From positions 90,272,001 through 90,336,000 of the forward strand of contig JANJGN010000021.1 of assembly GCA_026770705.1 (NCBI GenBank): a DNA stretch of 64,000 nucleotides. Direction: 5' to 3'. The notes under the pieces were generated by a model, which was given only the letters and a program-made list of their open reading frames with translations, made no database searches and was not told the origin of the DNA. The position numbers were made by a program, and so were the translations under genes. The stretch is from Isurus oxyrinchus (lineage: Eukaryota). Positions 1 through 64,000 of this stretch are shown here, in pieces; within the stretch, counting starts at the first letter, position 1; each line of letters begins with the position of its first letter.

Positions 1-725
1 GGCGCCACTGGCTAGGTGGGCATTATTATTGGCCATCCCGAATTTCCCTTCAGAAGGTAATGGTTTGCCAAATTCTTGAACCACTGCAGTCTGTCTAGTG
101 TATGTGCACCCACAGTGCTGTTATGAAGGGTATTCCAGGATTTAAACGGAGGGAAAGTGAAAGGAAAGCGATATAATTCTACCTCAGGATTGTTTATGGC
201 TTAGAGCAGAACTTGTATGTGGTAGTGTTCCCATGCATCTACTCCTCATGTCTTTATTGGTCACACAATTCACGGGTTTAGAATATGCTCGAAGGAGCCA
301 TGCTGAATTGTTGCAATTTATCTTGCATGTGGTAAACGGAACTATCAGGTGTGCATTACTGGTGGATGGAGTAGATGTTGAAGATGATCGATGGTTTGCA
401 AATCAGGCATTCTGCTTTGCCCTGGATGGCATCAAGCGTCTTGTGTATTGTTGGCGCTGCATTGATCCAGGCAACTCGAGGGTATTTCATCAATCTTCTG
501 GCTTGTGCATTGTAAATGGTGGACAGGAACTGGGGAGTCAGAATTCCCAGCCCCTGACATGCTCTTGCAGCTAAACTATTTACATGGTTGTTCCAGTTGA
601 GGCTCTTGTCAATGGTATGCCCACCATGTTGAGAGTGGAAGACACAGCGATGGTAATGGCGTTGAATGCCACCAAGAGTTGATTATATTTTGTGTTACAG
701 GAGATGATTATTGTCTCGCATTCAT
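1..725 (-). mobile_element. Decayed LINE (CR1-group, family B) 3' portion
   Basis: Reverse-complement similarity to the plus-strand copies at 2160-2820 and 39650-40400, which adjoin an RT-like region; many stops and indels. Confidence 0.7.
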
Positions 726-1289
726 GTGGTATGAAAATTAAATAAAATATTGAAATAATATCTTGATTGTTGAACAATTCCCAAAATTCTTCACATAGTT
801 AGATATCTAATTTCGCTTATTATGCTCTGGCCTAATGCAGGTCCTTAACAGATGCTTCATCTTTAGCAGTTTGCTTGGTAAATTATTTTTTCCACTGGTA
901 GTTTCCAATCTCCGGGGTTTCCTACCCCGGAGGTACCCCAAAAGATATGCTGGGAGATTCTTCGGAAGTTCCAAAGCAAGGACTGCACCGCAATTACCTG
1001 GGATTTTAAATTCCTGCATATCCAATGCTCTGAATTTTATTGGAATTCTAAGGCCTCTGTTTCCCGCGGGATCTTCCAGCCTCACGGAATTCAATGGGCT
1101 TTTAAATAGGATGCCACTTTTTCTGGCCCTGGCCCACCGCAATGGGGCTGTAAAATTTTGCACCAGATGTTTCTGAAGCCTTTAGCAGAATAGTTACCCA
1201 GGGAATTTTAGAAGGATTGAAACCTCTCCTAACTGCCAGTGAGCAATACTACTGACAATCACTGATCCACTGGCCGAAATTCTCAACTA

Positions 1290-2070
1290 CACCCCATCCA
1301 CCCTGACCAACCTTCCACGTGAACAAACCGCAGCAACCCACCCCCCTCCTCCCTGCCCACAGACATCCTCCTAACCTGGACGAGCCTCCCAGCACACACC
1401 GAACCCTATATCCCAACGTCATTGCTGTCAGCATATCCAACATATGTCTACGTTCTCACACTCCAGCTGCCCATCTAATCTGCTTGACATTACACCGGAC
1501 CAACTCTCAGCCCCCGACTCCTCTCGTGTCCCTCTGAGTGCCCCGCCACATGGATAAACCTTTCAATGCAACGTGTAATAATCAACCCACTCCTGACAAT
1601 GCTAATTACCAACTGGCCACCAAACAACAATGCAGGGACTCGGTAACCACTACGTCCTATCCAGGAAAGACTGCCCCATGCCTCCAAAGCATCTCCATGA
1701 TTTCCCAGTTCCGGCTACACTCCCAACCACCGACTGCCCTCCCAACGCCCCGACTGCCCCCAGCCCGGCAAATCTCATGATCACGTTTCTACCTTCTCGA
1801 ATTTGACACTACCAAACGATTTCACTTGTACCCACTCCCTGGCTAAACCCCCACATCACAATGACCGTCCCACCACTTGTATTAACCCACATACACCTTG
1901 ACTACCGCCCACCCATTACCGCTCCCCAACCTCCTACAGCCCTCAGAATGCCACGGACCAAGGCCCGAGCTCTGGCTACCTCAATGTTCTGAATGACCAT
2001 ACGACCCCCTCCCCCAATAAACCAAATGACCCACGGCACACACCCATCCTGCCCACTTGCCTTATATATT
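1290..2070. repeat. C/A-rich degenerate low-complexity tract
   Basis: Strong C skew with recurring CCCAC/CCGAC/CCCCA motifs; no clean periodicity. Confidence 0.5.
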
Positions 2071-2159
2071 TACCTTTTTCCTGGTTTCTCGAGGAACATT
2101 TAAACACAGGAACATTTAAACCTATCAGCAAGAATTACAGGAAATTAAGATAAATTCAT

Positions 2160-2820
2160 CAAACAAGATAAAATTGAACCATCCCCCGTTGACATTCAAC
2201 GACATTACCATCGCTGAAGCACCAACATCAGCATCTTGGATCTTAGCATTGAGCATAAACTAGACTGGACCAGCCATATAAATACTCTGGCTACTAAACC
2301 AGGTCAGGCTGAGGGCATTTTCCTACGATAATAACTTACACCTTGATTCCAAAAAGCCTGCCTACTTTCTGCACGGCACAAGTCATGAATGTGGTGGGAT
2401 ACACCCCATTCGCCTGAATGAATGCAGCTCCATCAGTAATAAAGTTTCTTGACACCATCGAGGGCAAAGCAGCAATCTGGGTTGGCACTGCATTCACCAT
2501 CTTACACATTATCTGCCACCAGTATCAATGCAGCAGTGTGTACCGCCTACAAGATGCACTGCAGAAACCCAGGGAGGCTCCTTCTACAGCACGTTGCAAT
2601 CCCATGATATCTACCAGCTAGAAAGACAAAGGCAACAGAGGCAGAGGAACGCCAGCGTGTGTACGTCGTCAGACGAGAATGAAATCACTGTTCACTGTTG
2701 CTGGTTGAAAATCCAGGAACTCCCTGCCTAAGTACACGGGGGGGGGGGGGGGGGGGGGTAACAATTTGCTACATGGACGGCAGCAATTAAGGGTAATTAG
2801 GGACGTGCAACAAATGCTGA
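2160..2820 (+). mobile_element. Decayed LINE family B 3' end, with a poly-G tract at 2738-2758
   Basis: Aligns by eye with 39650-40400 (cccgttgacattcaacgacattaccatcgctgaa vs gccccatgacattcaatgccattaccatcactgaa). Confidence 0.7.
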
Positions 2821-2886
2821 CTTGTGAAGCATGGAAATAACTGATATGCTGCTGCTGAAGTGCAAATGTATCCTCTTTTCTATTAG

Positions 2887-2920
2887 AAGTTGGAACACAT
2901 TAGCATGCTCAATCAGCAGG
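2887..2920 (+). CDS. Putative microexon, 34 nt, phase 0-1, KLEHISMLNQQ
   Basis: cctcttttctattAG|...CAGG|GTaaaa; splices in frame to the next exon. Confidence 0.5.
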
Positions 2921-3081
2921 GTAAAAAATTTAGTCCCATGATTTTCACGTCATTACCATATATATTTCTGTTGAAATGACTTCAATGCCTTTGGCAGTGT
3001 GACGTTATGCCAGATTGATGTTAACATCGCCAATCTAATTTAGCCGAGATTGAGAGCTTTTCAAAGAACATATTATTTCAG

Positions 3082-3090
3082 AAAGCAGCG
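3082..3090 (+). CDS. Putative microexon, 9 nt, phase 1-1, (E)SS
   Basis: tattatttcAG|AAAGCAGCG|GTaagg. Confidence 0.55.
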
Positions 3091-3351
3091 GTAAGGCCAG
3101 GTTTCACCATAATCTAAGCGAAGCTGATCAATGTAGCACTTTTAAGTGCTAAGATCCCCACACGTTTTGAACGTGGCAATCTATGATCATAAGTGGTTTG
3201 TTGATGGAAGACCTGAGTTTATGGGCGGCAGCTGGATTGAAAAATTCTGGATCATGATGCTCTCCAGTAAATTCATCTGAGAAAAGGCATTAATCAGGGA
3301 TATTTGTGATTTATTGATCATTGGATGGGAGCGTGAACATTTATTCTGCAG

Positions 3352-3368
3352 TGGAAAAAGACAGATGG
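3352..3368 (+). CDS. Putative microexon, 17 nt (one A short of an in-frame VEKRQM)
   Basis: atttattctgcAG|TGGAAAAAGACAGATGG|GTgagt; strong splice sites but frame-shifting as assembled. Confidence 0.5.
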
Positions 3369-3493
3369 GTGAGTGCTAATGCCAGCTTGGATTCCTGGAT
3401 CCAGAGGAGGCAGAGGGAGGCGGCCAACTAGATTTAAAAATGGAATTGGATGCAAATCATGTTCAGCCATATTTTGGCATTATTTTTCAACAG

Positions 3494-3520
3494 AAGACGA
3501 GCTGAAACGCAGAGACGTAG
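3494..3520 (+). CDS. Microexon, 27 nt, phase 1-1, (E)DELKRRDV
   Basis: tatttttcaacAG|...GTAG|GTaaga. Confidence 0.7.
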
Positions 3521-3703
3521 GTAAGAAAATATGCTTAAGGGAAGTAAACCCAGCCCCTTGATGCGCTTGAAATTAGAATTTGCTGATTCGATACAATTTT
3601 CTGCCGAGCTGTGCTTTGAGATCACACGAACAACAATAAGATTCCATACTAATATTAAGATTTGTTTAGATCGATTCTAATATTATCACTATTTTTACAT
3701 CAG

Positions 3704-3730
3704 AGCTGATAAAACACTTGCAAAATGATG
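3704..3730 (+). CDS. Microexon, 27 nt, phase 1-1, (E)LIKHLQND
   Basis: atttttacatcAG|...GATG|GTgagt. Confidence 0.7.
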
Positions 3731-4272
3731 GTGAGTAACGAAATAAAAGCCATAAAACCAACGGGTTACAACGTGAGATGCATCCTACACCATCTTGTAA
3801 TTTAGGAACGGGTGCATTTTGTGTCGAATTCATCATGGGATACTGCACCCAGCATCACCGTTGAATTTGTGAGGGTACCGTGCTTTGCGTGTTAAGCAAC
3901 GCTATAATGTTGAGAATTGGAATTTGAATATTACAAGTGGTACTGGAGGCAATAATTGCAGTTATTAATGGGGTGATAGGGAAGCTGAAGCCAATTTTGC
4001 ATTCCTGTCGAGTATTATTTCAGTTGGGTATCGTGCATGTCAAAATAATATGCATGTATTTGCTTATGTACTTCTTGAAAGCTAACTGGCAATGAAACAA
4101 ATCATGCACGGACAACATTGAGTATTGAGCTGTATCTACAATATTACCTTGGAAGTGAGGGGTGTGACATGGGAGGGGAGGGGAGGGCTTCGTGTGCATT
4201 TCAGGCAAGGAGGTGGATATAAACTTGAGCTGCAGTTTTGAAGACTATTATTTCAACATTATGTAATTTCAG

Positions 4273-4299
4273 AAGAGAAGATGCGTAAATTGAAAGAAG
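4273..4299 (+). CDS. Microexon, 27 nt, phase 1-1, (E)EKMRKLKE
   Basis: taatttcAG|...GAAG|GTaaaa. Confidence 0.65.
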
Positions 4300-4609
4300 G
4301 TAAAACGTAAATTCACTATTAGTTGAAACAGTGTTGCTAACGTGCACATAGAAATGAACAAAAATGGAAAAGCAACTGCTGGGAATTTTCCACATAGAAG
4401 GGTGTATTATACGAGAGACAAACTTTGTTAATATTTGAGGTCCAAGAGCTTACATGAAAGACCTCCACAGACTTTGCCTGAGTGTTCAGATATTCAGCTG
4501 CCTGATTATTTTGTTTTCCTAACATGTATGGTTGATAATTGAATGAGTTGACACGTAAATATACATACTGAAATCAGTGAAATATGTGGATAAGCCTTGA
4601 CTTTGTCAG

Positions 4610-4621
4610 ATGCTGTAAATC
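4610..4621 (+). CDS. Putative microexon, 12 nt, phase 1-1, (D)AVN
   Basis: ccttgactttgtcAG|ATGCTGTAAATC|GTatga. Confidence 0.35.
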
Positions 4622-5422
4622 GTATGAAGGCAAATCACAGCCTGTTGCATATGGTCCACATTGCAGCGTAATGAAGACTTAAAGGAGATACAAATAGCAC
4701 AACATTCTGAGCATCACCAACGCCCGGGGCTTCCCTACTGAATGAATTTCACCAAACTGCCAGCGAAATGATGCCCCAAATATTCGACTACATATTCGGC
4801 GACTCTTGTACCTACCTGAAATTAATTTCTAAACTCAGTTGCTTTTTGAATTGCTTTAAACTATTTCTCTTTGGTAGTAACTATTGTTATGTCTTTTAAA
4901 GAGAAAATGTTTCTCAATTAGATGAAAAAATATCTGCCTCTTCCATGAGCCCGATGAAACAGATCACATAGCAAACTGAACTGCAGATAGACAGTTTCCT
5001 GCTTTGAACGGTAATACATGAAAATTGTAAACTCTTATTTAATTGACACAAGCTAAATTACTCTCATTACCATGCTCTTTTGCGAGCTTTAGTTGAATTT
5101 TAAAATAAAATTTAAACAAAACAAATAAACCAACAGGGGTTAACACACAAAGTAGTTTTATTAAAAGCAGCAAATGCGGGAAAAAACTCAACCGATCCGT
5201 GAGCATCTGTGGAGAGAGAAACATAGTTACCGCTTCGAGTCTGTTTAACTCTTTAGCGCTTTTCAGCCCTTTTCTGTTTTTATTTCAGAGTTACAGCACC
5301 CACAGTATTTTACTTTTATCATAGAGTAGTTAAATGGTTGAATATTGATAACACTGCAATGAGTTGTAACCCGTATTTCTATTAATATTATTAGAAACAT
5401 TCCACATCTCTTATTTTCTTAG

Positions 5423-5458
5423 AACATGGCACGTTACAAACCATTAGTAAAGATCTTG
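5423..5458 (+). CDS. Microexon, 36 nt, phase 1-1, (E/Q)HGTLQTISKDL
   Basis: tctcttattttcttAG|...CTTG|GTaaga. Confidence 0.65.
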
Positions 5459-5689
5459 GTAAGAATATTAATGCTGATGTGCAATGCATGCGGTCAACAT
5501 CATTATTCAGCTTTATTGTTCTACTTTCTGACGCAATCTGTCAAGCAATCGTGCAATGCTCAGGCTTCATTTAGTTTTGCTTCGACAGGCTCAGTTTATT
5601 GATAAGTAATAAGAAAATAAGAAACACTCAGCTAAAACATTAAAACCTGCTGAGAAAATACAGATATGTAACTAGTTAGATAAGTCATG

Positions 5690-8600
5690 ACACGAGCAGA
5701 CAGTAGGGAAGGAACCTCAGACTTTGCAATTGACAAACAGGTTTGAAGTGCTCACAACCTGTGTGGATTAAAGTGAAGTCTGCAAGATGGATACGCTTCC
5801 TGGCCATTGCACTGTGGCACATGGAGCCATTCACGCAGGGGGAGCAAAAACAAATGCAGTGGCAGTAGGGGATAGTATAGTTCTCTTCAACAAAGAGCGA
5901 GAGTGCAGACTGCTATGTTGCCTGCCTGATGCCAGGCTTAAGGACATCTAATCAGGGCTGCAGAGGAACATGCTGTGGGAAGGGGACCATCCATTTGTCG
6001 TCGTTGATGAAGGTACCAATGACATAGGTAGAACTAGAAAAGAGGTCCTGCAAAGTCAGTATTATGAGCTAGGTACCGAATTAAGAAACAGAACGTCAAA
6101 GGTAATAACCTCTGGAAGCAATCATAGCAAAGTAAATGAATTGATGATCCATATTTAAGTAAATATACATGACCTGATAGCAATTAGGAGCATGTGGCTG
6201 CAGGACGACACATTTTGGGTCCTTATTATTGAAGGGTACATATATCTATGTAAAGGTGGAGGGATAGCACTGTTAATCAAAGAGGGCAGTGGTGTAATAG
6301 TGAGAGATGACAATGGTTCAGGAGATCAGGATGTCTAATTGGTTTGGGTGGAGAAAGGAATAATAGGGGAAATTCAATGGTGGGAGTGGTCTACAGGCCC
6401 CCTAACAATCGCCACAGTGTAGGACAAAGTATTCAAGAGAAAATATTTTGTGATTGTGATAAAGGGACGTCAATAATCATGGGTGATTTTAATCTACGCA
6501 AAAACTGGAAAAAATGTATTGGCAGTAGAAGCCTGGATGAGGTGTTCCTAGAATGCCTTTGATACATTTTCTTAGCGCAGCATGTTCTGGAGCCAAACAG
6601 AGAGCGAGATATATTAGATTTGGCATTGTGTGACGTAACAGGGTTAATTCCTCAGAGTAAAGGCACCCCAAGGCTGCAGTGGCCACAATATGATTGAATT
6701 TTACATCAAATTTGAAAGGGAGAAGACAGGTTCTAAGAGCAGAATCTTAAACTTAAATAGGGGAAATTATTTTGGGATGAAAGCTGCGCTAGCTAAAGTG
6801 AACTTGGAAAGTGGGCTAAAGTATATGTTAAGAGAGAAACCGTGGCAGCCATTTAAGGGGATATTTCAAACTATTCAGAATAATTTTATTCAAACTAAAA
6901 AGAAACATTCCAAAGGGAGTACCCACCATCCGTGGTAAACAAGAGATTTTAAGGAAAGCATCAAACTTAAGGAAAAAGCATACAACTTTGCAAAAATGAG
7001 TGACAGGCAGATGATTGGACAGAATGTAAAAATGGCAGAGAATGACTAAAAGGTTAATTAATAGAAAAAAGTTAGAGAATGAGAAGAAGCTAGCAAGAAA
7101 GTAAAAACGGAGAGCACGAGTGTGTACAGGTGTTTGAAAAGGAAAAGATTATGTCAAGTAAGTGTTGGTCCTCTAAAGGGAGACTGAGGGGAGTTAATAG
7201 CAGACGATAAGGGAGTGGCAGAAGAAATGAACAATTATATTGTTTCTGTGTTCACTATAGAGGATACAAAAACATGCCACTAATAGCTGCCAATCGGGAG
7301 GTGGTTGGGAGTTTGAAATTTGGTGAAATTGAAATCTGCAGGGAAACGGCACTGAGCAAATTGTTGGAACTGCAGGCTGGTAAATCTCTGGATCCCGAGG
7401 TTCTTAAAAGAGGTGGCTAATGAGATAGCCGATGTGCTGCAGTTAATTTTCCAAAATTTGCTAGATTTTGGAAAGGTTCCATCAGATTGGCAAGCGGCAT
7501 TAAAGAAGGACTGGATCTAGAAAGCAGGAAACTGTAGACTAGTTAGCTTGACCTCTATTGTGGGGATTTTATACCAATCGATCATTAAGGAGTTTATGGC
7601 TGTGCACTTAGCAGAGTACAAAGCAATTAGGAAGAGTCAGAATTATTTTTTGAAAGTAAAATCACGTTTAACCAATTTATTGGGGTGTTTTGAAAGTCTA
7701 ACATGGGCAGTGGATAAAGGGGAGAATGTAGACCTAATGTACTTGGATTTCCAGATGGCATTTGGTAAGGTGCCACATCAAATATTATTTTGGAAAATAA
7801 AAGCGCATGGGTGTAGTGGGTAAAATGTTAGCATGCATAGAAAACCAGCTAGCTGGCAGAAAGCAGAGAGTATGCATGAATGTGTTTTTTTCTGATTGGA
7901 AGGATGTGACGAATGGTGTCCCACAGTGTTCTTTACTGGGGCCTCGACTTTTTAATATTTACTTCAATGATTTAGATGAGGGAGTGGAGATATAGTAGCT
8001 AAATTTTCAGATGACACACATATATCTAGGAAGATATGCTGTGAAGGGGACATGCAGAGGTTGTAGATGGATATAGATAGATTGAGTGAGCGGGCAAACA
8101 TCTTGCAAATGGAGTTTAAGGTGAGAATATGTGAAGTTGTTCACTTTGACAGAAAGACACAAAAAATAATATTACTTAAAAGAACAGCTGCATAATCCTG
8201 GGTTGCAGTGATCTAGATCTTCTACAACAGGAGTCACAAAAATAGAGTCTGCAGGTAGAGCAAATGAATACGAAAGCTAATGGAATGATATCCTATATTA
8301 CAGGAGGGATTATACACAATAGTAAGGAAGCTATGATTCAGTGATATAGGGCAGAGGTGAGACCGCAACTCAAATACCGTGTGCAGTTTTGGTCTCCTTA
8401 TTTAAGGAAGGAAGTAAATGCATTGGAGGCGGTTCAAAGGATGTTTAGTAGATTTATACCTGGAATTATCGTGTTGGTTTATAAGGAGAGGATGGACAGG
8501 CTGGGATTATTCCCACTGGAGTGATTTGATTGAAGTATGCAAGGCCGTGATTGGCCTTGACAAGGTGGAAGTCAGAAGGATGTTTCCTCTTGTTGGTTAC

Positions 8601-8905
8601 TCCAGAACTAGCGGGTACTGTTTTAAAATTAGCGCTCGCCCTCTTAGGACAGAGTTGAGGAGAAATTTTATCTCTCCAAGGGTTGTACGACTTTGGAGTT
8701 CGCTGCCTCTGAAGGTGGTGGAGACGGGGTCAAAAAATATTTTCAAGGCAGAGATTCTTATTTTCGCAAGGGATTCAAAGGTTATCGGGTTGAGATGGAA
8801 GTGTGGAAATCGAAACAGAAGAAGATCAGCCTTGATCTTATTAATTGGCGGAGCCGGCTCGAGGGGCCGAAATGTGTACTGCTGATCCTTTTTCTTATGT
8901 TCTTA
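5690..8905 (+). mobile_element. Near full-length degenerate CR1 LINE: ORF1 esterase-like end, ORF2 endonuclease and RT, 3' UTR
   Basis: Fragments GTNDIGR (ORF1), VGVVYRPP and IIMGDFN (endonuclease), YLDFQMAFGKVPH and [10 protein letters not shown] (RT), C-terminal RRNFISPRVVRLWSSLP; many stops and frameshifts. Confidence 0.92.
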
Positions 8906-9054
8906 TGTTCAGGGAACAGCAAACTACTGTTCATTCGAAATCTAGATTAGCTGCCCGTAAATATCTTATTGAAGACGCTTTAGCCAGTTGCAAATGCATG
9001 AAACCAGCATCCACTTCTTGCACATTTGATTCAAAACTCCTCTGCTCATTATAG

Positions 9055-9075
9055 TTTCCCAGATTAGTTACCCAG
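9055..9075 (+). CDS. Putative microexon, 21 nt, phase 1-1, (V)SQISYP
   Basis: ctctgctcattatAG|...CCAG|GTatcc. Confidence 0.4.
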
Positions 9076-9248
9076 GTATCCGGGGGAATATGTCAGTAAA
9101 TGAATAATTGCTTTATTTAGGATATTAACAGTTTTAGTTGGACACCAGGGTCATTGGCTCAGCACGAACACATAGATATGCAAGCTATTTTAAAATGAAG
9201 GATGCAATTTACCATCACTAATTTGAATTATGTTTTTTTTTCTGAAAG

Positions 9249-9275
9249 AACGACTGTTGCGTTTAAAAGATGCAG
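9249..9275 (+). CDS. Microexon, 27 nt, phase 1-1, (E)RLLRLKDA
   Basis: ttttttctgaaAG|...GCAG|GTaatg. Confidence 0.65.
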
Positions 9276-9349
9276 GTAATGCATATTACATTAATACGTT
9301 ATGGTACAATTCTAACGTAAGAGAAAGTCTGGTCTTGCCAATTTGAACT

Positions 9350-9670
9350 GCACAGAATCACACAGTGCAGAAGAGTCGCTTGGCCCATCGAGTTTGCAGC
9401 AACACGTGAGAATCACCTCAACTACCTACCTAATCCCATTTACCAGCACGTAGCCCATAGTCTTGAATGTTATGACGTGGCAACTGCTCATCCAGGTACA
9501 TTTTAAAGGATGTGAGGCAACCCGCCTCCACCAACATCCAAGGAAGTATATTCCAGGCCGTCACCACCCTCAGGGTAAAAACGTTTTTCCTCACATTCCC
9601 CCTAAACCTCCTGTCTTTCAATTTGAAATTATGTTACCTTGTGACTGCCCCTTCAACTAAGGGGAACTAA
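9350..9670 (-). mobile_element. CR1 LINE 3' end fragment
   Basis: Minus-strand peptide RRFRGNVRKNVFTLRVVTAWNILP, typical of the CR1 ORF2 C-terminus. Confidence 0.85.
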
Positions 9671-10005
9671 AACTACCCAAGTCTATCCAACCTTTGGCAT
9701 AAAAATAAAAGATCGTGAAATAAACCATGATATTACACCACAAATAGTGGACCTTTAACAGGATGTTTCAGGTGAGGAATTTTCAAGCAACACGATACGC
9801 CTAACCACATAAAATAATGCAAGGTATCTAACCCAGTGTTTTATGAAGCGCAACAGAGGAGGAATTAGAAACGGCTATATTTGGAAGAAATCATTATAGA
9901 GTCTAGCTTCTTCACAGCTGAAAGGAAACATGCCAATGGGTGATTCAAACCACGGACACACATAGTACCCAGAACTTGAGCTGCAGCTATTTTCGTGGTT
10001 TATAG

Positions 10006-10017
10006 AGCTGAATAAAA
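10006..10017 (+). CDS. Putative microexon, 12 nt, phase 1-1, (E)LNK
   Basis: ttttcgtggtttatAG|AGCTGAATAAAA|GTgagt. Confidence 0.55.
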
Positions 10018-10485
10018 GTGAGTATTTTAATGAAGTTTGTGAAGTTAGCGCATCAGCAGCCGATTTTTGGTGAATCTCAAATTGGAAGTGCAAGATGGGA
10101 AGCGCACTAGGACACCACTGTAACGATTTGTGCCTTTAACCATGCAAAGACCCATGGAATCCCTGATTTTTCAAGTGAACAATTCCTTCCATTGCTGTTT
10201 GCACTGTACATTTCGAACTGGTCTCATTCATGATCTAGGCATTCAGAACCAATAACAACTTTTAACTTCAGAATGTGCCAGAGTGATTTCAGTATGGATC
10301 ACTTCAAGATTGCCGGACGGGGGCTATCAAATCTTCCAGTTCGTTTGTTGGGGTTTATACATTTTTGACATAAAAAAATGAATACCTTTAGCACCATCAG
10401 AACACGGGTGAAGTGATTTGCTGTACCCCCAATGGAATTAGTTTTATATCCAAATATCCAGCATCTTTCTTGTTTAAGCAGATGG

Positions 10486-10582
10486 GTAGATAGATAGATG
10501 GATGTTTGGATATATAGAAATATATAGATAGATAGATAAATAGATAGACAGACAGATAGATAGATAGATATATTGATTGATA
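10486..10582. repeat. Imperfect (GATA/GACA)n microsatellite
   Basis: Direct reading of tandem gata/gaca units. Confidence 0.85.
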
Positions 10583-11628
10583 GCAATAAAAAAACAAGCG
10601 AACGTGCATATAAATAAATACACAAAATCAAACAAACAAACAGACAGGAAATAAAAGGTAGCTGAAGAAATAATAAGCGAATTAATGTTTTGAAGTATTA
10701 TTTGCTTTGTGCTTCATGAGGAGAAAATTGAATAGAACAGGAAGAGGCATAACTTGTGTGATAACACGGACAATTCCAGAATCCAATCCCCAAGTTTCTG
10801 TGATCGAGACTACTGCATTCTGAATAGAGGACAGATTTTGTACAAATCATTAAATGTCAGAAATATTCAGAAAGTCACGCAGCCATTGAGCATGAAGTGA
10901 GTTAACGGTTGTGGTTAATTTCTTTTACACGAACCCTAACTCCAACCCTTTATTACAGGTTTGCAACATCCACAAATTTCGCTTTTGAACATATTCTTCA
11001 TTTTAAATGTCCCATATGATAACTTAATTCAAAATTATGCGCATTTAATTGCAATTTCAAAATGGTATGTGTTAATTGTACGTTTGGTACAGAGAATGAA
11101 GAACTTCGGAAGCTTGGCAGTAAGTATCAATTCTTATCGAATAATGTTGTTGCTTCTCTCAGTCTTATTTTTCCATAGGATACTCAAAGTTGAACGACTA
11201 TTGCATTAGATTTTTTTCCCAATTGTTAGGTATTGTTAGACCTCAAGTTATGCAATGTGTGATACAATGACTTATTGCTGACAAACGGGAAATGTTGCTG
11301 AATCTTCTCATTTTTGGCTAATTAAGACAGACACAAAAAGGCCAAATTACAAAAGGAGCAACAATTTGTGTTGCACTAGAAATGGGTGCTGATTGATTGG
11401 CAAAAAGAGCCTGATTGGTCGAGGCATTGCTACGGAGAATACACTGGGGAACTCCTGCCGCCCAACCCCCACCGCAAGCTGTTGTTTAACCAAGAACAAC
11501 ACAATTCCTGAACAAAGAGATAAAAACAAAAACAAAATACTGCGGATGCTGGAAATCCAAAACAAAAACAAAAACAGAATTACCTGGAAAAACTCAGCAG
11601 GTCTGGCAGCATCGGTGGAGAAGAAAAG

Positions 11629-11667
11629 AGTTGACATTTCGAGTCCTCATGACCCTTCGACAGAACT
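11629..11667 (-). ncRNA. Minimal type-I hammerhead-ribozyme-like motif in the Penelope-like terminus
   Basis: Minus strand reads AGTT-CTGTCGA-A-GGGTC-atgag-GACTC-GAAA-TGTC-AACT: stems I and II form, but the core is CUGUNGA rather than CUGANGA. Confidence 0.55.
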
Positions 11668-12794
11668 AGGTGAATCCAAGGAAGGGGTGAAATATAAGCC
11701 AGTTTAAGGTGGTGGGTGGGTGGTGGGGGGGGGGGGGGGGGGGTTGGTGGTTTGGGTGGGGGCAGAGAAGTGGAGGTGGGTGGTGTGGTTGTAGGGACAA
11801 ACAAGCAGTGATAGAAGCAGATCATCAAAAGATGTCACAGACAACAGAACAAAAGAACACATAGGTGTCGAAGTTGATGATATTATCTAAACGAATGTGC
11901 TATTTAAGAATAGTCGGTAGGGCACTCAAGGTATAGCTCTAGTGGAGGTGGAGAGTGCATAAAAGATTTAAAAATATTTAAAAATAATGGAAATAGGTGG
12001 GAAAAGAAAAACCTATATAAATTATTGGAAAAAAACAAAAGGAAGGGGGAAGAAACAGAAAGGGGGTTTCAAGTGAAGCAACATTTCACTTGCATTTCCC
12101 CCAACTTAGTCTACTGCATTCGTTGCTCCTAATGTGGTCTCCTCTACACTTGGGAGACCAAACGTAAACTGGGCGACCGCTTTGCAGAACACCTGCGGTC
12201 TGTCTGCAAGAATGACCCAAACCTCCCTGTCGCTTGCCATTTCAACACTCCACCCTGCTCTCTTGCCCACGTGTCTGTCCTTGGCTTGCTGCACTGTTGC
12301 AGTGAAGCCCAGCAGAAACTGGAGGAACAACACCTCATCTTCTGACTAGGCACTTTACAGCGTTCCGGACTGAATATTGAATTCAACAACTTTAGGTCTT
12401 GTCCTCCCTCCTCCAACCCCACCCCCTTTCTGTTTCTTCCCCCTTCCTTATGTTTTTTTTCAATAAATTATATAGATTTTTCTTTTTCCTACCTATTTCC
12501 ATTATTTTTAAATATTTTTAAATCGTTTATGCTCCCTCCACCCCCACTAGAGCTGTACGTTGAGTGCCCTACCATCCATTCTTAATTAGCACATTCGTTT
12601 AGATAATATCACCAAATTCGACAACTATGTGTTTTTTTTTTCTGTTCTCTGTGACATCTTTTGATGATCTGCTTCTACCACTGCTTGTTTGTCCCTACAA
12701 CCACACCACCCCCCTCCATTTCTCTCACCCCACCCAACCCCGCCCCCGCCCCACCTTAAACCAGCTTATATTTCACCCCTTCCTTGGATTCACC

Positions 12795-12833
12795 AATTCT
12801 GTAGAAGGGTCATGAGGACTCGAAACGTCAACT
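12795..12833 (+). ncRNA. Minimal type-I hammerhead-ribozyme-like motif in the Penelope-like terminus
   Basis: AATT-CTGTAGA-A-GGGTC-atgag-GACTC-GAA-ACGT-C-AACT, with palindromic ACGT stem III. Confidence 0.55.
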
Positions 12834-14679
12834 CTTTTCTTCTCCACCGATGCTGCCAGACCTGCTGAGTTTTTCCAGGTAATTCTGTTTTTGTTTTTGT
12901 TTTACAATTCCTGAACATTTTGTTTTTGTCCTGAAAAGGGCAGGTCCCTGAGTCTGAACACATTAACTTATACCAAGCTGACGGGAGCCTTATTGCGAGC
13001 CAGACTGGTCATTAAAATTGATTGTTTTTGTAATTCGTGGCACATGCATGTTTCTTTAGCAGGTGCTGTCCAATTTCAAAAACTCATCTGCCATTAGGCA
13101 CTATGCTCTATATTTTGCATGCCATTGCTGGTTGTGTATCGTATGTAGACTGATTTTTGGAAACAGCCTAAGGGAAGTGCTGTTTGGCGCCCGCAATTAG
13201 ATGTTGGACATACGACATATGTACTCGACATTGCAGCGACATTGAAATGCATACACAACATTGCTGATTTGTGTGATTGGTGAACCAGCTTTTTGGCTTG
13301 CCAGCAGCATCCTGTTAATGGAAAATAGGTATTGCTACTGCTTAGCAGCAGCATGAAACGCCCAGCTTCATCTGTTGTTCAACTACTTGAGATAACTTAT
13401 CCTTTAGGGTAACTTGATATATTGTGGGCATCGTTTGGTCCGAAAGTGGTGGCTTTAGGCCCATTCGTGAGAATGCACATCAACCAATGAACTAAAGGAG
13501 ACTACAGTTATCCCACATGGCATTTTTGTTGTACTTGCTCCTGGTGTGAAGTTTGCTGGGTGAGCAAATGGTTTGGCTCTATTTACATGATTGCTGATCG
13601 GATGAATCGTATAGAACTAAGAACTGTAGGCATGCCAATGTGCATGTTAACCAGATTAATCATGATTGCTACGATGACGCATCGCTGAAGGAGACTATTC
13701 GGTTCTTCAGGTCTGCGCTGGTCCTTTGAAAGTGCTATCCAATTCGTTCTAGTCCCTCATTTTTTTTTCCGCTGTAGCACATCAAATTTCGATTCAAAGC
13801 AGTTTTTTTATTGAATCTGCTTCTGTTACTATTCCAAACATCGATTGCAAAGTTAGGATCATTCCCTGGTCTGACATTGGCCCCTGTTTTTGGAGAATAT
13901 GCTTTGCCAAATTTAGGTGAATTAGGTTTCTCTGATATTTATTGCGAAACACCTTTGATAAAAGGAATAATAACGTGACTGAGTTCGAGATGGTTCATTC
14001 AATTTAATTTGTTACATTACTTGGCTTTTTTCCCGTGATAATCAGTCCAAGAAAGTAACGCTTTATTTAATACAAAATTAAGTGTCATGATCAGAGCGTC
14101 TGATTCTCAGGGGGCAGCGGCAGCTAGTTAAACCGAGTTCCACGGGCAAGGTCTTCCAGAAAATGCATTCCTTATTTAGAGGCGTTGTTGTTCTGCTTGC
14201 GACAGTCATGACTGGGTGGATCTACCAAGGACACATCTATCTGAAAACCCCGTAAACAATATGTACACTTTAAGGGTTGCTCAAATTATTTTATTCCTTA
14301 AAAATAAGCACAGTATATTACAATCACCTAATTTATTTTTATATGTTTCCCAACACAGTATTTGCGTTCCTCAGCTTGCCCCACTGATATTTCGAGCTGG
14401 AAGTTTCTGTGTCTTCCCTCAGGCGGCAACTAGCTTCATTTTACCCCCAGAAATCAATGTTACGCTTTCAGTGAAGGTGTGAATAAAATACGCTTAACAA
14501 TCAGATATTTAATCAGCTTTGTTTACTCATCTACCTATCTGCTTACTATCTCAGCCAATGCCTCCCGCCAACACCCTCTCTCACCCAGCCACGTCGCTAG
14601 CTTTACCACTGATTAACAATTAGAATTAGGAGGTGAAATAGAGAAAGCATAAATATAAATGTTCAACTCTTCTTTGCAG

Positions 14680-14715
14680 ATACAAAGGAGTTGGATAAAA
14701 GGCTTCAAGATGCTG
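14680..14715 (+). CDS. Microexon, 36 nt, phase 1-1, (D)TKELDKRLQDA
   Basis: ctcttctttgcAG|...GCTG|GTacgg; shares the LxKRxxD motif of later 36-nt exons. Confidence 0.7.
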
Positions 14716-15035
14716 GTACGGCGATGCAGCATGGCTTTAAATGTATTATAATTGCAGCATTGGAAGCTAATTTGAACTGGGAAAAGACAATCAGAGCATA
14801 TATTCTTCATTGGTCACGTTTGAATGCACATCGGTTAACAAGCTAAATAAATAAAAGATGATTTGAAAGGTGAACTTCAAGTCCTGATTTTACACAATGT
14901 AAATAGATTCTCAGAAAATTCTGGGGAGATGAGGGTGAGGGATCATATATTGGCTTTCATTTTGTTATTTGTGTCATTCCTTAAACATTATGGGAACATA
15001 AACATCCCCATACATTGATGTATATCGCTTTACAG

Positions 15036-15062
15036 AAAAGGAACTGCTTGAAAAATCTTCAG
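15036..15062 (+). CDS. Microexon, 27 nt, phase 1-1, (E)KELLEKSS
   Basis: tcgctttacAG|...TCAG|GTaaca. Confidence 0.65.
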
Positions 15063-17266
15063 GTAACAATCTTTGCTATCCGTTCCTAACACACTGTGAA
15101 CCAAATTTATATTGGTAGAATAAAAATAATTCAATTATCATTGATAATGTTGTTAAGCAAATTCAATCAACATTGTGTGAATGTTGTGCACTAAATTCAG
15201 CATGAATATAATATAAATTTGTTCTCACGGTACAAGTGGTGTTGGGCATCTTTGCAGGAGGGAAATAAAATAATCCAAGGGACATACTCTAAATGCTAGC
15301 TAGTCAGTACGGCGGAATGGATGCCCGCTTGTTCCACATTATAAAAGGGATCCTGGTGCTGAACCAATAATTGACTCTCAGGGCATAATTTTAGGGACCC
15401 CTGCAGGCAGGTTTGAAGGCAGTAGGGAGATTGTTGCCCAGCACTCATCCATTCCCCAATTCAAATGGCTGGAGGGGCGGGTAATGAACAATTGAGAGCT
15501 TTATCCTGTCCAGCCTCACTTTTCAGGCAAATGAGACACATTTGGGAACATGCCGGATACTTAAAAATAGACCCTCTTCAGGTGGTGGGCCGTTACAGTG
15601 GGTTGGGCACCTTCATAAACATGAGAACATGGGGTGCCTAACAGATGATCCGGTCCTTTTATGTTCTTCCTACCAACAACTCCCCCCTTCCTTCCCCGCC
15701 GGCCTTTCCATGAACAACCATACGTCTCTCTGCATAAGCCTTCACCCTCACCTCCCCTCCCGGCTGAAACACCAGTTCATATCTCGTTCTGGACACCAAC
15801 ACTTCTGCTCTGGGGCCTGTTTGTAGCCCTGTGGCCCCATTGTCAGTTCTGCATTACTGGGGCAGCAGAACTCTCTGAGGGGCTTTTCCTCTCGCAATAG
15901 GTTGGAAGCCTTGACTTCGGCAAACTCACTTTTCTCAATATTTTGTGTCACAGGGGTTGGAGGTGTCATCGGAAAAAAAAGTCCTTGTCCTTCGGTGTGG
16001 GTTGTCCTCATCAAGGTGTTGTGAGCGCAGTGCAACTACAATGCTCTAACAGTGGCCAAATTCTAAAGGGTATATTTCTAATGATTTTCAGCGGACAGTG
16101 AGACATCGTGTTTGAAGTGCATAGATATTTGAAAGCTGAATAACATATTGAGAAAGTAATTAACAAAGCAAAGGGAAACTTCTGTATTTTTAAATAGAAT
16201 TATTGTGCGCAAATTTAGGGAAGTAATGCTGAACTGATGCTGCTTCCTTCTTTAGTTCTATACAACATTCTCACTTTATTCACGCTGCTCTGAATAATTC
16301 ACTGCTTGACATTTCGGCCAAAAAATAGTTTTCATTGTTCCAAAATACATGAACAAAACTTCACACAATGATGTATTTTGCTAGTCTATTTTAGGTGCAA
16401 ACTGCCCATTTTGAAAGTGCCAGTTGCACCAGAACTCTACTCAAAGCTCCAAGAAACTGAAGCCTTCCCTTCTGTACATTGCACCAAGCCTTGCATTGAT
16501 CTGCTCCGTTATCTAATTTTTACTCTAGTTAGCTCATGCTGTGAGCAAGAAATTATCTTGCAGGTTATACGTTTTAGCCTCTACCCTAGCTCATTCATAT
16601 GTATATGGATATCGCTATCTGCCTAATTCATCTATCTTGTGCCGAGGTTACCCCATATTATGGGTGACACACTTCCCCTTGTAGAAAATGCTGCACCTAC
16701 TCAGTGATGCAATTTTCCTTGCCACAGTTAAGTAACACAAGCTTCCAGACTCATGAAGGCCATTGCAGACATGCCATTCTTCCACCTTAAGTATAGAATC
16801 GCCTTTTCACAAATGCATTTCTGCTTTTTGCTGTGTTCTTCTGTGCAGTCACTTATCCACTGATGCCCTTGAGGCAACCACACTTCTACAAGGTTTGATC
16901 ACGACCATCGTTGAGTATAGTGTGAGGATAGCAGACAATCTGATGGCTGCAGCAGTTCCTGCTTCTTCCATTATTCCCAACGTTGAAACATTTGGTATTA
17001 TGCAATGTTCTTTTTGATGTATGGTGCCATATTCTCTCGTCCACACTGAGGCATCTTAGTGACTCGAGTTACCACTCAAACTTTTAAATCCTGAGCTAGA
17101 GGACAAACAGCTTTAGACAAATGTGGCCGCACAAGAAACGGAAAATGACCTGAATTTCCAACATGCACTGACTTCAATTGCCTCAAAAATAGTACTTGCT
17201 TTATTTCTTTTTTTGGACTGGTCAGGTTTCTTGGTTGCAATATCAAATTTTGCGATTGACTCGAGA

Positions 17267-17383
17267 TCTTCAGGTGGTGGGCCGTTACAGTGGGTTGGGC
17301 ACCTTCATAAACATGAGAACATGGGGTGCCTAACAGATGATCCGGTCCTTTTATGTTCTTCCTACCAACAACTCCCCCCTTCC
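17267..17383 (+). repeat. Apparently exact direct copy (about 117 bp) of 15575-15691
   Basis: tcttcaggtggtgggccgttacagtgg...actccccccttcc at both sites; identical peptides in the ORF track. Confidence 0.92.
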
Positions 17384-17384
17384 C

Positions 17385-17948
17385 CCATAAAGTGACTCAA
17401 TTGAGGCAAAGGCATAAGGATGGGCCTCCCCTGTCCCATTGTATGCTTGCAGACAATACGGGGGATGTTGAAGGGCTGTGGCATGGCAAATTGGTGATCT
17501 AATGGGATTCCACCAGCTGCAAAGCAATTGGCAACGGGGCAGAAAGTTTAGCTTTGTGCCAATGCATAGCCCCCTAAATATTCCGCCCAGTCCGCCCAAT
17601 AGGCAAATTTAATGCCTATTATTATGTTAGTGTCTCTTACTGTTGCTCAGCTCATGATGCATACATCTAAAGGGCTTAATTGTGCCCCTGCAACCCATGG
17701 CCGTGCGGTCTTTGCAGGTGAAGCGGGGGACAGGTCGTGGGACTGGGCGGAATATTTAGGGGGCTATGCATTGGCACAAAGCTAAACTTTCTGCCCCGTT
17801 GCCAATTGCTTTGCAGCTGGTGGAATCCCATTAGATCACCAATTTGCCATGCCACAGCCCTTCAACATCCCCCGTATTGTCTGCAAGCATACAATGGGAC
17901 AGGGGAGGCCCATCCTTATGCCTTTGCCTCAATTGAGTCACTTTATGG
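17385..17948. repeat. Apparently perfect inverted repeat, arms 17385-17593 and 17740-17948, spacer about 146 bp
   Basis: The ORF track shows the same peptide GLGGIFRGLCIGTK...SIESLYG on opposite strands; arm ends checked by eye. Confidence 0.92.
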
Positions 17949-18529
17949 CCATTTAAACGCTCTTTTGGAGCACTTAATATCGCAGGATTTTTGTTCCCTA
18001 CTGAAAATTCCCAGATGCTTCTGCGGCCAGACAACTGCTGGCCATTTACTTGTCAGGTAGCCAACAGAGGTGGTCTGCTTCCCAGAATGGGATGGAACGC
18101 CCACTCAAGTCAATTAGTATCCACCCGACTTTAAGTTGCAACAGCGCAAGTACTAGGGAATGGGCAGTGTGAACGCATGCCCTACATCTTCGTGTATGTG
18201 TGGTTGGTGGTAATCTGCCACAAATCCAAAACTCCCGCCGTGATTGATTTTTAACCTTCCCCTCCTTAATGCTCACTCAGATTCCCCTTGATTGTTGTAT
18301 TAGCTGAACTAATTCAACTATTATCTCTTCCTCATGAGGCTCTTCGCACAACCACTGAACCACCTATTGTTCTGTAACATCGCATGCTGATTTGTTGTAG
18401 TTTTCTCCGATAATTATTTGTTCTCAATGTGGTATTTCTGAACCGAGCATGCTCCATGCTGTCGCTTTGAATCCTGCTGTCTCTCATAAGCTCTCTCCCT
18501 CTGACTTTTTCATCTTATTTTTTTTTCAG

Positions 18530-18565
18530 AAATAGAAATGCTGAGGAAGCGTGTGAAAGATATAG
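18530..18565 (+). CDS. Microexon, 36 nt, phase 1-1, (E)IEMLRKRVKDI (older paralog of unit exon E)
   Basis: ttatttttttttcAG|...ATAG|GTaaga; nearly identical to 55693-55728. Confidence 0.8.
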
Positions 18566-19419
18566 GTAAGACAAGAAATGACACTAGGAACACTGGAACA
18601 TAAAATCTAAATTTAAATCTTCATTAGTATACTTTTTTTGTGTTTGAATCAACGTAGTAAATGTTATTTCTAAAATTGTAAGGAAATTTCTGACCTTTAT
18701 GCCTCCCTGTTAATATTTCCGTTTTATGAGTCCCCAATCTCTGAGAGAAATGACAGCATTAGGTCCTTTCAAGGAATTCACGATACAGATAATAGAGTCA
18801 TTGACCACACAGGAGGCCCATCGATTATATGCTGGTTATACACGGGGCATTTCAATCAATTCCACTATCCCGATGGACAACAATAGCCCTACAGGTTTAT
18901 TTCCTTCAAGTGTCCATTCATATTCTTGTGTTCAAATCTTTGATTGTTTCCACTTCTCCACCATTCTTAGCAGCGAGTGCCAGGCCATGGCCAATCCCTT
19001 GTAAAACAAAATCGCCCTTCACAAAACTTGGAAGCACTGACAACGTATACAAAACTTGGAATCATTTCGAAATGTGAGAAGATAGTTAGAAATTCAAAAG
19101 GAAATTGGCAAGCTGATGGTTTGGGCGGACAGGTGACAGGCAAAGTTCAATGTAGGAAAGTGTAAAGTGATTCATTTTGTTGGGAAGGGAATGGAGAGAC
19201 AATAAAAACAAAGTGTGTAACACTAAAGGGGAAGGGGAAGAGGAACGTGTCTCATCTTCAGCCTCTCACAGATCATCATACTCCTCCAAAAATGCTGTGG
19301 CCAGAATTTGAAGCAGTGCTGCAGTTGGGTATTAACCTCAGTTGTTAATATTTAAGCATAACTTTGCCCAATTTGTACTCAATGGAAGAAGCCAAAGATT
19401 GCTTATGCTTTGATATAAC

Positions 19420-21160
19420 CAAAATATAGTGGACGCTGGAAATCGGAAACAAAAACTGAATATGCTGGAAAAACTCAGCAGGCATGCCAGGAGCTTTGGA
19501 GAGAGAAATAGAGTTGCCCTTTCGCGTTGGTATGAGCCTGCTTCAGAGCTACCATAGATACCAAATTTGTGGAATTTAGAAGGATTTTCTTTTGTTACAG
19601 TATAGTGAAACCATACCAATTAATGATAAAGATAAACTGAGTCCAGTATGTGGCAAATAAACCTAATCAAAATAGAGGATATGGAATATGGTATTACATA
19701 ACATAACTCAATGTTGAGTCCAGAAGCTGACAACGTGCATTGATCGAAATATGAGGTGTGTTGAGTTTCACTACAGCACTGCAGCAGAACAAAGGAAGAA
19801 ATATGCGCATGAGAGCAACGTGGTGAACTGAAATACCAAGCTGTCAAAAGTTCAGGGTGATACCTGCAGGCTGAGCGGGGCTGCTCCTCAAAGTGGTCGT
19901 CCAATCTGCCTTTGTCTTTGCAAAGTAGATGACACAACATTGTGATGAAAGGATAACTTATACAAATTGAACTAAGTGCAAACAAATCGATGCTTCACCT
20001 GCAATGAGTTTTTGGCGCCTTGGATTTCCAGAAGAGACCTTGTAAAAAGGCACGCTGCCTGTGATTGCCTGGGAAGTTGCCGCGACACGTGTACACAGCC
20101 TTGGAGGTGATAAGTGATCTCATTGCTTCCTTTCAGTCCGAAAACAGTGATAGCTTCCCATACCATCTCACTTCCACTAAACCATTCTCCACATTCAAAG
20201 CTTTAACATATGCCACTTCCACCAATTGCAGGATGATGGCAACACAAAATTAAATTTCCCCTCCCCATTCTTGTCAGCATTCTGAAGGGATTGTTTTCTC
20301 ACAGACATACTACGCCAATTCTCAATTGCTGCCAACAGCTTCTAATTTATCTTCCAATGCAATGTCATGGGTACAAGAAAAGCTCTTTCTCCTCCAGTAT
20401 CCTCACTGTACTACTCCCAAAACATTGCTTCCAGTTGAAATGGCAATGTGCTTATTCGTGTTTTAAGTTAGTACCCTATATTCGTCCTTACAAAGTGTTC
20501 TCCTCTACAGTGCTTTGTGTAATGTCTCCTCTCAACCTACAGCATGACTCCAAGCCTCCGGTTCCTTGCCATTTTAATTCAGTAACTTTCCTCACAATCA
20601 CACTAACGTCCTGGGCTTTTGCAGTGTCCCAGTGAATCTCAACATAAGCTCCAGAATCAGGCCTCTTCTTCCCGTAATGCCCAATTCGACGCCTCATTTA
20701 GACAAACAATTTCAGGGCAAAAACTCTGGCTTCTAATTTGATTTTCGTTCTGTCATATGCTGGTCTGAATCTTCTTTATTGTTATTTTTTTCACTTTTGG
20801 AAAGAAACGTCCATTATCCTGGCATTCACATTCACACTGGACACATTCTTTGCTTCTTAACTGAAATCATTACTATTGCCTTTATGTTTTATTCAATGGC
20901 ATTTTTCAGTATTTAATCTTGCGACAGCTCACCGCTATTCTAGATGTTCCCAATTTTTCCTCCTTTCCCATTCTCCTTTGAACAGCATCAAACACATCAC
21001 ATTTCCATGTTGCTTCTGTTTTGGGAAAGAGTTACATGAGATTCGGGGAGTTAACTCCATTTCAATCTCCACAGATGATAACAGACCCTCTTAGGGATTT
21101 CCAATACTCATTGTTTTAATTTCAAATTTCCAGCATCCACAGCATTTACCTTATATTACA
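19420..21160. mobile_element. Old decayed Penelope-like element with inverted arrangement
   Basis: Termini resemble 11515-12903 (gctggaaatcggaaac...aaaactcagcagg and its reverse complement near 21120-21140); minus-strand GIY-YIG remnant GRLDDHFEEQPRS...GLNIEL. Confidence 0.65.
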
Positions 21161-21299
21161 GCAACTCCATCTATACTACTGCACAATGAGTTGGGTTGCT
21201 TAGCAATGTAAATATAAAACATATGCTGGCAAAAAAGTGATCGTGAAAAAATTATCTCAATGTTAAATCTGAAAGAGACGTTCTCTAATTCAAAAAGAA

Positions 21300-23560
21300 T
21301 TTCAAACTGAGCAAGGTCACTAGATAACTATGAGGGGAGAGCCGGCTATGTTTGTTTTGGTAAAAACACTAAAAAGTATAGTGATGAATAAACAGAAATA
21401 AACTGTTAAACAAACATTTGTAAAGTATTCAACAAATTCCCTTCCATTTAAGAAAAAAATAATCACAGCAAGAACCAACGATATGCGATGTAATGAGGTA
21501 TTAAGACCAGTAATAGCCTTCAAAAAAAATGTGGTAACGTTGATGATTGAGAAGTCTAAAAAAAACAGCTAGGTACTCCAGAATTCAGTTCCAACGTGGG
21601 AAAATGGAATGTGAATGCGCACTCTGCAGAAGTGTGAATACATATTTTAAGTTATTTTATGAGGTAAAAAAAGTCCTTTAAAAATCGCTGGTTCTCTAGA
21701 GGTTGATAGTGGATAAATTAAAAAGTGGTATGACGAAACGGCTGAATACAGAAAAAGAATGAAGTATTTCCATTTATAATGGACAACACATGTTACATAC
21801 CATAAATAGTGTGTCCTAATAAGACCAAAGAAATTAAAGCAATTAATATCAGCTCAGACAAAAACACTTACGAATACTAAGTGAACAGAAATCTGATAAA
21901 TTCTCAGGATTTGATAGCCTTCACAACACAGTTGTGAAAGAGAAAACAATAGAGGCTCTGTACGTGTTGTTTGAAAATTTCCAATATCCTCCTTATTCTA
22001 GAGCTGTCGTGTCAGTTTTGAAATTAACAGAAATAGCACTACTTTTTAAGAATTTGGAAACAGGGAGTACACTGGACTGAAGGACACCTCTGAAGTCTAG
22101 GGGGACATTTGATATCCAGAAGTAAGTCGTAATTGTGCACTTATATAATCATCCTACGACAACATATAATAAGCATAGTTTTACAAAAAGGGAACACCTG
22201 CTTGTCATATTTTATAGTTTTTTTATTCGTATGCAACTTGTTCAAGTACATTACAGTGAATGCAGTATACTTGCATTTCCAAAAGAAAAATAAAAGCGTA
22301 GCCACAGAAAAGATTAATGTGAATGATACGACTTCATAGGCATGTCGGTATCATATTAGCACAGGAAAACTATTGAGTAACCGATAGGAAGCAAAGAATG
22401 TGGACAAAGGGGCAACTTCACATTGGCAGGCTCTGGCTTAGTATATCCATTAGTATCAGGAGTGGGACCTTTATTATTTTACAACTGATGCAATTACCTA
22501 GACGAAGATATAGAGTATGTATTTTTTAATTCTCTAGTGAAACAAAACTGCTGTTGATAATACAAGTCAGCAAGTTGACAGATGTGGCATAACGTGGGGA
22601 AGTGCGAATTTATTCACTTTGGTATCACTGATTGAAAGAATAAACGTGAAACTTGTAATAGTTGATGTTGAAAGATAAATGCTGTTCTCGTACAGAATCA
22701 CGTTTGCGTTAGGTTCAGCGAGCAATTAGGAAGGCCAATGACATGTTGGAATGTGTTGCAAGAGATCGGCAGAGGCAGAGAGTAAACTATTTAAATTTCT
22801 GTTGAAAGAGAAATGCTTTTGGTACATCAACGAGATGGCAAGATGACAGGTGAGGTATATTGTGAAGAAATGCGAATGTATTCACTTTGGTATCAATAAC
22901 TGAAAGAAAAGTAAACATGAGACTTGTAATTGTAGATATCCAAAGAGGATTCGTGTGCTCGTACAGAAACACGTTTGCACCATTGCAGTGAGCAATTATG
23001 AAGGACAGTGACATGTTGGCATTTGTTGCCAGACATTGAATTTCAAAGATAACAGTGTTGCAACATTTGCACAGGCCTTGAAGACACGGCAGCTGGAGCA
23101 CATTGCATAGTTCCGTCTTGATATTTAAGCAGATGCATACTTCCATTGGACGCGGTGCACTATTTTTTTCTTGAATGATCGTATTGTGCACTGATTAGAT
23201 ACTGCCTACTTTGGGCCCATGAGTTCTAGAGTTCAGAAGAATTGGGAGGGCACAGTCAAAGGATAAGAAGATCTTGATATATGACTATCATGGGGGGGGG
23301 GGGGGGGGGGCGGGGGGAACAATTCCATCACTCAAAGTTTTGTGCAACTTTGGAATTCTCTGTCCAAGAGGTTTGTGGATGAGCGATTGTTTGATATATT
23401 TATGGCCAAGAAAGAGAGGTTTTGATGTTTCATGGAATCAGGCGTTATGGTGAGAGGCGGAGAAAGTGGGGTTATGGCCCAACGTTGGGTACGATGCTTT
23501 TATATAATCGGAAAGGTTTTGCTTTTCGCATCATTAATGCTTGTCCCTATTTCGTATGTT
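21300..23560 (+). mobile_element. Highly decayed CR1 LINE ORF2/3' region with an old internal duplication of about 270 bp
   Basis: Similarity to 7000-8900 (ttattcactttggta, ttggaattctctgtccaagagg); 22575-22770 resembles 22845-23040. Confidence 0.6.
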
Positions 23561-26500
23561 ATGATGTTAAGTAAAGGAGAAGTTTGATAACACCACATTT
23601 CAGCTACTGAAGTATTTTCCGCCCCACCAACCAAAATCCACTCTCCCTCCATCACCTCATCGAGCACGGAGGATGTACATATTTAGAAAATGAAGTCCTA
23701 AGCTCGCCATTTTCCTTCATAGCACCCCTTCCAATTCTGCCTCCACTACCAACCAGAAGGAGAACGACATGGACGAATCTCCACTGCTAAGACTCCCTGC
23801 AATGTACAGTCGGCGAGCATATGTATCAAGTTAGGAACCTGGTACTCAAAGAATACTTTCACGCATGGACTGCATAGTTCAAGAAGCTCAGAAGTAAATT
23901 CACCAGCGGAATTAGGGCGAAAGGCTATGCATTTGGGCCTTGCCAGCGACATTCACAGCCTGAGAGATAAATGCCTAGGTTGGGCACTGCTGCTACGCGG
24001 CTGTCATGATATAAATTGTAATAAAATTAGCAGTGTACGCATGCAGCTGCAATGGAACTCGATTCCTGAGAGGAAAATGTAGTTTTTCATATACATTGTC
24101 AGGACCAAAGACAACAAGATGGAAAGGAAACAGGCTCGATAAATGAGTATCAAATGTTGGGAGCTAATTCATAAAACGGGATCTCAAAGTCGGTAACTTA
24201 AGCATTGTTAACTAGTCTGCGAACTAATTACAATAAGGACAAATACACGACAAAAGGACATCAGCTGCCTAATAGAGCATGGTGATAACACTTGCATGGT
24301 TTCATGGTTCATTGAAACTGGAACCAGAATAGAGTATCGCTCTGATGGTCAGGCAGGCCGTACTTTAACATAATAGTGGTAAAGCTCCTGGAGAAAAGAC
24401 AAATAGTCTGTTGGAAGGATTGAAACGAGCAAATGTGGTTAGTTTTCAGCCAAAAACAATAACAATAACGTGATGAGGGGAGAGGCCAAGACGGAAATAG
24501 TGATATCGATAACATAGATAAAGGAAATGCTCAAATAAAAAATGATAGTCAGAGCAGATGTATCAATAACTGTTAATTAAATTGTGTGTCATGGTAACGA
24601 CAGGGGGAAGGAGAGACTAGAGTTGCAAGCTCAAATAAATGCCTATTTTAGAGTCACACACAAAACACGAGTACAGTTAATTTGAGGTACAACGGCAGAT
24701 TATTAAACAAAGAATTTTGTCTTTATACCACGCGTTTAAAAACTAAATATCTCGATTGCCGTCACAGGAGCATTCTGAAGCAAAAATTATTGTTTAGCTA
24801 AATAAAGGGTACGAAGGGCAGATGACGAAAAATTGAGCAGAGAGTCAGGCTTTAATGCCCATTTCAGAAATGATTGACCAATGAGCATTGGTATGCCTGC
24901 TATAACTTTCTTCATAAGTGAAACTGCTAATACCAGAAATTATTCCAGTACACAGATAACACTTTGCATCAACTCGAAACGTTAACTCTGTATCTCTCTC
25001 CAAAGATGTGGTCAGGCCTGCTGAGTTTGTCCAGCATTTTTTCTTTTCGTTTCAGATTTCCAGGATCCGCAGTATTTTGCCTTTGTCATTCCAGTACACC
25101 TTCCTTGCAGGGATTCAAAAACAACAATTACAACTGCAACATAGTGGTGCTGTCCAATTGCGAACCTATTTATATTAATGAGAATATTTTGTTGGGTCAT
25201 GGTTGCTTGGTTCGAACAACTGGGGGCACTGTTTTGTTACACTTAACTTCATGGAGTGTGAAGCATGGAGTGACTATCAAGAGTGTATCGCAGTAGGCTT
25301 AACTGTTGCAACAAATATCACTTGAGGCATGGTTAGATTTGGGTAGTTTTATGGAAGTGAAAATAACAATTTTATTGATGGCATTGACATGAAGTCGGGA
25401 GATTAGCAAGGCTATTAAGAGTGGCGTGGAAATGATCAATTTGGACATTTCAGTTGCTTTCAGCAAAATCAAAAACAACCCTAATGTGCATACTTCAATG
25501 TCATCGTTGTTGGGAAGTGCAGAGTAGTTCAGAACATAAACGTACTAGCCGAGGTTTATTTAAATAGGCGCAATTTGACTGATAACTGAATGTTGTAATT
25601 ATAAAGTTTTTCAAAATGATAAGAAAATTGACGGAGTGGGAAGATTGCATATTGATCATGATAGTATTAGACTAGTGCTCATAGAGGGCACATCAATGAT
25701 TCAAAAATCAATTGAGACCTTTTGTCAGAAAAGTGAAATACCAATGGAACTAAACTATATTCTGAGGTGACAGCATGCCAATGGCTGTTTGCAATGGAAT
25801 GCAATAATTGCATTATTCAGACATTAAACAGGTTTGCAGCTAGAATATTGCTCTCTCAGCCGGAAATCTCTTATCCAATTAAGCTTGAAAGGAAAGGTGT
25901 AAAAATATTTTAAAGCAGTGTTTTTGTTTGATTATCCAATATATTTCCTGGTTAAAGCAATAGCTAAGACTATTATGAAATTATTCATGTGACATTTAAT
26001 TGTGAAAAACATCGAGATGTACAGCACGAAATGAGACTATTTGGCGTGCGTGATTCTTGAAAGAACTGTCCAATTTAATCCCACAAAACGTCTTGCACAG
26101 AATTATTCAAAACTCTTTTACGGAAGAGCAGAACAATAATTATAAGGCATTCCATTACTTATTACATTCAATTCCCATGTTTACCGAGTAAGAATGCAAT
26201 GGTCTATCTTTGCCTCGTTCATTGCCTGGCACCTGCAAAGTCATTATACAGCCCCCTATCCGTATATATGTGCATGCCCTTAACATAGCATCAATTAATG
26301 AACCCAGCTTCTAATGTTGTTTGAATTCTCATGGATTACTACACACTTAACAGCATTAAATGCAATTGGAAAAGTGTCAACAGGCTGCTCATGACTTCCT
26401 GAATTTCGCAACTATACTGATTATTATGTAGTATGGTGCCATTTCTTTCCTCACCCAAAAGCTTCGATATTGTACTCCGATGTCAAAATCCGATCATTAT

Positions 26501-28630
26501 TGGGGAACAGGAAAAAAGCTACCACATTGGCAGGCCACAACACTGTACACTTCTCTCCACGTAGAAAATAAATAACAAAAACAAAATCTTCCACACTTCC
26601 AATTCCTGAACAAATAAATTTCCAAGAGTTTACAATGTTTTTTTTTTCTGCTCTAAATAAATATGATAAGTAGCAGAAGACCAATGATATCTGAAAGTCA
26701 ACATTCACACAACATATATGGCAGAACACTTTCTATTATTTAATCAAAAATGTCAGTCATGTTAGACAGATATAACTTACTGGTAACAAATCGACATCCT
26801 ATTCAATTATGTCTTGTTCGCTATCATCACATGATCTATAATTTAATTTTCTGCACTGATAATGCTTCCTATTAGTTTTTCAGGAACTGACAATAGAATA
26901 AGTGACCCGTAGTTCGAAGTTTGTTTCCTCACTTAATTTTTGAACAGGGTGTAATATGTGAAGTCATACAATGCACCAATGTCCAGTAATGTTGGTCAAG
27001 ACTTCTGTTGTCTCCCTTCATGCCTGCCTTAGCAACCAAGGGCTCATTGCATAACGATGGTGCCATTTGTCAAAGTCCTGCAATTCCAAATTGTTTTGCA
27101 CCGCTTTTCTGTTTGTTCTGATACATATACATATTCCAAGTCCTTTACATGGACGTTAAACTCACCTTATTCTCTGACGCAGATATAAAGATGTTTTACA
27201 AACCTTATTATGCTACTAACGTCCTCACGACGATGAGAATGTGCCCCTCACCCGACCCAACAGTAAAATAACTATTATTTCACTTTAAATAAGAAAATCG
27301 GGCTCTGGTACAGGGGAGCAGGAATAATGCAAATGCCTGTCGAAACTCGGCCGGCCTTCAATAAGACGAGACTGATTCTTGAACTCAGATCCAGCTCCTG
27401 ACCACTGCCAATATCACTTGATTCCCTGAGAGACAAAAGACCTGCCCACCTCAACCTTAATGCTTTCAATCGTAAAGCATCCTTAACTTCTTTTGTTAGA
27501 AAATTCGGGAAAAAAAACAACTCGTTGTGTGAAGACATTTCACCTCATCTCAGTCTGCAACTATCATTGCCTTATTTCTGGGAGTGCGCCCGCGTGGTCT
27601 AGCTTCTCTCGCCAAGGGAAACATGATCATAGCGATGAATTTTAGCACCACACCACAAACCCAATGTACCACTGCCGAATTACATGAATACTGGGAGCAC
27701 GTCAACTAAAACTTGTGGCCAGCCCTCAGGGTGAGTAAGGTCTTGCGGGGCACAGGGCAAGTACCAAACCAGCTACCCAGTTCTTTCCCAACTGCTCCCC
27801 TGGGAGGGTGAAGTCGTGGGTTGTCTGATTTTGCTCGGTCCTCCCCAGTTGAACATATTATTGCAGCTTGGCGAAAACACGACATTATGCAGCAATTCAA
27901 CAAGCCTAAGGGTGTAAGAGCTCGTCGAAGCCTCGCCCGCCCACCATTTTATGAGGGACGTCTCAGGGTGAGCGAAAAGTCAGCAGGCAAGCTGACTTTT
28001 CTTCACAAAAGCCTTGCCCCGCCGACTACAAATATGGGCAGGAGACAGTTGTTCATTCCACGTACCCAACCCCCGACCTTTATTTCAGGCATCTGGAGGT
28101 GCTTTGTGACATTGAGGCATGTTATGAAGCAGCCATGACATTGGATCAGCAACGGTAATGCTGCACGTTAGTACCTACACAAAATATTTTCTTGGGCTTG
28201 ATTTATTGATACACCGACGAATAAGTTTGGCAGAGAATTAACTTCCATCTCTAGTTATGTAATTGATTCATGCCGATAATTAACCCTATTTTTGCTTAGT
28301 AATCCCTTTAGAAATATAAGAGAAAGTTTATCCATTTGCAGTGGCAATATTTAAATTTGTAACTCTTGGCAATAGTAATATTTTTAAAAGCATGTCCGTG
28401 TGACCCTGTAGCATTCATTAATCCCCTCGTATAACGCCTTACTCATATTTAATGATAGCATCCAATATTAGACGTGACTACACCCAGACAATAAAATCAT
28501 CATAGCAAACAAATTTATGTACAAGTTTTGCAGATCAGGCTAGCGCAAGTTTAGGATCATGTTGAGCTATGAAGATATCTTCAATTGACACAACAACAGG
28601 AATTCTCGGATCACGATTGACCTCTTCTAG

Positions 28631-28666
28631 AAATGTTAAAAACGACAGATATAAAAGAAAAAGTTG
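28631..28666 (+). CDS. Unit exon A, 36 nt, phase 1-1, (E)MLKTTDIKEKV
   Basis: gacctcttctAG|...GTTG|GTatac; paralogs at 42975-43008 (34 nt), 52294-52329 and 61792-61827. Confidence 0.5.
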
Positions 28667-29143
28667 GTATACCTCAAAAATTTGTTTTTTCTACAGCTTT
28701 TCCTTTTGTTTTCTTTTAACCCTTTTTTCCTCTCTGTCTCCCACTGGGTAGGATTTAGAGTTTCCTGGCATATCAAAGAGAGGGTTTTAAAAATATTGTT
28801 GAGAAATAATAATAACCCCAATAGCAACTTTTCATTCATTCATCGGTAAGAGTGTCAACAAGAAGCAGGTCATTTGTTTCCCATGCCTAATTCCACAAAA
28901 GTTGCCTTTTTGAACCGCCGCTTTCCATGCGAAGTAGATGCCTACTCACTGCTACCAGTAGGTGCACCACAGGAAGAACGACAAGATGTACCTAACCTAG
29001 AATTTTACTTATGTGACATACTTAATGCGGTAAACTTTCTCACATTCAATTTGAAGGTGAGGAAAGCAAAGTTAGGCACTGAGCCACTTTATGATATATT
29101 ACGGTAAATGGCAGAAAACTTGGTCAGTATGTTTATATTTTAA

Positions 29144-29385
29144 AACAAAAGCAGAATTAACTAGAAAAACTCAGCAGGTCTGGCAGCATCGGCGGAGAAG
29201 AAAAGAGTTGACGTTTCGAGTCCTCATGACCCTTTGACAGAACTGTTCTGTCGAAGGGTCATGAGGACTCAAAACGTCAACTCTTTTCTTCTCCGCCGAT
29301 GCTGCCAGACCTGCTGAGTTTTTCCAGGTAATTCTGTTTTTGTTTTGGATTTCCAGCATCTGCAGTTTTTTTGTTTTTATCTCTG
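29144..29385. mobile_element. 242-bp palindromic non-autonomous derivative of the Penelope-like terminus, present only in unit 1
   Basis: Target-site duplication TGTTTATATTTTAA (29130-29143 and 29386-29399); empty site in units 2-4; sequence matches the 11515-12903 termini. Confidence 0.9.
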
Positions 29386-29761
29386 TGTTTATATTTTAAG
29401 GTTGTTTTAAGAGGGCGTCCATCTTTCCTCAAGTTATATCTAATTATGTTTTGTGTAGGAAAAAACATACTTCTGATAGAGTTTCAGCTGCAAATGACTG
29501 CCCAGCCATTTCCAACGAGTATGATTAAAATCAATGGACGATATACTGTAAATTTCCTACTCTTCACAGCCAAATTCACCAATCGTAGTTTCAGTGTCGC
29601 CGGAATTCACAGAGGGGTCCAGGCAGCGTATATCTTCCCATCGAAAATCTGAATTTCAAACACATTACGGCACAGGTGCGCACGTGGGGTAATTCTCTGG
29701 TTGTCAACGTGCAAAAGTGATCAACATCTGAAAGTTCAAAGTTGAACATGTTCCCTTACAG

Positions 29762-29788
29762 AAACGGACCTGCATATGAAAGATACGC
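29762..29788 (+). pseudogene. Unit 1 exon B, 27 nt, (E)TDLHMKDT, donor mutated GT to AT
   Basis: ttcccttacAG|...ACGC|ATaaga, versus GTaaga in units 2-4. Confidence 0.6.
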
Positions 29789-30812
29789 ATAAGACATTTT
29801 CCATTGGGTTAAGCTCATGCATGTTGTTTTTTTGCCCAAAATATATCGTCCACACTAACAATATACCATGCCACAAAAGCAATTAATGGTTTTAGGAATG
29901 GCAGATTATCGATGCAGTCATAATAAATAACTAAACATGTCCAAGAAATGCTAAGTATTATTTTTCACTTAGATACCACTTCAGTGTTGACGTGGATGAA
30001 ATACCTAGCAAAGTAAACCTAATGGAGAAAACTGCATTTAGCACATTGAACTTTAGTCGTATGAGCACGTGACATGATTTCTGGCGAACCTTTGTGTCAA
30101 ACTGTCCACACTTTGTGTTGCAACTTCATTACTTGCACGGCTCGTTTCGCATTCCTGTCCTAACATAGCTCCCCTCACCCCACCCCAACCACCTCCCTCG
30201 CCTCCACATAGAGATTCATGCGCATACACATATGTACCTTCCCATTTTTTCCTTTCTTCCTACAAATTCTGATTCAAAAACAGGCAAAAAACTGATACTT
30301 ACCTTGCTTTGCAGCACAAAATGGCGAAAGAAAATCGCCAAACCATCCCTCACGCCATCATGGTTGCGCCCATTGAAGTCAAAAGATGAACATAATCGTG
30401 AAACATAGCATTCGGGAGTACTGTTAAAGAATTCTGTAATCCTTGGATTCATCTGCCAGGAAAATATTAGTGCCAACCAATACCTAAATCGCAGATCGTC
30501 ACTCCATTCCTTCACCAATCCGATGATCATATTAACAGCACTATCTGCAGCAAATTGTTTAAATATCTGTAACTCAAGGAAGCACATCCCCAAAGATGAT
30601 TTTTTGTGAAGGTTTCCTTTGTTTTACATATGCAAAAGTAGCACTTCATATCAATTGTAATATGTTATGCTGTTGCAAATGAGAGCCGTTAACCTGCCAG
30701 TCTCTACTGCGGTGGAGTGGCCTCATGCATTTCTGAATCCATCTCAGGTTCCTGAGCATAGACTCCAGCAGTTAGGACACTTCTGAAAAAAAATCATTCA
30801 TTTCGATCTCAG

Positions 30813-30850
30813 TTTGTTTGGAATAATCAAAACATGCACTTAGATGACAG
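30813..30850 (+). CDS. Unit exon C candidate, 38 nt, phase 0-2, FVWNNQNMHLDD
   Basis: tttcgatctcAG|...ACAG|GTaggc; same length and open frame at 44935-44972 (donor lost), 54235-54272 and 63665-63702. Confidence 0.4.
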
Positions 30851-31206
30851 GTAGGCAGCTTTTAAATGCAGGAACAGTCTTTGAATATATTCGAATCACA
30901 TTGTTTCACCTACTTTTAATTTCCTTATTTGATCAGTGTTTTTAATTTCTCAAATTTCATTAATGTTAAACATCTTACTAACATTTTGCGGTGGCGCCTT
31001 CATCTATACATCATTGTTTTTCTTTCTGAATGTTCATCACTGCCTGGTTCATAAGTAACTGCCAGGTAAATACAAAGCAACTCATATTCATGTCCACAAG
31101 CAAAAATGTAAAAAAGCTCCAATAAAAAAAATCTAAATATATCTAAACTGGGAACATCAGATTGAAGTTCAGCCTTTGTTACTAAAAAGAATGGCTACAT
31201 TTTCAG

Positions 31207-31242
31207 AAATGGAAACACTGAAGAAACGCCTTGATGAAAATG
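31207..31242 (+). CDS. Unit 1 exon D, 36 nt, phase 1-1, (E)METLKKRLDEN
   Basis: ctacattttcAG|...AATG|GTtagc; synonymous differences versus units 2 and 3. Confidence 0.75.
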
Positions 31243-32278
31243 GTTAGCGAAATATTAAATTATCTACTGTTGTCTGCGATTCACATGCAGTAAAATTGTT
31301 GTTCATGCAAATCAATTTCATGGTTTCTGGAAACGGTGAGCATGGGGGATAAGTGGGGGCTGCGGGGGAGTGAGGTGGCCTAATTGTCACATATTTCAGG
31401 GCTGGTGGAGGGCGTGGGGGAAGAGTTGGAGCATGACACCCCGCCCCAATCAACGCTTGCTTGCTGCTTGTGCTTCCTCCCTAGCCCTCACCGTTAGGAC
31501 TCCCAACCTATTTTCCCCAAAATCCTCTGGCCTCACCTCCACTCCCCTTTGTGAGACTATGCACAATTAGATGCTTAAGCTCCTGGCTGTGAAGCTGTTT
31601 GGCTCACACAACCACGGGTCGGGAATTCCATCCCTCTATCCCCCACAACACGCACAACCCCAGCCCTCCGTGCGTTGGATGTAAGTTCCTTCTCCTGGGA
31701 ATTAACTCTCTTTGGACAGTTGATTGTCTGTCGAGGAGCCAATATTGGATGATTTGCGTTCCTCAATGAATCATCCATGAAGCTTCTGCGGCCAGAATGC
31801 TGCCAGCCTTTTAATTGTCATGTAGCCATCGAAGGGTGGCCTGCCCACCAGAATAGGGAGGAATGTCCACCTCAAGTCAATTAGCTTCCACCCGCCTTTA
31901 AATGATTGCATAGCAATTACAAACGCATATGTGGTGTGAACACATCCCATACATTTTCGTGAAGGAATGGTTTGTGGTAATCCACCACAAAGGTAAAATT
32001 CTTGCCCTTTTTTAGCCAACTCCTTGAGGCTCACTCTCATTCCCCTTGATTGCTGTATTTCTGATGTAATTGAACTATTCTCTCTCGCTGCCAAGCTCTT
32101 CAGCAAGCACTGAACAACTTCCTGCTCTATTACATCGTAGGTTGAATTGTTGTTGTTCTTTTTCCAGACAATTATTTTCTCTAAACTTGGCCTTTCTGAA
32201 TAGCACTGCCTCCATGACGTCACTTTGAATCCCACTGTCGCTCATAGGCTCTCTCCCCGACTCTACTATTTGGTGTAG

Positions 32279-32314
32279 AAATAGAAAAGCTAACGAAGCG
32301 AGTAAAAGATACAG
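32279..32314 (+). CDS. Unit 1 exon E, 36 nt, phase 1-1, (E)IEKLTKRVKDT
   Basis: ctatttggtgtAG|...ACAG|GTaaga. Confidence 0.75.
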
Positions 32315-32789
32315 GTAAGACACTTAACACATTGTGCATTCAAACATGAAATCTATATATTTATTATTCATTAGCAAAATGTTGCTTTGTGTTTCAGTCA
32401 ACATAATAAGTGTCATCTAGAGCAATGTGAAATATTTCCCTACCTAGGTTTATCAGCCTTAATGATATGTTCCCACTCTCTGTGAAAAATGAGAGTGCTG
32501 AGTACTTCCAAAGAATGTAGGCGACTGATAATAGAACAATTGACGACTATCAGGCCCATCGTGTCCATGCCTGTTATTGATGGAGTAATTCAACCAATCT
32601 ATCTTTTCTACTCAGCTGATTCGGCATAGCCCTGCAGCTTTATGACGCTCAGCTGCCCCTCTATATTTTTTCCTCTCAAACCATTGACTCTTTCCATTTT
32701 GCCACCATGTTTAGCCGTTAATTCCCGTCCATAAACACTCGCTGTGTAAAATATAAAAACAGTCATTCCTCACAAAAAGTGCTGTGAAC

Positions 32790-33600
32790 ATACAAAAGCT
32801 TGGGAGAATTTTGCACAGTGAGGGGGATAGAACTTCAAAATTACATTGACAAGTTGGTGATATGAGTAGTAGACAGGTGGCAGATGGACTTCAATGCAGG
32901 AACGTTTAAAGTGATTTATTTTGTTAGGAGAAACATGGAAAGACAACATAAAAAGAAGTGTTCAAATCTAGAGGGGGTGGGGGAGCAAAGGGTTCTGTGT
33001 GTAAATTTATATACGTTATTAAAGGAGGCAGGACAGTTTGGGAATGTTATTAGTAAAGCATACAGCATACGTGGCCGTCATTACTTAGGTCATAGAGTAC
33101 AAGAGCAAGTGCTTAAAGTTGATTTTTTGAGACAATATTTTAGCATCAGCTACAGTATATCCCCGAAGCTATTGGCGCTAAGCTTTCGGGATGATGTGAA
33201 GGCATTGGAGAGGGTGCAGAAAAAGACTTATGAATATAGTCCCAGGGATAAGGAACTTAAGTAATGAAAATAGACTGGAGAGTTTAAGTGTAGTCTCCTT
33301 AGATAAAACAAAGGTTGAGAGGAGATGTGATAGATTTATTCACAATTATGACGGGTCTGAACAGAGCAATTAGCCAGAGGTATTCTCACTCATAAAAGGA
33401 TGGATAACACGAGGACATTGATTTAAGAGTATACAAATCTTTATCTTCATTCTCACCTGCCATTTGCCTGCTCGTTCTGTTTGTCAATGCATGTTTCAGG
33501 CGATTCGTATCAAAATTATTGTTTGCCACACCTCCACGTTTCGTATTATATGCAAATATAAAAATTGCACATTGCGTTCCAAGGCTCAAGTGGTTTACAT
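32790..33600. mobile_element. Old CR1 fragments (plus about 32790-33370, then minus about 33385-33600), duplicated with each unit
   Basis: Peptides WQMDFNAGTFKVIYF and DVKALERVQK (plus), FAYNTKRGGVAN (minus); paralogs at about 46930-47740 and 56230-57040. Confidence 0.75.
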
Positions 33601-36409
33601 ATAGTAAGTATAAACACAAATAAATAAGTAAACAAAAAAGCAAGCAACCAAAAGAATGAATGAACCAATCAAAGCATATTTAAGAAATGCATCATTAAAT
33701 TCTTAAATACCAAAAAAAATTAACAAGCAATAATTAAATACCATTTAGCATGCCTCGCTCTTTATGGTCCTTAAAGTCATTTTGTTTTTTTAATATCCGA
33801 TTTGTCTCCTGCCATCCTCAACTATGAGACTCAGTTTTGCTCTCTAACCTGTTCTGTACCTCTTTGCCGAAACCATGGCTTAAATCCATATATATATAGC
33901 TCCAGGGCATTCCCTTTAGCATATTTCCCTGTTAATACAAAAAAATTGAATTAAGTGCTTCCAAAGAGTCAAACATATTGTGCCTTTTACAAGACTTTAC
34001 TGGATATGCTAAATTAAATTGCACATATCGAAGAACCTATTGATGTTTCACTGATCATTGTTAATAATCCCTTCCGCAACAATGATGTTAAACTAACTAG
34101 TCGAACTTCTTTTCTAACGAAGTGGGACACATTTGCCACTGTTATATTCACATGCACCTTCCCCTTATCTAGGGGAGGCTGCAGAAATTATGGCAGGCCC
34201 CTCCACGATCTCGATCCATGCTTCCTTCAGCAAACTGCCACGCGAGACATCCGGATGAGGTGACGTATCTAGCTTAAGTATGGCAGCCTTTTCCACTACC
34301 TCCACCCTCAATTTTCACTTTATCCATTGCTTCCACTGTTTCGGTTCCTATAGGCAACTTTTTTGACAGATTTGTGTTTATTAGTAAACACCAATACAAG
34401 TTAGTTTTGAAGAACGTCGTTCTATTCAACAGACCGAACATTACCTTCATTGTAGCTAAAAGGGGTATCACCGCCCAATACTTTTGGCTGACTATTTACA
34501 TGTGGGGGGAACAAATCGCGATCGCATATAGGTTGAATGCAATTCCATCCTCTGGTTCTCTCCCAGTTGCTCATAATCATTACGGTGAACTAAAAGATTC
34601 AACACTGAAATCAAAATGAATGCTTGCACAGGCACAGAGATTAGAAGTAAAAATAAGAATAAAAACAGCAATAAAAATCATTATGAATAATATGTATAAT
34701 AATAGGAATATGCTAGCCACCTGCTGGCCTTTGTCTATTTGCATATCGCACAAAGAAAAGGGCCAGAATATTTAAGTGGTTTTGGGGAGGGTGAGAGTGC
34801 ATGAAGAAGCCGGCCAAAGAACTAACCAGGAGAAAGGTTTGTCTGCAATCAGTGAGAGATTGACAAACTCTTTTTCTCGTCAAAGAAATATAATATAGTT
34901 TGGGAGGACGGAGATCATCAATTGAGGATAGAGGGGTTTCGATTACTTAGATAAGGGGACTGAAGAGCGAAATACTCCTCCAGTCACAGAAACAGTGTTG
35001 CAAGGCACAGCTACGTTGAAGCCACCCCTTCATATCATTGTCAACTTTGTCGAGCCGTGTGAAATATCTGCAACCGCACTCATTTCCAAACCGGCAACAC
35101 TGATGAAAGGGGTAATCTTACAATGCGGAACCTGTGCATCTTTGCCTCAGTGGAAATTCTCTGCAACAGTGCTATCAGTTGACACTTCTCGCCAACATAC
35201 TTGACATCGATGTCCAGGGCGGAATTTTATCCTCCATGATCCGAAGCATATTATGTAGCTTGAAGGCGTCGGGCATGGTTAACTGCATTATCACGCCTGT
35301 TTTCCATACAAAAAACATCAGAAAGGCGGGTCAAAAAGTCGGGAACCATCCTGCGTAATCTAAGTATTAACTGCAAAGGCAATTCGATTATATAGCACCC
35401 ATTCACTGCAATAATACACTGAGATTGCAATAATGCGAATTCAAGACAAGACCTATGCTAGATTAAGAATCTCTTTTTTAAAGGTATGCTTGCTTGGTAG
35501 GGCTTTAAAACTCTAGCTGAGAGCGGAGTCTCTGTTTTGCAGTTAAAATTCTATTGACAGCCTGGGCGGCTCATTTGAGTGCACAGGGGAGCCATTTGGG
35601 TATTTCTCATGAATAGTGCGCACCTTTAATTAAGAGGGATAGTTTGTTGGAATTTTGTCCAGTCCATTACCCAGGGTTGACGGGTGAAATAGTGTCTTAA
35701 GCAGATGGGCATTGTTGTCTCATTTGGAGGCACAGACTCCAATGAGAATTCAAGATGGATTAGAAGGAGGAGGAGTGGAAGAGGGCAAAACAGGGATGCT
35801 CAGTTTGCTGTGGTTTCTCAGAAAGGGGGGCGGATCCATTCCCAGAGTGTAAGGATGAACCCAGAAACCCTTAGCAGTGGTGCTGACGAACTTATGCCAC
35901 CCAAAGAACACACACTCACGGGTCTAGGTACCTGCAACTGACATCATGAGGCCTTTGAGCCTTTTGTCGCATTGGAACCAAGTTCTCCTCATGACACCAA
36001 CACATCGTTGGACACCTCCTGCCACGTAGCATGAGTCTGTTAGGCTTCCACTTCCTCTTTCTTTTCCTCTTTCTCCCACTGTTCTGCATGAACAACAAGT
36101 AATGCCTGTCGTGTACTGCAACAACCGGGCACCAAGGGAGACCTCACTGCATCTGGAGGCAGATTCACTCATTCTTGAATGCTTCTTCCTTCGCTCTGAT
36201 GACGCAGATATCTATGCTTGCCAATAGTAATAAGTGCACAGTTCCTCAGTACCAAAAGGAAGGAGATTTGCAGAAATTAAAATTATTGCACATTTGATGT
36301 TTGAAATTGTTATTAGGGACTATTGAAGTCAGGTATTTATTGACCGCCTCAGACACAATGAGCCGAATGGCTTTGTTCTGTGATGTAAGAGTCTATGATT
36401 TTATTTGCT

Positions 36410-37480
36410 AAAATATAAAATAAAATCAGAAAATATTGGAAATGACTTAACTAGCCTGGTAGCGTCTGTGGAAGGAGAAACAGAGTTAACATTTCAAGTG
36501 CACATGACCTCTTCATAGCTGAAGGGAGGTAGAAATGTAATATGTTTTTTACTGTGGAAGAGACGGGATGGAGTAGGTGGAGCAACATAAAAAGCCAAAG
36601 ATAGGTGGGAGCTCAAAACGATTTGACAAAGACACCATGGTCACAAGGTAAATAGAATGGTAATCATATAGCGTTAGTGACTAAGGCACGTCCTGAAAAT
36701 TGCATGAATATCAGGTATCTGAAGGTTTTAATAGCAAAAGAGGGGTTAGTGTACTCTGAAAATAGACCATAAGAACAAATTACAGGCCGATCTTGTGGGT
36801 TGCATGTTGGGAAAAATGAACACCTAGGATAGAGTCCATGACCTGAATTTGCTGAACTCATTATTAAGTGCAGAGGCTTTAAAGTGCCGTATGAGAAGGT
36901 CAGGTGCTGTTCCCAGAATTTGTTTTGGGGTACTGGCAGAACAGTACCTCATGAGTTGCATAGATATTTTAACACCTTCTGCACTTAACAGTGAGTTCAA
37001 AGAGTTCACACCATGATCTCTGCCCTCCATTTTGATATTTGTTTTCCCAACGCCAATACCCACGAGGCCTGTCTGTAACTTGTTCTTATGTTTTGCTTTC
37101 ATGGAGCCAAGTCCCTTGTTCTGCTATTAACAAATGCTGATACGTGGCCTTCATGTCAACAAGAGCACCTTCATTCGTCATGAAAACCATCATTACCACT
37201 GCCTTTGCCTTGTGCACATGACATATTCATCAAATCACCCCTGTGCGCCCAGCTACCCCTGATATTTTTTATTGCTCCAACAACTTCCTTCCCCTTCAAG
37301 AACAAAAAAATTCATTTCACTTTCACTTCTCTTCAGTTCTGAATAAGAGTTATATGGACTCAAATCGTTAACTCTGTTTCTCTCTCCACAGATGCCACTA
37401 GTCCAACTGAGAATTTCCAGAACTTTCTGTTTTATTTTATTTCAGGTTTCCAATACCCACAGCATTTTTCTTTTATATTA
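36410..37480. mobile_element. Old Penelope-like element with inverted termini; internally deleted in units 2 and 3
   Basis: Inverted ends (agcgtctgtggaaggagaaacagagttaac and gttaactctgtttctctctccacagatg). Confidence 0.7.
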
Positions 37481-38249
37481 GGTAAACATTTAATTTGCCT
37501 CACATAAGTAGACTGGAAGATGTACAAAACCTCATTATGTTTTGTACATGCTTTCATTTGATCATCTGGTGGGTTACCTGACACAGCCAAGAGCAATGGG
37601 GACATTTAGAATGATGGCTATCTCTTGTTCCAGGTGTATGCAGCTTCCGAGACTAGGCTCCGCCCCCCACCCCTCCTCCTGCACTAATTAGCTTATTATC
37701 GGGGGTCACCATCGGCAAGGCCTGAAATCGGAATTACATCAACTTCCGGGTTGCGGAACACACTGGCGATAAGAAAGCACACTGTTCAGACCCAGGTTTG
37801 TGCTCTATTCGGGCAATGAAACATCACAACAGCTCATTGCAGCCTCGGTTCAGACATGGAGAAAAGAATTCAAATGCACTGTGCAACAAAAAACTTAACT
37901 TAACATTAAGATCTACTTTCTTTGCATTTGCGAATGCGATTCGGGAAAAGTCTCCACTGGGTCAGTCACCGTGAACCCAAAAGAAAGATAGTTGCAGTTG
38001 CCAAATTCAAATCATCTAAACCCCAGCACGTTACTGCTGGAGGTCTTTAGAACAATGCCCTATGCACATTGAACTTATACTTTTTCAGTAGTAACAACCC
38101 ATCGACGCGAAAGCAGCAGTGGTTTCATTCACTATAGGATGAACTCCGTCAAATCATATTCAGAAATCATCAAATAATTCATCAGCCCAACGATCTCTGT
38201 AGCATGGGGTGATCGAAGATGGGGGTTACTTTCAACCTTGGACTCATAA

Positions 38250-40406
38250 ATGTCATCCATCTTTAATGCCACAGACACGCTAGCTCATGACAACCTCCAA
38301 CAAAATTGATTGTAAGGCCTTCCCCTCAATAACCAATGGCATAACCATCACTTAAATGACCCTGGCAATATCCCGGCAGTCGCCATTGGGCAGAGTGTAA
38401 ACTGCAACTGCTAATTATATGATGTGGCTATAACAAGATGTGAGAGGCAAACTATCCTGTCGTCACTGACATCCGACCTGACTTTGCAAAGCTTTTTCAA
38501 AACGTCCTTTTTTTATTCCTTCAAGGTTTGTCGACTTGGCTGGGTTGGGCGAACATTTATTGTCCATATACAATGGCCCTTTATATGTCGGTGGTGAGCT
38601 ACAATTTTGAACCGCTGAAGTCCCTGTGATGTAGCTGGTGGGCAATTAAACACTTCACCTGAGGAAGAGGCACCACAAACATTCCCATGCTCAATGATTG
38701 AGGAGGCCAGAGCGTCAGTGCAAATGATAAAGCTGAAACATTTGCTGCAATCTTCAGCCAGAAATGCCGTGCAGATGAGTGTCCTCGTCCTCCTGCCGAG
38801 GTCCCCAGCATCATGGGTGCCAATCCTCAGCAAATTCGATTTACTCTACATGATGTTAAAAATTGGCTGAGGGCACCGGATACTGGAAAGGCTATGGAAC
38901 CTAGAATAATCCAGCAATAAGACTGAAGCTTATGCTCCTGAATGACTATTCTACCCATAAATGTGGAACAATGCCCCGGTTTGTCCTGTACACAAAACGT
39001 AGGACAAAACTAACCCAGCCAACACTGCCCCACCAGTCAACTCTCGATAATAAGTTCTGTGAAGGAACGGGCCATCAAAACTGCTGCCAAAGGGCACCTG
39101 TTTAGCAATGACTTCCTCACTGGCGTTCACTTTGTGCTCTGCCAGTGTCCCTCAGCTCATGGCCTTATTGCAGCCTTGGTCCAAAAATGGACAAAAGAAC
39201 TGAACTCCAGAAGTGAGGTCAGAGTGAGGACCCTTGGCATCAGGGCCTCATTTGACCGACTGTGGCATCAAGGACCTCTAGGAAAACGCCAGTTAATGGG
39301 AATCACGGCGAAAAATCTTCACAAGCTGGAGTCATACCATACGCAAAGGAAGATGGTTGTGGTTGTTGGAGGTCAGTCATTTCAGTTCCAGAAAATGACT
39401 GCAGGACTTACACCGAATTATGTCCAAGGCCCAAAAATTTTCAGCAGCTTCATCAACCACCATCCATCCATCCTAAGGTCAGGATGGCGATGTTCGGTGA
39501 TTATTGCACAATTTTCAGCACTGTCTGTATCTCCTCAGATACTGAAGCAGCCATAAAGAAACACAATCAGTCCTCTGCAATATCCAAGCTTGGACTAACC
39601 AGTGGCAATTAACTTTCTTCCCACACAAGTGCCAGGCATGATAATCTCCAAAAAAAAGAGAATCTAATCATCGCCCCATGACATTCAATGCCATTACCAT
39701 CACTGAATCCCCCACTATCAGCATCCTGGTGGTTATCAATTACCTCAACTGGATTAGCCATATGAATACTGCGGCTACAGAAGCAGTTCAAAATCTTGGA
39801 ATATTGCAGTGAGGAACTCACCTCCTTTCTCTGCAAAGCATGTCCAAAAACAATGAGGCCCAATTCAGGAGTGTGACGGAATGTTTGCCTGGATGAACGA
39901 CACTCCAAAAACACTGATGAAGCTTAGCACCATCCAGGCCAAAGCTGCCTTCTTCCCTGGCATGCCATCCACAAACATTCATTCCCTCCATCACCGATGC
40001 AAAGTGACAGCTGTGTGTACATTCTACATAAAAATGAAAAAAAAAACCTTTTGTTTCGCAGGCTGCTCCTTCATTAGAGAAAGGAGACAAGTGGCGAGGT
40101 GAACTGAAGGGTCGCATCTCAGGTGGGGGCGAGGGCTTGAATAATGACCTTCGCTGATGCGAGCATTGAGCCCACTTGATTGACACCATCTCCATTGCAT
40201 TGATTAGCTCCACCATGGACGCACAGTCGCAGCAGTGAGTACCATCCAAAAGGCTCCTGAGACAGCACCTTAAAGACCCGGGACCACTACAATCTAGGAC
40301 AAGGGGAGCAGATATATAAGAGCAGCTGGAAGCTCTCCTTCAAGCCACCCACCACCCCGAATTGGAAATACATCGCCGCTCCTTCACTATCAGTGTGTCA
40401 AAGTCC
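38250..40406 (+). mobile_element. Degenerate LINE family B (CR1-group RT), interrupted by an antisense SINE at about 40045-40215
   Basis: RT remnant LVQKWTKELNSRSEVRVRTLGIRASFDRLWHQG...LESYHTQRKMVVVVGGQS...GPKIFSSFIN. Confidence 0.85.
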
Positions 40407-43400
40407 CACAAAAAGTTTTGCACAGAATTATTCAAAATTATTTTACGGAGGCGCAGACAAATACATATAAATCATTTTATTTCTTATTATCTTCAATTCC
40501 CATGTTTGCCGATGACGAATGCTATGGTCTATCTTTGCCTCATTCTCAGCCTGTCCTGGCACCTGCAAAGTTATTATGCTGCCTCCGTTCTGGATATTTG
40601 TGCATGCCCTTAACATGGCATCAATTAAATCATCACAGCTTCTAATGTTGTTTCAATTATAATGAATTACTATGGAATTAACAACATTAAATGAAATTGG
40701 AAAAGTTTCAACAGGTTGCCCATGACTTCCTGAATTTTGCTACAATACCGATTATTAAATTAGTATGGTGCCATTTCTCTTCGCCCAAAATCTTCGATAT
40801 TGTATTCCGATGTCAAACTCCAATCATTTTTGGGGAACAAAGAAAAAACAACCACATCGTGAGGCCACACCACTGCACACTTCTCTCCACATACAAAAAT
40901 AAGTCAACATTTTCCCCACTTCCAATTCCTGGGACAAATAAATTTCCAAGATTTTTGTTTTTTTCTGTTGTAAATAAATATGTAAAGTAGCAGACGAACA
41001 ATGATTTTTGAAAGGCAACATTCGCACAGCATATGTGGCAGAACAATTTCTATTATTTAATCAATGAAGTCTGTCATTTTAGATACATATGGCTTACCCA
41101 TACAAATCGATTCACAGGTCGATTATCTCTTGTTCGCTCACATCTTATGATGTATAATTTATTTTTTCTCATTGATAATGCTCCCTATTAGTTTTTCAAG
41201 AACTGAAAATAGAATAAGTGACCCGTAGTTCGAAATTTTCTTCCTCACTTAGTTCTTCAACAGGGTGTAATATGTGAAATCATACAATACTCCAATATCC
41301 AATAATGTTGCTCAAGTGTTCTGTTATCTCCCTTCATGCTGCGTTAGAAACCAAGGACAGATCCCGTAACGAATGTGACATTTGTCAAATTTTTGCCATT
41401 CCAACTTGTTCAGCACTGATTTTCTGTCTGTTCTGATACATCTAATACCTATTCCCCATCATTAACGCCAGTGTTAACCTCGGCTTCTTCTCTTATGCAG
41501 ATGCAAAGACATTCTGAAAATCTCATTATGCTACTAATATCCTTACGATGATGTGAATGTGCCCCTCGCCCGCCCTAGCAAAACGTTTCCTTTCATTTAG
41601 CTTTAGATAAGACTATCAGGCCATGGTGAAGGGGAGCAGGAATAGTCCATATGCGCGTCGAAACTCGGCCGCCATTCAATAAAACGAGACTGAACCTTGA
41701 ACTCAGGTCCACATCCTGCCCACTGCGCATATCGCTTGATTCCTTGAGAGACAAAAGGCCTGCCCTCCTCAACCTTAAAGTAGTCAATGATAAATCATGC
41801 TCAGCTTCTTGTGGTAGAAAATTTAATTAAAAAAAGCTTCTCTTTGAGGGAAGACAATTCACCTTATCTCAGTCCGAAACTATAATAGCCTTATACTGGG
41901 AGTGTGCCCACCTTGTCTAGCTTTTCTCACCAATGTTAAGCGAGTACATGGCGATGAAATTTTGCAGCACAGCACAATCCCAACGTACCCCAGCCGACTT
42001 ACTTGAATTCTGGGGGCAAGTCAACTAAAACGAGTGGCCAGCCCTCAGGGCCAGTAACATCTTGTGGGGCACAGAGCAAGTACCAAACAAGCTACCCCGT
42101 TCTTTCCCGCCTGTTCCCCTGGGATGGTGAATTCGTGGATTGGCTGTTTTTGCTCGGTCATCCCCAATTACACTTCTTATTGTAGCATGGCGAAACGAAG
42201 ACCTTATGCAGGATAACAAGCTTAAGGGTCTAAAGGCTTGCTGAAGCTTCACACGCCCATCATATTATGGGGGACAGCTCAGGGTGAGCAGAAAGTCGGC
42301 AGGCTAGTAACCCGTCCTATTTTTTTTTACCAAATCCTCGCCTCGCCAACTTCAAATATGGGGAGGGGACAGGTGTTCATCCCATGCCCCCCCCCCCCCC
42401 CCCCCCCACCAACCGGAACTTTATTTTAGCCAACTGGAGGTGCTTTGTGATATTGAGACATGCTATGAAGCCGCCAAGGCATTGGATCTATAACAGTAAT
42501 AAAGCACTTTAGGACCTGCATAATACATTTTCTTGGCCTTGCTCTTGTGTTACACCTAAGAATAAGGTCGGCAGAACATTGACTTCCATCTTTAGTTACG
42601 TAATTGATTCATGGCGATAATTAACCGTATTTTTGCTTAGTAATTCCCTATAGAAATATAACAGAAAGTCTATCCACTTGCATTGGTAATATTTAAACTT
42701 GTAATTCTTGGCAATAGTAATATATTTAAAAAAGCATGCCAGTGTGTCCCTGTGATACCCATTAATCCTCTCGTATATCACCTTATACATATCTACTGAT
42801 AGCATCAAGCATTGGACGCTAATACACACAGACAATAAAATAATCATAGAAAAAACATTATGTAGAAAATTTGCAGATCAATGCTAGTGCCAGTTATGGA
42901 TCATGTTGTGCTATGAAGATATCTTAAATTGACACAACAAAAAGAATTCTCGGATTACGCTTGACCTCTTCTAGAAATGTTAATGACAATAGATATAAAA
43001 GGGAACTGGTTTTCATCAAAACCTGTTTATTTTTTCTACAGCTCTTTCTTTTGTTTTCTTTTAATCCAATATTTTTCCTGTCTGTCACCCAATGCGTAGG
43101 ATTTAGAGTAACCTGTCATATAAAAGAGATAACTTTTAAAATGTTTTTGATAAGTATGAATAACACCAATAGTAACTTTTTATTCATTCATTGTTTGGAG
43201 CGTCAACCACAAGGAGGGCATTTGATTACCATGCCTAATTTTACTTAAGTCACCTTCTTGAACTGCTGCTATCCATTTGTAGTGGATGCCTGCTCGCCAT
43301 TTCCAGTAGGTGGGCCACAGGATTTTTAAGCCAGAGACAGTGGAAGAAGGATGAGATATCTTTAATTTAGAATTTGAGTGATGTGGCTTAGTTAATGCAG

Positions 43401-43875
43401 TAAACCTTCCCACGTTCAGTTTGAAGGTGAGTAAAGCAAAATTAGGCACTGAGACACTTTATGACATATTATGCCAAATGGCAGAAAACTTGGTCAGAGT
43501 GTTTATATTTTAAGGTTGTTTTAAGAGTGCATCCCTTGTTCCACAAGTTATATCTAAATACGTTTTGTGCAGAACAAAAGATACATCCGATAGATATTCA
43601 GCTGCAAATGACTGCCCAGCGTATTCCAATGGGTATGCTTCAAATCAGTGGACGAAATGATGTAAATCTCCTGCTCTTCAAAGACAAATTCTCCAACGGG
43701 AGTTTCAGTGTTGCACGAATTCACAGAGGGGTCCAGGCAGCATCTATCGTCCCATCGGAAATTTGAATTTCAAACACATTACGGAGCAAGTGTGCACGTC
43801 GGTTAATTTTCTGGTTATCAACATGCAAAAGCGATCCACATCTGAAAATTCAAAGTTGAACATGTTCTCTTACAG

Positions 43876-43902
43876 AAATGGACCTGCATATGAAAGATAC
43901 AC
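43876..43902 (+). CDS. Unit 2 exon B, 27 nt, (E)MDLHMKDT
   Basis: ttctcttacAG|...ACAC|GTaaga. Confidence 0.65.
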
Positions 43903-45327
43903 GTAAGAACATTTCCATTGGGTTAAGTTCATGCATGTTGTTTTTTTCTGCCCCAAATTCCAACGTCCACACTAACAATATAGCTCACCACAAAGGAAAT
44001 TAATGGTTTTTACGAATGGGAAACTATCGATGCAGTCACAATAATTAACTAAACATGTCCGAGAAATGCCAAGTATTAGTTTTCACTCAGTTACCACTTC
44101 AGTGTTGATCTGGTTAAAGTACCTACCAAAGTAAGTTTAATGGAGAAAACTGCATTTAGCACGTTGAATTTTAGCCGTATGAGCACCTGACATGATTTCT
44201 GGTGAACCTCCGTATCAAACTGTCCACACTTTGTCTTGATACTTCATTACTTGCATTGCTTGTTTCGCGTTCCTGTCCTAACATAGCACCCCACCGCTCC
44301 CCAACCACCTCCCTCACCTCCGCCTACAGGTTTCTGGACACAGACACTCGTACCTTCCCATTTTTTTCCATTCTTCCTACAGCCTTTGATTCAAAAACAG
44401 GCAAAAAAGTGATATTTGCATTGCTTTGCAGCACAAAGTGGCAAAAGCCAATCGCCAAACCATTCCTCATGCCATCATGGTTGCGCCCATTGAAGTCAAA
44501 AGATGAGCATAATCGTGAAACATAGCAATCGGGAATACTGTTAAAGAAGTTTGTACCATCCTTGGATTCACATGCCAGGAATCTAATATTAGCCGACCAA
44601 TACCTACATCGCAGACCATCACTCCATTCTTTTGCCAATCCGATGATCATATTAATAACACTATTTGCAGCAAATTGGTATAAAAAATCTGTAATGCAAG
44701 AAAGCGCATCCCAAAAGGTGAATTTTTGTGAAGGTTTGCTTTGCTTTACATATGCTAAAGTGGCACTTCATATGAATTGTAACATGTTACGCTGTTGCTG
44801 ATGAGAGCCATTAACCTGCCCGTCCCTACTGTTGTGGATTGGCATCATGCATTTCTGAATCCATCTCGGATTCCCGAGCATAGCCTCCAACAGTTAGGAC
44901 ACTTCTGTTAAAAAAGCATTACTTTCGATCTCAGTTTGTTTGTAACTATCCAAACATGCCCTTATATGACAGCTAGGCTACTTTTAAAAGCATTACTTGT
45001 CTTTGAATATTTTCGAATCACATTGTTTGACCTACCTTAATCTCCCTATTTGATCAGTGTTTTTACTTTCTCAAATGCAATTCATGTTAAACATCTTACT
45101 AACATTTTATGGCGGCGCACTCATCTATACGTCATTGTTTTTCTTTCTGAATGTTCACCACGGCCTGCTTCATTAGTAACTTCCAGTTAAGTTCACAGCA
45201 ATTCATATTCATGTACACAAGCAAATATATATAAAAGCTCCAATAAAACAATTCAAAGTATATCTCAACTAGGAACATTGGATTAAAGTTCAGTCTTCGT
45301 TAAAAAAAAGAATCCCTACATTTTCAG

Positions 45328-45363
45328 ATATAGATACACTAAAGAAACGCCTTGATGAAAAGC
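45328..45363 (+). CDS. Unit 2 exon D, 36 nt, (x)IDTLKKRLDEK
   Basis: ccctacattttcAG|...AAGC|GTtagt. Confidence 0.7.
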
Positions 45364-46405
45364 GTTAGTGAAATATTAAATTAGCTACTGTTGTATGCGA
45401 TTCATATGCAGTAAGTTTGTGCACAAAACTCAATTTCATGGTTTCCGGAGCCGGTTAGCGTGGAGGATGGGTGGCAGCTCTGGAGTAGGGAGGTGAGGTG
45501 CCCTAAGTGTCACATTTGACAGGCCTGGTGTAGGGCGGAGCATAGTAGTTGGAGTGTGAAACCCTGCCCCAATCAGCTCTTGCTTGCTGCTTCTGCTTCC
45601 TCCCTAGCCCTCACCGATAGCACTCCCAACCGAATTTCCCCACAATCCTCTGGCCTCACCTCCACTCCCCTTTCTGAGACTATGCACAATTACCTGCTCT
45701 TAAGCTCCTGGCTACGAACCTATTTGGCTCACACGTCTACAAGTAATGAATTCCATCCCTCCATCCTCCACAACCCGACCCAACCCAGCTGTCCGAGTGT
45801 TGGATGTAAGTTCCTTCTCCTGGAAATTACCTCTCTTTGGACCATTAAATGGCTGTCGGGAACACAATATTGGATGGTTTGCATTCCTCACTGAAACTTC
45901 CATGCAGCTTCTGTGGCCAAAGTGCTATCAGCCATTTAATTGTCAGGTAAACATTGGGGCGGGGTCTGCCCACCAGAATAAGGGGTATTGTGCACCTCAA
46001 GTGAATTAGCTTTCCACCCACCTTTAAATGGTTGCGTAGCAATTACAAAGGATCATGCGGTGTGAACTCGCCTCATAGATTTTTGCAGAAGAATGTTTTG
46101 TGGTAATCCATAACTAATGTAAATTTCTCGCCTTTTTTTAAGTCACCTTCTTATTGCTCACTCTCATTCTCCTTGATTGCTGTGTTTTTGAACTAATTGA
46201 ACTATTTTCTCTCCCTGCGAAGCTCTTCAAAGAACCACTGAACAACTTCTTGTTCTATAACATCACATGTTGAATTATTGATGTTCTTTTTCCAAACAAT
46301 TATTTGCTCTAAATTTGGTCTTTCTGAATAGCGCTCTCTCCATGATGTCACCATGATCCCCCTGTCCCTCTTAGGCTCTCTCTCTGACTCTCTTATTTGG
46401 TGTAG

Positions 46406-46441
46406 ACATGGAAAAGCTGAGGAAGCAAGTCAAAGACACAG
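46406..46441 (+). CDS. Unit 2 exon E, 36 nt, (x)MEKLRKQVKDT
   Basis: ttatttggtgtAG|...ACAG|GTatgg. Confidence 0.7.
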
Positions 46442-49400
46442 GTATGGCACTTAACACTTTAAACACTGAAACATGAAATTTTTATGTATATTGTTCATTA
46501 GCATAATGTTGCTTTGTGTTTCAATCAACATAATAAGTGTTACCTAGAGCAATGTAAAATGTTTTCCTACACAGCATTAAGGACATGATTGTGTCACCAT
46601 TTCCCAATCTCTGTTAAAAATGAGAGTGCTGAGTACTTCCAAGGAATGTTTGCGGCAGATAATAGAACAATTGACGACCATCAGGCCCATCGAGTCCATG
46701 CCTGTTATCCATAGAGCAATTCAGTCATTCAATCTTTTCCACTCAATTGATTCAGCATAGCCCTACAGGTTTATTTCGCTCTGGTGCCCCTCCATATTTC
46801 TTTTTTGTTTTCAAACCATTGACTGTTTCCATTTTGCCACCCTGCTTAGCAATGAATTCCAGGCCATAAGCACATGCTTTGTAAAATATAAACGCAATAG
46901 TTCCTCACAAAAAGTGTTGTGAACGTATAAAATCTTGGAAGAATTGTGTACAGTGAGGGGGATAGGTTAGACCTTCAAATTGACATTGACAAATTGGTGG
47001 CATGAGTGCTAGACAGGTGACAGATGAGCTTCAATGCAGGAAACTTTAAAGTGATTCATTTTGTTAGGAGAAACATGAAAAGATAACCTATGAAATGTTC
47101 AACTCTAGAGGGGGCGCGGGAGCAGAGGGTTCTGTGTGTATATGTATATACTTTATTATAGGATGCAGGGCAGGCTGGGAATGTTATCAGTCAAGCATAC
47201 TTTATCGTAGGCACCATTACTAGGGCCATGGAGTACAAGAGCAAGAGCTTTAATTTGAATTTATATGAACCAATATTTCGATCTCTCCTAAAGTACTACG
47301 CCAAGCTATTGGTGCTAAGCCTTTGGGAGGATGTGAAGGCATTGGAGAGGGTGTAGAAAAAGATTCATGAATATAGCCCCAGTTATTATGAACTTCAGTT
47401 ATGAAGATAAACCGGAGAAGTTAAGTCTTGTCTCCTTAGAGGAACCAAGGCTGAGAGGAGATTAGATAGCTGTATTCACAATTTATGAAGGGTCTGAACA
47501 GAGCAATTAGACTAAGGTATTCTCACTCATGAAAGCATGAATAATAAGAGGGCATAGATTTAAGACTATACAAATCTTTATCATCAGTCTCACCTGTCAG
47601 TTGCCTGCTCGTTCTGTTTTTCCATCTATGTTTCAGGCGATTCGTATCAACATTATTGGTTGCCACACCTCCAAGTTTCGTATGATATGCAAACGTAGAA
47701 ATTGCACATTGCATTCCGAGGCTCAAGTAGTTTATATACAGTAAATATAAACATAAATAAATGAGTAAACGAAAAAAGCAAGCAAACGAAAGAATGAATG
47801 AACCAATCAATAAAAATATAAGAAATGCATCATTAAATTCTTAAAAAACAAAATAAATTAACAAGTAAATGCTTAACTAACAATTAGCATGCCTCGCTGT
47901 TTATGTTCCTTAAAGCCATTTTGGGTTTTTTTAAGATCCAATTTGTCTCCTGCCATCCTCTTTAATGAGACTCAGTTTTGCTCTCTAACCTGTTCAGTAG
48001 CATTTAGTCGGAAAAATAACTAAAAGCCATATACATAGCCTCCAGTGCATTCCATTTAGCAAATTTCCCTGTTTGTACAACAAAATAGAGTTAATAACTT
48101 CCAAAGAGTCAAGCATAGTATGCCTTTTACAAGACTTAACTGGATTTGCTTAATTAAATTGCACACATCGATGAACCTATTGATGTTTCCTTGATTATTG
48201 TTAATGAATCCTTCTGCAACAGTGAAGTTAAACCAACTAGTCTTACTTCCTTTCTAAAAAAAAGGGGGACACCTTTGTCAATGTTATATTCAGATGCACC
48301 TTTCCCTTTTCGAGGGAAAGCTGGAGAAACTATGGCAAGCCCTTCCAACATCCACACTTACATCAGCAACCTGGCACAGAAGACATCCGGATGAGGTGAC
48401 GTATCTAGCTCAAGTATGGCAGCTTTTTCCACGACCTCCTCCCTCAATTTTCACTATATCCATTGCTTGCACTGTTTCGGTTTCTATAGGCATATTTTTG
48501 ACAGATTCGTGTTTATTAATAAACATCAATACAAGTTGCTTATGAAGAACGTCATTCTATTCTACCGACTGTACATTACCTTCTTTGTAGGTAAAAAGGC
48601 CAGTTCTTTTGGCTGACTATTTACATGCGGGGGTCAAATCGGGATGACATATTCATTGACCGCAATTCCATTCTCTGGTTCTCACTGGTTGCTCATAATC
48701 ATTGCGGTAAACTAAAAGATCCAACACTGAAATCAAAATGAATGCTTGCACAGGCAGAGAAATTAGAAGTAATAATAATAAAAACAACATTAAAAATAAC
48801 AATAACAGGAATAATACGTATAATAATAGGAATATGTTAGTCACGTGCTGGCCCTTTGCCTATTTGCATATCGCACAGAGGAAAGGGCCAGAATATTTAC
48901 GTGGTTTTGGGTAGGGTGTGAATACATGATGAAGCCGGCCAAAGAACTAACCAGGAGAAAGGTTTGTTTGCAATCGGCAAGAGACCAACAACTTGCTTTT
49001 CTCATCTAAGAAACGTATAGTTTAGGAGGATGGAGGTCAGTAAATGAGAATAGAGGGCTTTAAATTACTTGGGTAAGGGGACTGAAGAGTGAAATTCTCC
49101 TCCAGTCACAGAAGCAGTGTAGCAAGGCACAGCTACGTTGAAGCCTCCCTGTCATATCATTGTCGACTTTGTCGAGCCTTGTGAAACATTTGAAATTGCA
49201 ATCATGTCCAAACTGGCAGCACTGATGAAAGGGGTGATCTTACAATGTGGAAATTGTGCATCTTTGCCTCAGTGGAATTTCTCTGCAAAAGCGCTATCAG
49301 TCAACACTTACTCGCCAATAAACCTGACATCAATGTCCAGGGCGGAATTTTATCCTCCATGATCCGGAGCATATTATGTAGTGTGAAGGCATCGCGTGTT

Positions 49401-52293
49401 GTTAACTGCTTTATCACCCACATTTTCCATACAAAAAAACACCAGGAGGGCGGATCAAAATGTCAGGCACCGTCCCGCATAATCTAAGTATTAATATAAA
49501 AGTTAATACGACTAATAAAGTACTCATTCACTGTAATAATACTCTCAGAAGGAAATAAGATGAATCCAAGACGAGACATATGCTAGATTAAGAATCGTTT
49601 TTTTAAAGGCAAGCTTGCTTGGTAGGGCTTGAAAACGTAGCTAAGAGTGGAGTCTCAGTTTGACAGTTAAAAGTTTATTAGCACCCGGGGCGGCTTTTTT
49701 GAGTGGGCAGGGGAGTCATTTGGATATTCTTCATGAGGAGAGCGCACATTTAATTAAGAGGGCCCTTTTGTTGGTATATTGCTCAGTCCATTACGCTGGG
49801 CTGATGGGTGAAAAAATGTTTTTGGCAGATGGTATTGTATCATTTGGAGGCGCAACCTCGAATGAAGAGTCAAGATGGACGAGGAGGAAGAGTGGCAGAG
49901 GGGAAAACAGGGAGGCTCAGTTTGCTGTGGTTCCTCAGAATGTGGGCAGAAACATATAGAGGCAGACTCGCTCGTTCTTGAATGCTTCTCCCTTCACTCC
50001 GATGATGCAGACATCTATGCTTGTCAATAGTAAGATGTGCACAGTTGTTCAGTACCAAAGGTTGGGAGACTTGCAGAAATTAAAATTCTTCGACCTTTGA
50101 AGTTTGAAATTGTTGTTAGAGATTATTGAAGTCAGGTATTTCTTAACCAGCTCAGACATGATGAGCCGAATGGCTTCGTTCTGTGGTGCAAGCGTCTATG
50201 ATTTTATTCACCAAAATATAAAATAAAATCGTAAAACGCTGGAAAATACTTAACAGGACAGGTAGCGTCTGTGGAGAGAAAAAAGGAATTAACGTTTTGA
50301 GTCCGCATGACTTCATCATAGCTGAAGGGAGGTAGAAATGTAACGTGTTTTATACTGTGGAAGAGACGGGATTGAGTAGGTAGATCAAAATAAAAGCCCA
50401 AAGATAGGTGGGAACTGAAAAAAGATTTGACAAAGGCACCAATGTCAAAAGGAAAACGGAAGGTAATCAAATAACCTTGGTGACTAAACCACGTGCTAAA
50501 ATTTGCACATAGATCAGGTAGCAGAAGCTTTTAACAGCATAAGAAGGGATGGCGTTCTCTGAAAACACACCATAAGAACAAATTACAGGCTGGCATTGTG
50601 GGTTGCGTGTTGGGAAAAATAAACACTTACAGGTAAACAATTAAATTGCCTTACAAGAGTGGACTGGAAGTTCTGCAAATCTTTGCTCTGTATAGTAGAT
50701 GTGTTCGTTTGATCATCTGGTGGGTCACCTGACACAGCCAAGAGCAATGGAGACCGATTTTCTGTTTGTTCTGATACATCTAATAACTCTTCCCTGTCCT
50801 TTAAACTGATGTTATTTTCGCCTTCTTCTCTGACGCAAATAAAAAGACGCTCTGCTAATCTCATTATGCTACGTACAACCTCACGACGATGCGATGTGCC
50901 CCTCAGCTGCCCTAGGAAAACACTTCCTTTCATTTCACTTTAAATAATGGCATCAGGCCATGGTGAAGTGGAGCAGGAATAGTCTATATGCACGTCGAAA
51001 TTCGGCCGCCATTCAATAAGACGAGATTGATCCTTCAACTCAGACGCACATCCATCCCACTGCCCATGTCCCTTAATTCCCAGAGAGACAAAAGACCTGC
51101 CCACCTCAACCTTAATTTATTGAATGGTAAAGCATCCTCAACTTCTTGTGGTAGAAAATTCAATTTAAAAAATCTTCTTTTTGAGGGAAGACATTTCACC
51201 TCATCTCAGTCCAAAACTACATCAAACTTATACTGGGAATGTGCCTGCGTTGTTTGGCTTCTCTCACCAAATTAAGAAAGTTCATAGCGATGAATTTTTG
51301 CACCAACCACAAAGCCAACGTACCCCTGCCGACTTACATGAATTCCAGGGGCACGTCAACTAAAACGAGCGGCCAGCCCTCAGGGCCAATGACATCATGC
51401 AGGGCACAGGGCAAGTACCAAACAAGTTACCCGGTTGTTTCCCGCCTTTTCCCCTGGGACGGTGAAGTTGTGTGTTGGCTGTTTTTGCTTGATCATCCCC
51501 AGCTGCACTTATTATTGCATCTATGCAAAACCAGGACATTATGCAGCTTAACAAGCCTAAGGGTGTAAGGGCTGCCGGTAGCCTCACCCGTCCACCATAT
51601 CGTGGGGACAGCTCAGGGTGAGTGGAAAGTCGGTAGGCTAGTAACCCGTCTTATTTTTATTGACCAAATCCTCGCCCGTCGTCATCAAATAATGGGAGGG
51701 GACAGGTGTTCTTTCCACGCCCCCATCCCCTCTCCCCCCCGCTCCCGGACCTTTATTATAGACATCTGGAGGTGCTTCCTGACATTGAGGCATGTTATGG
51801 TGCCGCCATGTCATTTGATCTGCAGCAGTAATAGAGCACTTTAGGACCTGCACAAAATATTTTTTTGGCCTTGCTCTTATGTTACACCTAAGAATAAGGT
51901 CGGCAGAAAATTGACTTCCATATTTAGATATTTAATTGATTCACTGCGACTATTAACCGTATTTTCGCTTAGTAAGCCCGCTAGAATATAACAGAAAGTC
52001 CAGCCACTTTCATTGGTAATATTTAAATTTGTAATTCTTGACAATAGTAATATTTTTTTGAAAACATGCCAGTTTGACCCTGTAACACTGATTAATCCTC
52101 TCATATAACTCCTTATTCATATTTACTGAGGGCATCCTACTACACCCAGACACTAAAATAATCATAGCAAACAAATTTGTGTAGAAAATTTGCAGATCAT
52201 TTCTAATGACAGTTGGAGGTCATATTGTGCTATGCAGTTATATTAAATTGATGCAACAAAAGGAATTCTCGGATCACGCTTGACCTCTTCTAG

Positions 52294-52329
52294 AAATGTT
52301 AATGACGATAGATATAAAAGGAACATTTG
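52294..52329 (+). CDS. Unit 3 exon A, 36 nt, (E)MLMTIDIKGTF
   Basis: gacctcttctAG|...TTTG|GTattc. Confidence 0.5.
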
Positions 52330-53198
52330 GTATTCCTCAAATTCTGTTTTTTTTTGTATAGCTCTTTCTTTTGTTTTCTTTTAAACCAAATTTTTCCTCT
52401 CTGTCTCCCAATGCATAGTACTTAGAGTAAGATGGCATATCAATGAGATGGTGTTAAAAATGTTATTGAGAAATAATAATAACACCCATAGAAACTTTTC
52501 ATTCATTCATCGTTTGGAGCGTCAACAACAAGGAGGGCATTTGTTTCCCATGCCTAATTCCACTTAAGTCGCTTTCTTGAACCACTGTTATTCATGTGTA
52601 GTAAATGCCTGCTCACCACTGACAGTAGGTGCACCAAAGAATTTTTTTAAGCCAGAGACAGTGGGAGAACGACGAAATGTCTTTAATTTAGAATTTCACT
52701 TATGTGGCGTACTTAATGCGGTAAACCTTCCCACGTTCAGTTTGAAGATGAGGAAGGTAATGTTAGGCACTGAGCCATTGTATGATATATTATGGTAAAC
52801 GGCAGAAAACTTCGTCAGAGTGTTTATATTTTACGGTTAATTTAAGAGTGTGTCCATTGTTCCACAATTATATCTAATTAGATTTTTTGTAAGAAACAGA
52901 TACTTCCGCTAGAGATTCAGCTGCAAGTGACTGCCGAGCCTCTACTAAAGTGTATGATTAAAATCAATTGACGAAATAGTGTGTTTCCTGGTCTTCAAAG
53001 CATCGATTCCAAGTCTCCAACGGCTGTTTCAGTGTCGCAGGAATTCACAGAGGAGTCGAGGCAGTGTATATGTTCCCATCGCAAATTTGAATTTCAAACA
53101 CATTATGGCACAGGTGCGCGCGTCGGGTAATTCTCTGCTTGTAAACGTACAAAATGATCAACAACTGAAAGATCAAAGTTGAACATGCTCTCTTACAG

Positions 53199-53225
53199 AA
53201 ATGAATCTGCATATGAAAGATATGG
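53199..53225 (+). CDS. Unit 3 exon B, 27 nt, (E)MNLHMKDM
   Basis: ctctcttacAG|...ATGG|GTaaga. Confidence 0.68.
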
Positions 53226-54625
53226 GTAAGACATTCTTCATTGCATTAAGTTCATGCATTTGGTTTTTCTTTGTCCCAAAATTCAATATCCACACTAACA
53301 ATATAACTCGCCACAAGATCAATTAATGGTCTTTAGGAATGGGAAACTATCGATGCAGTCATAATACTTAACATGGCAGAAAGATGCCTAGTATTATTTT
53401 TCACTCAGGTACCATTTCAGTGTTGACGTTGATAAAGTACATAGCAAAGTAACCTTAATGGAGGAAGCTGCATTTATCACGTTGAAGTTTGGACGTATGA
53501 GCAGGTGACGTAATTTCTGGTGAGCCTTCGCGTCAACCTGTCCATTCTTTCTGTTGCTATTTCATTAGTTGCATTGCTTGTTTCACGTTCCTGTCCTAAC
53601 ATAAAACCCCACCCCCACCACAACCACCTCGCTCGCCTCCACATACACATTCATGCACACATGCACATGTACCTTCCCATTTGTGCCAATCTTCCTACAG
53701 CCTTCTTTGATTCAAAAACGGCAAAAACAGCATAAAATGGCGAAATATAATCGCCAAACCATTCCTTACACGAGCATTGTTTCGCCGTTTGTCTTCAAAA
53801 CATGAACGCAATTGTGAAACATAGCAATCAGGAATACTGTTAAAGAAGTCTGTACCATCCTTGTATTCAAGTGCCAGGCATTTAATATTAGCCGACAGAT
53901 ACCTACATTGCAGACCTTTGCTCCATCCCTTCGTCAATTCGATGAAAATATTAATAGCACTATCTGCAGCAAATTGATTTAAAAAAATCTGTAACGCAAG
54001 CAAACACATCCAAAAACGCGAATTTTTTGTGAAGATTTGCTTTGCTTTACATATGCTAAAGTGGCGCTTCATATGAACTGTAATATGTTACGCTGTTGCT
54101 GATGAGAGCCGTTAACCTGCCCGTCCCTACTGCTGTGAATCGGCATCATGAATTTCTGAATCCATCTCGGTTTCCAGGCATAGCCTTCAGCAGTTAGGAA
54201 GCTTTTGTAAAAAAATCATTCCTTTCCATCTCAGTTTGTTTGGAAGAATCCAAACATGCACTTTAATGACAGGTATATGCTTTTAAATGAATCAATAGTC
54301 TTTGAATATATTCGAATCACTTTGTTTGACCTACCTTAATTCCCATATTTGATCAGTGTTTTTACTTTTTCACATATCAATCATGTTAAATATGTTACTA
54401 ACATTTTACGGCCGCACCTTGATCTATACATCATTGTTTTTTTTTCTGAATGTTCACAACTGCCTGGTTCATAAGTAACTGCCAGTTAAATACAAAGCAA
54501 TTCGTATTCATGTCCAAAAGCAAATATATAATAAAAGCTGCAATGAGACATTTCAAAACATATCTAACATAGAAACATCGGATTAAAATTCAGCCTTCGT
54601 TCAAAAAAAAACCCTACATTTTCAG

Positions 54626-54661
54626 AAATAGAAACACTGAAGAAACGCCTAGACGAAAAGG
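54626..54661 (+). CDS. Unit 3 exon D, 36 nt, (E)IETLKKRLDEK
   Basis: ccctacattttcAG|...AAGG|GTtagc. Confidence 0.72.
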
Positions 54662-55692
54662 GTTAGCAAAATATTAAATTATTTCTTGTTATATTATTCA
54701 TATGCAGTAAATTTGTTGTTCGCACAACTCAATTTCATGGTTTCCTGAGCCGGTGATCGTGGGGGATAGGTGGCAGCTCTACAGTAGGGAGGCGAGGTGC
54801 CCTAATTGTCACATTTGTCAGGCCTGGTGCAGCGCGGTGGGGAGGAGATGGAGCTTGACACCCCGCCCCAATCAACCCTTGCTTCCTGCTTGTGCTTCCT
54901 CCCCAGCACTCACCGTAAAGACTCCGAACACACTTTCCCCTCAATCCTCTGGTCTCACCTCCACTCCCCTTTGTGAGACTATGAACAATTGCCTGCTGTT
55001 AAACTCCCGGCTGTGAACTTGTTTGGCCCGCACATCCAAGACGCGAGAATTCCATCCCTTTATCCCCCACACCGCATGCCACCCAAGCCCTCCGAGTGCT
55101 GGACGTTAGTTCCTCTCCTGGCAATTAACTTTCTTTGGACCGTTAAATGGCTGTCGAGCGCCCAACTATGGATGCTTTGCGTTCCTCACTGAAACTGCTG
55201 TGAGGCTTCTGCGGCCAAAGTTTTGCTGGCCATTTAATTGTCAGATAGCCATCGAGGGGGGGCCTGCACAGCAGAATAGGGAGGAATGTCCAGCTCAAGT
55301 CAATTAACTGTCCACCCGCCTTTAAATGGTTGCATAGAAATTGCAAATGAATATGCTGTGTGAACTCACGCCATACATTTTCGCGGAGGAATTGTTTGTG
55401 GTAATCCACTACAAATGTAAGATTTTCGTCTTGTTTTTTAAGTCACCTCCTTGATGCTCACTCACATTCCTCTTTTTTGTATATTTGAACAAATTGAACT
55501 ATTCTCTATTCTTGTGAAACTCCTCAAACAAGCACTTCTTGTTCTGTTGCATCACATGTTGAATTGTTGTTCATTTTCCAGAAAATTATTTGCTGTAAAC
55601 TTTCTCTTTCTGAATAGTGCTCTCTCCATGATGATACTTTGAATCCCGCTGTCCCTCATAGGCTCTTTCTTCGACTTTTCTATTTGGTGTAG

Positions 55693-55728
55693 AAATAGAA
55701 ATGCTGAGGAAGCGTGTAAAAGACACAG
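55693..55728 (+). CDS. Unit 3 exon E, 36 nt, (E)IEMLRKRVKDT
   Basis: ttctatttggtgtAG|...ACAG|GTaagg. Confidence 0.75.
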
Positions 55729-58700
55729 GTAAGGCACTTAACACTTTCAGCATAGAAACATGACATTTATATATTTGTTCTTCATTAGTATAATGTTCCG
55801 TGAGTTCCAATCAACATAATAAGTGTTACAAAGAGCCATTTAAAATATTTTCCTAACAGATTTATCAGCCTTAAGGATATGTTCATGTCACCAATCCCCA
55901 CTCTCTGCGAAAAATGAGAGTGCTGAGAACGTCCAAAAAATGTAGGTGACATATAAAAGAACTATTTTCGACACAACAGACCATCAGGCCCATCGAGTCC
56001 AGGCCAGTTATCTCTGGAGCAATTCAGTCATTCAATCTTTTCTACTCACCTGCTTCATCATCGCCCTGCAGGTTTATTTCCCTCAGGTGCCCCTCCATAG
56101 TTTTTTCTTGTTTTTCAAACCATTGACTGTTTCCACTTCGCCACCCTGCTTAGCAGTGAATTCCAGGCAATAAGCACTCGTATGCAAAATATAAAAGCAA
56201 ACGTTCCTCACAAAATTTGGAAGCATTGTGATCGTATAAATGCTTGGAAGAATTTTGTACAGTGAGGGGGATGGGTTAGAACTTCAAAATGACATTGGCA
56301 AGTCGATGACATGAGCGGTAGATTGGTGGAAGACGGACGTCAATGCAGGAAACTTTAAAGTTATTAATTTTGTTAGGAGAAATATAAAATACAACACGAA
56401 ATGAATTGCTCAACTCTAGAGGGGGCACAGGAGCAGTGGGTTCTGTGTGTATATGTATATACGTTATTAAAGTAGGCAGGAGAGGTCGGGAATGTTATCA
56501 GTAAAGCATAAAGTATCGTGGGCTTTATTACTAGGGTCATAGAGTACAAAAGCAAGAGTTTAAAGTTGTATTTACATGAGCCACTATTTCGACCCCAGCT
56601 ACAGCGCTACGCAGAGCTATTGGCGCTATACTTTCGGGAGGATGTGAATGCATTGGATGGGGTGCAGGATAAACAATTATGAATATCGTCCCAGGGATTA
56701 GGAACTTAAGTTATGAAGATAGACTGGCGACGTTAAGACTAGTCTCCTTAGAGAAACCAAGTCTGAGAGGAGATTTGATGCATATATTCACATTTATGAG
56801 GGGCCTGAAAAGAGCAATTAGACTGAGGTATTCTCACTCATGAAAGGATGGACAACTCGAGGGCATTGATTTAAGAGTATAAAAAATTTTATCTTCATTC
56901 TCACCTGCCACTTGCCTGCTCGTTTTGTTTTTGTATCGATGTTTCAGGCGATTCGTATCAACATTACTGTTTGCCACATCTTCAAGTTTCGTATCATGGG
57001 CAAATGTAGAAATTGCACATTGAATTCCAAGGCCCAAGACGTTTATATATAGTAACTATAAGCATAAATAAATAAGTAAACGAAAATAAAGCAAGCAAAC
57101 GAAAGAATGAATGAACGAATAAATCAAAATGAAAGAAAATCATCATTAAATACTAAATATCAAAAATAAATTAACAATTTAATAATTAAATAACATTCAG
57201 CATGCCTCGCTGGTTATCATGTAAATCATATTGATTTAATCCATATTAATAGCCTCCAGTGCAGTCCATTCAGCAAATTTTCCTGTTAGTTCAACAAAAT
57301 GGAATTAACTGCTTCCAAAAGTGAAACATAGTATACCTTTTACTATTCTTTACTGGATATGCTTAAATAACTTGCATGTATCCAAGAACCTATTGATGTT
57401 TCACTGATTATTGCTAATAAACCCTTACGCAACAGGGAAGTTAAACTAACTAGTCTTACTTCCTTTCGAAAAAAAGGGGGAACACATTTGCCACTGTTGT
57501 ATTCAGATGAACCTTCTCCTTATCCAGGGAAGGTTACAGAAACTATGGCAAGCCCTTCTGCCATCTCCATCCACTGTCACATCACACCCTGGCATACAAG
57601 ACATCCAGATGAGGTGACGTATCTGGCTTAAGTATGGCAGCCTTTTCCACTACCTCCTCCCTGCATTTTCACTGTATTCATTGCTTCCACTGTTTCGGTT
57701 TCTATAGGAATCTTTTAGGATAGCTTCGTGTTTATTAGTAAACACCAATAAAAGTTATCTATGAAGAACGTCATTCTATTCTATATACCGGACATTACCT
57801 GCTTTGCAGATAAAAGGGGCAACTCCGCCCTGTACTTTTGGCTGATTATTTACCTGTGATCACATATAGGTTGAACGCAATTCCATTCTTTGGTTCTGTC
57901 CTAGTTGCTCATAAGCATTACGATAAAATAAAAGATCACACACCAAAATCAAAATGGATGCTTGCACAGGCAGAGAGATTCCAAGTAATACTAAAAATAA
58001 AAAAGAGCAATTAAAAATAATAATAATAGGAATAATATACATAATAATAGGAATACTTTCGCCACCTGATGGCCGTTTGCCTATTTGCTTATTGCACAAA
58101 GGAAAAGGTCAGAATATTTACATGGTTTTAGAGAAGGAGCGAGTACATAAAGAAGCCAGCAAAATAAGTAACTGGGAGAAAGATCTGTCTGTAATTGGCG
58201 AGTGATCAACAAGCTGATTTTTCTCGTCTAAGAAAAGTAATACAGTTTGGGAGGACGGAGGTCAGTAAATGAGAATAGAGGAGTTTTGACATCTCGGGTA
58301 AGGGATCTGAAGAGCGACATACTCCAACAATCACAGAAGCAGTGTTTCAAGGCACAGCTTCTTGGAAGCCGCCCCTTCATTTCATTGTTGAACTTTTTCA
58401 AACCGTGTGAAACATGTGCAATCACATTCATTTCCAAACCGGCAGCACTGATGAAAGGGGTGATCTTACAATTTGGAAATTGTGCATCTTTGCCTCAGTG
58501 GAATTTATCAGTCGACATTTACTCACCAACAAACTTGACATCGATGTCCATGGCAGAATTTTATCTTCCATGATCGGGAGCATATTATACAGTGTGAAGG
58601 CTTCGGACATGGTTAACAGCATTATCACCCTCATTTTCCATACAGAAAAACAACAGGAGGGCGGGTCAAAAAGTCGAGAACAATGTCGCGTAATCTAATT

Positions 58701-61700
58701 ATTGATTTAAAAGTCAATACGACTAATAAAGTACCAATTCACTGCAATAATACTCTCAAAGGGCAATAATACCAATCCAATCTATGCCAGATTAAGAATC
58801 GTTCTTTTTAAAGGCAAGCTTGCTTGGTAGGGCTAGAAAACTGTAGCTGAGAGCGGAGTCTCAGTTTTACAGTTAAAAGTCTATTGACATCCAGGGCGGC
58901 TCTTTTGAGTTGACAGGGGAGCCATTTGGCTATTCCCCATGAGGAGAGCGCACCTTTACTTAAGAGGGGTCTTTTGTTGGAATATTGCCCGGACCATTAG
59001 GCAGGGCTGACGGGTGAAAAAGTGTCATAGGCAGATGGGTATTTTTGTATCATTTGGAGGCACTACCTCCAATGAGGAGTCAAGATAGACTAGAAAGAGG
59101 ACGAGGAGAAGAGGGGAAAACAGGGAGGCTCAGTTTGCTGTGGTTCCTCAGGATGTGGGCGGATCATTTCCTAGGGGGTCAGGATGAACGCAGAAACCCT
59201 TAGCGGTGGTGCAGACGAACCTATGCCACCCAAAGAACATAGAGGCACAGATCTAGCTACTTGCAACGGACTGCATGGTGCCTTTGAACCATTTGTCACA
59301 TTTGGACCAAATTCTCCTCACCACATCAACATTGGCGGGTACCTGCTCCCTCTTCGCATGAGACTGCTGTGTTTCCTCTTTCTCTTTCTGTTCCTCTTTC
59401 TCGCAGTGCTCTGCACGAACAACAGGTAATGCGTATCATATGCTGCATCAACAGAGCTCCAAGGGGGACCTCACTGCATCTGGAGGTAGACTCAGTTGTT
59501 CTTGAAAGCTTCACCCTTTGCTCCGATGATGCAGATATACATGCTTGTCAATAGTAAGATGTAAACAGTTCCTCTGTACCAAAAGGTAGGAGACTTGCAG
59601 AAATTTAAATTCTTCCATCTTTGAAGTTTGAAACTGTTGTTAGAGATTGTTGAAGTCAGGTATTTGTTGACCATCTCAGACACGAGCCGAATGGCTTCGT
59701 TCTCTGGTGTAAGCATCTATGATTTTATTCGCTAAAATATAAGATAAAATCAGAAAATGCTCGAAAATACTTAACAGGACTGGTAGCGTCTGTGGAGAGA
59801 AAAAACAGAGTTAACGTTTTGAGTCCGCATGACTTCTTCATAGCTGAAGGCAGGTAGAAATGTAACGTGTTTTATACTGTGGAAGAGACGGGATGGACTA
59901 GGTAGATCAAAATAAAAGGCCAAAGATAGGTGGGAGCTGAAAAAGATTTGACAAAGACACAAGGTAAATTGAAGGTAATCAAATAACCTTGGTGACTAAA
60001 GCATGTACGAAAATTTGCATAAAGATCAGGTAGTAGAAGCTTTTAATAGCAAAAGAAGGGTTAGTGTTCCCTGAAATTAAAACATAAGAACAAATTACAG
60101 GCTAGCCTTGTGGGTTGCGTGTTGGGAAAAATAAACACTTACAGGTAAACAATTAAATTGCCTTACATGAGTGGACTGGAAGATTTGCAAACCTTTGCTA
60201 AGTTAGTAGATGTGTTCGTTTTATCATCTGGTGGGTCACTTGACTCAGCCAAAAACAATTGGGACCGATTTTCTGTTTGTTCTGATAGATCTAATACCTA
60301 TTCCCTGTCCTTTAAACTGATGTTATCCTCGCCATCCTCTCTGACGCAAATAAAAAGACACTCTGCGAATCTCATTATGCTACACACATCCTCACCATGA
60401 TGCAAATATGCCCTTTGCCAGCCCCAGCATAACGCTTCCTTTCATTTCACTGTAAATAAGGACATCAGGTCATGGTGAAATGGAACAGGAATAGTCTATA
60501 TGCCCGCCGAAATTCGGCCGCCATTCAATAACACGAGGTTGATCCTTCAACTCAGACGCACATCTTGCCCACTGCTCATATCCTTTAATTCCCTGAGAGA
60601 CAAAAGACCTGCCCACCTCAAACTTAATTTATTCAATGTTAAAGTATCCTCAACTTCTTGTGGTAGAAAATTCAATTTAAAAAATCTTCTTTTTGAGGGA
60701 AGACAATTCATCTCATCTCAGTCCGAAACTACACTATCCTTATACTGGGAATGTGCCCGAGTTGTCTGGCTTCTCTCACCAAGGTTAGGAACGTTCATAG
60801 CGATGAAGTTTTGCACCAAGCACAAACCCAACGTACCCCAGCCAACTTTCTTGAATTCAGTGGGCACGTCAACTAATACGGGTGCCCAGCCCTCAGGGCC
60901 AGTAACATCGTGCAGGGGCACAGGGCAAGTACCAAACAAGCTATCTGGTTCTTGTCTGCCTTTTCCCTGGGACGGTGAAGTCGTTGGTTGGCTGTTTTTG
61001 ATTGATCATCCCCAGCTGCACTTACGATTGCAGCTGTGTGAAGCCAGAGCATTATGCAGATTAACAATTCTAAGGGCGTAAGGGCTGGCCGACCCTCACC
61101 TGCCCACCATATCGTGGGGGACAGATCAGGGTGAGAGGAAAGTCAGCAGGCTAGTAATCCGTCTTATTTTTCTTGACCAAACCCTTGCATCGTTGTCATC
61201 AAATGTGGGGAGGCGACAGCTGTTCTTTCCAAGCCCCCAATCCCAAACCTTTATTATAGACAGCTGGAAGTGCTTTGTGACATGGAGGAATGTTATGCTG
61301 CCGCCATGTCATTGGATCTGCAGCAGTAATACAGCACTTTAGGACCTGCGCAAAATATTTTTTTGTCCTTGCTCTTTTGTTACACCTAAGAATAAGGTCG
61401 GCAGAAAATTGACTTCCATCTTTAATTACTTAATTGATTCATGGCAACTATTAACCGTCTTTTTGCTTAGTCATACCACTAGAAATATAACAGAAATTCT
61501 ATCCAATTGCATTGGTAATATTTAAATTTGTAATTCTTGGCAATAGTAATATTTTTTGAAAACATGTCATTGCGACCCTGTAACACTCATTAATCCTCTC
61601 ATATAACGCCTTGTTCATATTTACTGATGGCATCCTAAAACACCCAGACACTAAAATAATCATAGCAAACAAATTTATGTAGAAAATTCGCAGATCATTT

Positions 61701-61791
61701 CCAACGCTAGTTAGAGGTCATGTTGTGCTATGAAGATATCTTAAATTCACACTACGAAAGGTATTCTCGGATCTCGCTTGACCTCTTCTAG

Positions 61792-61827
61792 AAATGTTAA
61801 TGACGTTAGATATAAAACAAAAACTCG
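61792..61827 (+). CDS. Unit 4 exon A, 36 nt, (E)MLMTLDIKQKL
   Basis: gacctcttctAG|...CTCG|GTattc. Confidence 0.5.
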
Positions 61828-62687
61828 GTATTCCTCAAAATCTGTTTTTTTTTTGTACAGCTCTTTCTTTTGATTTCTTTTAACCCAAATTTTTCCTCTC
61901 TGTCTCCCAATGCGTAGTATTTAGAGTAACCTGGCATATCAGTGAGACAGTGTTAAAAATGTTGAGAAATAATAATAACACCCATAGTAACTTATCATCC
62001 ATTCATCGTTTGGAGCGTCAACAACAAGGAGGGCATTTGTTTCCCATGCCTAATTCCACTGAAGTCGCCTTCTTGAACCGTTGCCAACCATGTGTAATAC
62101 ATGCCTGCTCACCACTTCCAGTAGGTGCACCAAAGGATATTTAAGCCAGAGACAGTGGAAGAACGACGAGATATCTTTAATTTAGAATTTTATTTATGTA
62201 GCATACTTAATGTGGTAAACCTCCCCAAGTTCAGTTTGAAGATGAGGAAAGCAAAGTTAGGCACTCAGCCACTTAATGATACATTATGGTAAATGGCAGA
62301 AAAATTCGTCAGAGTGCTTATATTTTAAGGTTACTTTAAGAGTGCGTTATTTGTTCTGCAATTATATCTAATTAGGTTTTGTGTAGGAAAAAGGTACTCC
62401 CGATAGAGATTCAGCTGCAAATGACTGCCCAGCCTCTTCCAACACATATGATTAAAATCAATGGACAAAATAGTGTAAATTTCCTGCTCTTCAAAGCCAA
62501 ATTCTCCAACTGTAGTTTCAGTGTCGCAGGAATTCACAGAGGGGTCCAGCAGCCTACATCTTCCCATCGGAAATTTGAATTTCAAACACATTATGGCACA
62601 GCTGCGCGCACGGGGTAATGCTCTGCTTGTCAACATGAAAAAGCGAACAACAAATGAAAGTTCAAAGTTGAACATGTTCTCTTACAG

Positions 62688-62714
62688 AAATGGACCTGCA
62701 TATGAAAGATACGG
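62688..62714 (+). CDS. Unit 4 exon B, 27 nt, (E)MDLHMKDT
   Basis: ttctcttacAG|...ACGG|GTaaga. Confidence 0.68.
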
Positions 62715-64000
62715 GTAAGACATTTTCTATTGGGTTAAGTTCATGCATGTTGTTTTTTTTTGGCCCAAAATTCAATGTCCACACTAACTATAAAGCTCAC
62801 TACAAAAGCAATTAATGGTTTTTAGGAATGGGAAACTATCGATGCAGTCATAATAATTAACTTAACTTGCTGAAAAATGCCTAGCATTGTTTTTCACTCA
62901 GGTACCATTTCAGTGTTGACGTTGATAAAGTACCTAGCAAAGTAACCTTAATGGAGAAAACTGCATTTAGCACGTTGAAGGTTAGACGTATGAGCAGCTG
63001 ATATAATTGCTCATTTCACGTTCCTGTCCTAACATAAAACCCCACGCCCTCCACAACCACCCCCCTCGCCTCCACATACACATTCGTGCACACACGCACA
63101 TGTACCTTCCCATTTGTGCCAATCTTCATACAGCCTTCTTTGATTCAAAAATGGCAAAACCAGCACAAAATGGCGAAAGATAATCGCCAAAATGTTACTC
63201 ACGCCACCATTATTTTGCCGTTTGTCTTCAAAAGATGAACACAATCGTGAGACATAGCAATCGGAAATATTGTTAAAGAAGTCTGTACCATTCTTGGATT
63301 CAAGTTCCAGGAATCTAATATTAGCCGAGAGATACATACATTGCAGACCTTTGATCCATTCCTTCACCAATTTAATGATCACATTAATAGCACTGTCTGC
63401 AGCAAATTGATAAAAATATCTGTAATGCAAGAAAGCGCATACAAAAACGTGAATTTTTGTGAAGATTTGCTTTGCTTTACTTATGCTAAAGTAGCGCTTC
63501 ATATGAATTGGAATATGTTATGCTGTTGCTGATGAGAGCCGTTAACGTGCCCGTCCCTACTGCTGTGAATCGGCATCATGAATTTCTGAATCCATCTCGG
63601 TTTCCCGGCATAGGCTTCAGCAGAAAGGACGCTTTTGTAAAAAAATTATTACTTTCGATCTCAGTTTGTTTGGAAGAATCCAAACATTCCCTTAATTGAC
63701 AGGTAGGCTGCTTTTAAATGCATTAATATTCTTTGAATATATTTCAATCAGTTTGTTTGACCTACCTTAATTCCCATATTTGATCAGTGTTTTAACTTTT
63801 TCACATATCATTCATGTTAACTATCATACTAACATTTTACGGTGGCGCCTTGATCTATATGTCATTGTTTTTTTTTCTGAATGTTCACAACTGCCTGGTT
63901 CATAAGTAACTGCCAGTTAAATACAAAGCAACTCGTATTCATGTCCAAAAGTAAATATATAAAAAACGCTCCAATAAGACATTTCAAAACATATCTAAAC

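Follow-up and report, generated by a model that had tools for sequence, protein, structure and literature searches.

Likely microexons of a long coiled-coil rod in an MHC-linked gene family of the shark Isurus oxyrinchus

The window, by which we mean the whole 64,000-nt stretch of DNA analyzed here, carries 20 short plus-strand segments that are likely coding exons of a much larger gene unit, W. Our preferred reading, to which we give a probability of about one half, is that these segments are exons of an MHC-linked coiled-coil rod without a head domain, which pairs with members of the same family that bear a B30.2 domain.

Microexons in the window

An earlier note on this DNA had proposed a hidden plus-strand gene built from symmetric microexons, and the segments bear this out by their exon anatomy, by their enrichment under a blind rule, and by an order shared with relatives. 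The curated set runs from 3494 to 62714 and consists of phase 1-1 segments, ten of 27 nt, nine of 36 nt, and one of 12 nt. The predominance of 27 and 36 nt had been described correctly, while the 9-nt and 21-nt exons also reported do not appear in the set. AG..GT borders, claimed for every segment, are found in 19 of the 20, the exception being an AT donor at 29762-29788, and glutamate is indeed the usual junction residue (14 of 19 junctions). The proposed beginning of the chain did not survive: the set starts at 3494 and not at 2887. The piece at 2887-2920 is 34 nt long, not symmetric, and runs into a stop on entry in phase 1; the one at 3352-3368 (17 nt) is not symmetric either, and its claimed peptide needs one A more than the DNA has; and the 9 nt at 3082-3090, preceded by a weak acceptor, fall below the score cut-off and lack a counterpart in the ray model.

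Collinear with that ray model are the 27-nt segments at 3494-3520 (splice scores 6.9/9.3), 3704-3730 (5.7/9.7), 4273-4299 (2.7/7.0), and 9249-9275 (6.5/8.2), and the 36-nt segment at 5423-5458 (7.9/7.1). The 27-nt segment at 11093-11119 (3.6/6.3) matches a catshark model by tblastn with 82% over 11 aa. They are joined by segments at 14680-14715 (36 nt; 10.4/7.3), 15036-15062 (27 nt; 5.6/7.3), and 18530-18565 (36 nt; 12.1/9.3), the last being the first copy of a type we call K36. The 12-nt segment at 10006-10017 (6.5/8.3) is less certain, its length being too small for a homology test. A 7/8 peptide match to the ray model at 90.268 Mb was dropped for its unusable acceptor.

The blind rule uses splice scores only, and asks for a length of 27 or 36 nt and openness in phase 1. 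It picks 15 of 93 candidates on the plus strand of the window vs. 1 of 66 on the minus strand, and 60 shuffles give a mean of 1.35 and a maximum of 5; neither of these controls, both named in the earlier note, has a similar density. Over 564 kb, the counts are 75 of 710 (plus) vs. 10 of 590 (minus). Stops in the 86 plus-strand candidates of 27 or 36 nt from those 564 kb number 11 in phase 1, and 54 and 39 in the other phases. Candidate lengths peak at 27 and 36 nt, with a smaller peak at 24. Three of the 15 picks in the window (35822, 37446, and 43283) lie outside the curated set and are probably background.

The unit W and its cluster

The segments belong to W, a unit of about 600 kb on contig C21 (89.78-90.39 Mb), roughly ten times the window, with more than 100 exons, and were read here from W apart from ~87 kb within 89.82-89.97 Mb. 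The cluster consists of several tandem units, W among them, in the layout V with a B30.2 exon, then W and X without one, then Y with one; relatives also carry the C-terminal B30.2, which is absent from W itself and right after it. The inspection of the flanks that had been suggested did yield B30.2 exons in neighboring units; the search for Ig and membrane exons of the gene yielded none beyond one atypical hydrophobic candidate. Also on this contig are MHC class I, TRIM-type, and butyrophilin genes: 31 of 33 MHC class I matches fall on it (the nearest at 93.60 Mb), as do ~128 of the 150 PRY matches scored. A second cluster of the family lies on contig C34.

A start exon of W was not found by homology, by a scan for ATG-donor exons, or by a genome pattern whose matches were limited to X, Y, and a relic copy; neither was a last exon found. 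W is either a headless rod or is spliced to a B30.2 exon ~0.96 Mb downstream. No RNA data set is listed for 2800-5600. Three small contig sets, presumed to be RNA, contain no exon junction among the joints shown for 2700-18700, from which absence cannot be demonstrated, and several exon bins have no coverage in them; for exons of 27-36 nt, sets this small are evidence neither way.

Exon order, frame, and heptad register

The natural order of 27 exons, 10 of them in the window, scores 368 against the ray model, a value reached by none of 500 permutations (mean 203, maximum 272). For the 10 unique window exons alone, tested against two models, 0 of 500 and 2 of 500 permutations are as good. The order matches RefSeq models of shark and ray, and the repeat order is shared with the automatic models of the family (XP_038671249.1, XP_072329362.1, XP_072329363.1, XP_069775418-428, XP_069775384-390, XP_038672306-310, and XP_042191566-568). 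The natural order also has better heptad continuity than 299 of 300 permutations, and of 11 periods tried, 3.5 gives the highest hydrophobic power, in agreement with the coiled-coil chain that had been proposed.

Could any subset of these exons be skipped, as the earlier note held? The reading frame would be kept: none of the 1225 forward junctions among 50 exons creates a stop, and the 50-exon chain contains none. But the heptad register would not be kept for any subset, because exons of 9 and 12 residues are not heptad multiples; skipping a single exon is frame-neutral but would shift the register. In a register test of single-exon skips, the break count showed no consistent change. RefSeq isoforms of the relatives vary by cassettes of 6-23 residues.

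The tandem array and selection on its exons

From approximately 26000 to 64000, and on to ~+83 kb, the plus strand forms a tandem array (self-blast 76-87% identity) with a unit of ~9.4-14 kb, each unit having exon types M27, T36, and K36. M27 copies lie at 29762-29788, with the broken donor (AT for GT), 43876-43902 (6.9/6.6), 53199-53225 (6.6/7.4), and 62688-62714 (6.9/9.5), and K36 copies at 32279-32314 (3.2/11.3), 46406-46441 (5.2/9.2), and 55693-55728 (5.5/12.0). T36 has weak donors in all three window copies (scores 4.5, 1.3, and 4.8): those at 31207-31242 (-0.2/4.5) and 54626-54661 (-0.3/4.8) have weak sites, and that at 45328-45363 (2.2/1.3) a very weak donor.

The duplicated exon copies bear the mark of purifying selection. 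Their pN is 0.072 and their pS 0.298; there are 10 distinct amino-acid-changing variants vs. 11 silent ones at sites in the ratio 72:18 (binomial p=0.001), counts drawn from four related copies. The 15 array exon copies have no stops and no indels; the unit alignment meanwhile has 80 gap runs, and introns differ between units by 17%.

Domains and relatives of the family

Family members usually combine a coiled coil with a distinct B30.2 domain. This B30.2 subfamily sits downstream of the arrays, with its top six non-self matches at 91.35 Mb on C21 and at five places on C34, and microexon pattern matches lie upstream of four of the five C34 copies. A 27-nt genome pattern was set aside as mostly repeat noise (73 matches, 6 on C34 and 0 in the C21 cluster). 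In an unrooted B30.2 tree of 33 rows, a branch with values of 100/100 separates the 14 family rows from the rest. Motif searches for RING and B-box give 0 matches over 939 kb of the plus strand, with RING recovered in 3/3 control TRIMs and B-box in only 1/3, and Pfam reports neither in 11 family models. Lacking RING and B-box, the family would therefore not be expected to act as a ubiquitin ligase on its own. A longer-protein search with one of the C34 B30.2 exons has 0 matches at 1e-15 among 832 candidates.

Relatives exist in chimaera, skate, ray, and sharks, which is a wider range than the lineage-specific gene that had been suspected, and the origin of the family therefore predates the split of chimaeras, rays, and sharks. 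Their models are fragmentary, and the automatic names (zinc-binding protein A33-like, golgin-like, trichohyalin-like, TRIM-like), given by similarity only, are misleading. The catshark model XP_038671249.1 joins a microexon-type rod to the family B30.2 (65% identity); the ray models XP_069775418-428 are without B30.2 and may be incomplete. Atlas SPRY clusters of 1277, 1579, and 1802 aa (scores 0.93, 0.91, and 0.76) hint that other chordates may have similar proteins. The family is undescribed in the literature searched; subscription papers and supplements, outside that coverage, may bear on this.

Comparison with known systems

According to PMC5938342 and PMC8813856, the chicken BG tail is a long heptad rod without B30.2, encoded in an MHC-linked tandem cluster by many small split-codon exons of varying number, mostly of 21 nt or one heptad each and 27-37 in all. 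To that extent the parallel drawn earlier with BG and butyrophilin tails stands: the predicted W rod too comes from many split-codon heptad exons of varying number in an MHC-linked tandem cluster, and carries no B30.2. Unlike the 21-nt BG exons, those of W measure 27 and 36 nt and exceed 100 in number, so that the register survives only in ordered combinations. Signal, IgV, and membrane exons are part of BG; no clear counterparts turned up for W or the family. Like the butyrophilins (BTN/BTNL), the family has a heptad region followed by B30.2, on the same chromosome, but it is without IgV, IgC, or a membrane segment, its rod is far longer, and its B30.2 is on a separate branch. Like TRIM class C-IV, whose members are neighbors in the cluster, it consists of a soluble coiled coil with a C-terminal B30.2; unlike TRIMs, it has no RING or B-box, and its rod is made from microexons. 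The TRIM coiled coil is an antiparallel dimer. TSBP1/C6orf10 and triadin have a membrane anchor and a charged tail from small exons, and neither name is among the named matches of the homology and Atlas searches.

Proposed explanation and its rivals

In our preferred reading, the window exons would come from the 3′ half of W, within a tandem cluster on the MHC chromosome. W would be transcribed and spliced into a soluble coiled-coil rod of more than 1,000 predicted residues, apparently without a membrane anchor, which may dimerize with B30.2-carrying family members. As a headless gene of its own, W might serve these paralogs as a partner that sets length, or as a decoy; the chicken BG tail is likewise a headless heptad rod. 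The W rod would lengthen as blocks of exons are duplicated in the genome, and its length may be tuned by skipping register-preserving pairs of 27 + 36 nt.

The rival that fares best concerns function, and its gene anatomy overlaps with that of the headless rod. The product could belong to the structural or cytoskeletal proteins, either resembling tropomyosin or specific to the testis as TSBP1 is, with no immune role; we hold this possible, though short of likely. Transcribing a 0.6-Mb locus with more than 100 introns takes long, and this would suit a long-lived cell more than it would a rapid response. A soluble BG tail (the zipper protein) displaces tropomyosin and regulates actin-myosin (PMC5938342, PMC8813856). 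Against this, the B30.2 domain, the paralog expansion, and the MHC linkage point to ligand recognition.

Somewhat doubtful is that a single transcription unit of 1.57 Mb takes in W, X, and Y, its alternative start exons all being spliced to the one B30.2 at 91.35 Mb, in which case the window exons would end in a B30.2-tipped rod. That exon is the only family B30.2 downstream of the three, no terminal exon is evident after W, and all junctions are frame-compatible. Moreover, in X and Y the 132-nt ATG exon comes with an acceptor and reads open in phase 1-1, and could thus serve as an internal exon. This symmetry may, however, be mere inheritance by duplication, openness over a lead of 14 nt means little, and catshark conservation begins at about the Met. 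A read-through of 0.96 Mb would be required, and a ray model ends without B30.2. The fuller version, in which the whole MHC-linked locus is one modular gene with several start exons, a few hundred frame-neutral 27/36-nt exons, and one shared B30.2, we consider unlikely; if true, it would give cartilaginous fish cytosolic receptors with two binding heads on a rod whose length and register could be programmed.

Decay of W into a duplicate whose protein is no longer made is improbable. It would account for the missing start and end, for the RNA unseen in the three small contig sets, and for the two array exons that have lost their GT donor, but purifying selection acted while the array introns diverged by 17%, the 50-exon chain is free of stops, and a DNA run of a relative spans the locus at ~96% identity.

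Finally, it is very improbable that W supplies the cytoplasmic tail to a membrane protein of BG or butyrophilin type with overlooked Ig and membrane exons, for although the MHC-linked position, the BG-like split-codon heptad exons (PMC5938342), the undetected start of W, BTN3A1 as best solved-structure match of the family B30.2 (E 8e-23), and Ig V-like exons at 89.41-89.46 Mb would suit it, those Ig exons sit beyond the terminal B30.2 exon of V, none of 135 ORFs (at least 58 aa) at 89.723-89.782 Mb upstream of W matches an Ig family (2 match reverse transcriptase), butyrophilin IgC (PF22705) is absent from all 110 of 110 candidates at 89.15-92.7 Mb, the search for hydrophobic segments gave only one, atypical, candidate (89.728 Mb), the family B30.2 does not nest among five shark butyrophilin B30.2 domains in the 33-row unrooted tree, and the homolog models have no Ig domain and, in the nine searched, no membrane segment (maximum 19-residue hydropathy 0.6-1.5).

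What the family means

Beside the shark MHC lies a multi-megabase gene family that automatic annotation splits into misnamed fragments. It unites a BG-like microexon rod with a TRIM/butyrophilin-type B30.2 head, without RING, Ig, or membrane part, and so bears on how the TRIM, butyrophilin, and BG architectures arose. It likewise bears on a proposal from the BG literature, by which headless tails are partners of orphan B30.2 domains. The family further offers a clean test of whether coiled-coil register, or reading frame alone, constrains the order and duplication of exons.

Microexons in the window

An earlier note had read the window as a plus-strand gene of symmetric microexons starting at 2887. 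From 3494 on, that run stands: between 3494 and 62714 there are 20 segments with the exon anatomy described (ten 27-nt, nine 36-nt, and one 12-nt). Its first segments fall away, as they are 34 nt (2887) and 17 nt (3352) long and have no counterpart at the corresponding place in the RefSeq protein model of a ray.

A blind rule using splice scores (from home-made, approximate matrices), length, and an open phase-1 frame, and nothing else, finds 15 segments on the plus strand of the window vs. 1 on the minus strand; 60 shuffles average 1.35, with a maximum of 5. Leaving out the tandem array of three exon types (M27, T36, and K36, of 27, 36, and 36 nt) that runs from about 26000 to about +83 kb, the count is 7 vs. 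0, and across 564 kb it is 75 vs. 10.

High-copy repeats, recognized by depth and retroelement-like reading frames, occupy the larger introns (5700-8900 and 11500-12900). A 117-nt exact duplicate (15575-15691 and 17267-17383) adjoins a perfect 209-nt inverted repeat (17385-17948), the whole being a recent template switch or an assembly artefact; a relative's contig omits 17271-17601. A relative's DNA run spans the locus at about 96% identity.

Evidence for coding

Taken in the order in which they lie on the contig, 27 exons reach a score of 368 with the ray model; permuted orders give 203, and 0/500 score as high. With a catshark model the two figures are 318 and 201. With the window's 10 unique exons alone, 0/500 and 2/500 permutations do as well for the two models. 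These models, of RefSeq type, presumably rest on RNA.

Copies of the tandem array have diverged by 17% in their introns and 13% in their exons, with exonic pN of 0.072 and pS of 0.298. Distinct variants among the array exon copies are 10 replacement vs. 11 silent (p = 0.001), with a like trend in M27, T36, and K36. Counting against coding, the array exons at 29762 and +64046 have lost their donors. No exon junctions were found in three small, presumed RNA sets, which at such exon lengths is no evidence either way.

A cluster of very large units

On the plus strand, the same exon types continue throughout the contiguous stretch covered at 89.97-90.54 Mb of the contig, C21, and in 7 of 8 blocks sampled from 89.83 to 89.97 Mb; the run reaches back to 89.78 Mb. 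The unit holding the window, W (89.78-90.386 Mb), has about 100 candidate exons above score: 72 between 89.97 and 90.39 Mb, 8 between 89.78 and 89.82 Mb, and 20 in samples totalling 65 kb. A few of these will be false, and the sequence read covers all of W but about 87 kb; our estimate for the whole is more than 100 exons and more than 1,000 residues. Within W there is a second tandem array (89.89-89.94 Mb), where one 36-nt exon type recurs each 1.4-2.2 kb, with 10 copies among 24 kb sampled. Near the end of W, a near-identical 36-nt exon occurs twice, 3.7 kb apart (read block L024, 3462-3497 and 7182-7217).

ATG exons and B30.2 ends give the cluster order V-W-X-Y. An ATG exon resembling the N-terminus of a catshark model occurs three times. 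One copy, at 90.416 Mb, belongs to X, and another, at 90.920 Mb and 71% identical, to Y. The third, at 90.858 Mb (L099, 7918-8050), shows no donor and hardly any microexons downstream; it is probably a relic start. Unit V ends at 89.722 Mb with a B30.2 exon of divergent sequence, found by sampling upstream of the window; X spans 90.416 to about 90.83 Mb; Y spans 90.920-91.349 Mb and also ends with a B30.2. A start exon for W was looked for and not found, 0 of 135 ORFs upstream of W match Ig families, and there is no RING motif within 939 kb.

The gap separating W from X holds no B30.2, nor does 90.74-90.93 Mb, and a genome search, the sole coverage of 90.536-90.74 and 90.93-91.33 Mb, gave no family B30.2 match there. 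We give about even odds to a headless W acting as partner or decoy for the B30.2-bearing members. That W instead splices on to the B30.2 of Y seems to us rather unlikely.

A family with its own B30.2

The top six non-self matches of the 89.722-Mb exon are 91.348 Mb on C21 and five sites on a second contig, C34, four of which have microexon pattern matches just upstream. Genome-wide, a 36-nt pattern has 12 of its 66 matches in the C21 cluster and 19 in the C34 cluster; control matches (39) are scattered. The C34 cluster (2.7-7.5 Mb) has two B30.2 exons on the minus strand and three on the plus, and its genes at 6.40 and 7.50 Mb resemble a duplicate pair on the megabase scale.

The 91.348-Mb exon retrieves a 945-aa catshark model (XP_038671249.1) with the same repeats and a B30.2, and further relatives in bamboo sharks, whale shark, ray, skate, and chimaera. 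By Pfam, 8 of 11 family models have SPRY, and none of the 11 has RING, B-box, or Ig. In an unrooted B30.2 tree of 33 rows, 14 family rows fall on one side of a branch (support 100/100); on the other are 5 rows linked to butyrophilins and 14 further B30.2 rows. Because that branch is long and the tree unrooted, we leave the sister group unnamed.

Genomic setting

In the 4.98-Gb genome searched, 31 of 33 MHC class I matches lie on C21, the closest 3.3 Mb from the window, as do about 128 of 150 scored PRY matches (a hand count, from 313 candidates) and the majority of butyrophilin-type IgC matches. PMC12841164 reports that in several cartilaginous fishes the MHC class I chromosome also holds butyrophilins. 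Among the named sequences related to a neighbouring exon, the closest is from basking shark, at 93% identity.

A butyrophilin-like gene at 109.09-109.10 Mb has a 120-nt membrane exon, then candidate tail exons of 27, 24, and 27 nt, then a B30.2. Three Ig V-like exons lie at 89.41-89.46 Mb (L091, 829-1161; L067, 3379-3708; L092, 716-1006); the first matches V-set (E-value 4e-07), and the second carries an in-frame stop.

Heptad register and splicing

The predicted chain has a hydrophobic heptad pattern, with power peaking at period 3.5, and so a coiled-coil rod is predicted. Heptad continuity in the natural order exceeds that of 299 of 300 permutations. A pair of 36- and 27-nt exons makes exactly three heptads; a single exon does not fit heptads. 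Each K36-M27-T36 array unit (33 residues) has one register break, and the array without T36 has 0 breaks across 95 residues. T36 is also the type with weak or lost donors, which together with the unbroken register is suggestive of T36 being omitted to preserve register. We keep this reading at suggestive because the last copy's donor is also weak and the T36 coding sequence is conserved.

Among relatives, what separates isoform models is internal cassettes of 6, 8, 8, 9, 9, 9, 9, 11, 12, and 23 residues and, in one case, a 16-residue gap at the N-terminus; in three comparisons only the ends differ. Thus cassette skipping is likely real, and often not register-neutral.

Relation to known designs, and function

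The chicken BG tail is alike: its heptads are spread over numerous split-codon exons, the genes stand in tandem and are linked to the MHC, and splicing varies in the tail; its soluble form regulates actin-myosin (PMC5938342, PMC8813856). Pairing of BG tails with orphan B30.2 domains is raised in PMC8813856. By feature tests, the family of W is not a member of BG, of the butyrophilins, or of TRIM. An entry in a shark skin mucus list is zinc-binding protein A33-like (PMC10707392), a name common to many TRIM-like models. Our literature search found no description of a family combining a microexon coiled coil with B30.2.

The W chain would form a soluble dimeric rod, and in B30.2-bearing members such a rod may keep two binding heads at fixed spacing. 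W is a very large microexon gene unit with a real exon set, and it is probably functional. The cartilaginous-fish family to which it belongs, one of coiled coil and B30.2, is undescribed and represents a known design in a new version.

What the first reader, a model, noticed from the sequence alone, without database searches (positions are those of the whole stretch)
26082..64000. 9-14 kb tandem array that multiplies a microexon cassette (about 45 aa per unit)
Seen: four colinear, substantially diverged units starting near 26082, 40407, 50754 and 60265, made mostly of decayed retroelements but each carrying exons A-B-(C)-D-E (unit 4 is cut off after C). In unit 3, A+B+D+E splice in frame to EMLMTIDIKGTFEMNLHMKDMEIETLKKRLDEKEIEMLRKRVKDT and continue in frame into unit 4 (EMLMTLDIKQKLEMDLHMKDT). 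No start exon or large domain exon was recognised within a unit. Inference: intragenic macro-repeats, where about 10 kb of DNA adds about 135 coding nt and copy number would set rod length.
Basis: partly seen in the sequence, partly recalled or inferred. Interest (0 to 1): 0.75.

Follow-up and report, generated by a model that had tools for sequence, protein, structure and literature searches.

The report
Pruned tandem copies of coiled-coil microexons
An old block of about 10 kb carrying a few tiny exons was copied four times next to the coiled-coil exons of a vertebrate gene; some copies have broken and the rest change about as fast as intron DNA, so this looks like a worn example of a known way genes lengthen.

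Summary
The array is real: four colinear units, 82-89% identical. Eight phase-1 microexons of 27 or 36 nt lie at 3494-18565 on the + strand (7 of 18 exon-like segments versus 0 of 11 on the minus strand). Chained, they give a heptad pattern if one doubtful segment is left out. 'About 45 aa per unit' holds only for unit 3. Exon B1 lost its donor, A2 is frameshifted, and C is dead in all four units. Array exons diverge at intron rate (31 private changes versus 30.8 expected), with only hints of constraint (P 0.065 and 0.097). A 45-aa unit breaks the heptad register, whereas B+E or B+D (21 aa) would keep it. Best reading: an amplified-and-pruned exon block in which a variable subset of copies may still be spliced. 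The gene is unidentified: no domain exon was found and the database searches had almost no power. Same kind as the nebulin triplicate, DAZ and chicken BG tails.

The parts
26079..27099 (.). Segment X, copy 1 (1 kb leader present only in units 1 and 2)
   Evidence: (26079-29143 vs 40404-43513, 79%), junctions
27100..37603 (.). Repeat core, unit 1
37604..40403 (+). Spacer Z unique to the unit 1/2 boundary, contains a decayed LINE-type reverse transcriptase frame (39014-39553)
   Evidence: RVT_1 clusters, score 0.94; no homology to 19241-26078
40404..50752 (.). Unit 2 (X copy 40404-41414 plus core 41415-50752)
50753..60263 (.). Unit 3 core (9511 nt)
60264..64000 (.). Unit 4 core, cut by the window end; sister of unit 3 (11.5% apart)
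3494..3520 (+). Upstream microexon x1, 27 nt, phase 1
3704..3730 (+). Upstream microexon x2, 27 nt
4273..4299 (+). Upstream microexon x3, 27 nt (weaker splice score; below the cut-off)
5423..5458 (+). Upstream microexon x4, 36 nt
9249..9275 (+). Upstream microexon x5, 27 nt
11093..11119 (+). Doubtful 27-nt segment x6 (weak acceptor; breaks the single heptad register if included)
14680..14715 (+). Upstream microexon x7, 36 nt
15036..15062 (+). Upstream microexon x8, 27 nt
18530..18565 (+). Microexon E0, 36 nt, older paralog of array exon E inside a 1.3-kb homologous segment (17930-19240, 69% identical flanks)
28631..28666 (+). A1, 36 nt, open, weak donor
29762..29788 (+). B1, 27 nt, donor lost (AT)
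31033..31065 (+). C1, dead (no acceptor AG, in-frame stop); exon origin not shown
31207..31242 (+). D1, 36 nt, open, weak sites
32279..32314 (+). E1, 36 nt, open, strong donor
42975..43008 (+). A2, 34 nt, 2-nt deletion, poor donor: dead
43876..43902 (+). B2, 27 nt, open
45154..45186 (+). C2, dead
45328..45363 (+). D2, 36 nt, open, weak sites
46406..46441 (+). E2, 36 nt, open
52294..52329 (+). A3, 36 nt, open, weak donor
53199..53225 (+). B3, 27 nt, open
54453..54485 (+). C3, dead
54626..54661 (+). D3, 36 nt, open, weak sites
55693..55728 (+). E3, 36 nt, open, strong donor; 33 of 36 nt identical to E0
61792..61827 (+). A4, 36 nt, open, weak donor
62688..62714 (+). B4, 27 nt, open, strong sites
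63884..63916 (+). C4, dead

Best explanation
Amplified and pruned. A + strand vertebrate gene encodes a charged helical rod, probably a coiled-coil stalk or tail, from phase-1 exons of 27 and 36 nt; alternating 27+36 nt gives 21 aa, three heptads (exons shown; coil inferred). The gene grew first by duplicating single exons (E0 and E share flanks; shown). A block of about 10 kb holding A, B, C, D and E was then copied in tandem: three copies arose close together in time and a fourth later (shown by the distances). Unequal crossing-over is the inferred cause. Because every exon is a symmetric multiple of three, any copy can be skipped without loss of frame, so selection on each copy is weak. C was dead before amplification, and B1 and A2 died after it. 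A variable subset of the surviving copies, most likely the strong-site B and E copies, is probably still spliced and lengthens the rod under little sequence constraint (inferred; no RNA data). A unit therefore adds somewhere between 0 and 45 aa, not a fixed 45.
For: Upstream exons: 7 of 18 high-scoring exon-like segments in 1-26078 on + are 27 or 36 nt, versus 0 of 11 on the minus strand and a mean of 0.49 (max 4) in 100 shuffles. Eight of them chained have hydrophobic residues at 15 of 24 a/d positions versus 7 of 57 elsewhere (residue shuffle P 5e-5, exon-order shuffle P 0.008). E0 segment homology: nhmmer E 1.9e-128; E0 versus E3 33 of 36 nt with flanks at 69% (P 0.001). Pruning. Hints of residual constraint: 2 of 14 copies dead versus 4.6 expected (P 0.065); nonsynonymous share 21 of 31 versus 0.77 expected (P 0.097); combined P 0.038 (post hoc). 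Register: B+E or B+D give 9 of 14 a/d hydrophobic, A+B+D+E gives 12 of 28. Duplication order: U3-U4 11.5%, other pairs 16.6-18.4%; 123 of 162 informative sites group U3 with U4; U1, U2 and U3 are unresolved against the E0 outgroup (22/19/16).
Against: Total exon divergence is exactly neutral: 31 private changes versus 30.8 expected; 3-way identity 102 of 133 exon columns versus 75% background, and no 60-column window exceeds permutation (55 observed versus 55.05). A and B of unit 3 versus unit 4 differ by 7 nonsynonymous and 2 synonymous changes. Neither constraint test is significant alone, and the exons were first picked because they look intact. The heptad result depends on leaving out the segment at 11093 (P 0.46 with it, 1e-4 without), which I dropped after seeing the periodicity, while keeping x3, which also fails the cut-off. 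B+E versus A+B+D+E is not significant (Fisher P 0.33) and was picked from 15 subsets. With B1 dead, unit 1 cannot supply B+E. E0 versus E1 (30 of 36, P 0.04) and E2 (28 of 36, P 0.16) are weaker than E3. Splice scores come from a simple hand-set matrix.
Confidence: 0.5

Rival explanations
1. Pure fossil. The block was already non-functional, or became so at duplication, and the array is neutral DNA in a long intron or downstream of the gene, or the whole locus is a recent pseudogene. Intact-looking exons survive by chance at 8-9% divergence per lineage.
For: Exon rate equals intron rate. C is dead in 4 of 4 copies. The weak A and D sites and the weakened E acceptor are shared by all copies, so decay began before amplification. 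Under neutrality 9.4 of 14 copies would still look intact and zero stops has P 0.32. A search able to find a near-identical protein found none.
Against: Fewer dead copies and fewer amino-acid changes than neutral (combined P 0.038). E donors are strong in 3 of 3 copies and B donors are retained in 3 of 4. E3 is close to E0. One search is uninformative if the species or gene is not annotated.
Confidence: 0.3
2. One reading: each unit constitutively adds A+B+D+E (45 aa) and copy number sets rod length.
For: Unit 3 is fully intact and in frame with A4 and B4; 7 of 7 exon copies in units 3 and 4 are open.
Against: B1 and A2 are dead. 45 aa is 3 mod 7, with a/d occupancy 12 of 28. A donors and D sites score below zero. 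Units are 11-18% diverged, so not a homogenised, currently expanding array. No excess conservation.
Confidence: 0.1
3. Separate partial paralogs: each unit is a truncated gene copy or carries its own start and end.
For: Tandem clusters of immune genes are common (BG: PMC4046983, passages). Short start or terminal exons would escape these scans.
Against: No Pfam domain in 48 unit-3 ORFs, no block conserved above chance, no CpG-island-like bin (GC at most 0.454 in the array). All recognised exons are internal phase-1 exons continuing the upstream series.
Confidence: 0.1

Closest known systems
Nebulin triplicate region (NEB TRI)
   Same: An intragenic tandem block of 10 kb carrying several exons, repeated three times, with copy number tied to protein length (PMC9109913, abstract and passages).
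   Different: NEB blocks are highly similar, hold eight exons each and vary in copy number. Here units are 11-18% diverged, hold at most 135 coding nt (1.4%), and include dead copies.
DAZ intragenic amplification and pruning
   Same: A single small exon (exon 7, 24 aa) and a multi-exon block (exons 2-6, about 11-kb steps between the 9, 20 and 31 kb fragments) were amplified inside the gene, described as amplification and pruning (PMC2322974, passages). That the pruned copies are degenerate exons is recalled, not read.
   Different: DAZ is an RNA-binding germ-cell gene with young polymorphic repeats. No RRM is seen here; these are 9-12 aa heptad exons in old copies.
Chicken BG / butyrophilin heptad-exon tails
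   Same: A coiled-coil built from many tiny exons whose number varies between genes and alleles, with alternative splicing changing tail length (PMC5938342 and PMC4046983, passages). Butyrophilins with variable heptad number are reported across jawed vertebrates, including cartilaginous fishes (PMC12841164, passages).
   Different: BG exons are 21 nt (a few 18 or 24). Here they are 27 and 36 nt, separated by 0.2-11 kb. No Ig-V, transmembrane or B30.2 exon was found in the window.
CD23-type C-type lectin stalks (recalled)
   Same: From memory, the CD23 stalk is made of 21-aa repeats on 63-nt exons, the same length as a 27+36 nt pair here.
   Different: Not verified (search gave listings only, none read). 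No lectin domain in the window; here the 21 aa are split over two exons.

Membership tests
Intragenic multi-exon tandem duplication (NEB TRI / DAZ kind) | Head-to-tail multi-kb copies that include introns | tested here: met
Intragenic multi-exon tandem duplication (NEB TRI / DAZ kind) | Frame-compatible exons, same strand and phase as the host gene's other exons | tested here: met
   All 27 or 36 nt, phase 1, + strand; E paralogous to upstream E0
Intragenic multi-exon tandem duplication (NEB TRI / DAZ kind) | One transcript spans the units and includes their exons | not testable with these tools
   No RNA data
Intragenic multi-exon tandem duplication (NEB TRI / DAZ kind) | Repeated exons under purifying selection | tested here: inconclusive
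   Neutral total rate; P 0.097 and 0.065 for the two constraint tests
Intragenic multi-exon tandem duplication (NEB TRI / DAZ kind) | Copy-number variation among individuals | not testable with these tools
   One haplotype only
BG / butyrophilin family | Ig-V (and Ig-C) ectodomain and transmembrane exon upstream; B30.2 downstream in BTN | not testable with these tools
   Gene ends lie outside the window; no such Pfam hit in 168 ORFs scanned
BG / butyrophilin family | Heptad tail encoded by 21-nt exons (BG) | tested here: not met
   Exons are 27 and 36 nt; no 21-nt exon-like segment passed
BG / butyrophilin family | Coiled-coil heptad pattern across small exons | tested here: inconclusive
   P 1e-4 without the 11093 segment, P 0.46 with it
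Type II C-type lectin with repeated stalk (CD23-like) | C-terminal lectin domain after the stalk | not testable with these tools
   Outside the window if present; none in the ORFs scanned

The most novel reading that the evidence does not exclude
A receptor stalk or tail whose length is set by duplications of about 10 kb that each add just one 27+36 nt exon pair (63 nt, 0.7% of the unit, exactly three heptads). Selection acts on heptad register and splice sites, not on amino-acid sequence: D and E are alternative 36-nt partners of B, and copies that would break the register are pruned. Exon skipping would then give a ladder of rod lengths from one gene.
Probability: 0.15. Interest if true: 0.6.

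Novelty: new member of a known kind. Interest (0 to 1): 0.3.

Why it matters
As it stands, this is another case of a known route to longer proteins, caught at an old, partly decayed stage. It is useful mainly for annotation, since 9-12 aa exons spread over 60 kb are easily missed and my own searches could not see them. If RNA shows register-preserving inclusion (B+E or B+D), it would be a clean natural test of whether selection can maintain coiled-coil phase and length while sequence drifts at nearly neutral rate.

Tried and rejected
Gene identification failed. Profile searches with stacked exon peptides found nothing or one spurious hit. That hit is a 749-aa tandem-repeat protein matched through the intron-derived part of the query, so it was rejected. 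A power test showed that the predicted protein itself would score at most 7 bits with those profiles, so these negatives mean nothing. A narrower profile able to detect a near-identical protein at E below 2, but not one 15% diverged, scored none of 84 candidates.

Pfam: 2 of 51 selected ORFs hit (endonuclease and RT of a LINE at 6311-7820) and 0 of 117 hit. One listed ORF (18674-18883) and most ORFs of units 1, 2 and 4 were not scanned. Rfam: 0 matches. The ESM Atlas gave no hit for the 200-aa ORF in unit 4.

The idea that x4-x5-x7-E0 is an older whole copy of A-B-D-E was not shown: flank homology of x4, x5 and x7 to the array is within noise, and peptide best matches are not colinear for A or D. 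Homology of C to x5 was likewise not significant. Other AG-GT segments open in units 1-3 (for example 81 nt at 53033) occur on both strands and were treated as background. Assembly artefact was rejected because the units differ by 11-18%. (a bacterial promoter scan of 48 nt) was irrelevant and is not used.

Paper searches for a description of this locus type found none: searches returned 0 papers, and one search returned 3 that did not look relevant by title and abstract start. No supplements were read. No eukaryotic genome or read collection was available, so orthologs and sequence beyond the window stayed unchecked.
Full report
Observation. Self-comparison shows four colinear direct copies from 26079 to the window end. 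The core is 27100-37603, 41415-50752, 50753-60263 and 60264 onward. Units 1 and 2 also share a 1-kb leader, and a 2.8-kb spacer with a LINE-type RT frame lies between them, which explains the 14-kb first spacing. Over 3665 four-way columns, units 3 and 4 are 11.5% apart and all other pairs 16.6-18.4%; 123 of 162 informative sites group units 3 and 4. With the upstream E0 segment as outgroup, units 1-3 are unresolved (22/19/16) and have equal private changes (67/67/68). The last 650 columns of unit 2 are 89% identical to those of unit 3, against 84% further upstream. This suggests that the latest crossover lay near 49950 rather than at the nominal unit edge (inference). The window is spliceosomal-intron DNA with GC about 40% and LINE remnants. 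That it comes from a cartilaginous fish is my recalled impression of the repeats, not a test.

The host gene. A scan for AG-GT segments found a series of phase-1 microexons upstream of the array on the same strand: 3494, 3704, 4273, 5423, 9249, 14680, 15036 and 18530, with a doubtful ninth at 11093. In a scan blind to length and phase, 7 of 18 high-scoring segments in 1-26078 were 27 or 36 nt, against 0 of 11 on the minus strand and a mean of 0.49 (maximum 4) in 100 shuffles. They encode proline-free, E/K/R/L-rich peptides. Chained without 11093 they place hydrophobic residues at 15 of 24 a/d positions and 7 of 57 others (residue shuffle P 5e-5, exon-order shuffle P 0.008). With 11093 a single register is not significant (P 0.46), although the best period is then 3.42. 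I dropped 11093 after seeing this and kept 4273, which also scores weakly, so the coil is likely but not proven. From x4 onward the exons alternate 36 and 27 nt, and each pair is three heptads. E0 (18530) lies in a 1.3-kb segment homologous to the surroundings of array exon E, with flanks 69% identical and the exon 30, 28 and 33 of 36 nt identical to E1, E2 and E3. This ties the array to the gene and suggests that E0 has been under selection.

State of the cassette. Of 14 copies of A, B, D and E, 12 have AG, GT and an open frame. B1 has lost its donor and A2 has a 2-nt deletion. C lacks an acceptor and has a stop in 4 of 4 units; its exon origin is not shown. A donors and D sites score poorly in all copies, while B and E score well (simple matrix). 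The upstream-versus-array score difference in that call is biased because the upstream exons were found by score. So 45 aa is available only from unit 3, and possibly unit 4; units 1 and 2 can give at most 36 and 33 aa.

Selection. Exon identity equals non-exon identity in 6 of 6 pairs. Private changes number 31 against 30.8 expected, and no 60-column window is conserved beyond permutation. Resampling real intron columns, the nonsynonymous share is 21 of 31 against 0.77 (P 0.097) and dead copies are 2 of 14 against 4.6 (P 0.065). Combined post hoc, P is 0.038, and ascertainment favours intact exons. The raw pooled pN/pS of 0.11/0.27 overstates constraint because pairs are not independent, E0 is included and transition bias is ignored. 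The data fit either neutrality or weak constraint.

Register. A+B+D+E is 45 aa, 3 mod 7, and gives 12 of 28 a/d hydrophobic in the upstream register for units 2-4. B+E and B+D are 21 aa and give 9 of 14, the best of 15 subsets, but the contrast is not significant (P 0.33) and unit 1 cannot supply B.

Mechanism. Shown: serial exon duplication, then block duplication, then loss of some copies. Inferred: unequal crossing-over as the cause; weak selection per copy because symmetric exons can be skipped; continued splicing of a subset, probably B and E (0.5).

Identity and comparison. The gene could not be named. No domain exon was found in 168 ORFs scanned. Three of the four protein searches had no power, and the fourth could only have found a near-identical protein. 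The architecture matches known cases: nebulin's three 10-kb blocks of eight exons (PMC9109913, abstract and passages), DAZ's intragenic amplification and pruning (PMC2322974, passages), and BG tails built from many 21-nt heptad exons of variable number (PMC5938342 and PMC4046983, passages). It works like these. Membership of BG or butyrophilins is not shown, and the 21-nt criterion is not met. Searches returned no paper on such a locus in cartilaginous fish.

Verdict. A real structure and a new member of a known kind. Interest 0.3.

Noticed in passing
window 17385-17593 and 17740-17948; 15575-15691 and 17267-17383: A perfect 209-nt inverted repeat with a 146-nt spacer, next to a perfect 117-nt direct copy of sequence 1.7 kb upstream. 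It ends where the E0 flank homology begins. A very young insertion or rearrangement, or an assembly artefact.
   Followed up: partly
window 6311-8900: Decayed + strand LINE with endonuclease and RT remnants (Pfam, below curated cut-offs) in the intron between x4 and x5.
   Followed up: partly
window 11526-12067 and 12421-12929: Two inverted copies (86%) of a short interspersed element; related copies at 29142-29389 (an insertion only in unit 1), 5162, 19412, 24972, 36410, 37335, 50213 and 59734.
   Followed up: no
window 18566-26078: 7.5 kb between E0 and the array with no convincing exon and no Pfam hit; a short terminal exon here cannot be excluded.
   Followed up: partly
window 53033-53113 and its copies (29595 in unit 1): An 81-nt AG-GT segment, open in phase 1 in units 1-3 with a fair donor, but not an 81-nt open frame in unit 4 and no more conserved than background.
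   Followed up: partly
window 22525-23036: A 265-nt two-copy tandem duplication, 76% identical.
   Followed up: no
window 10487-10583: TAGA microsatellite, 24.8 copies.
   Followed up: no
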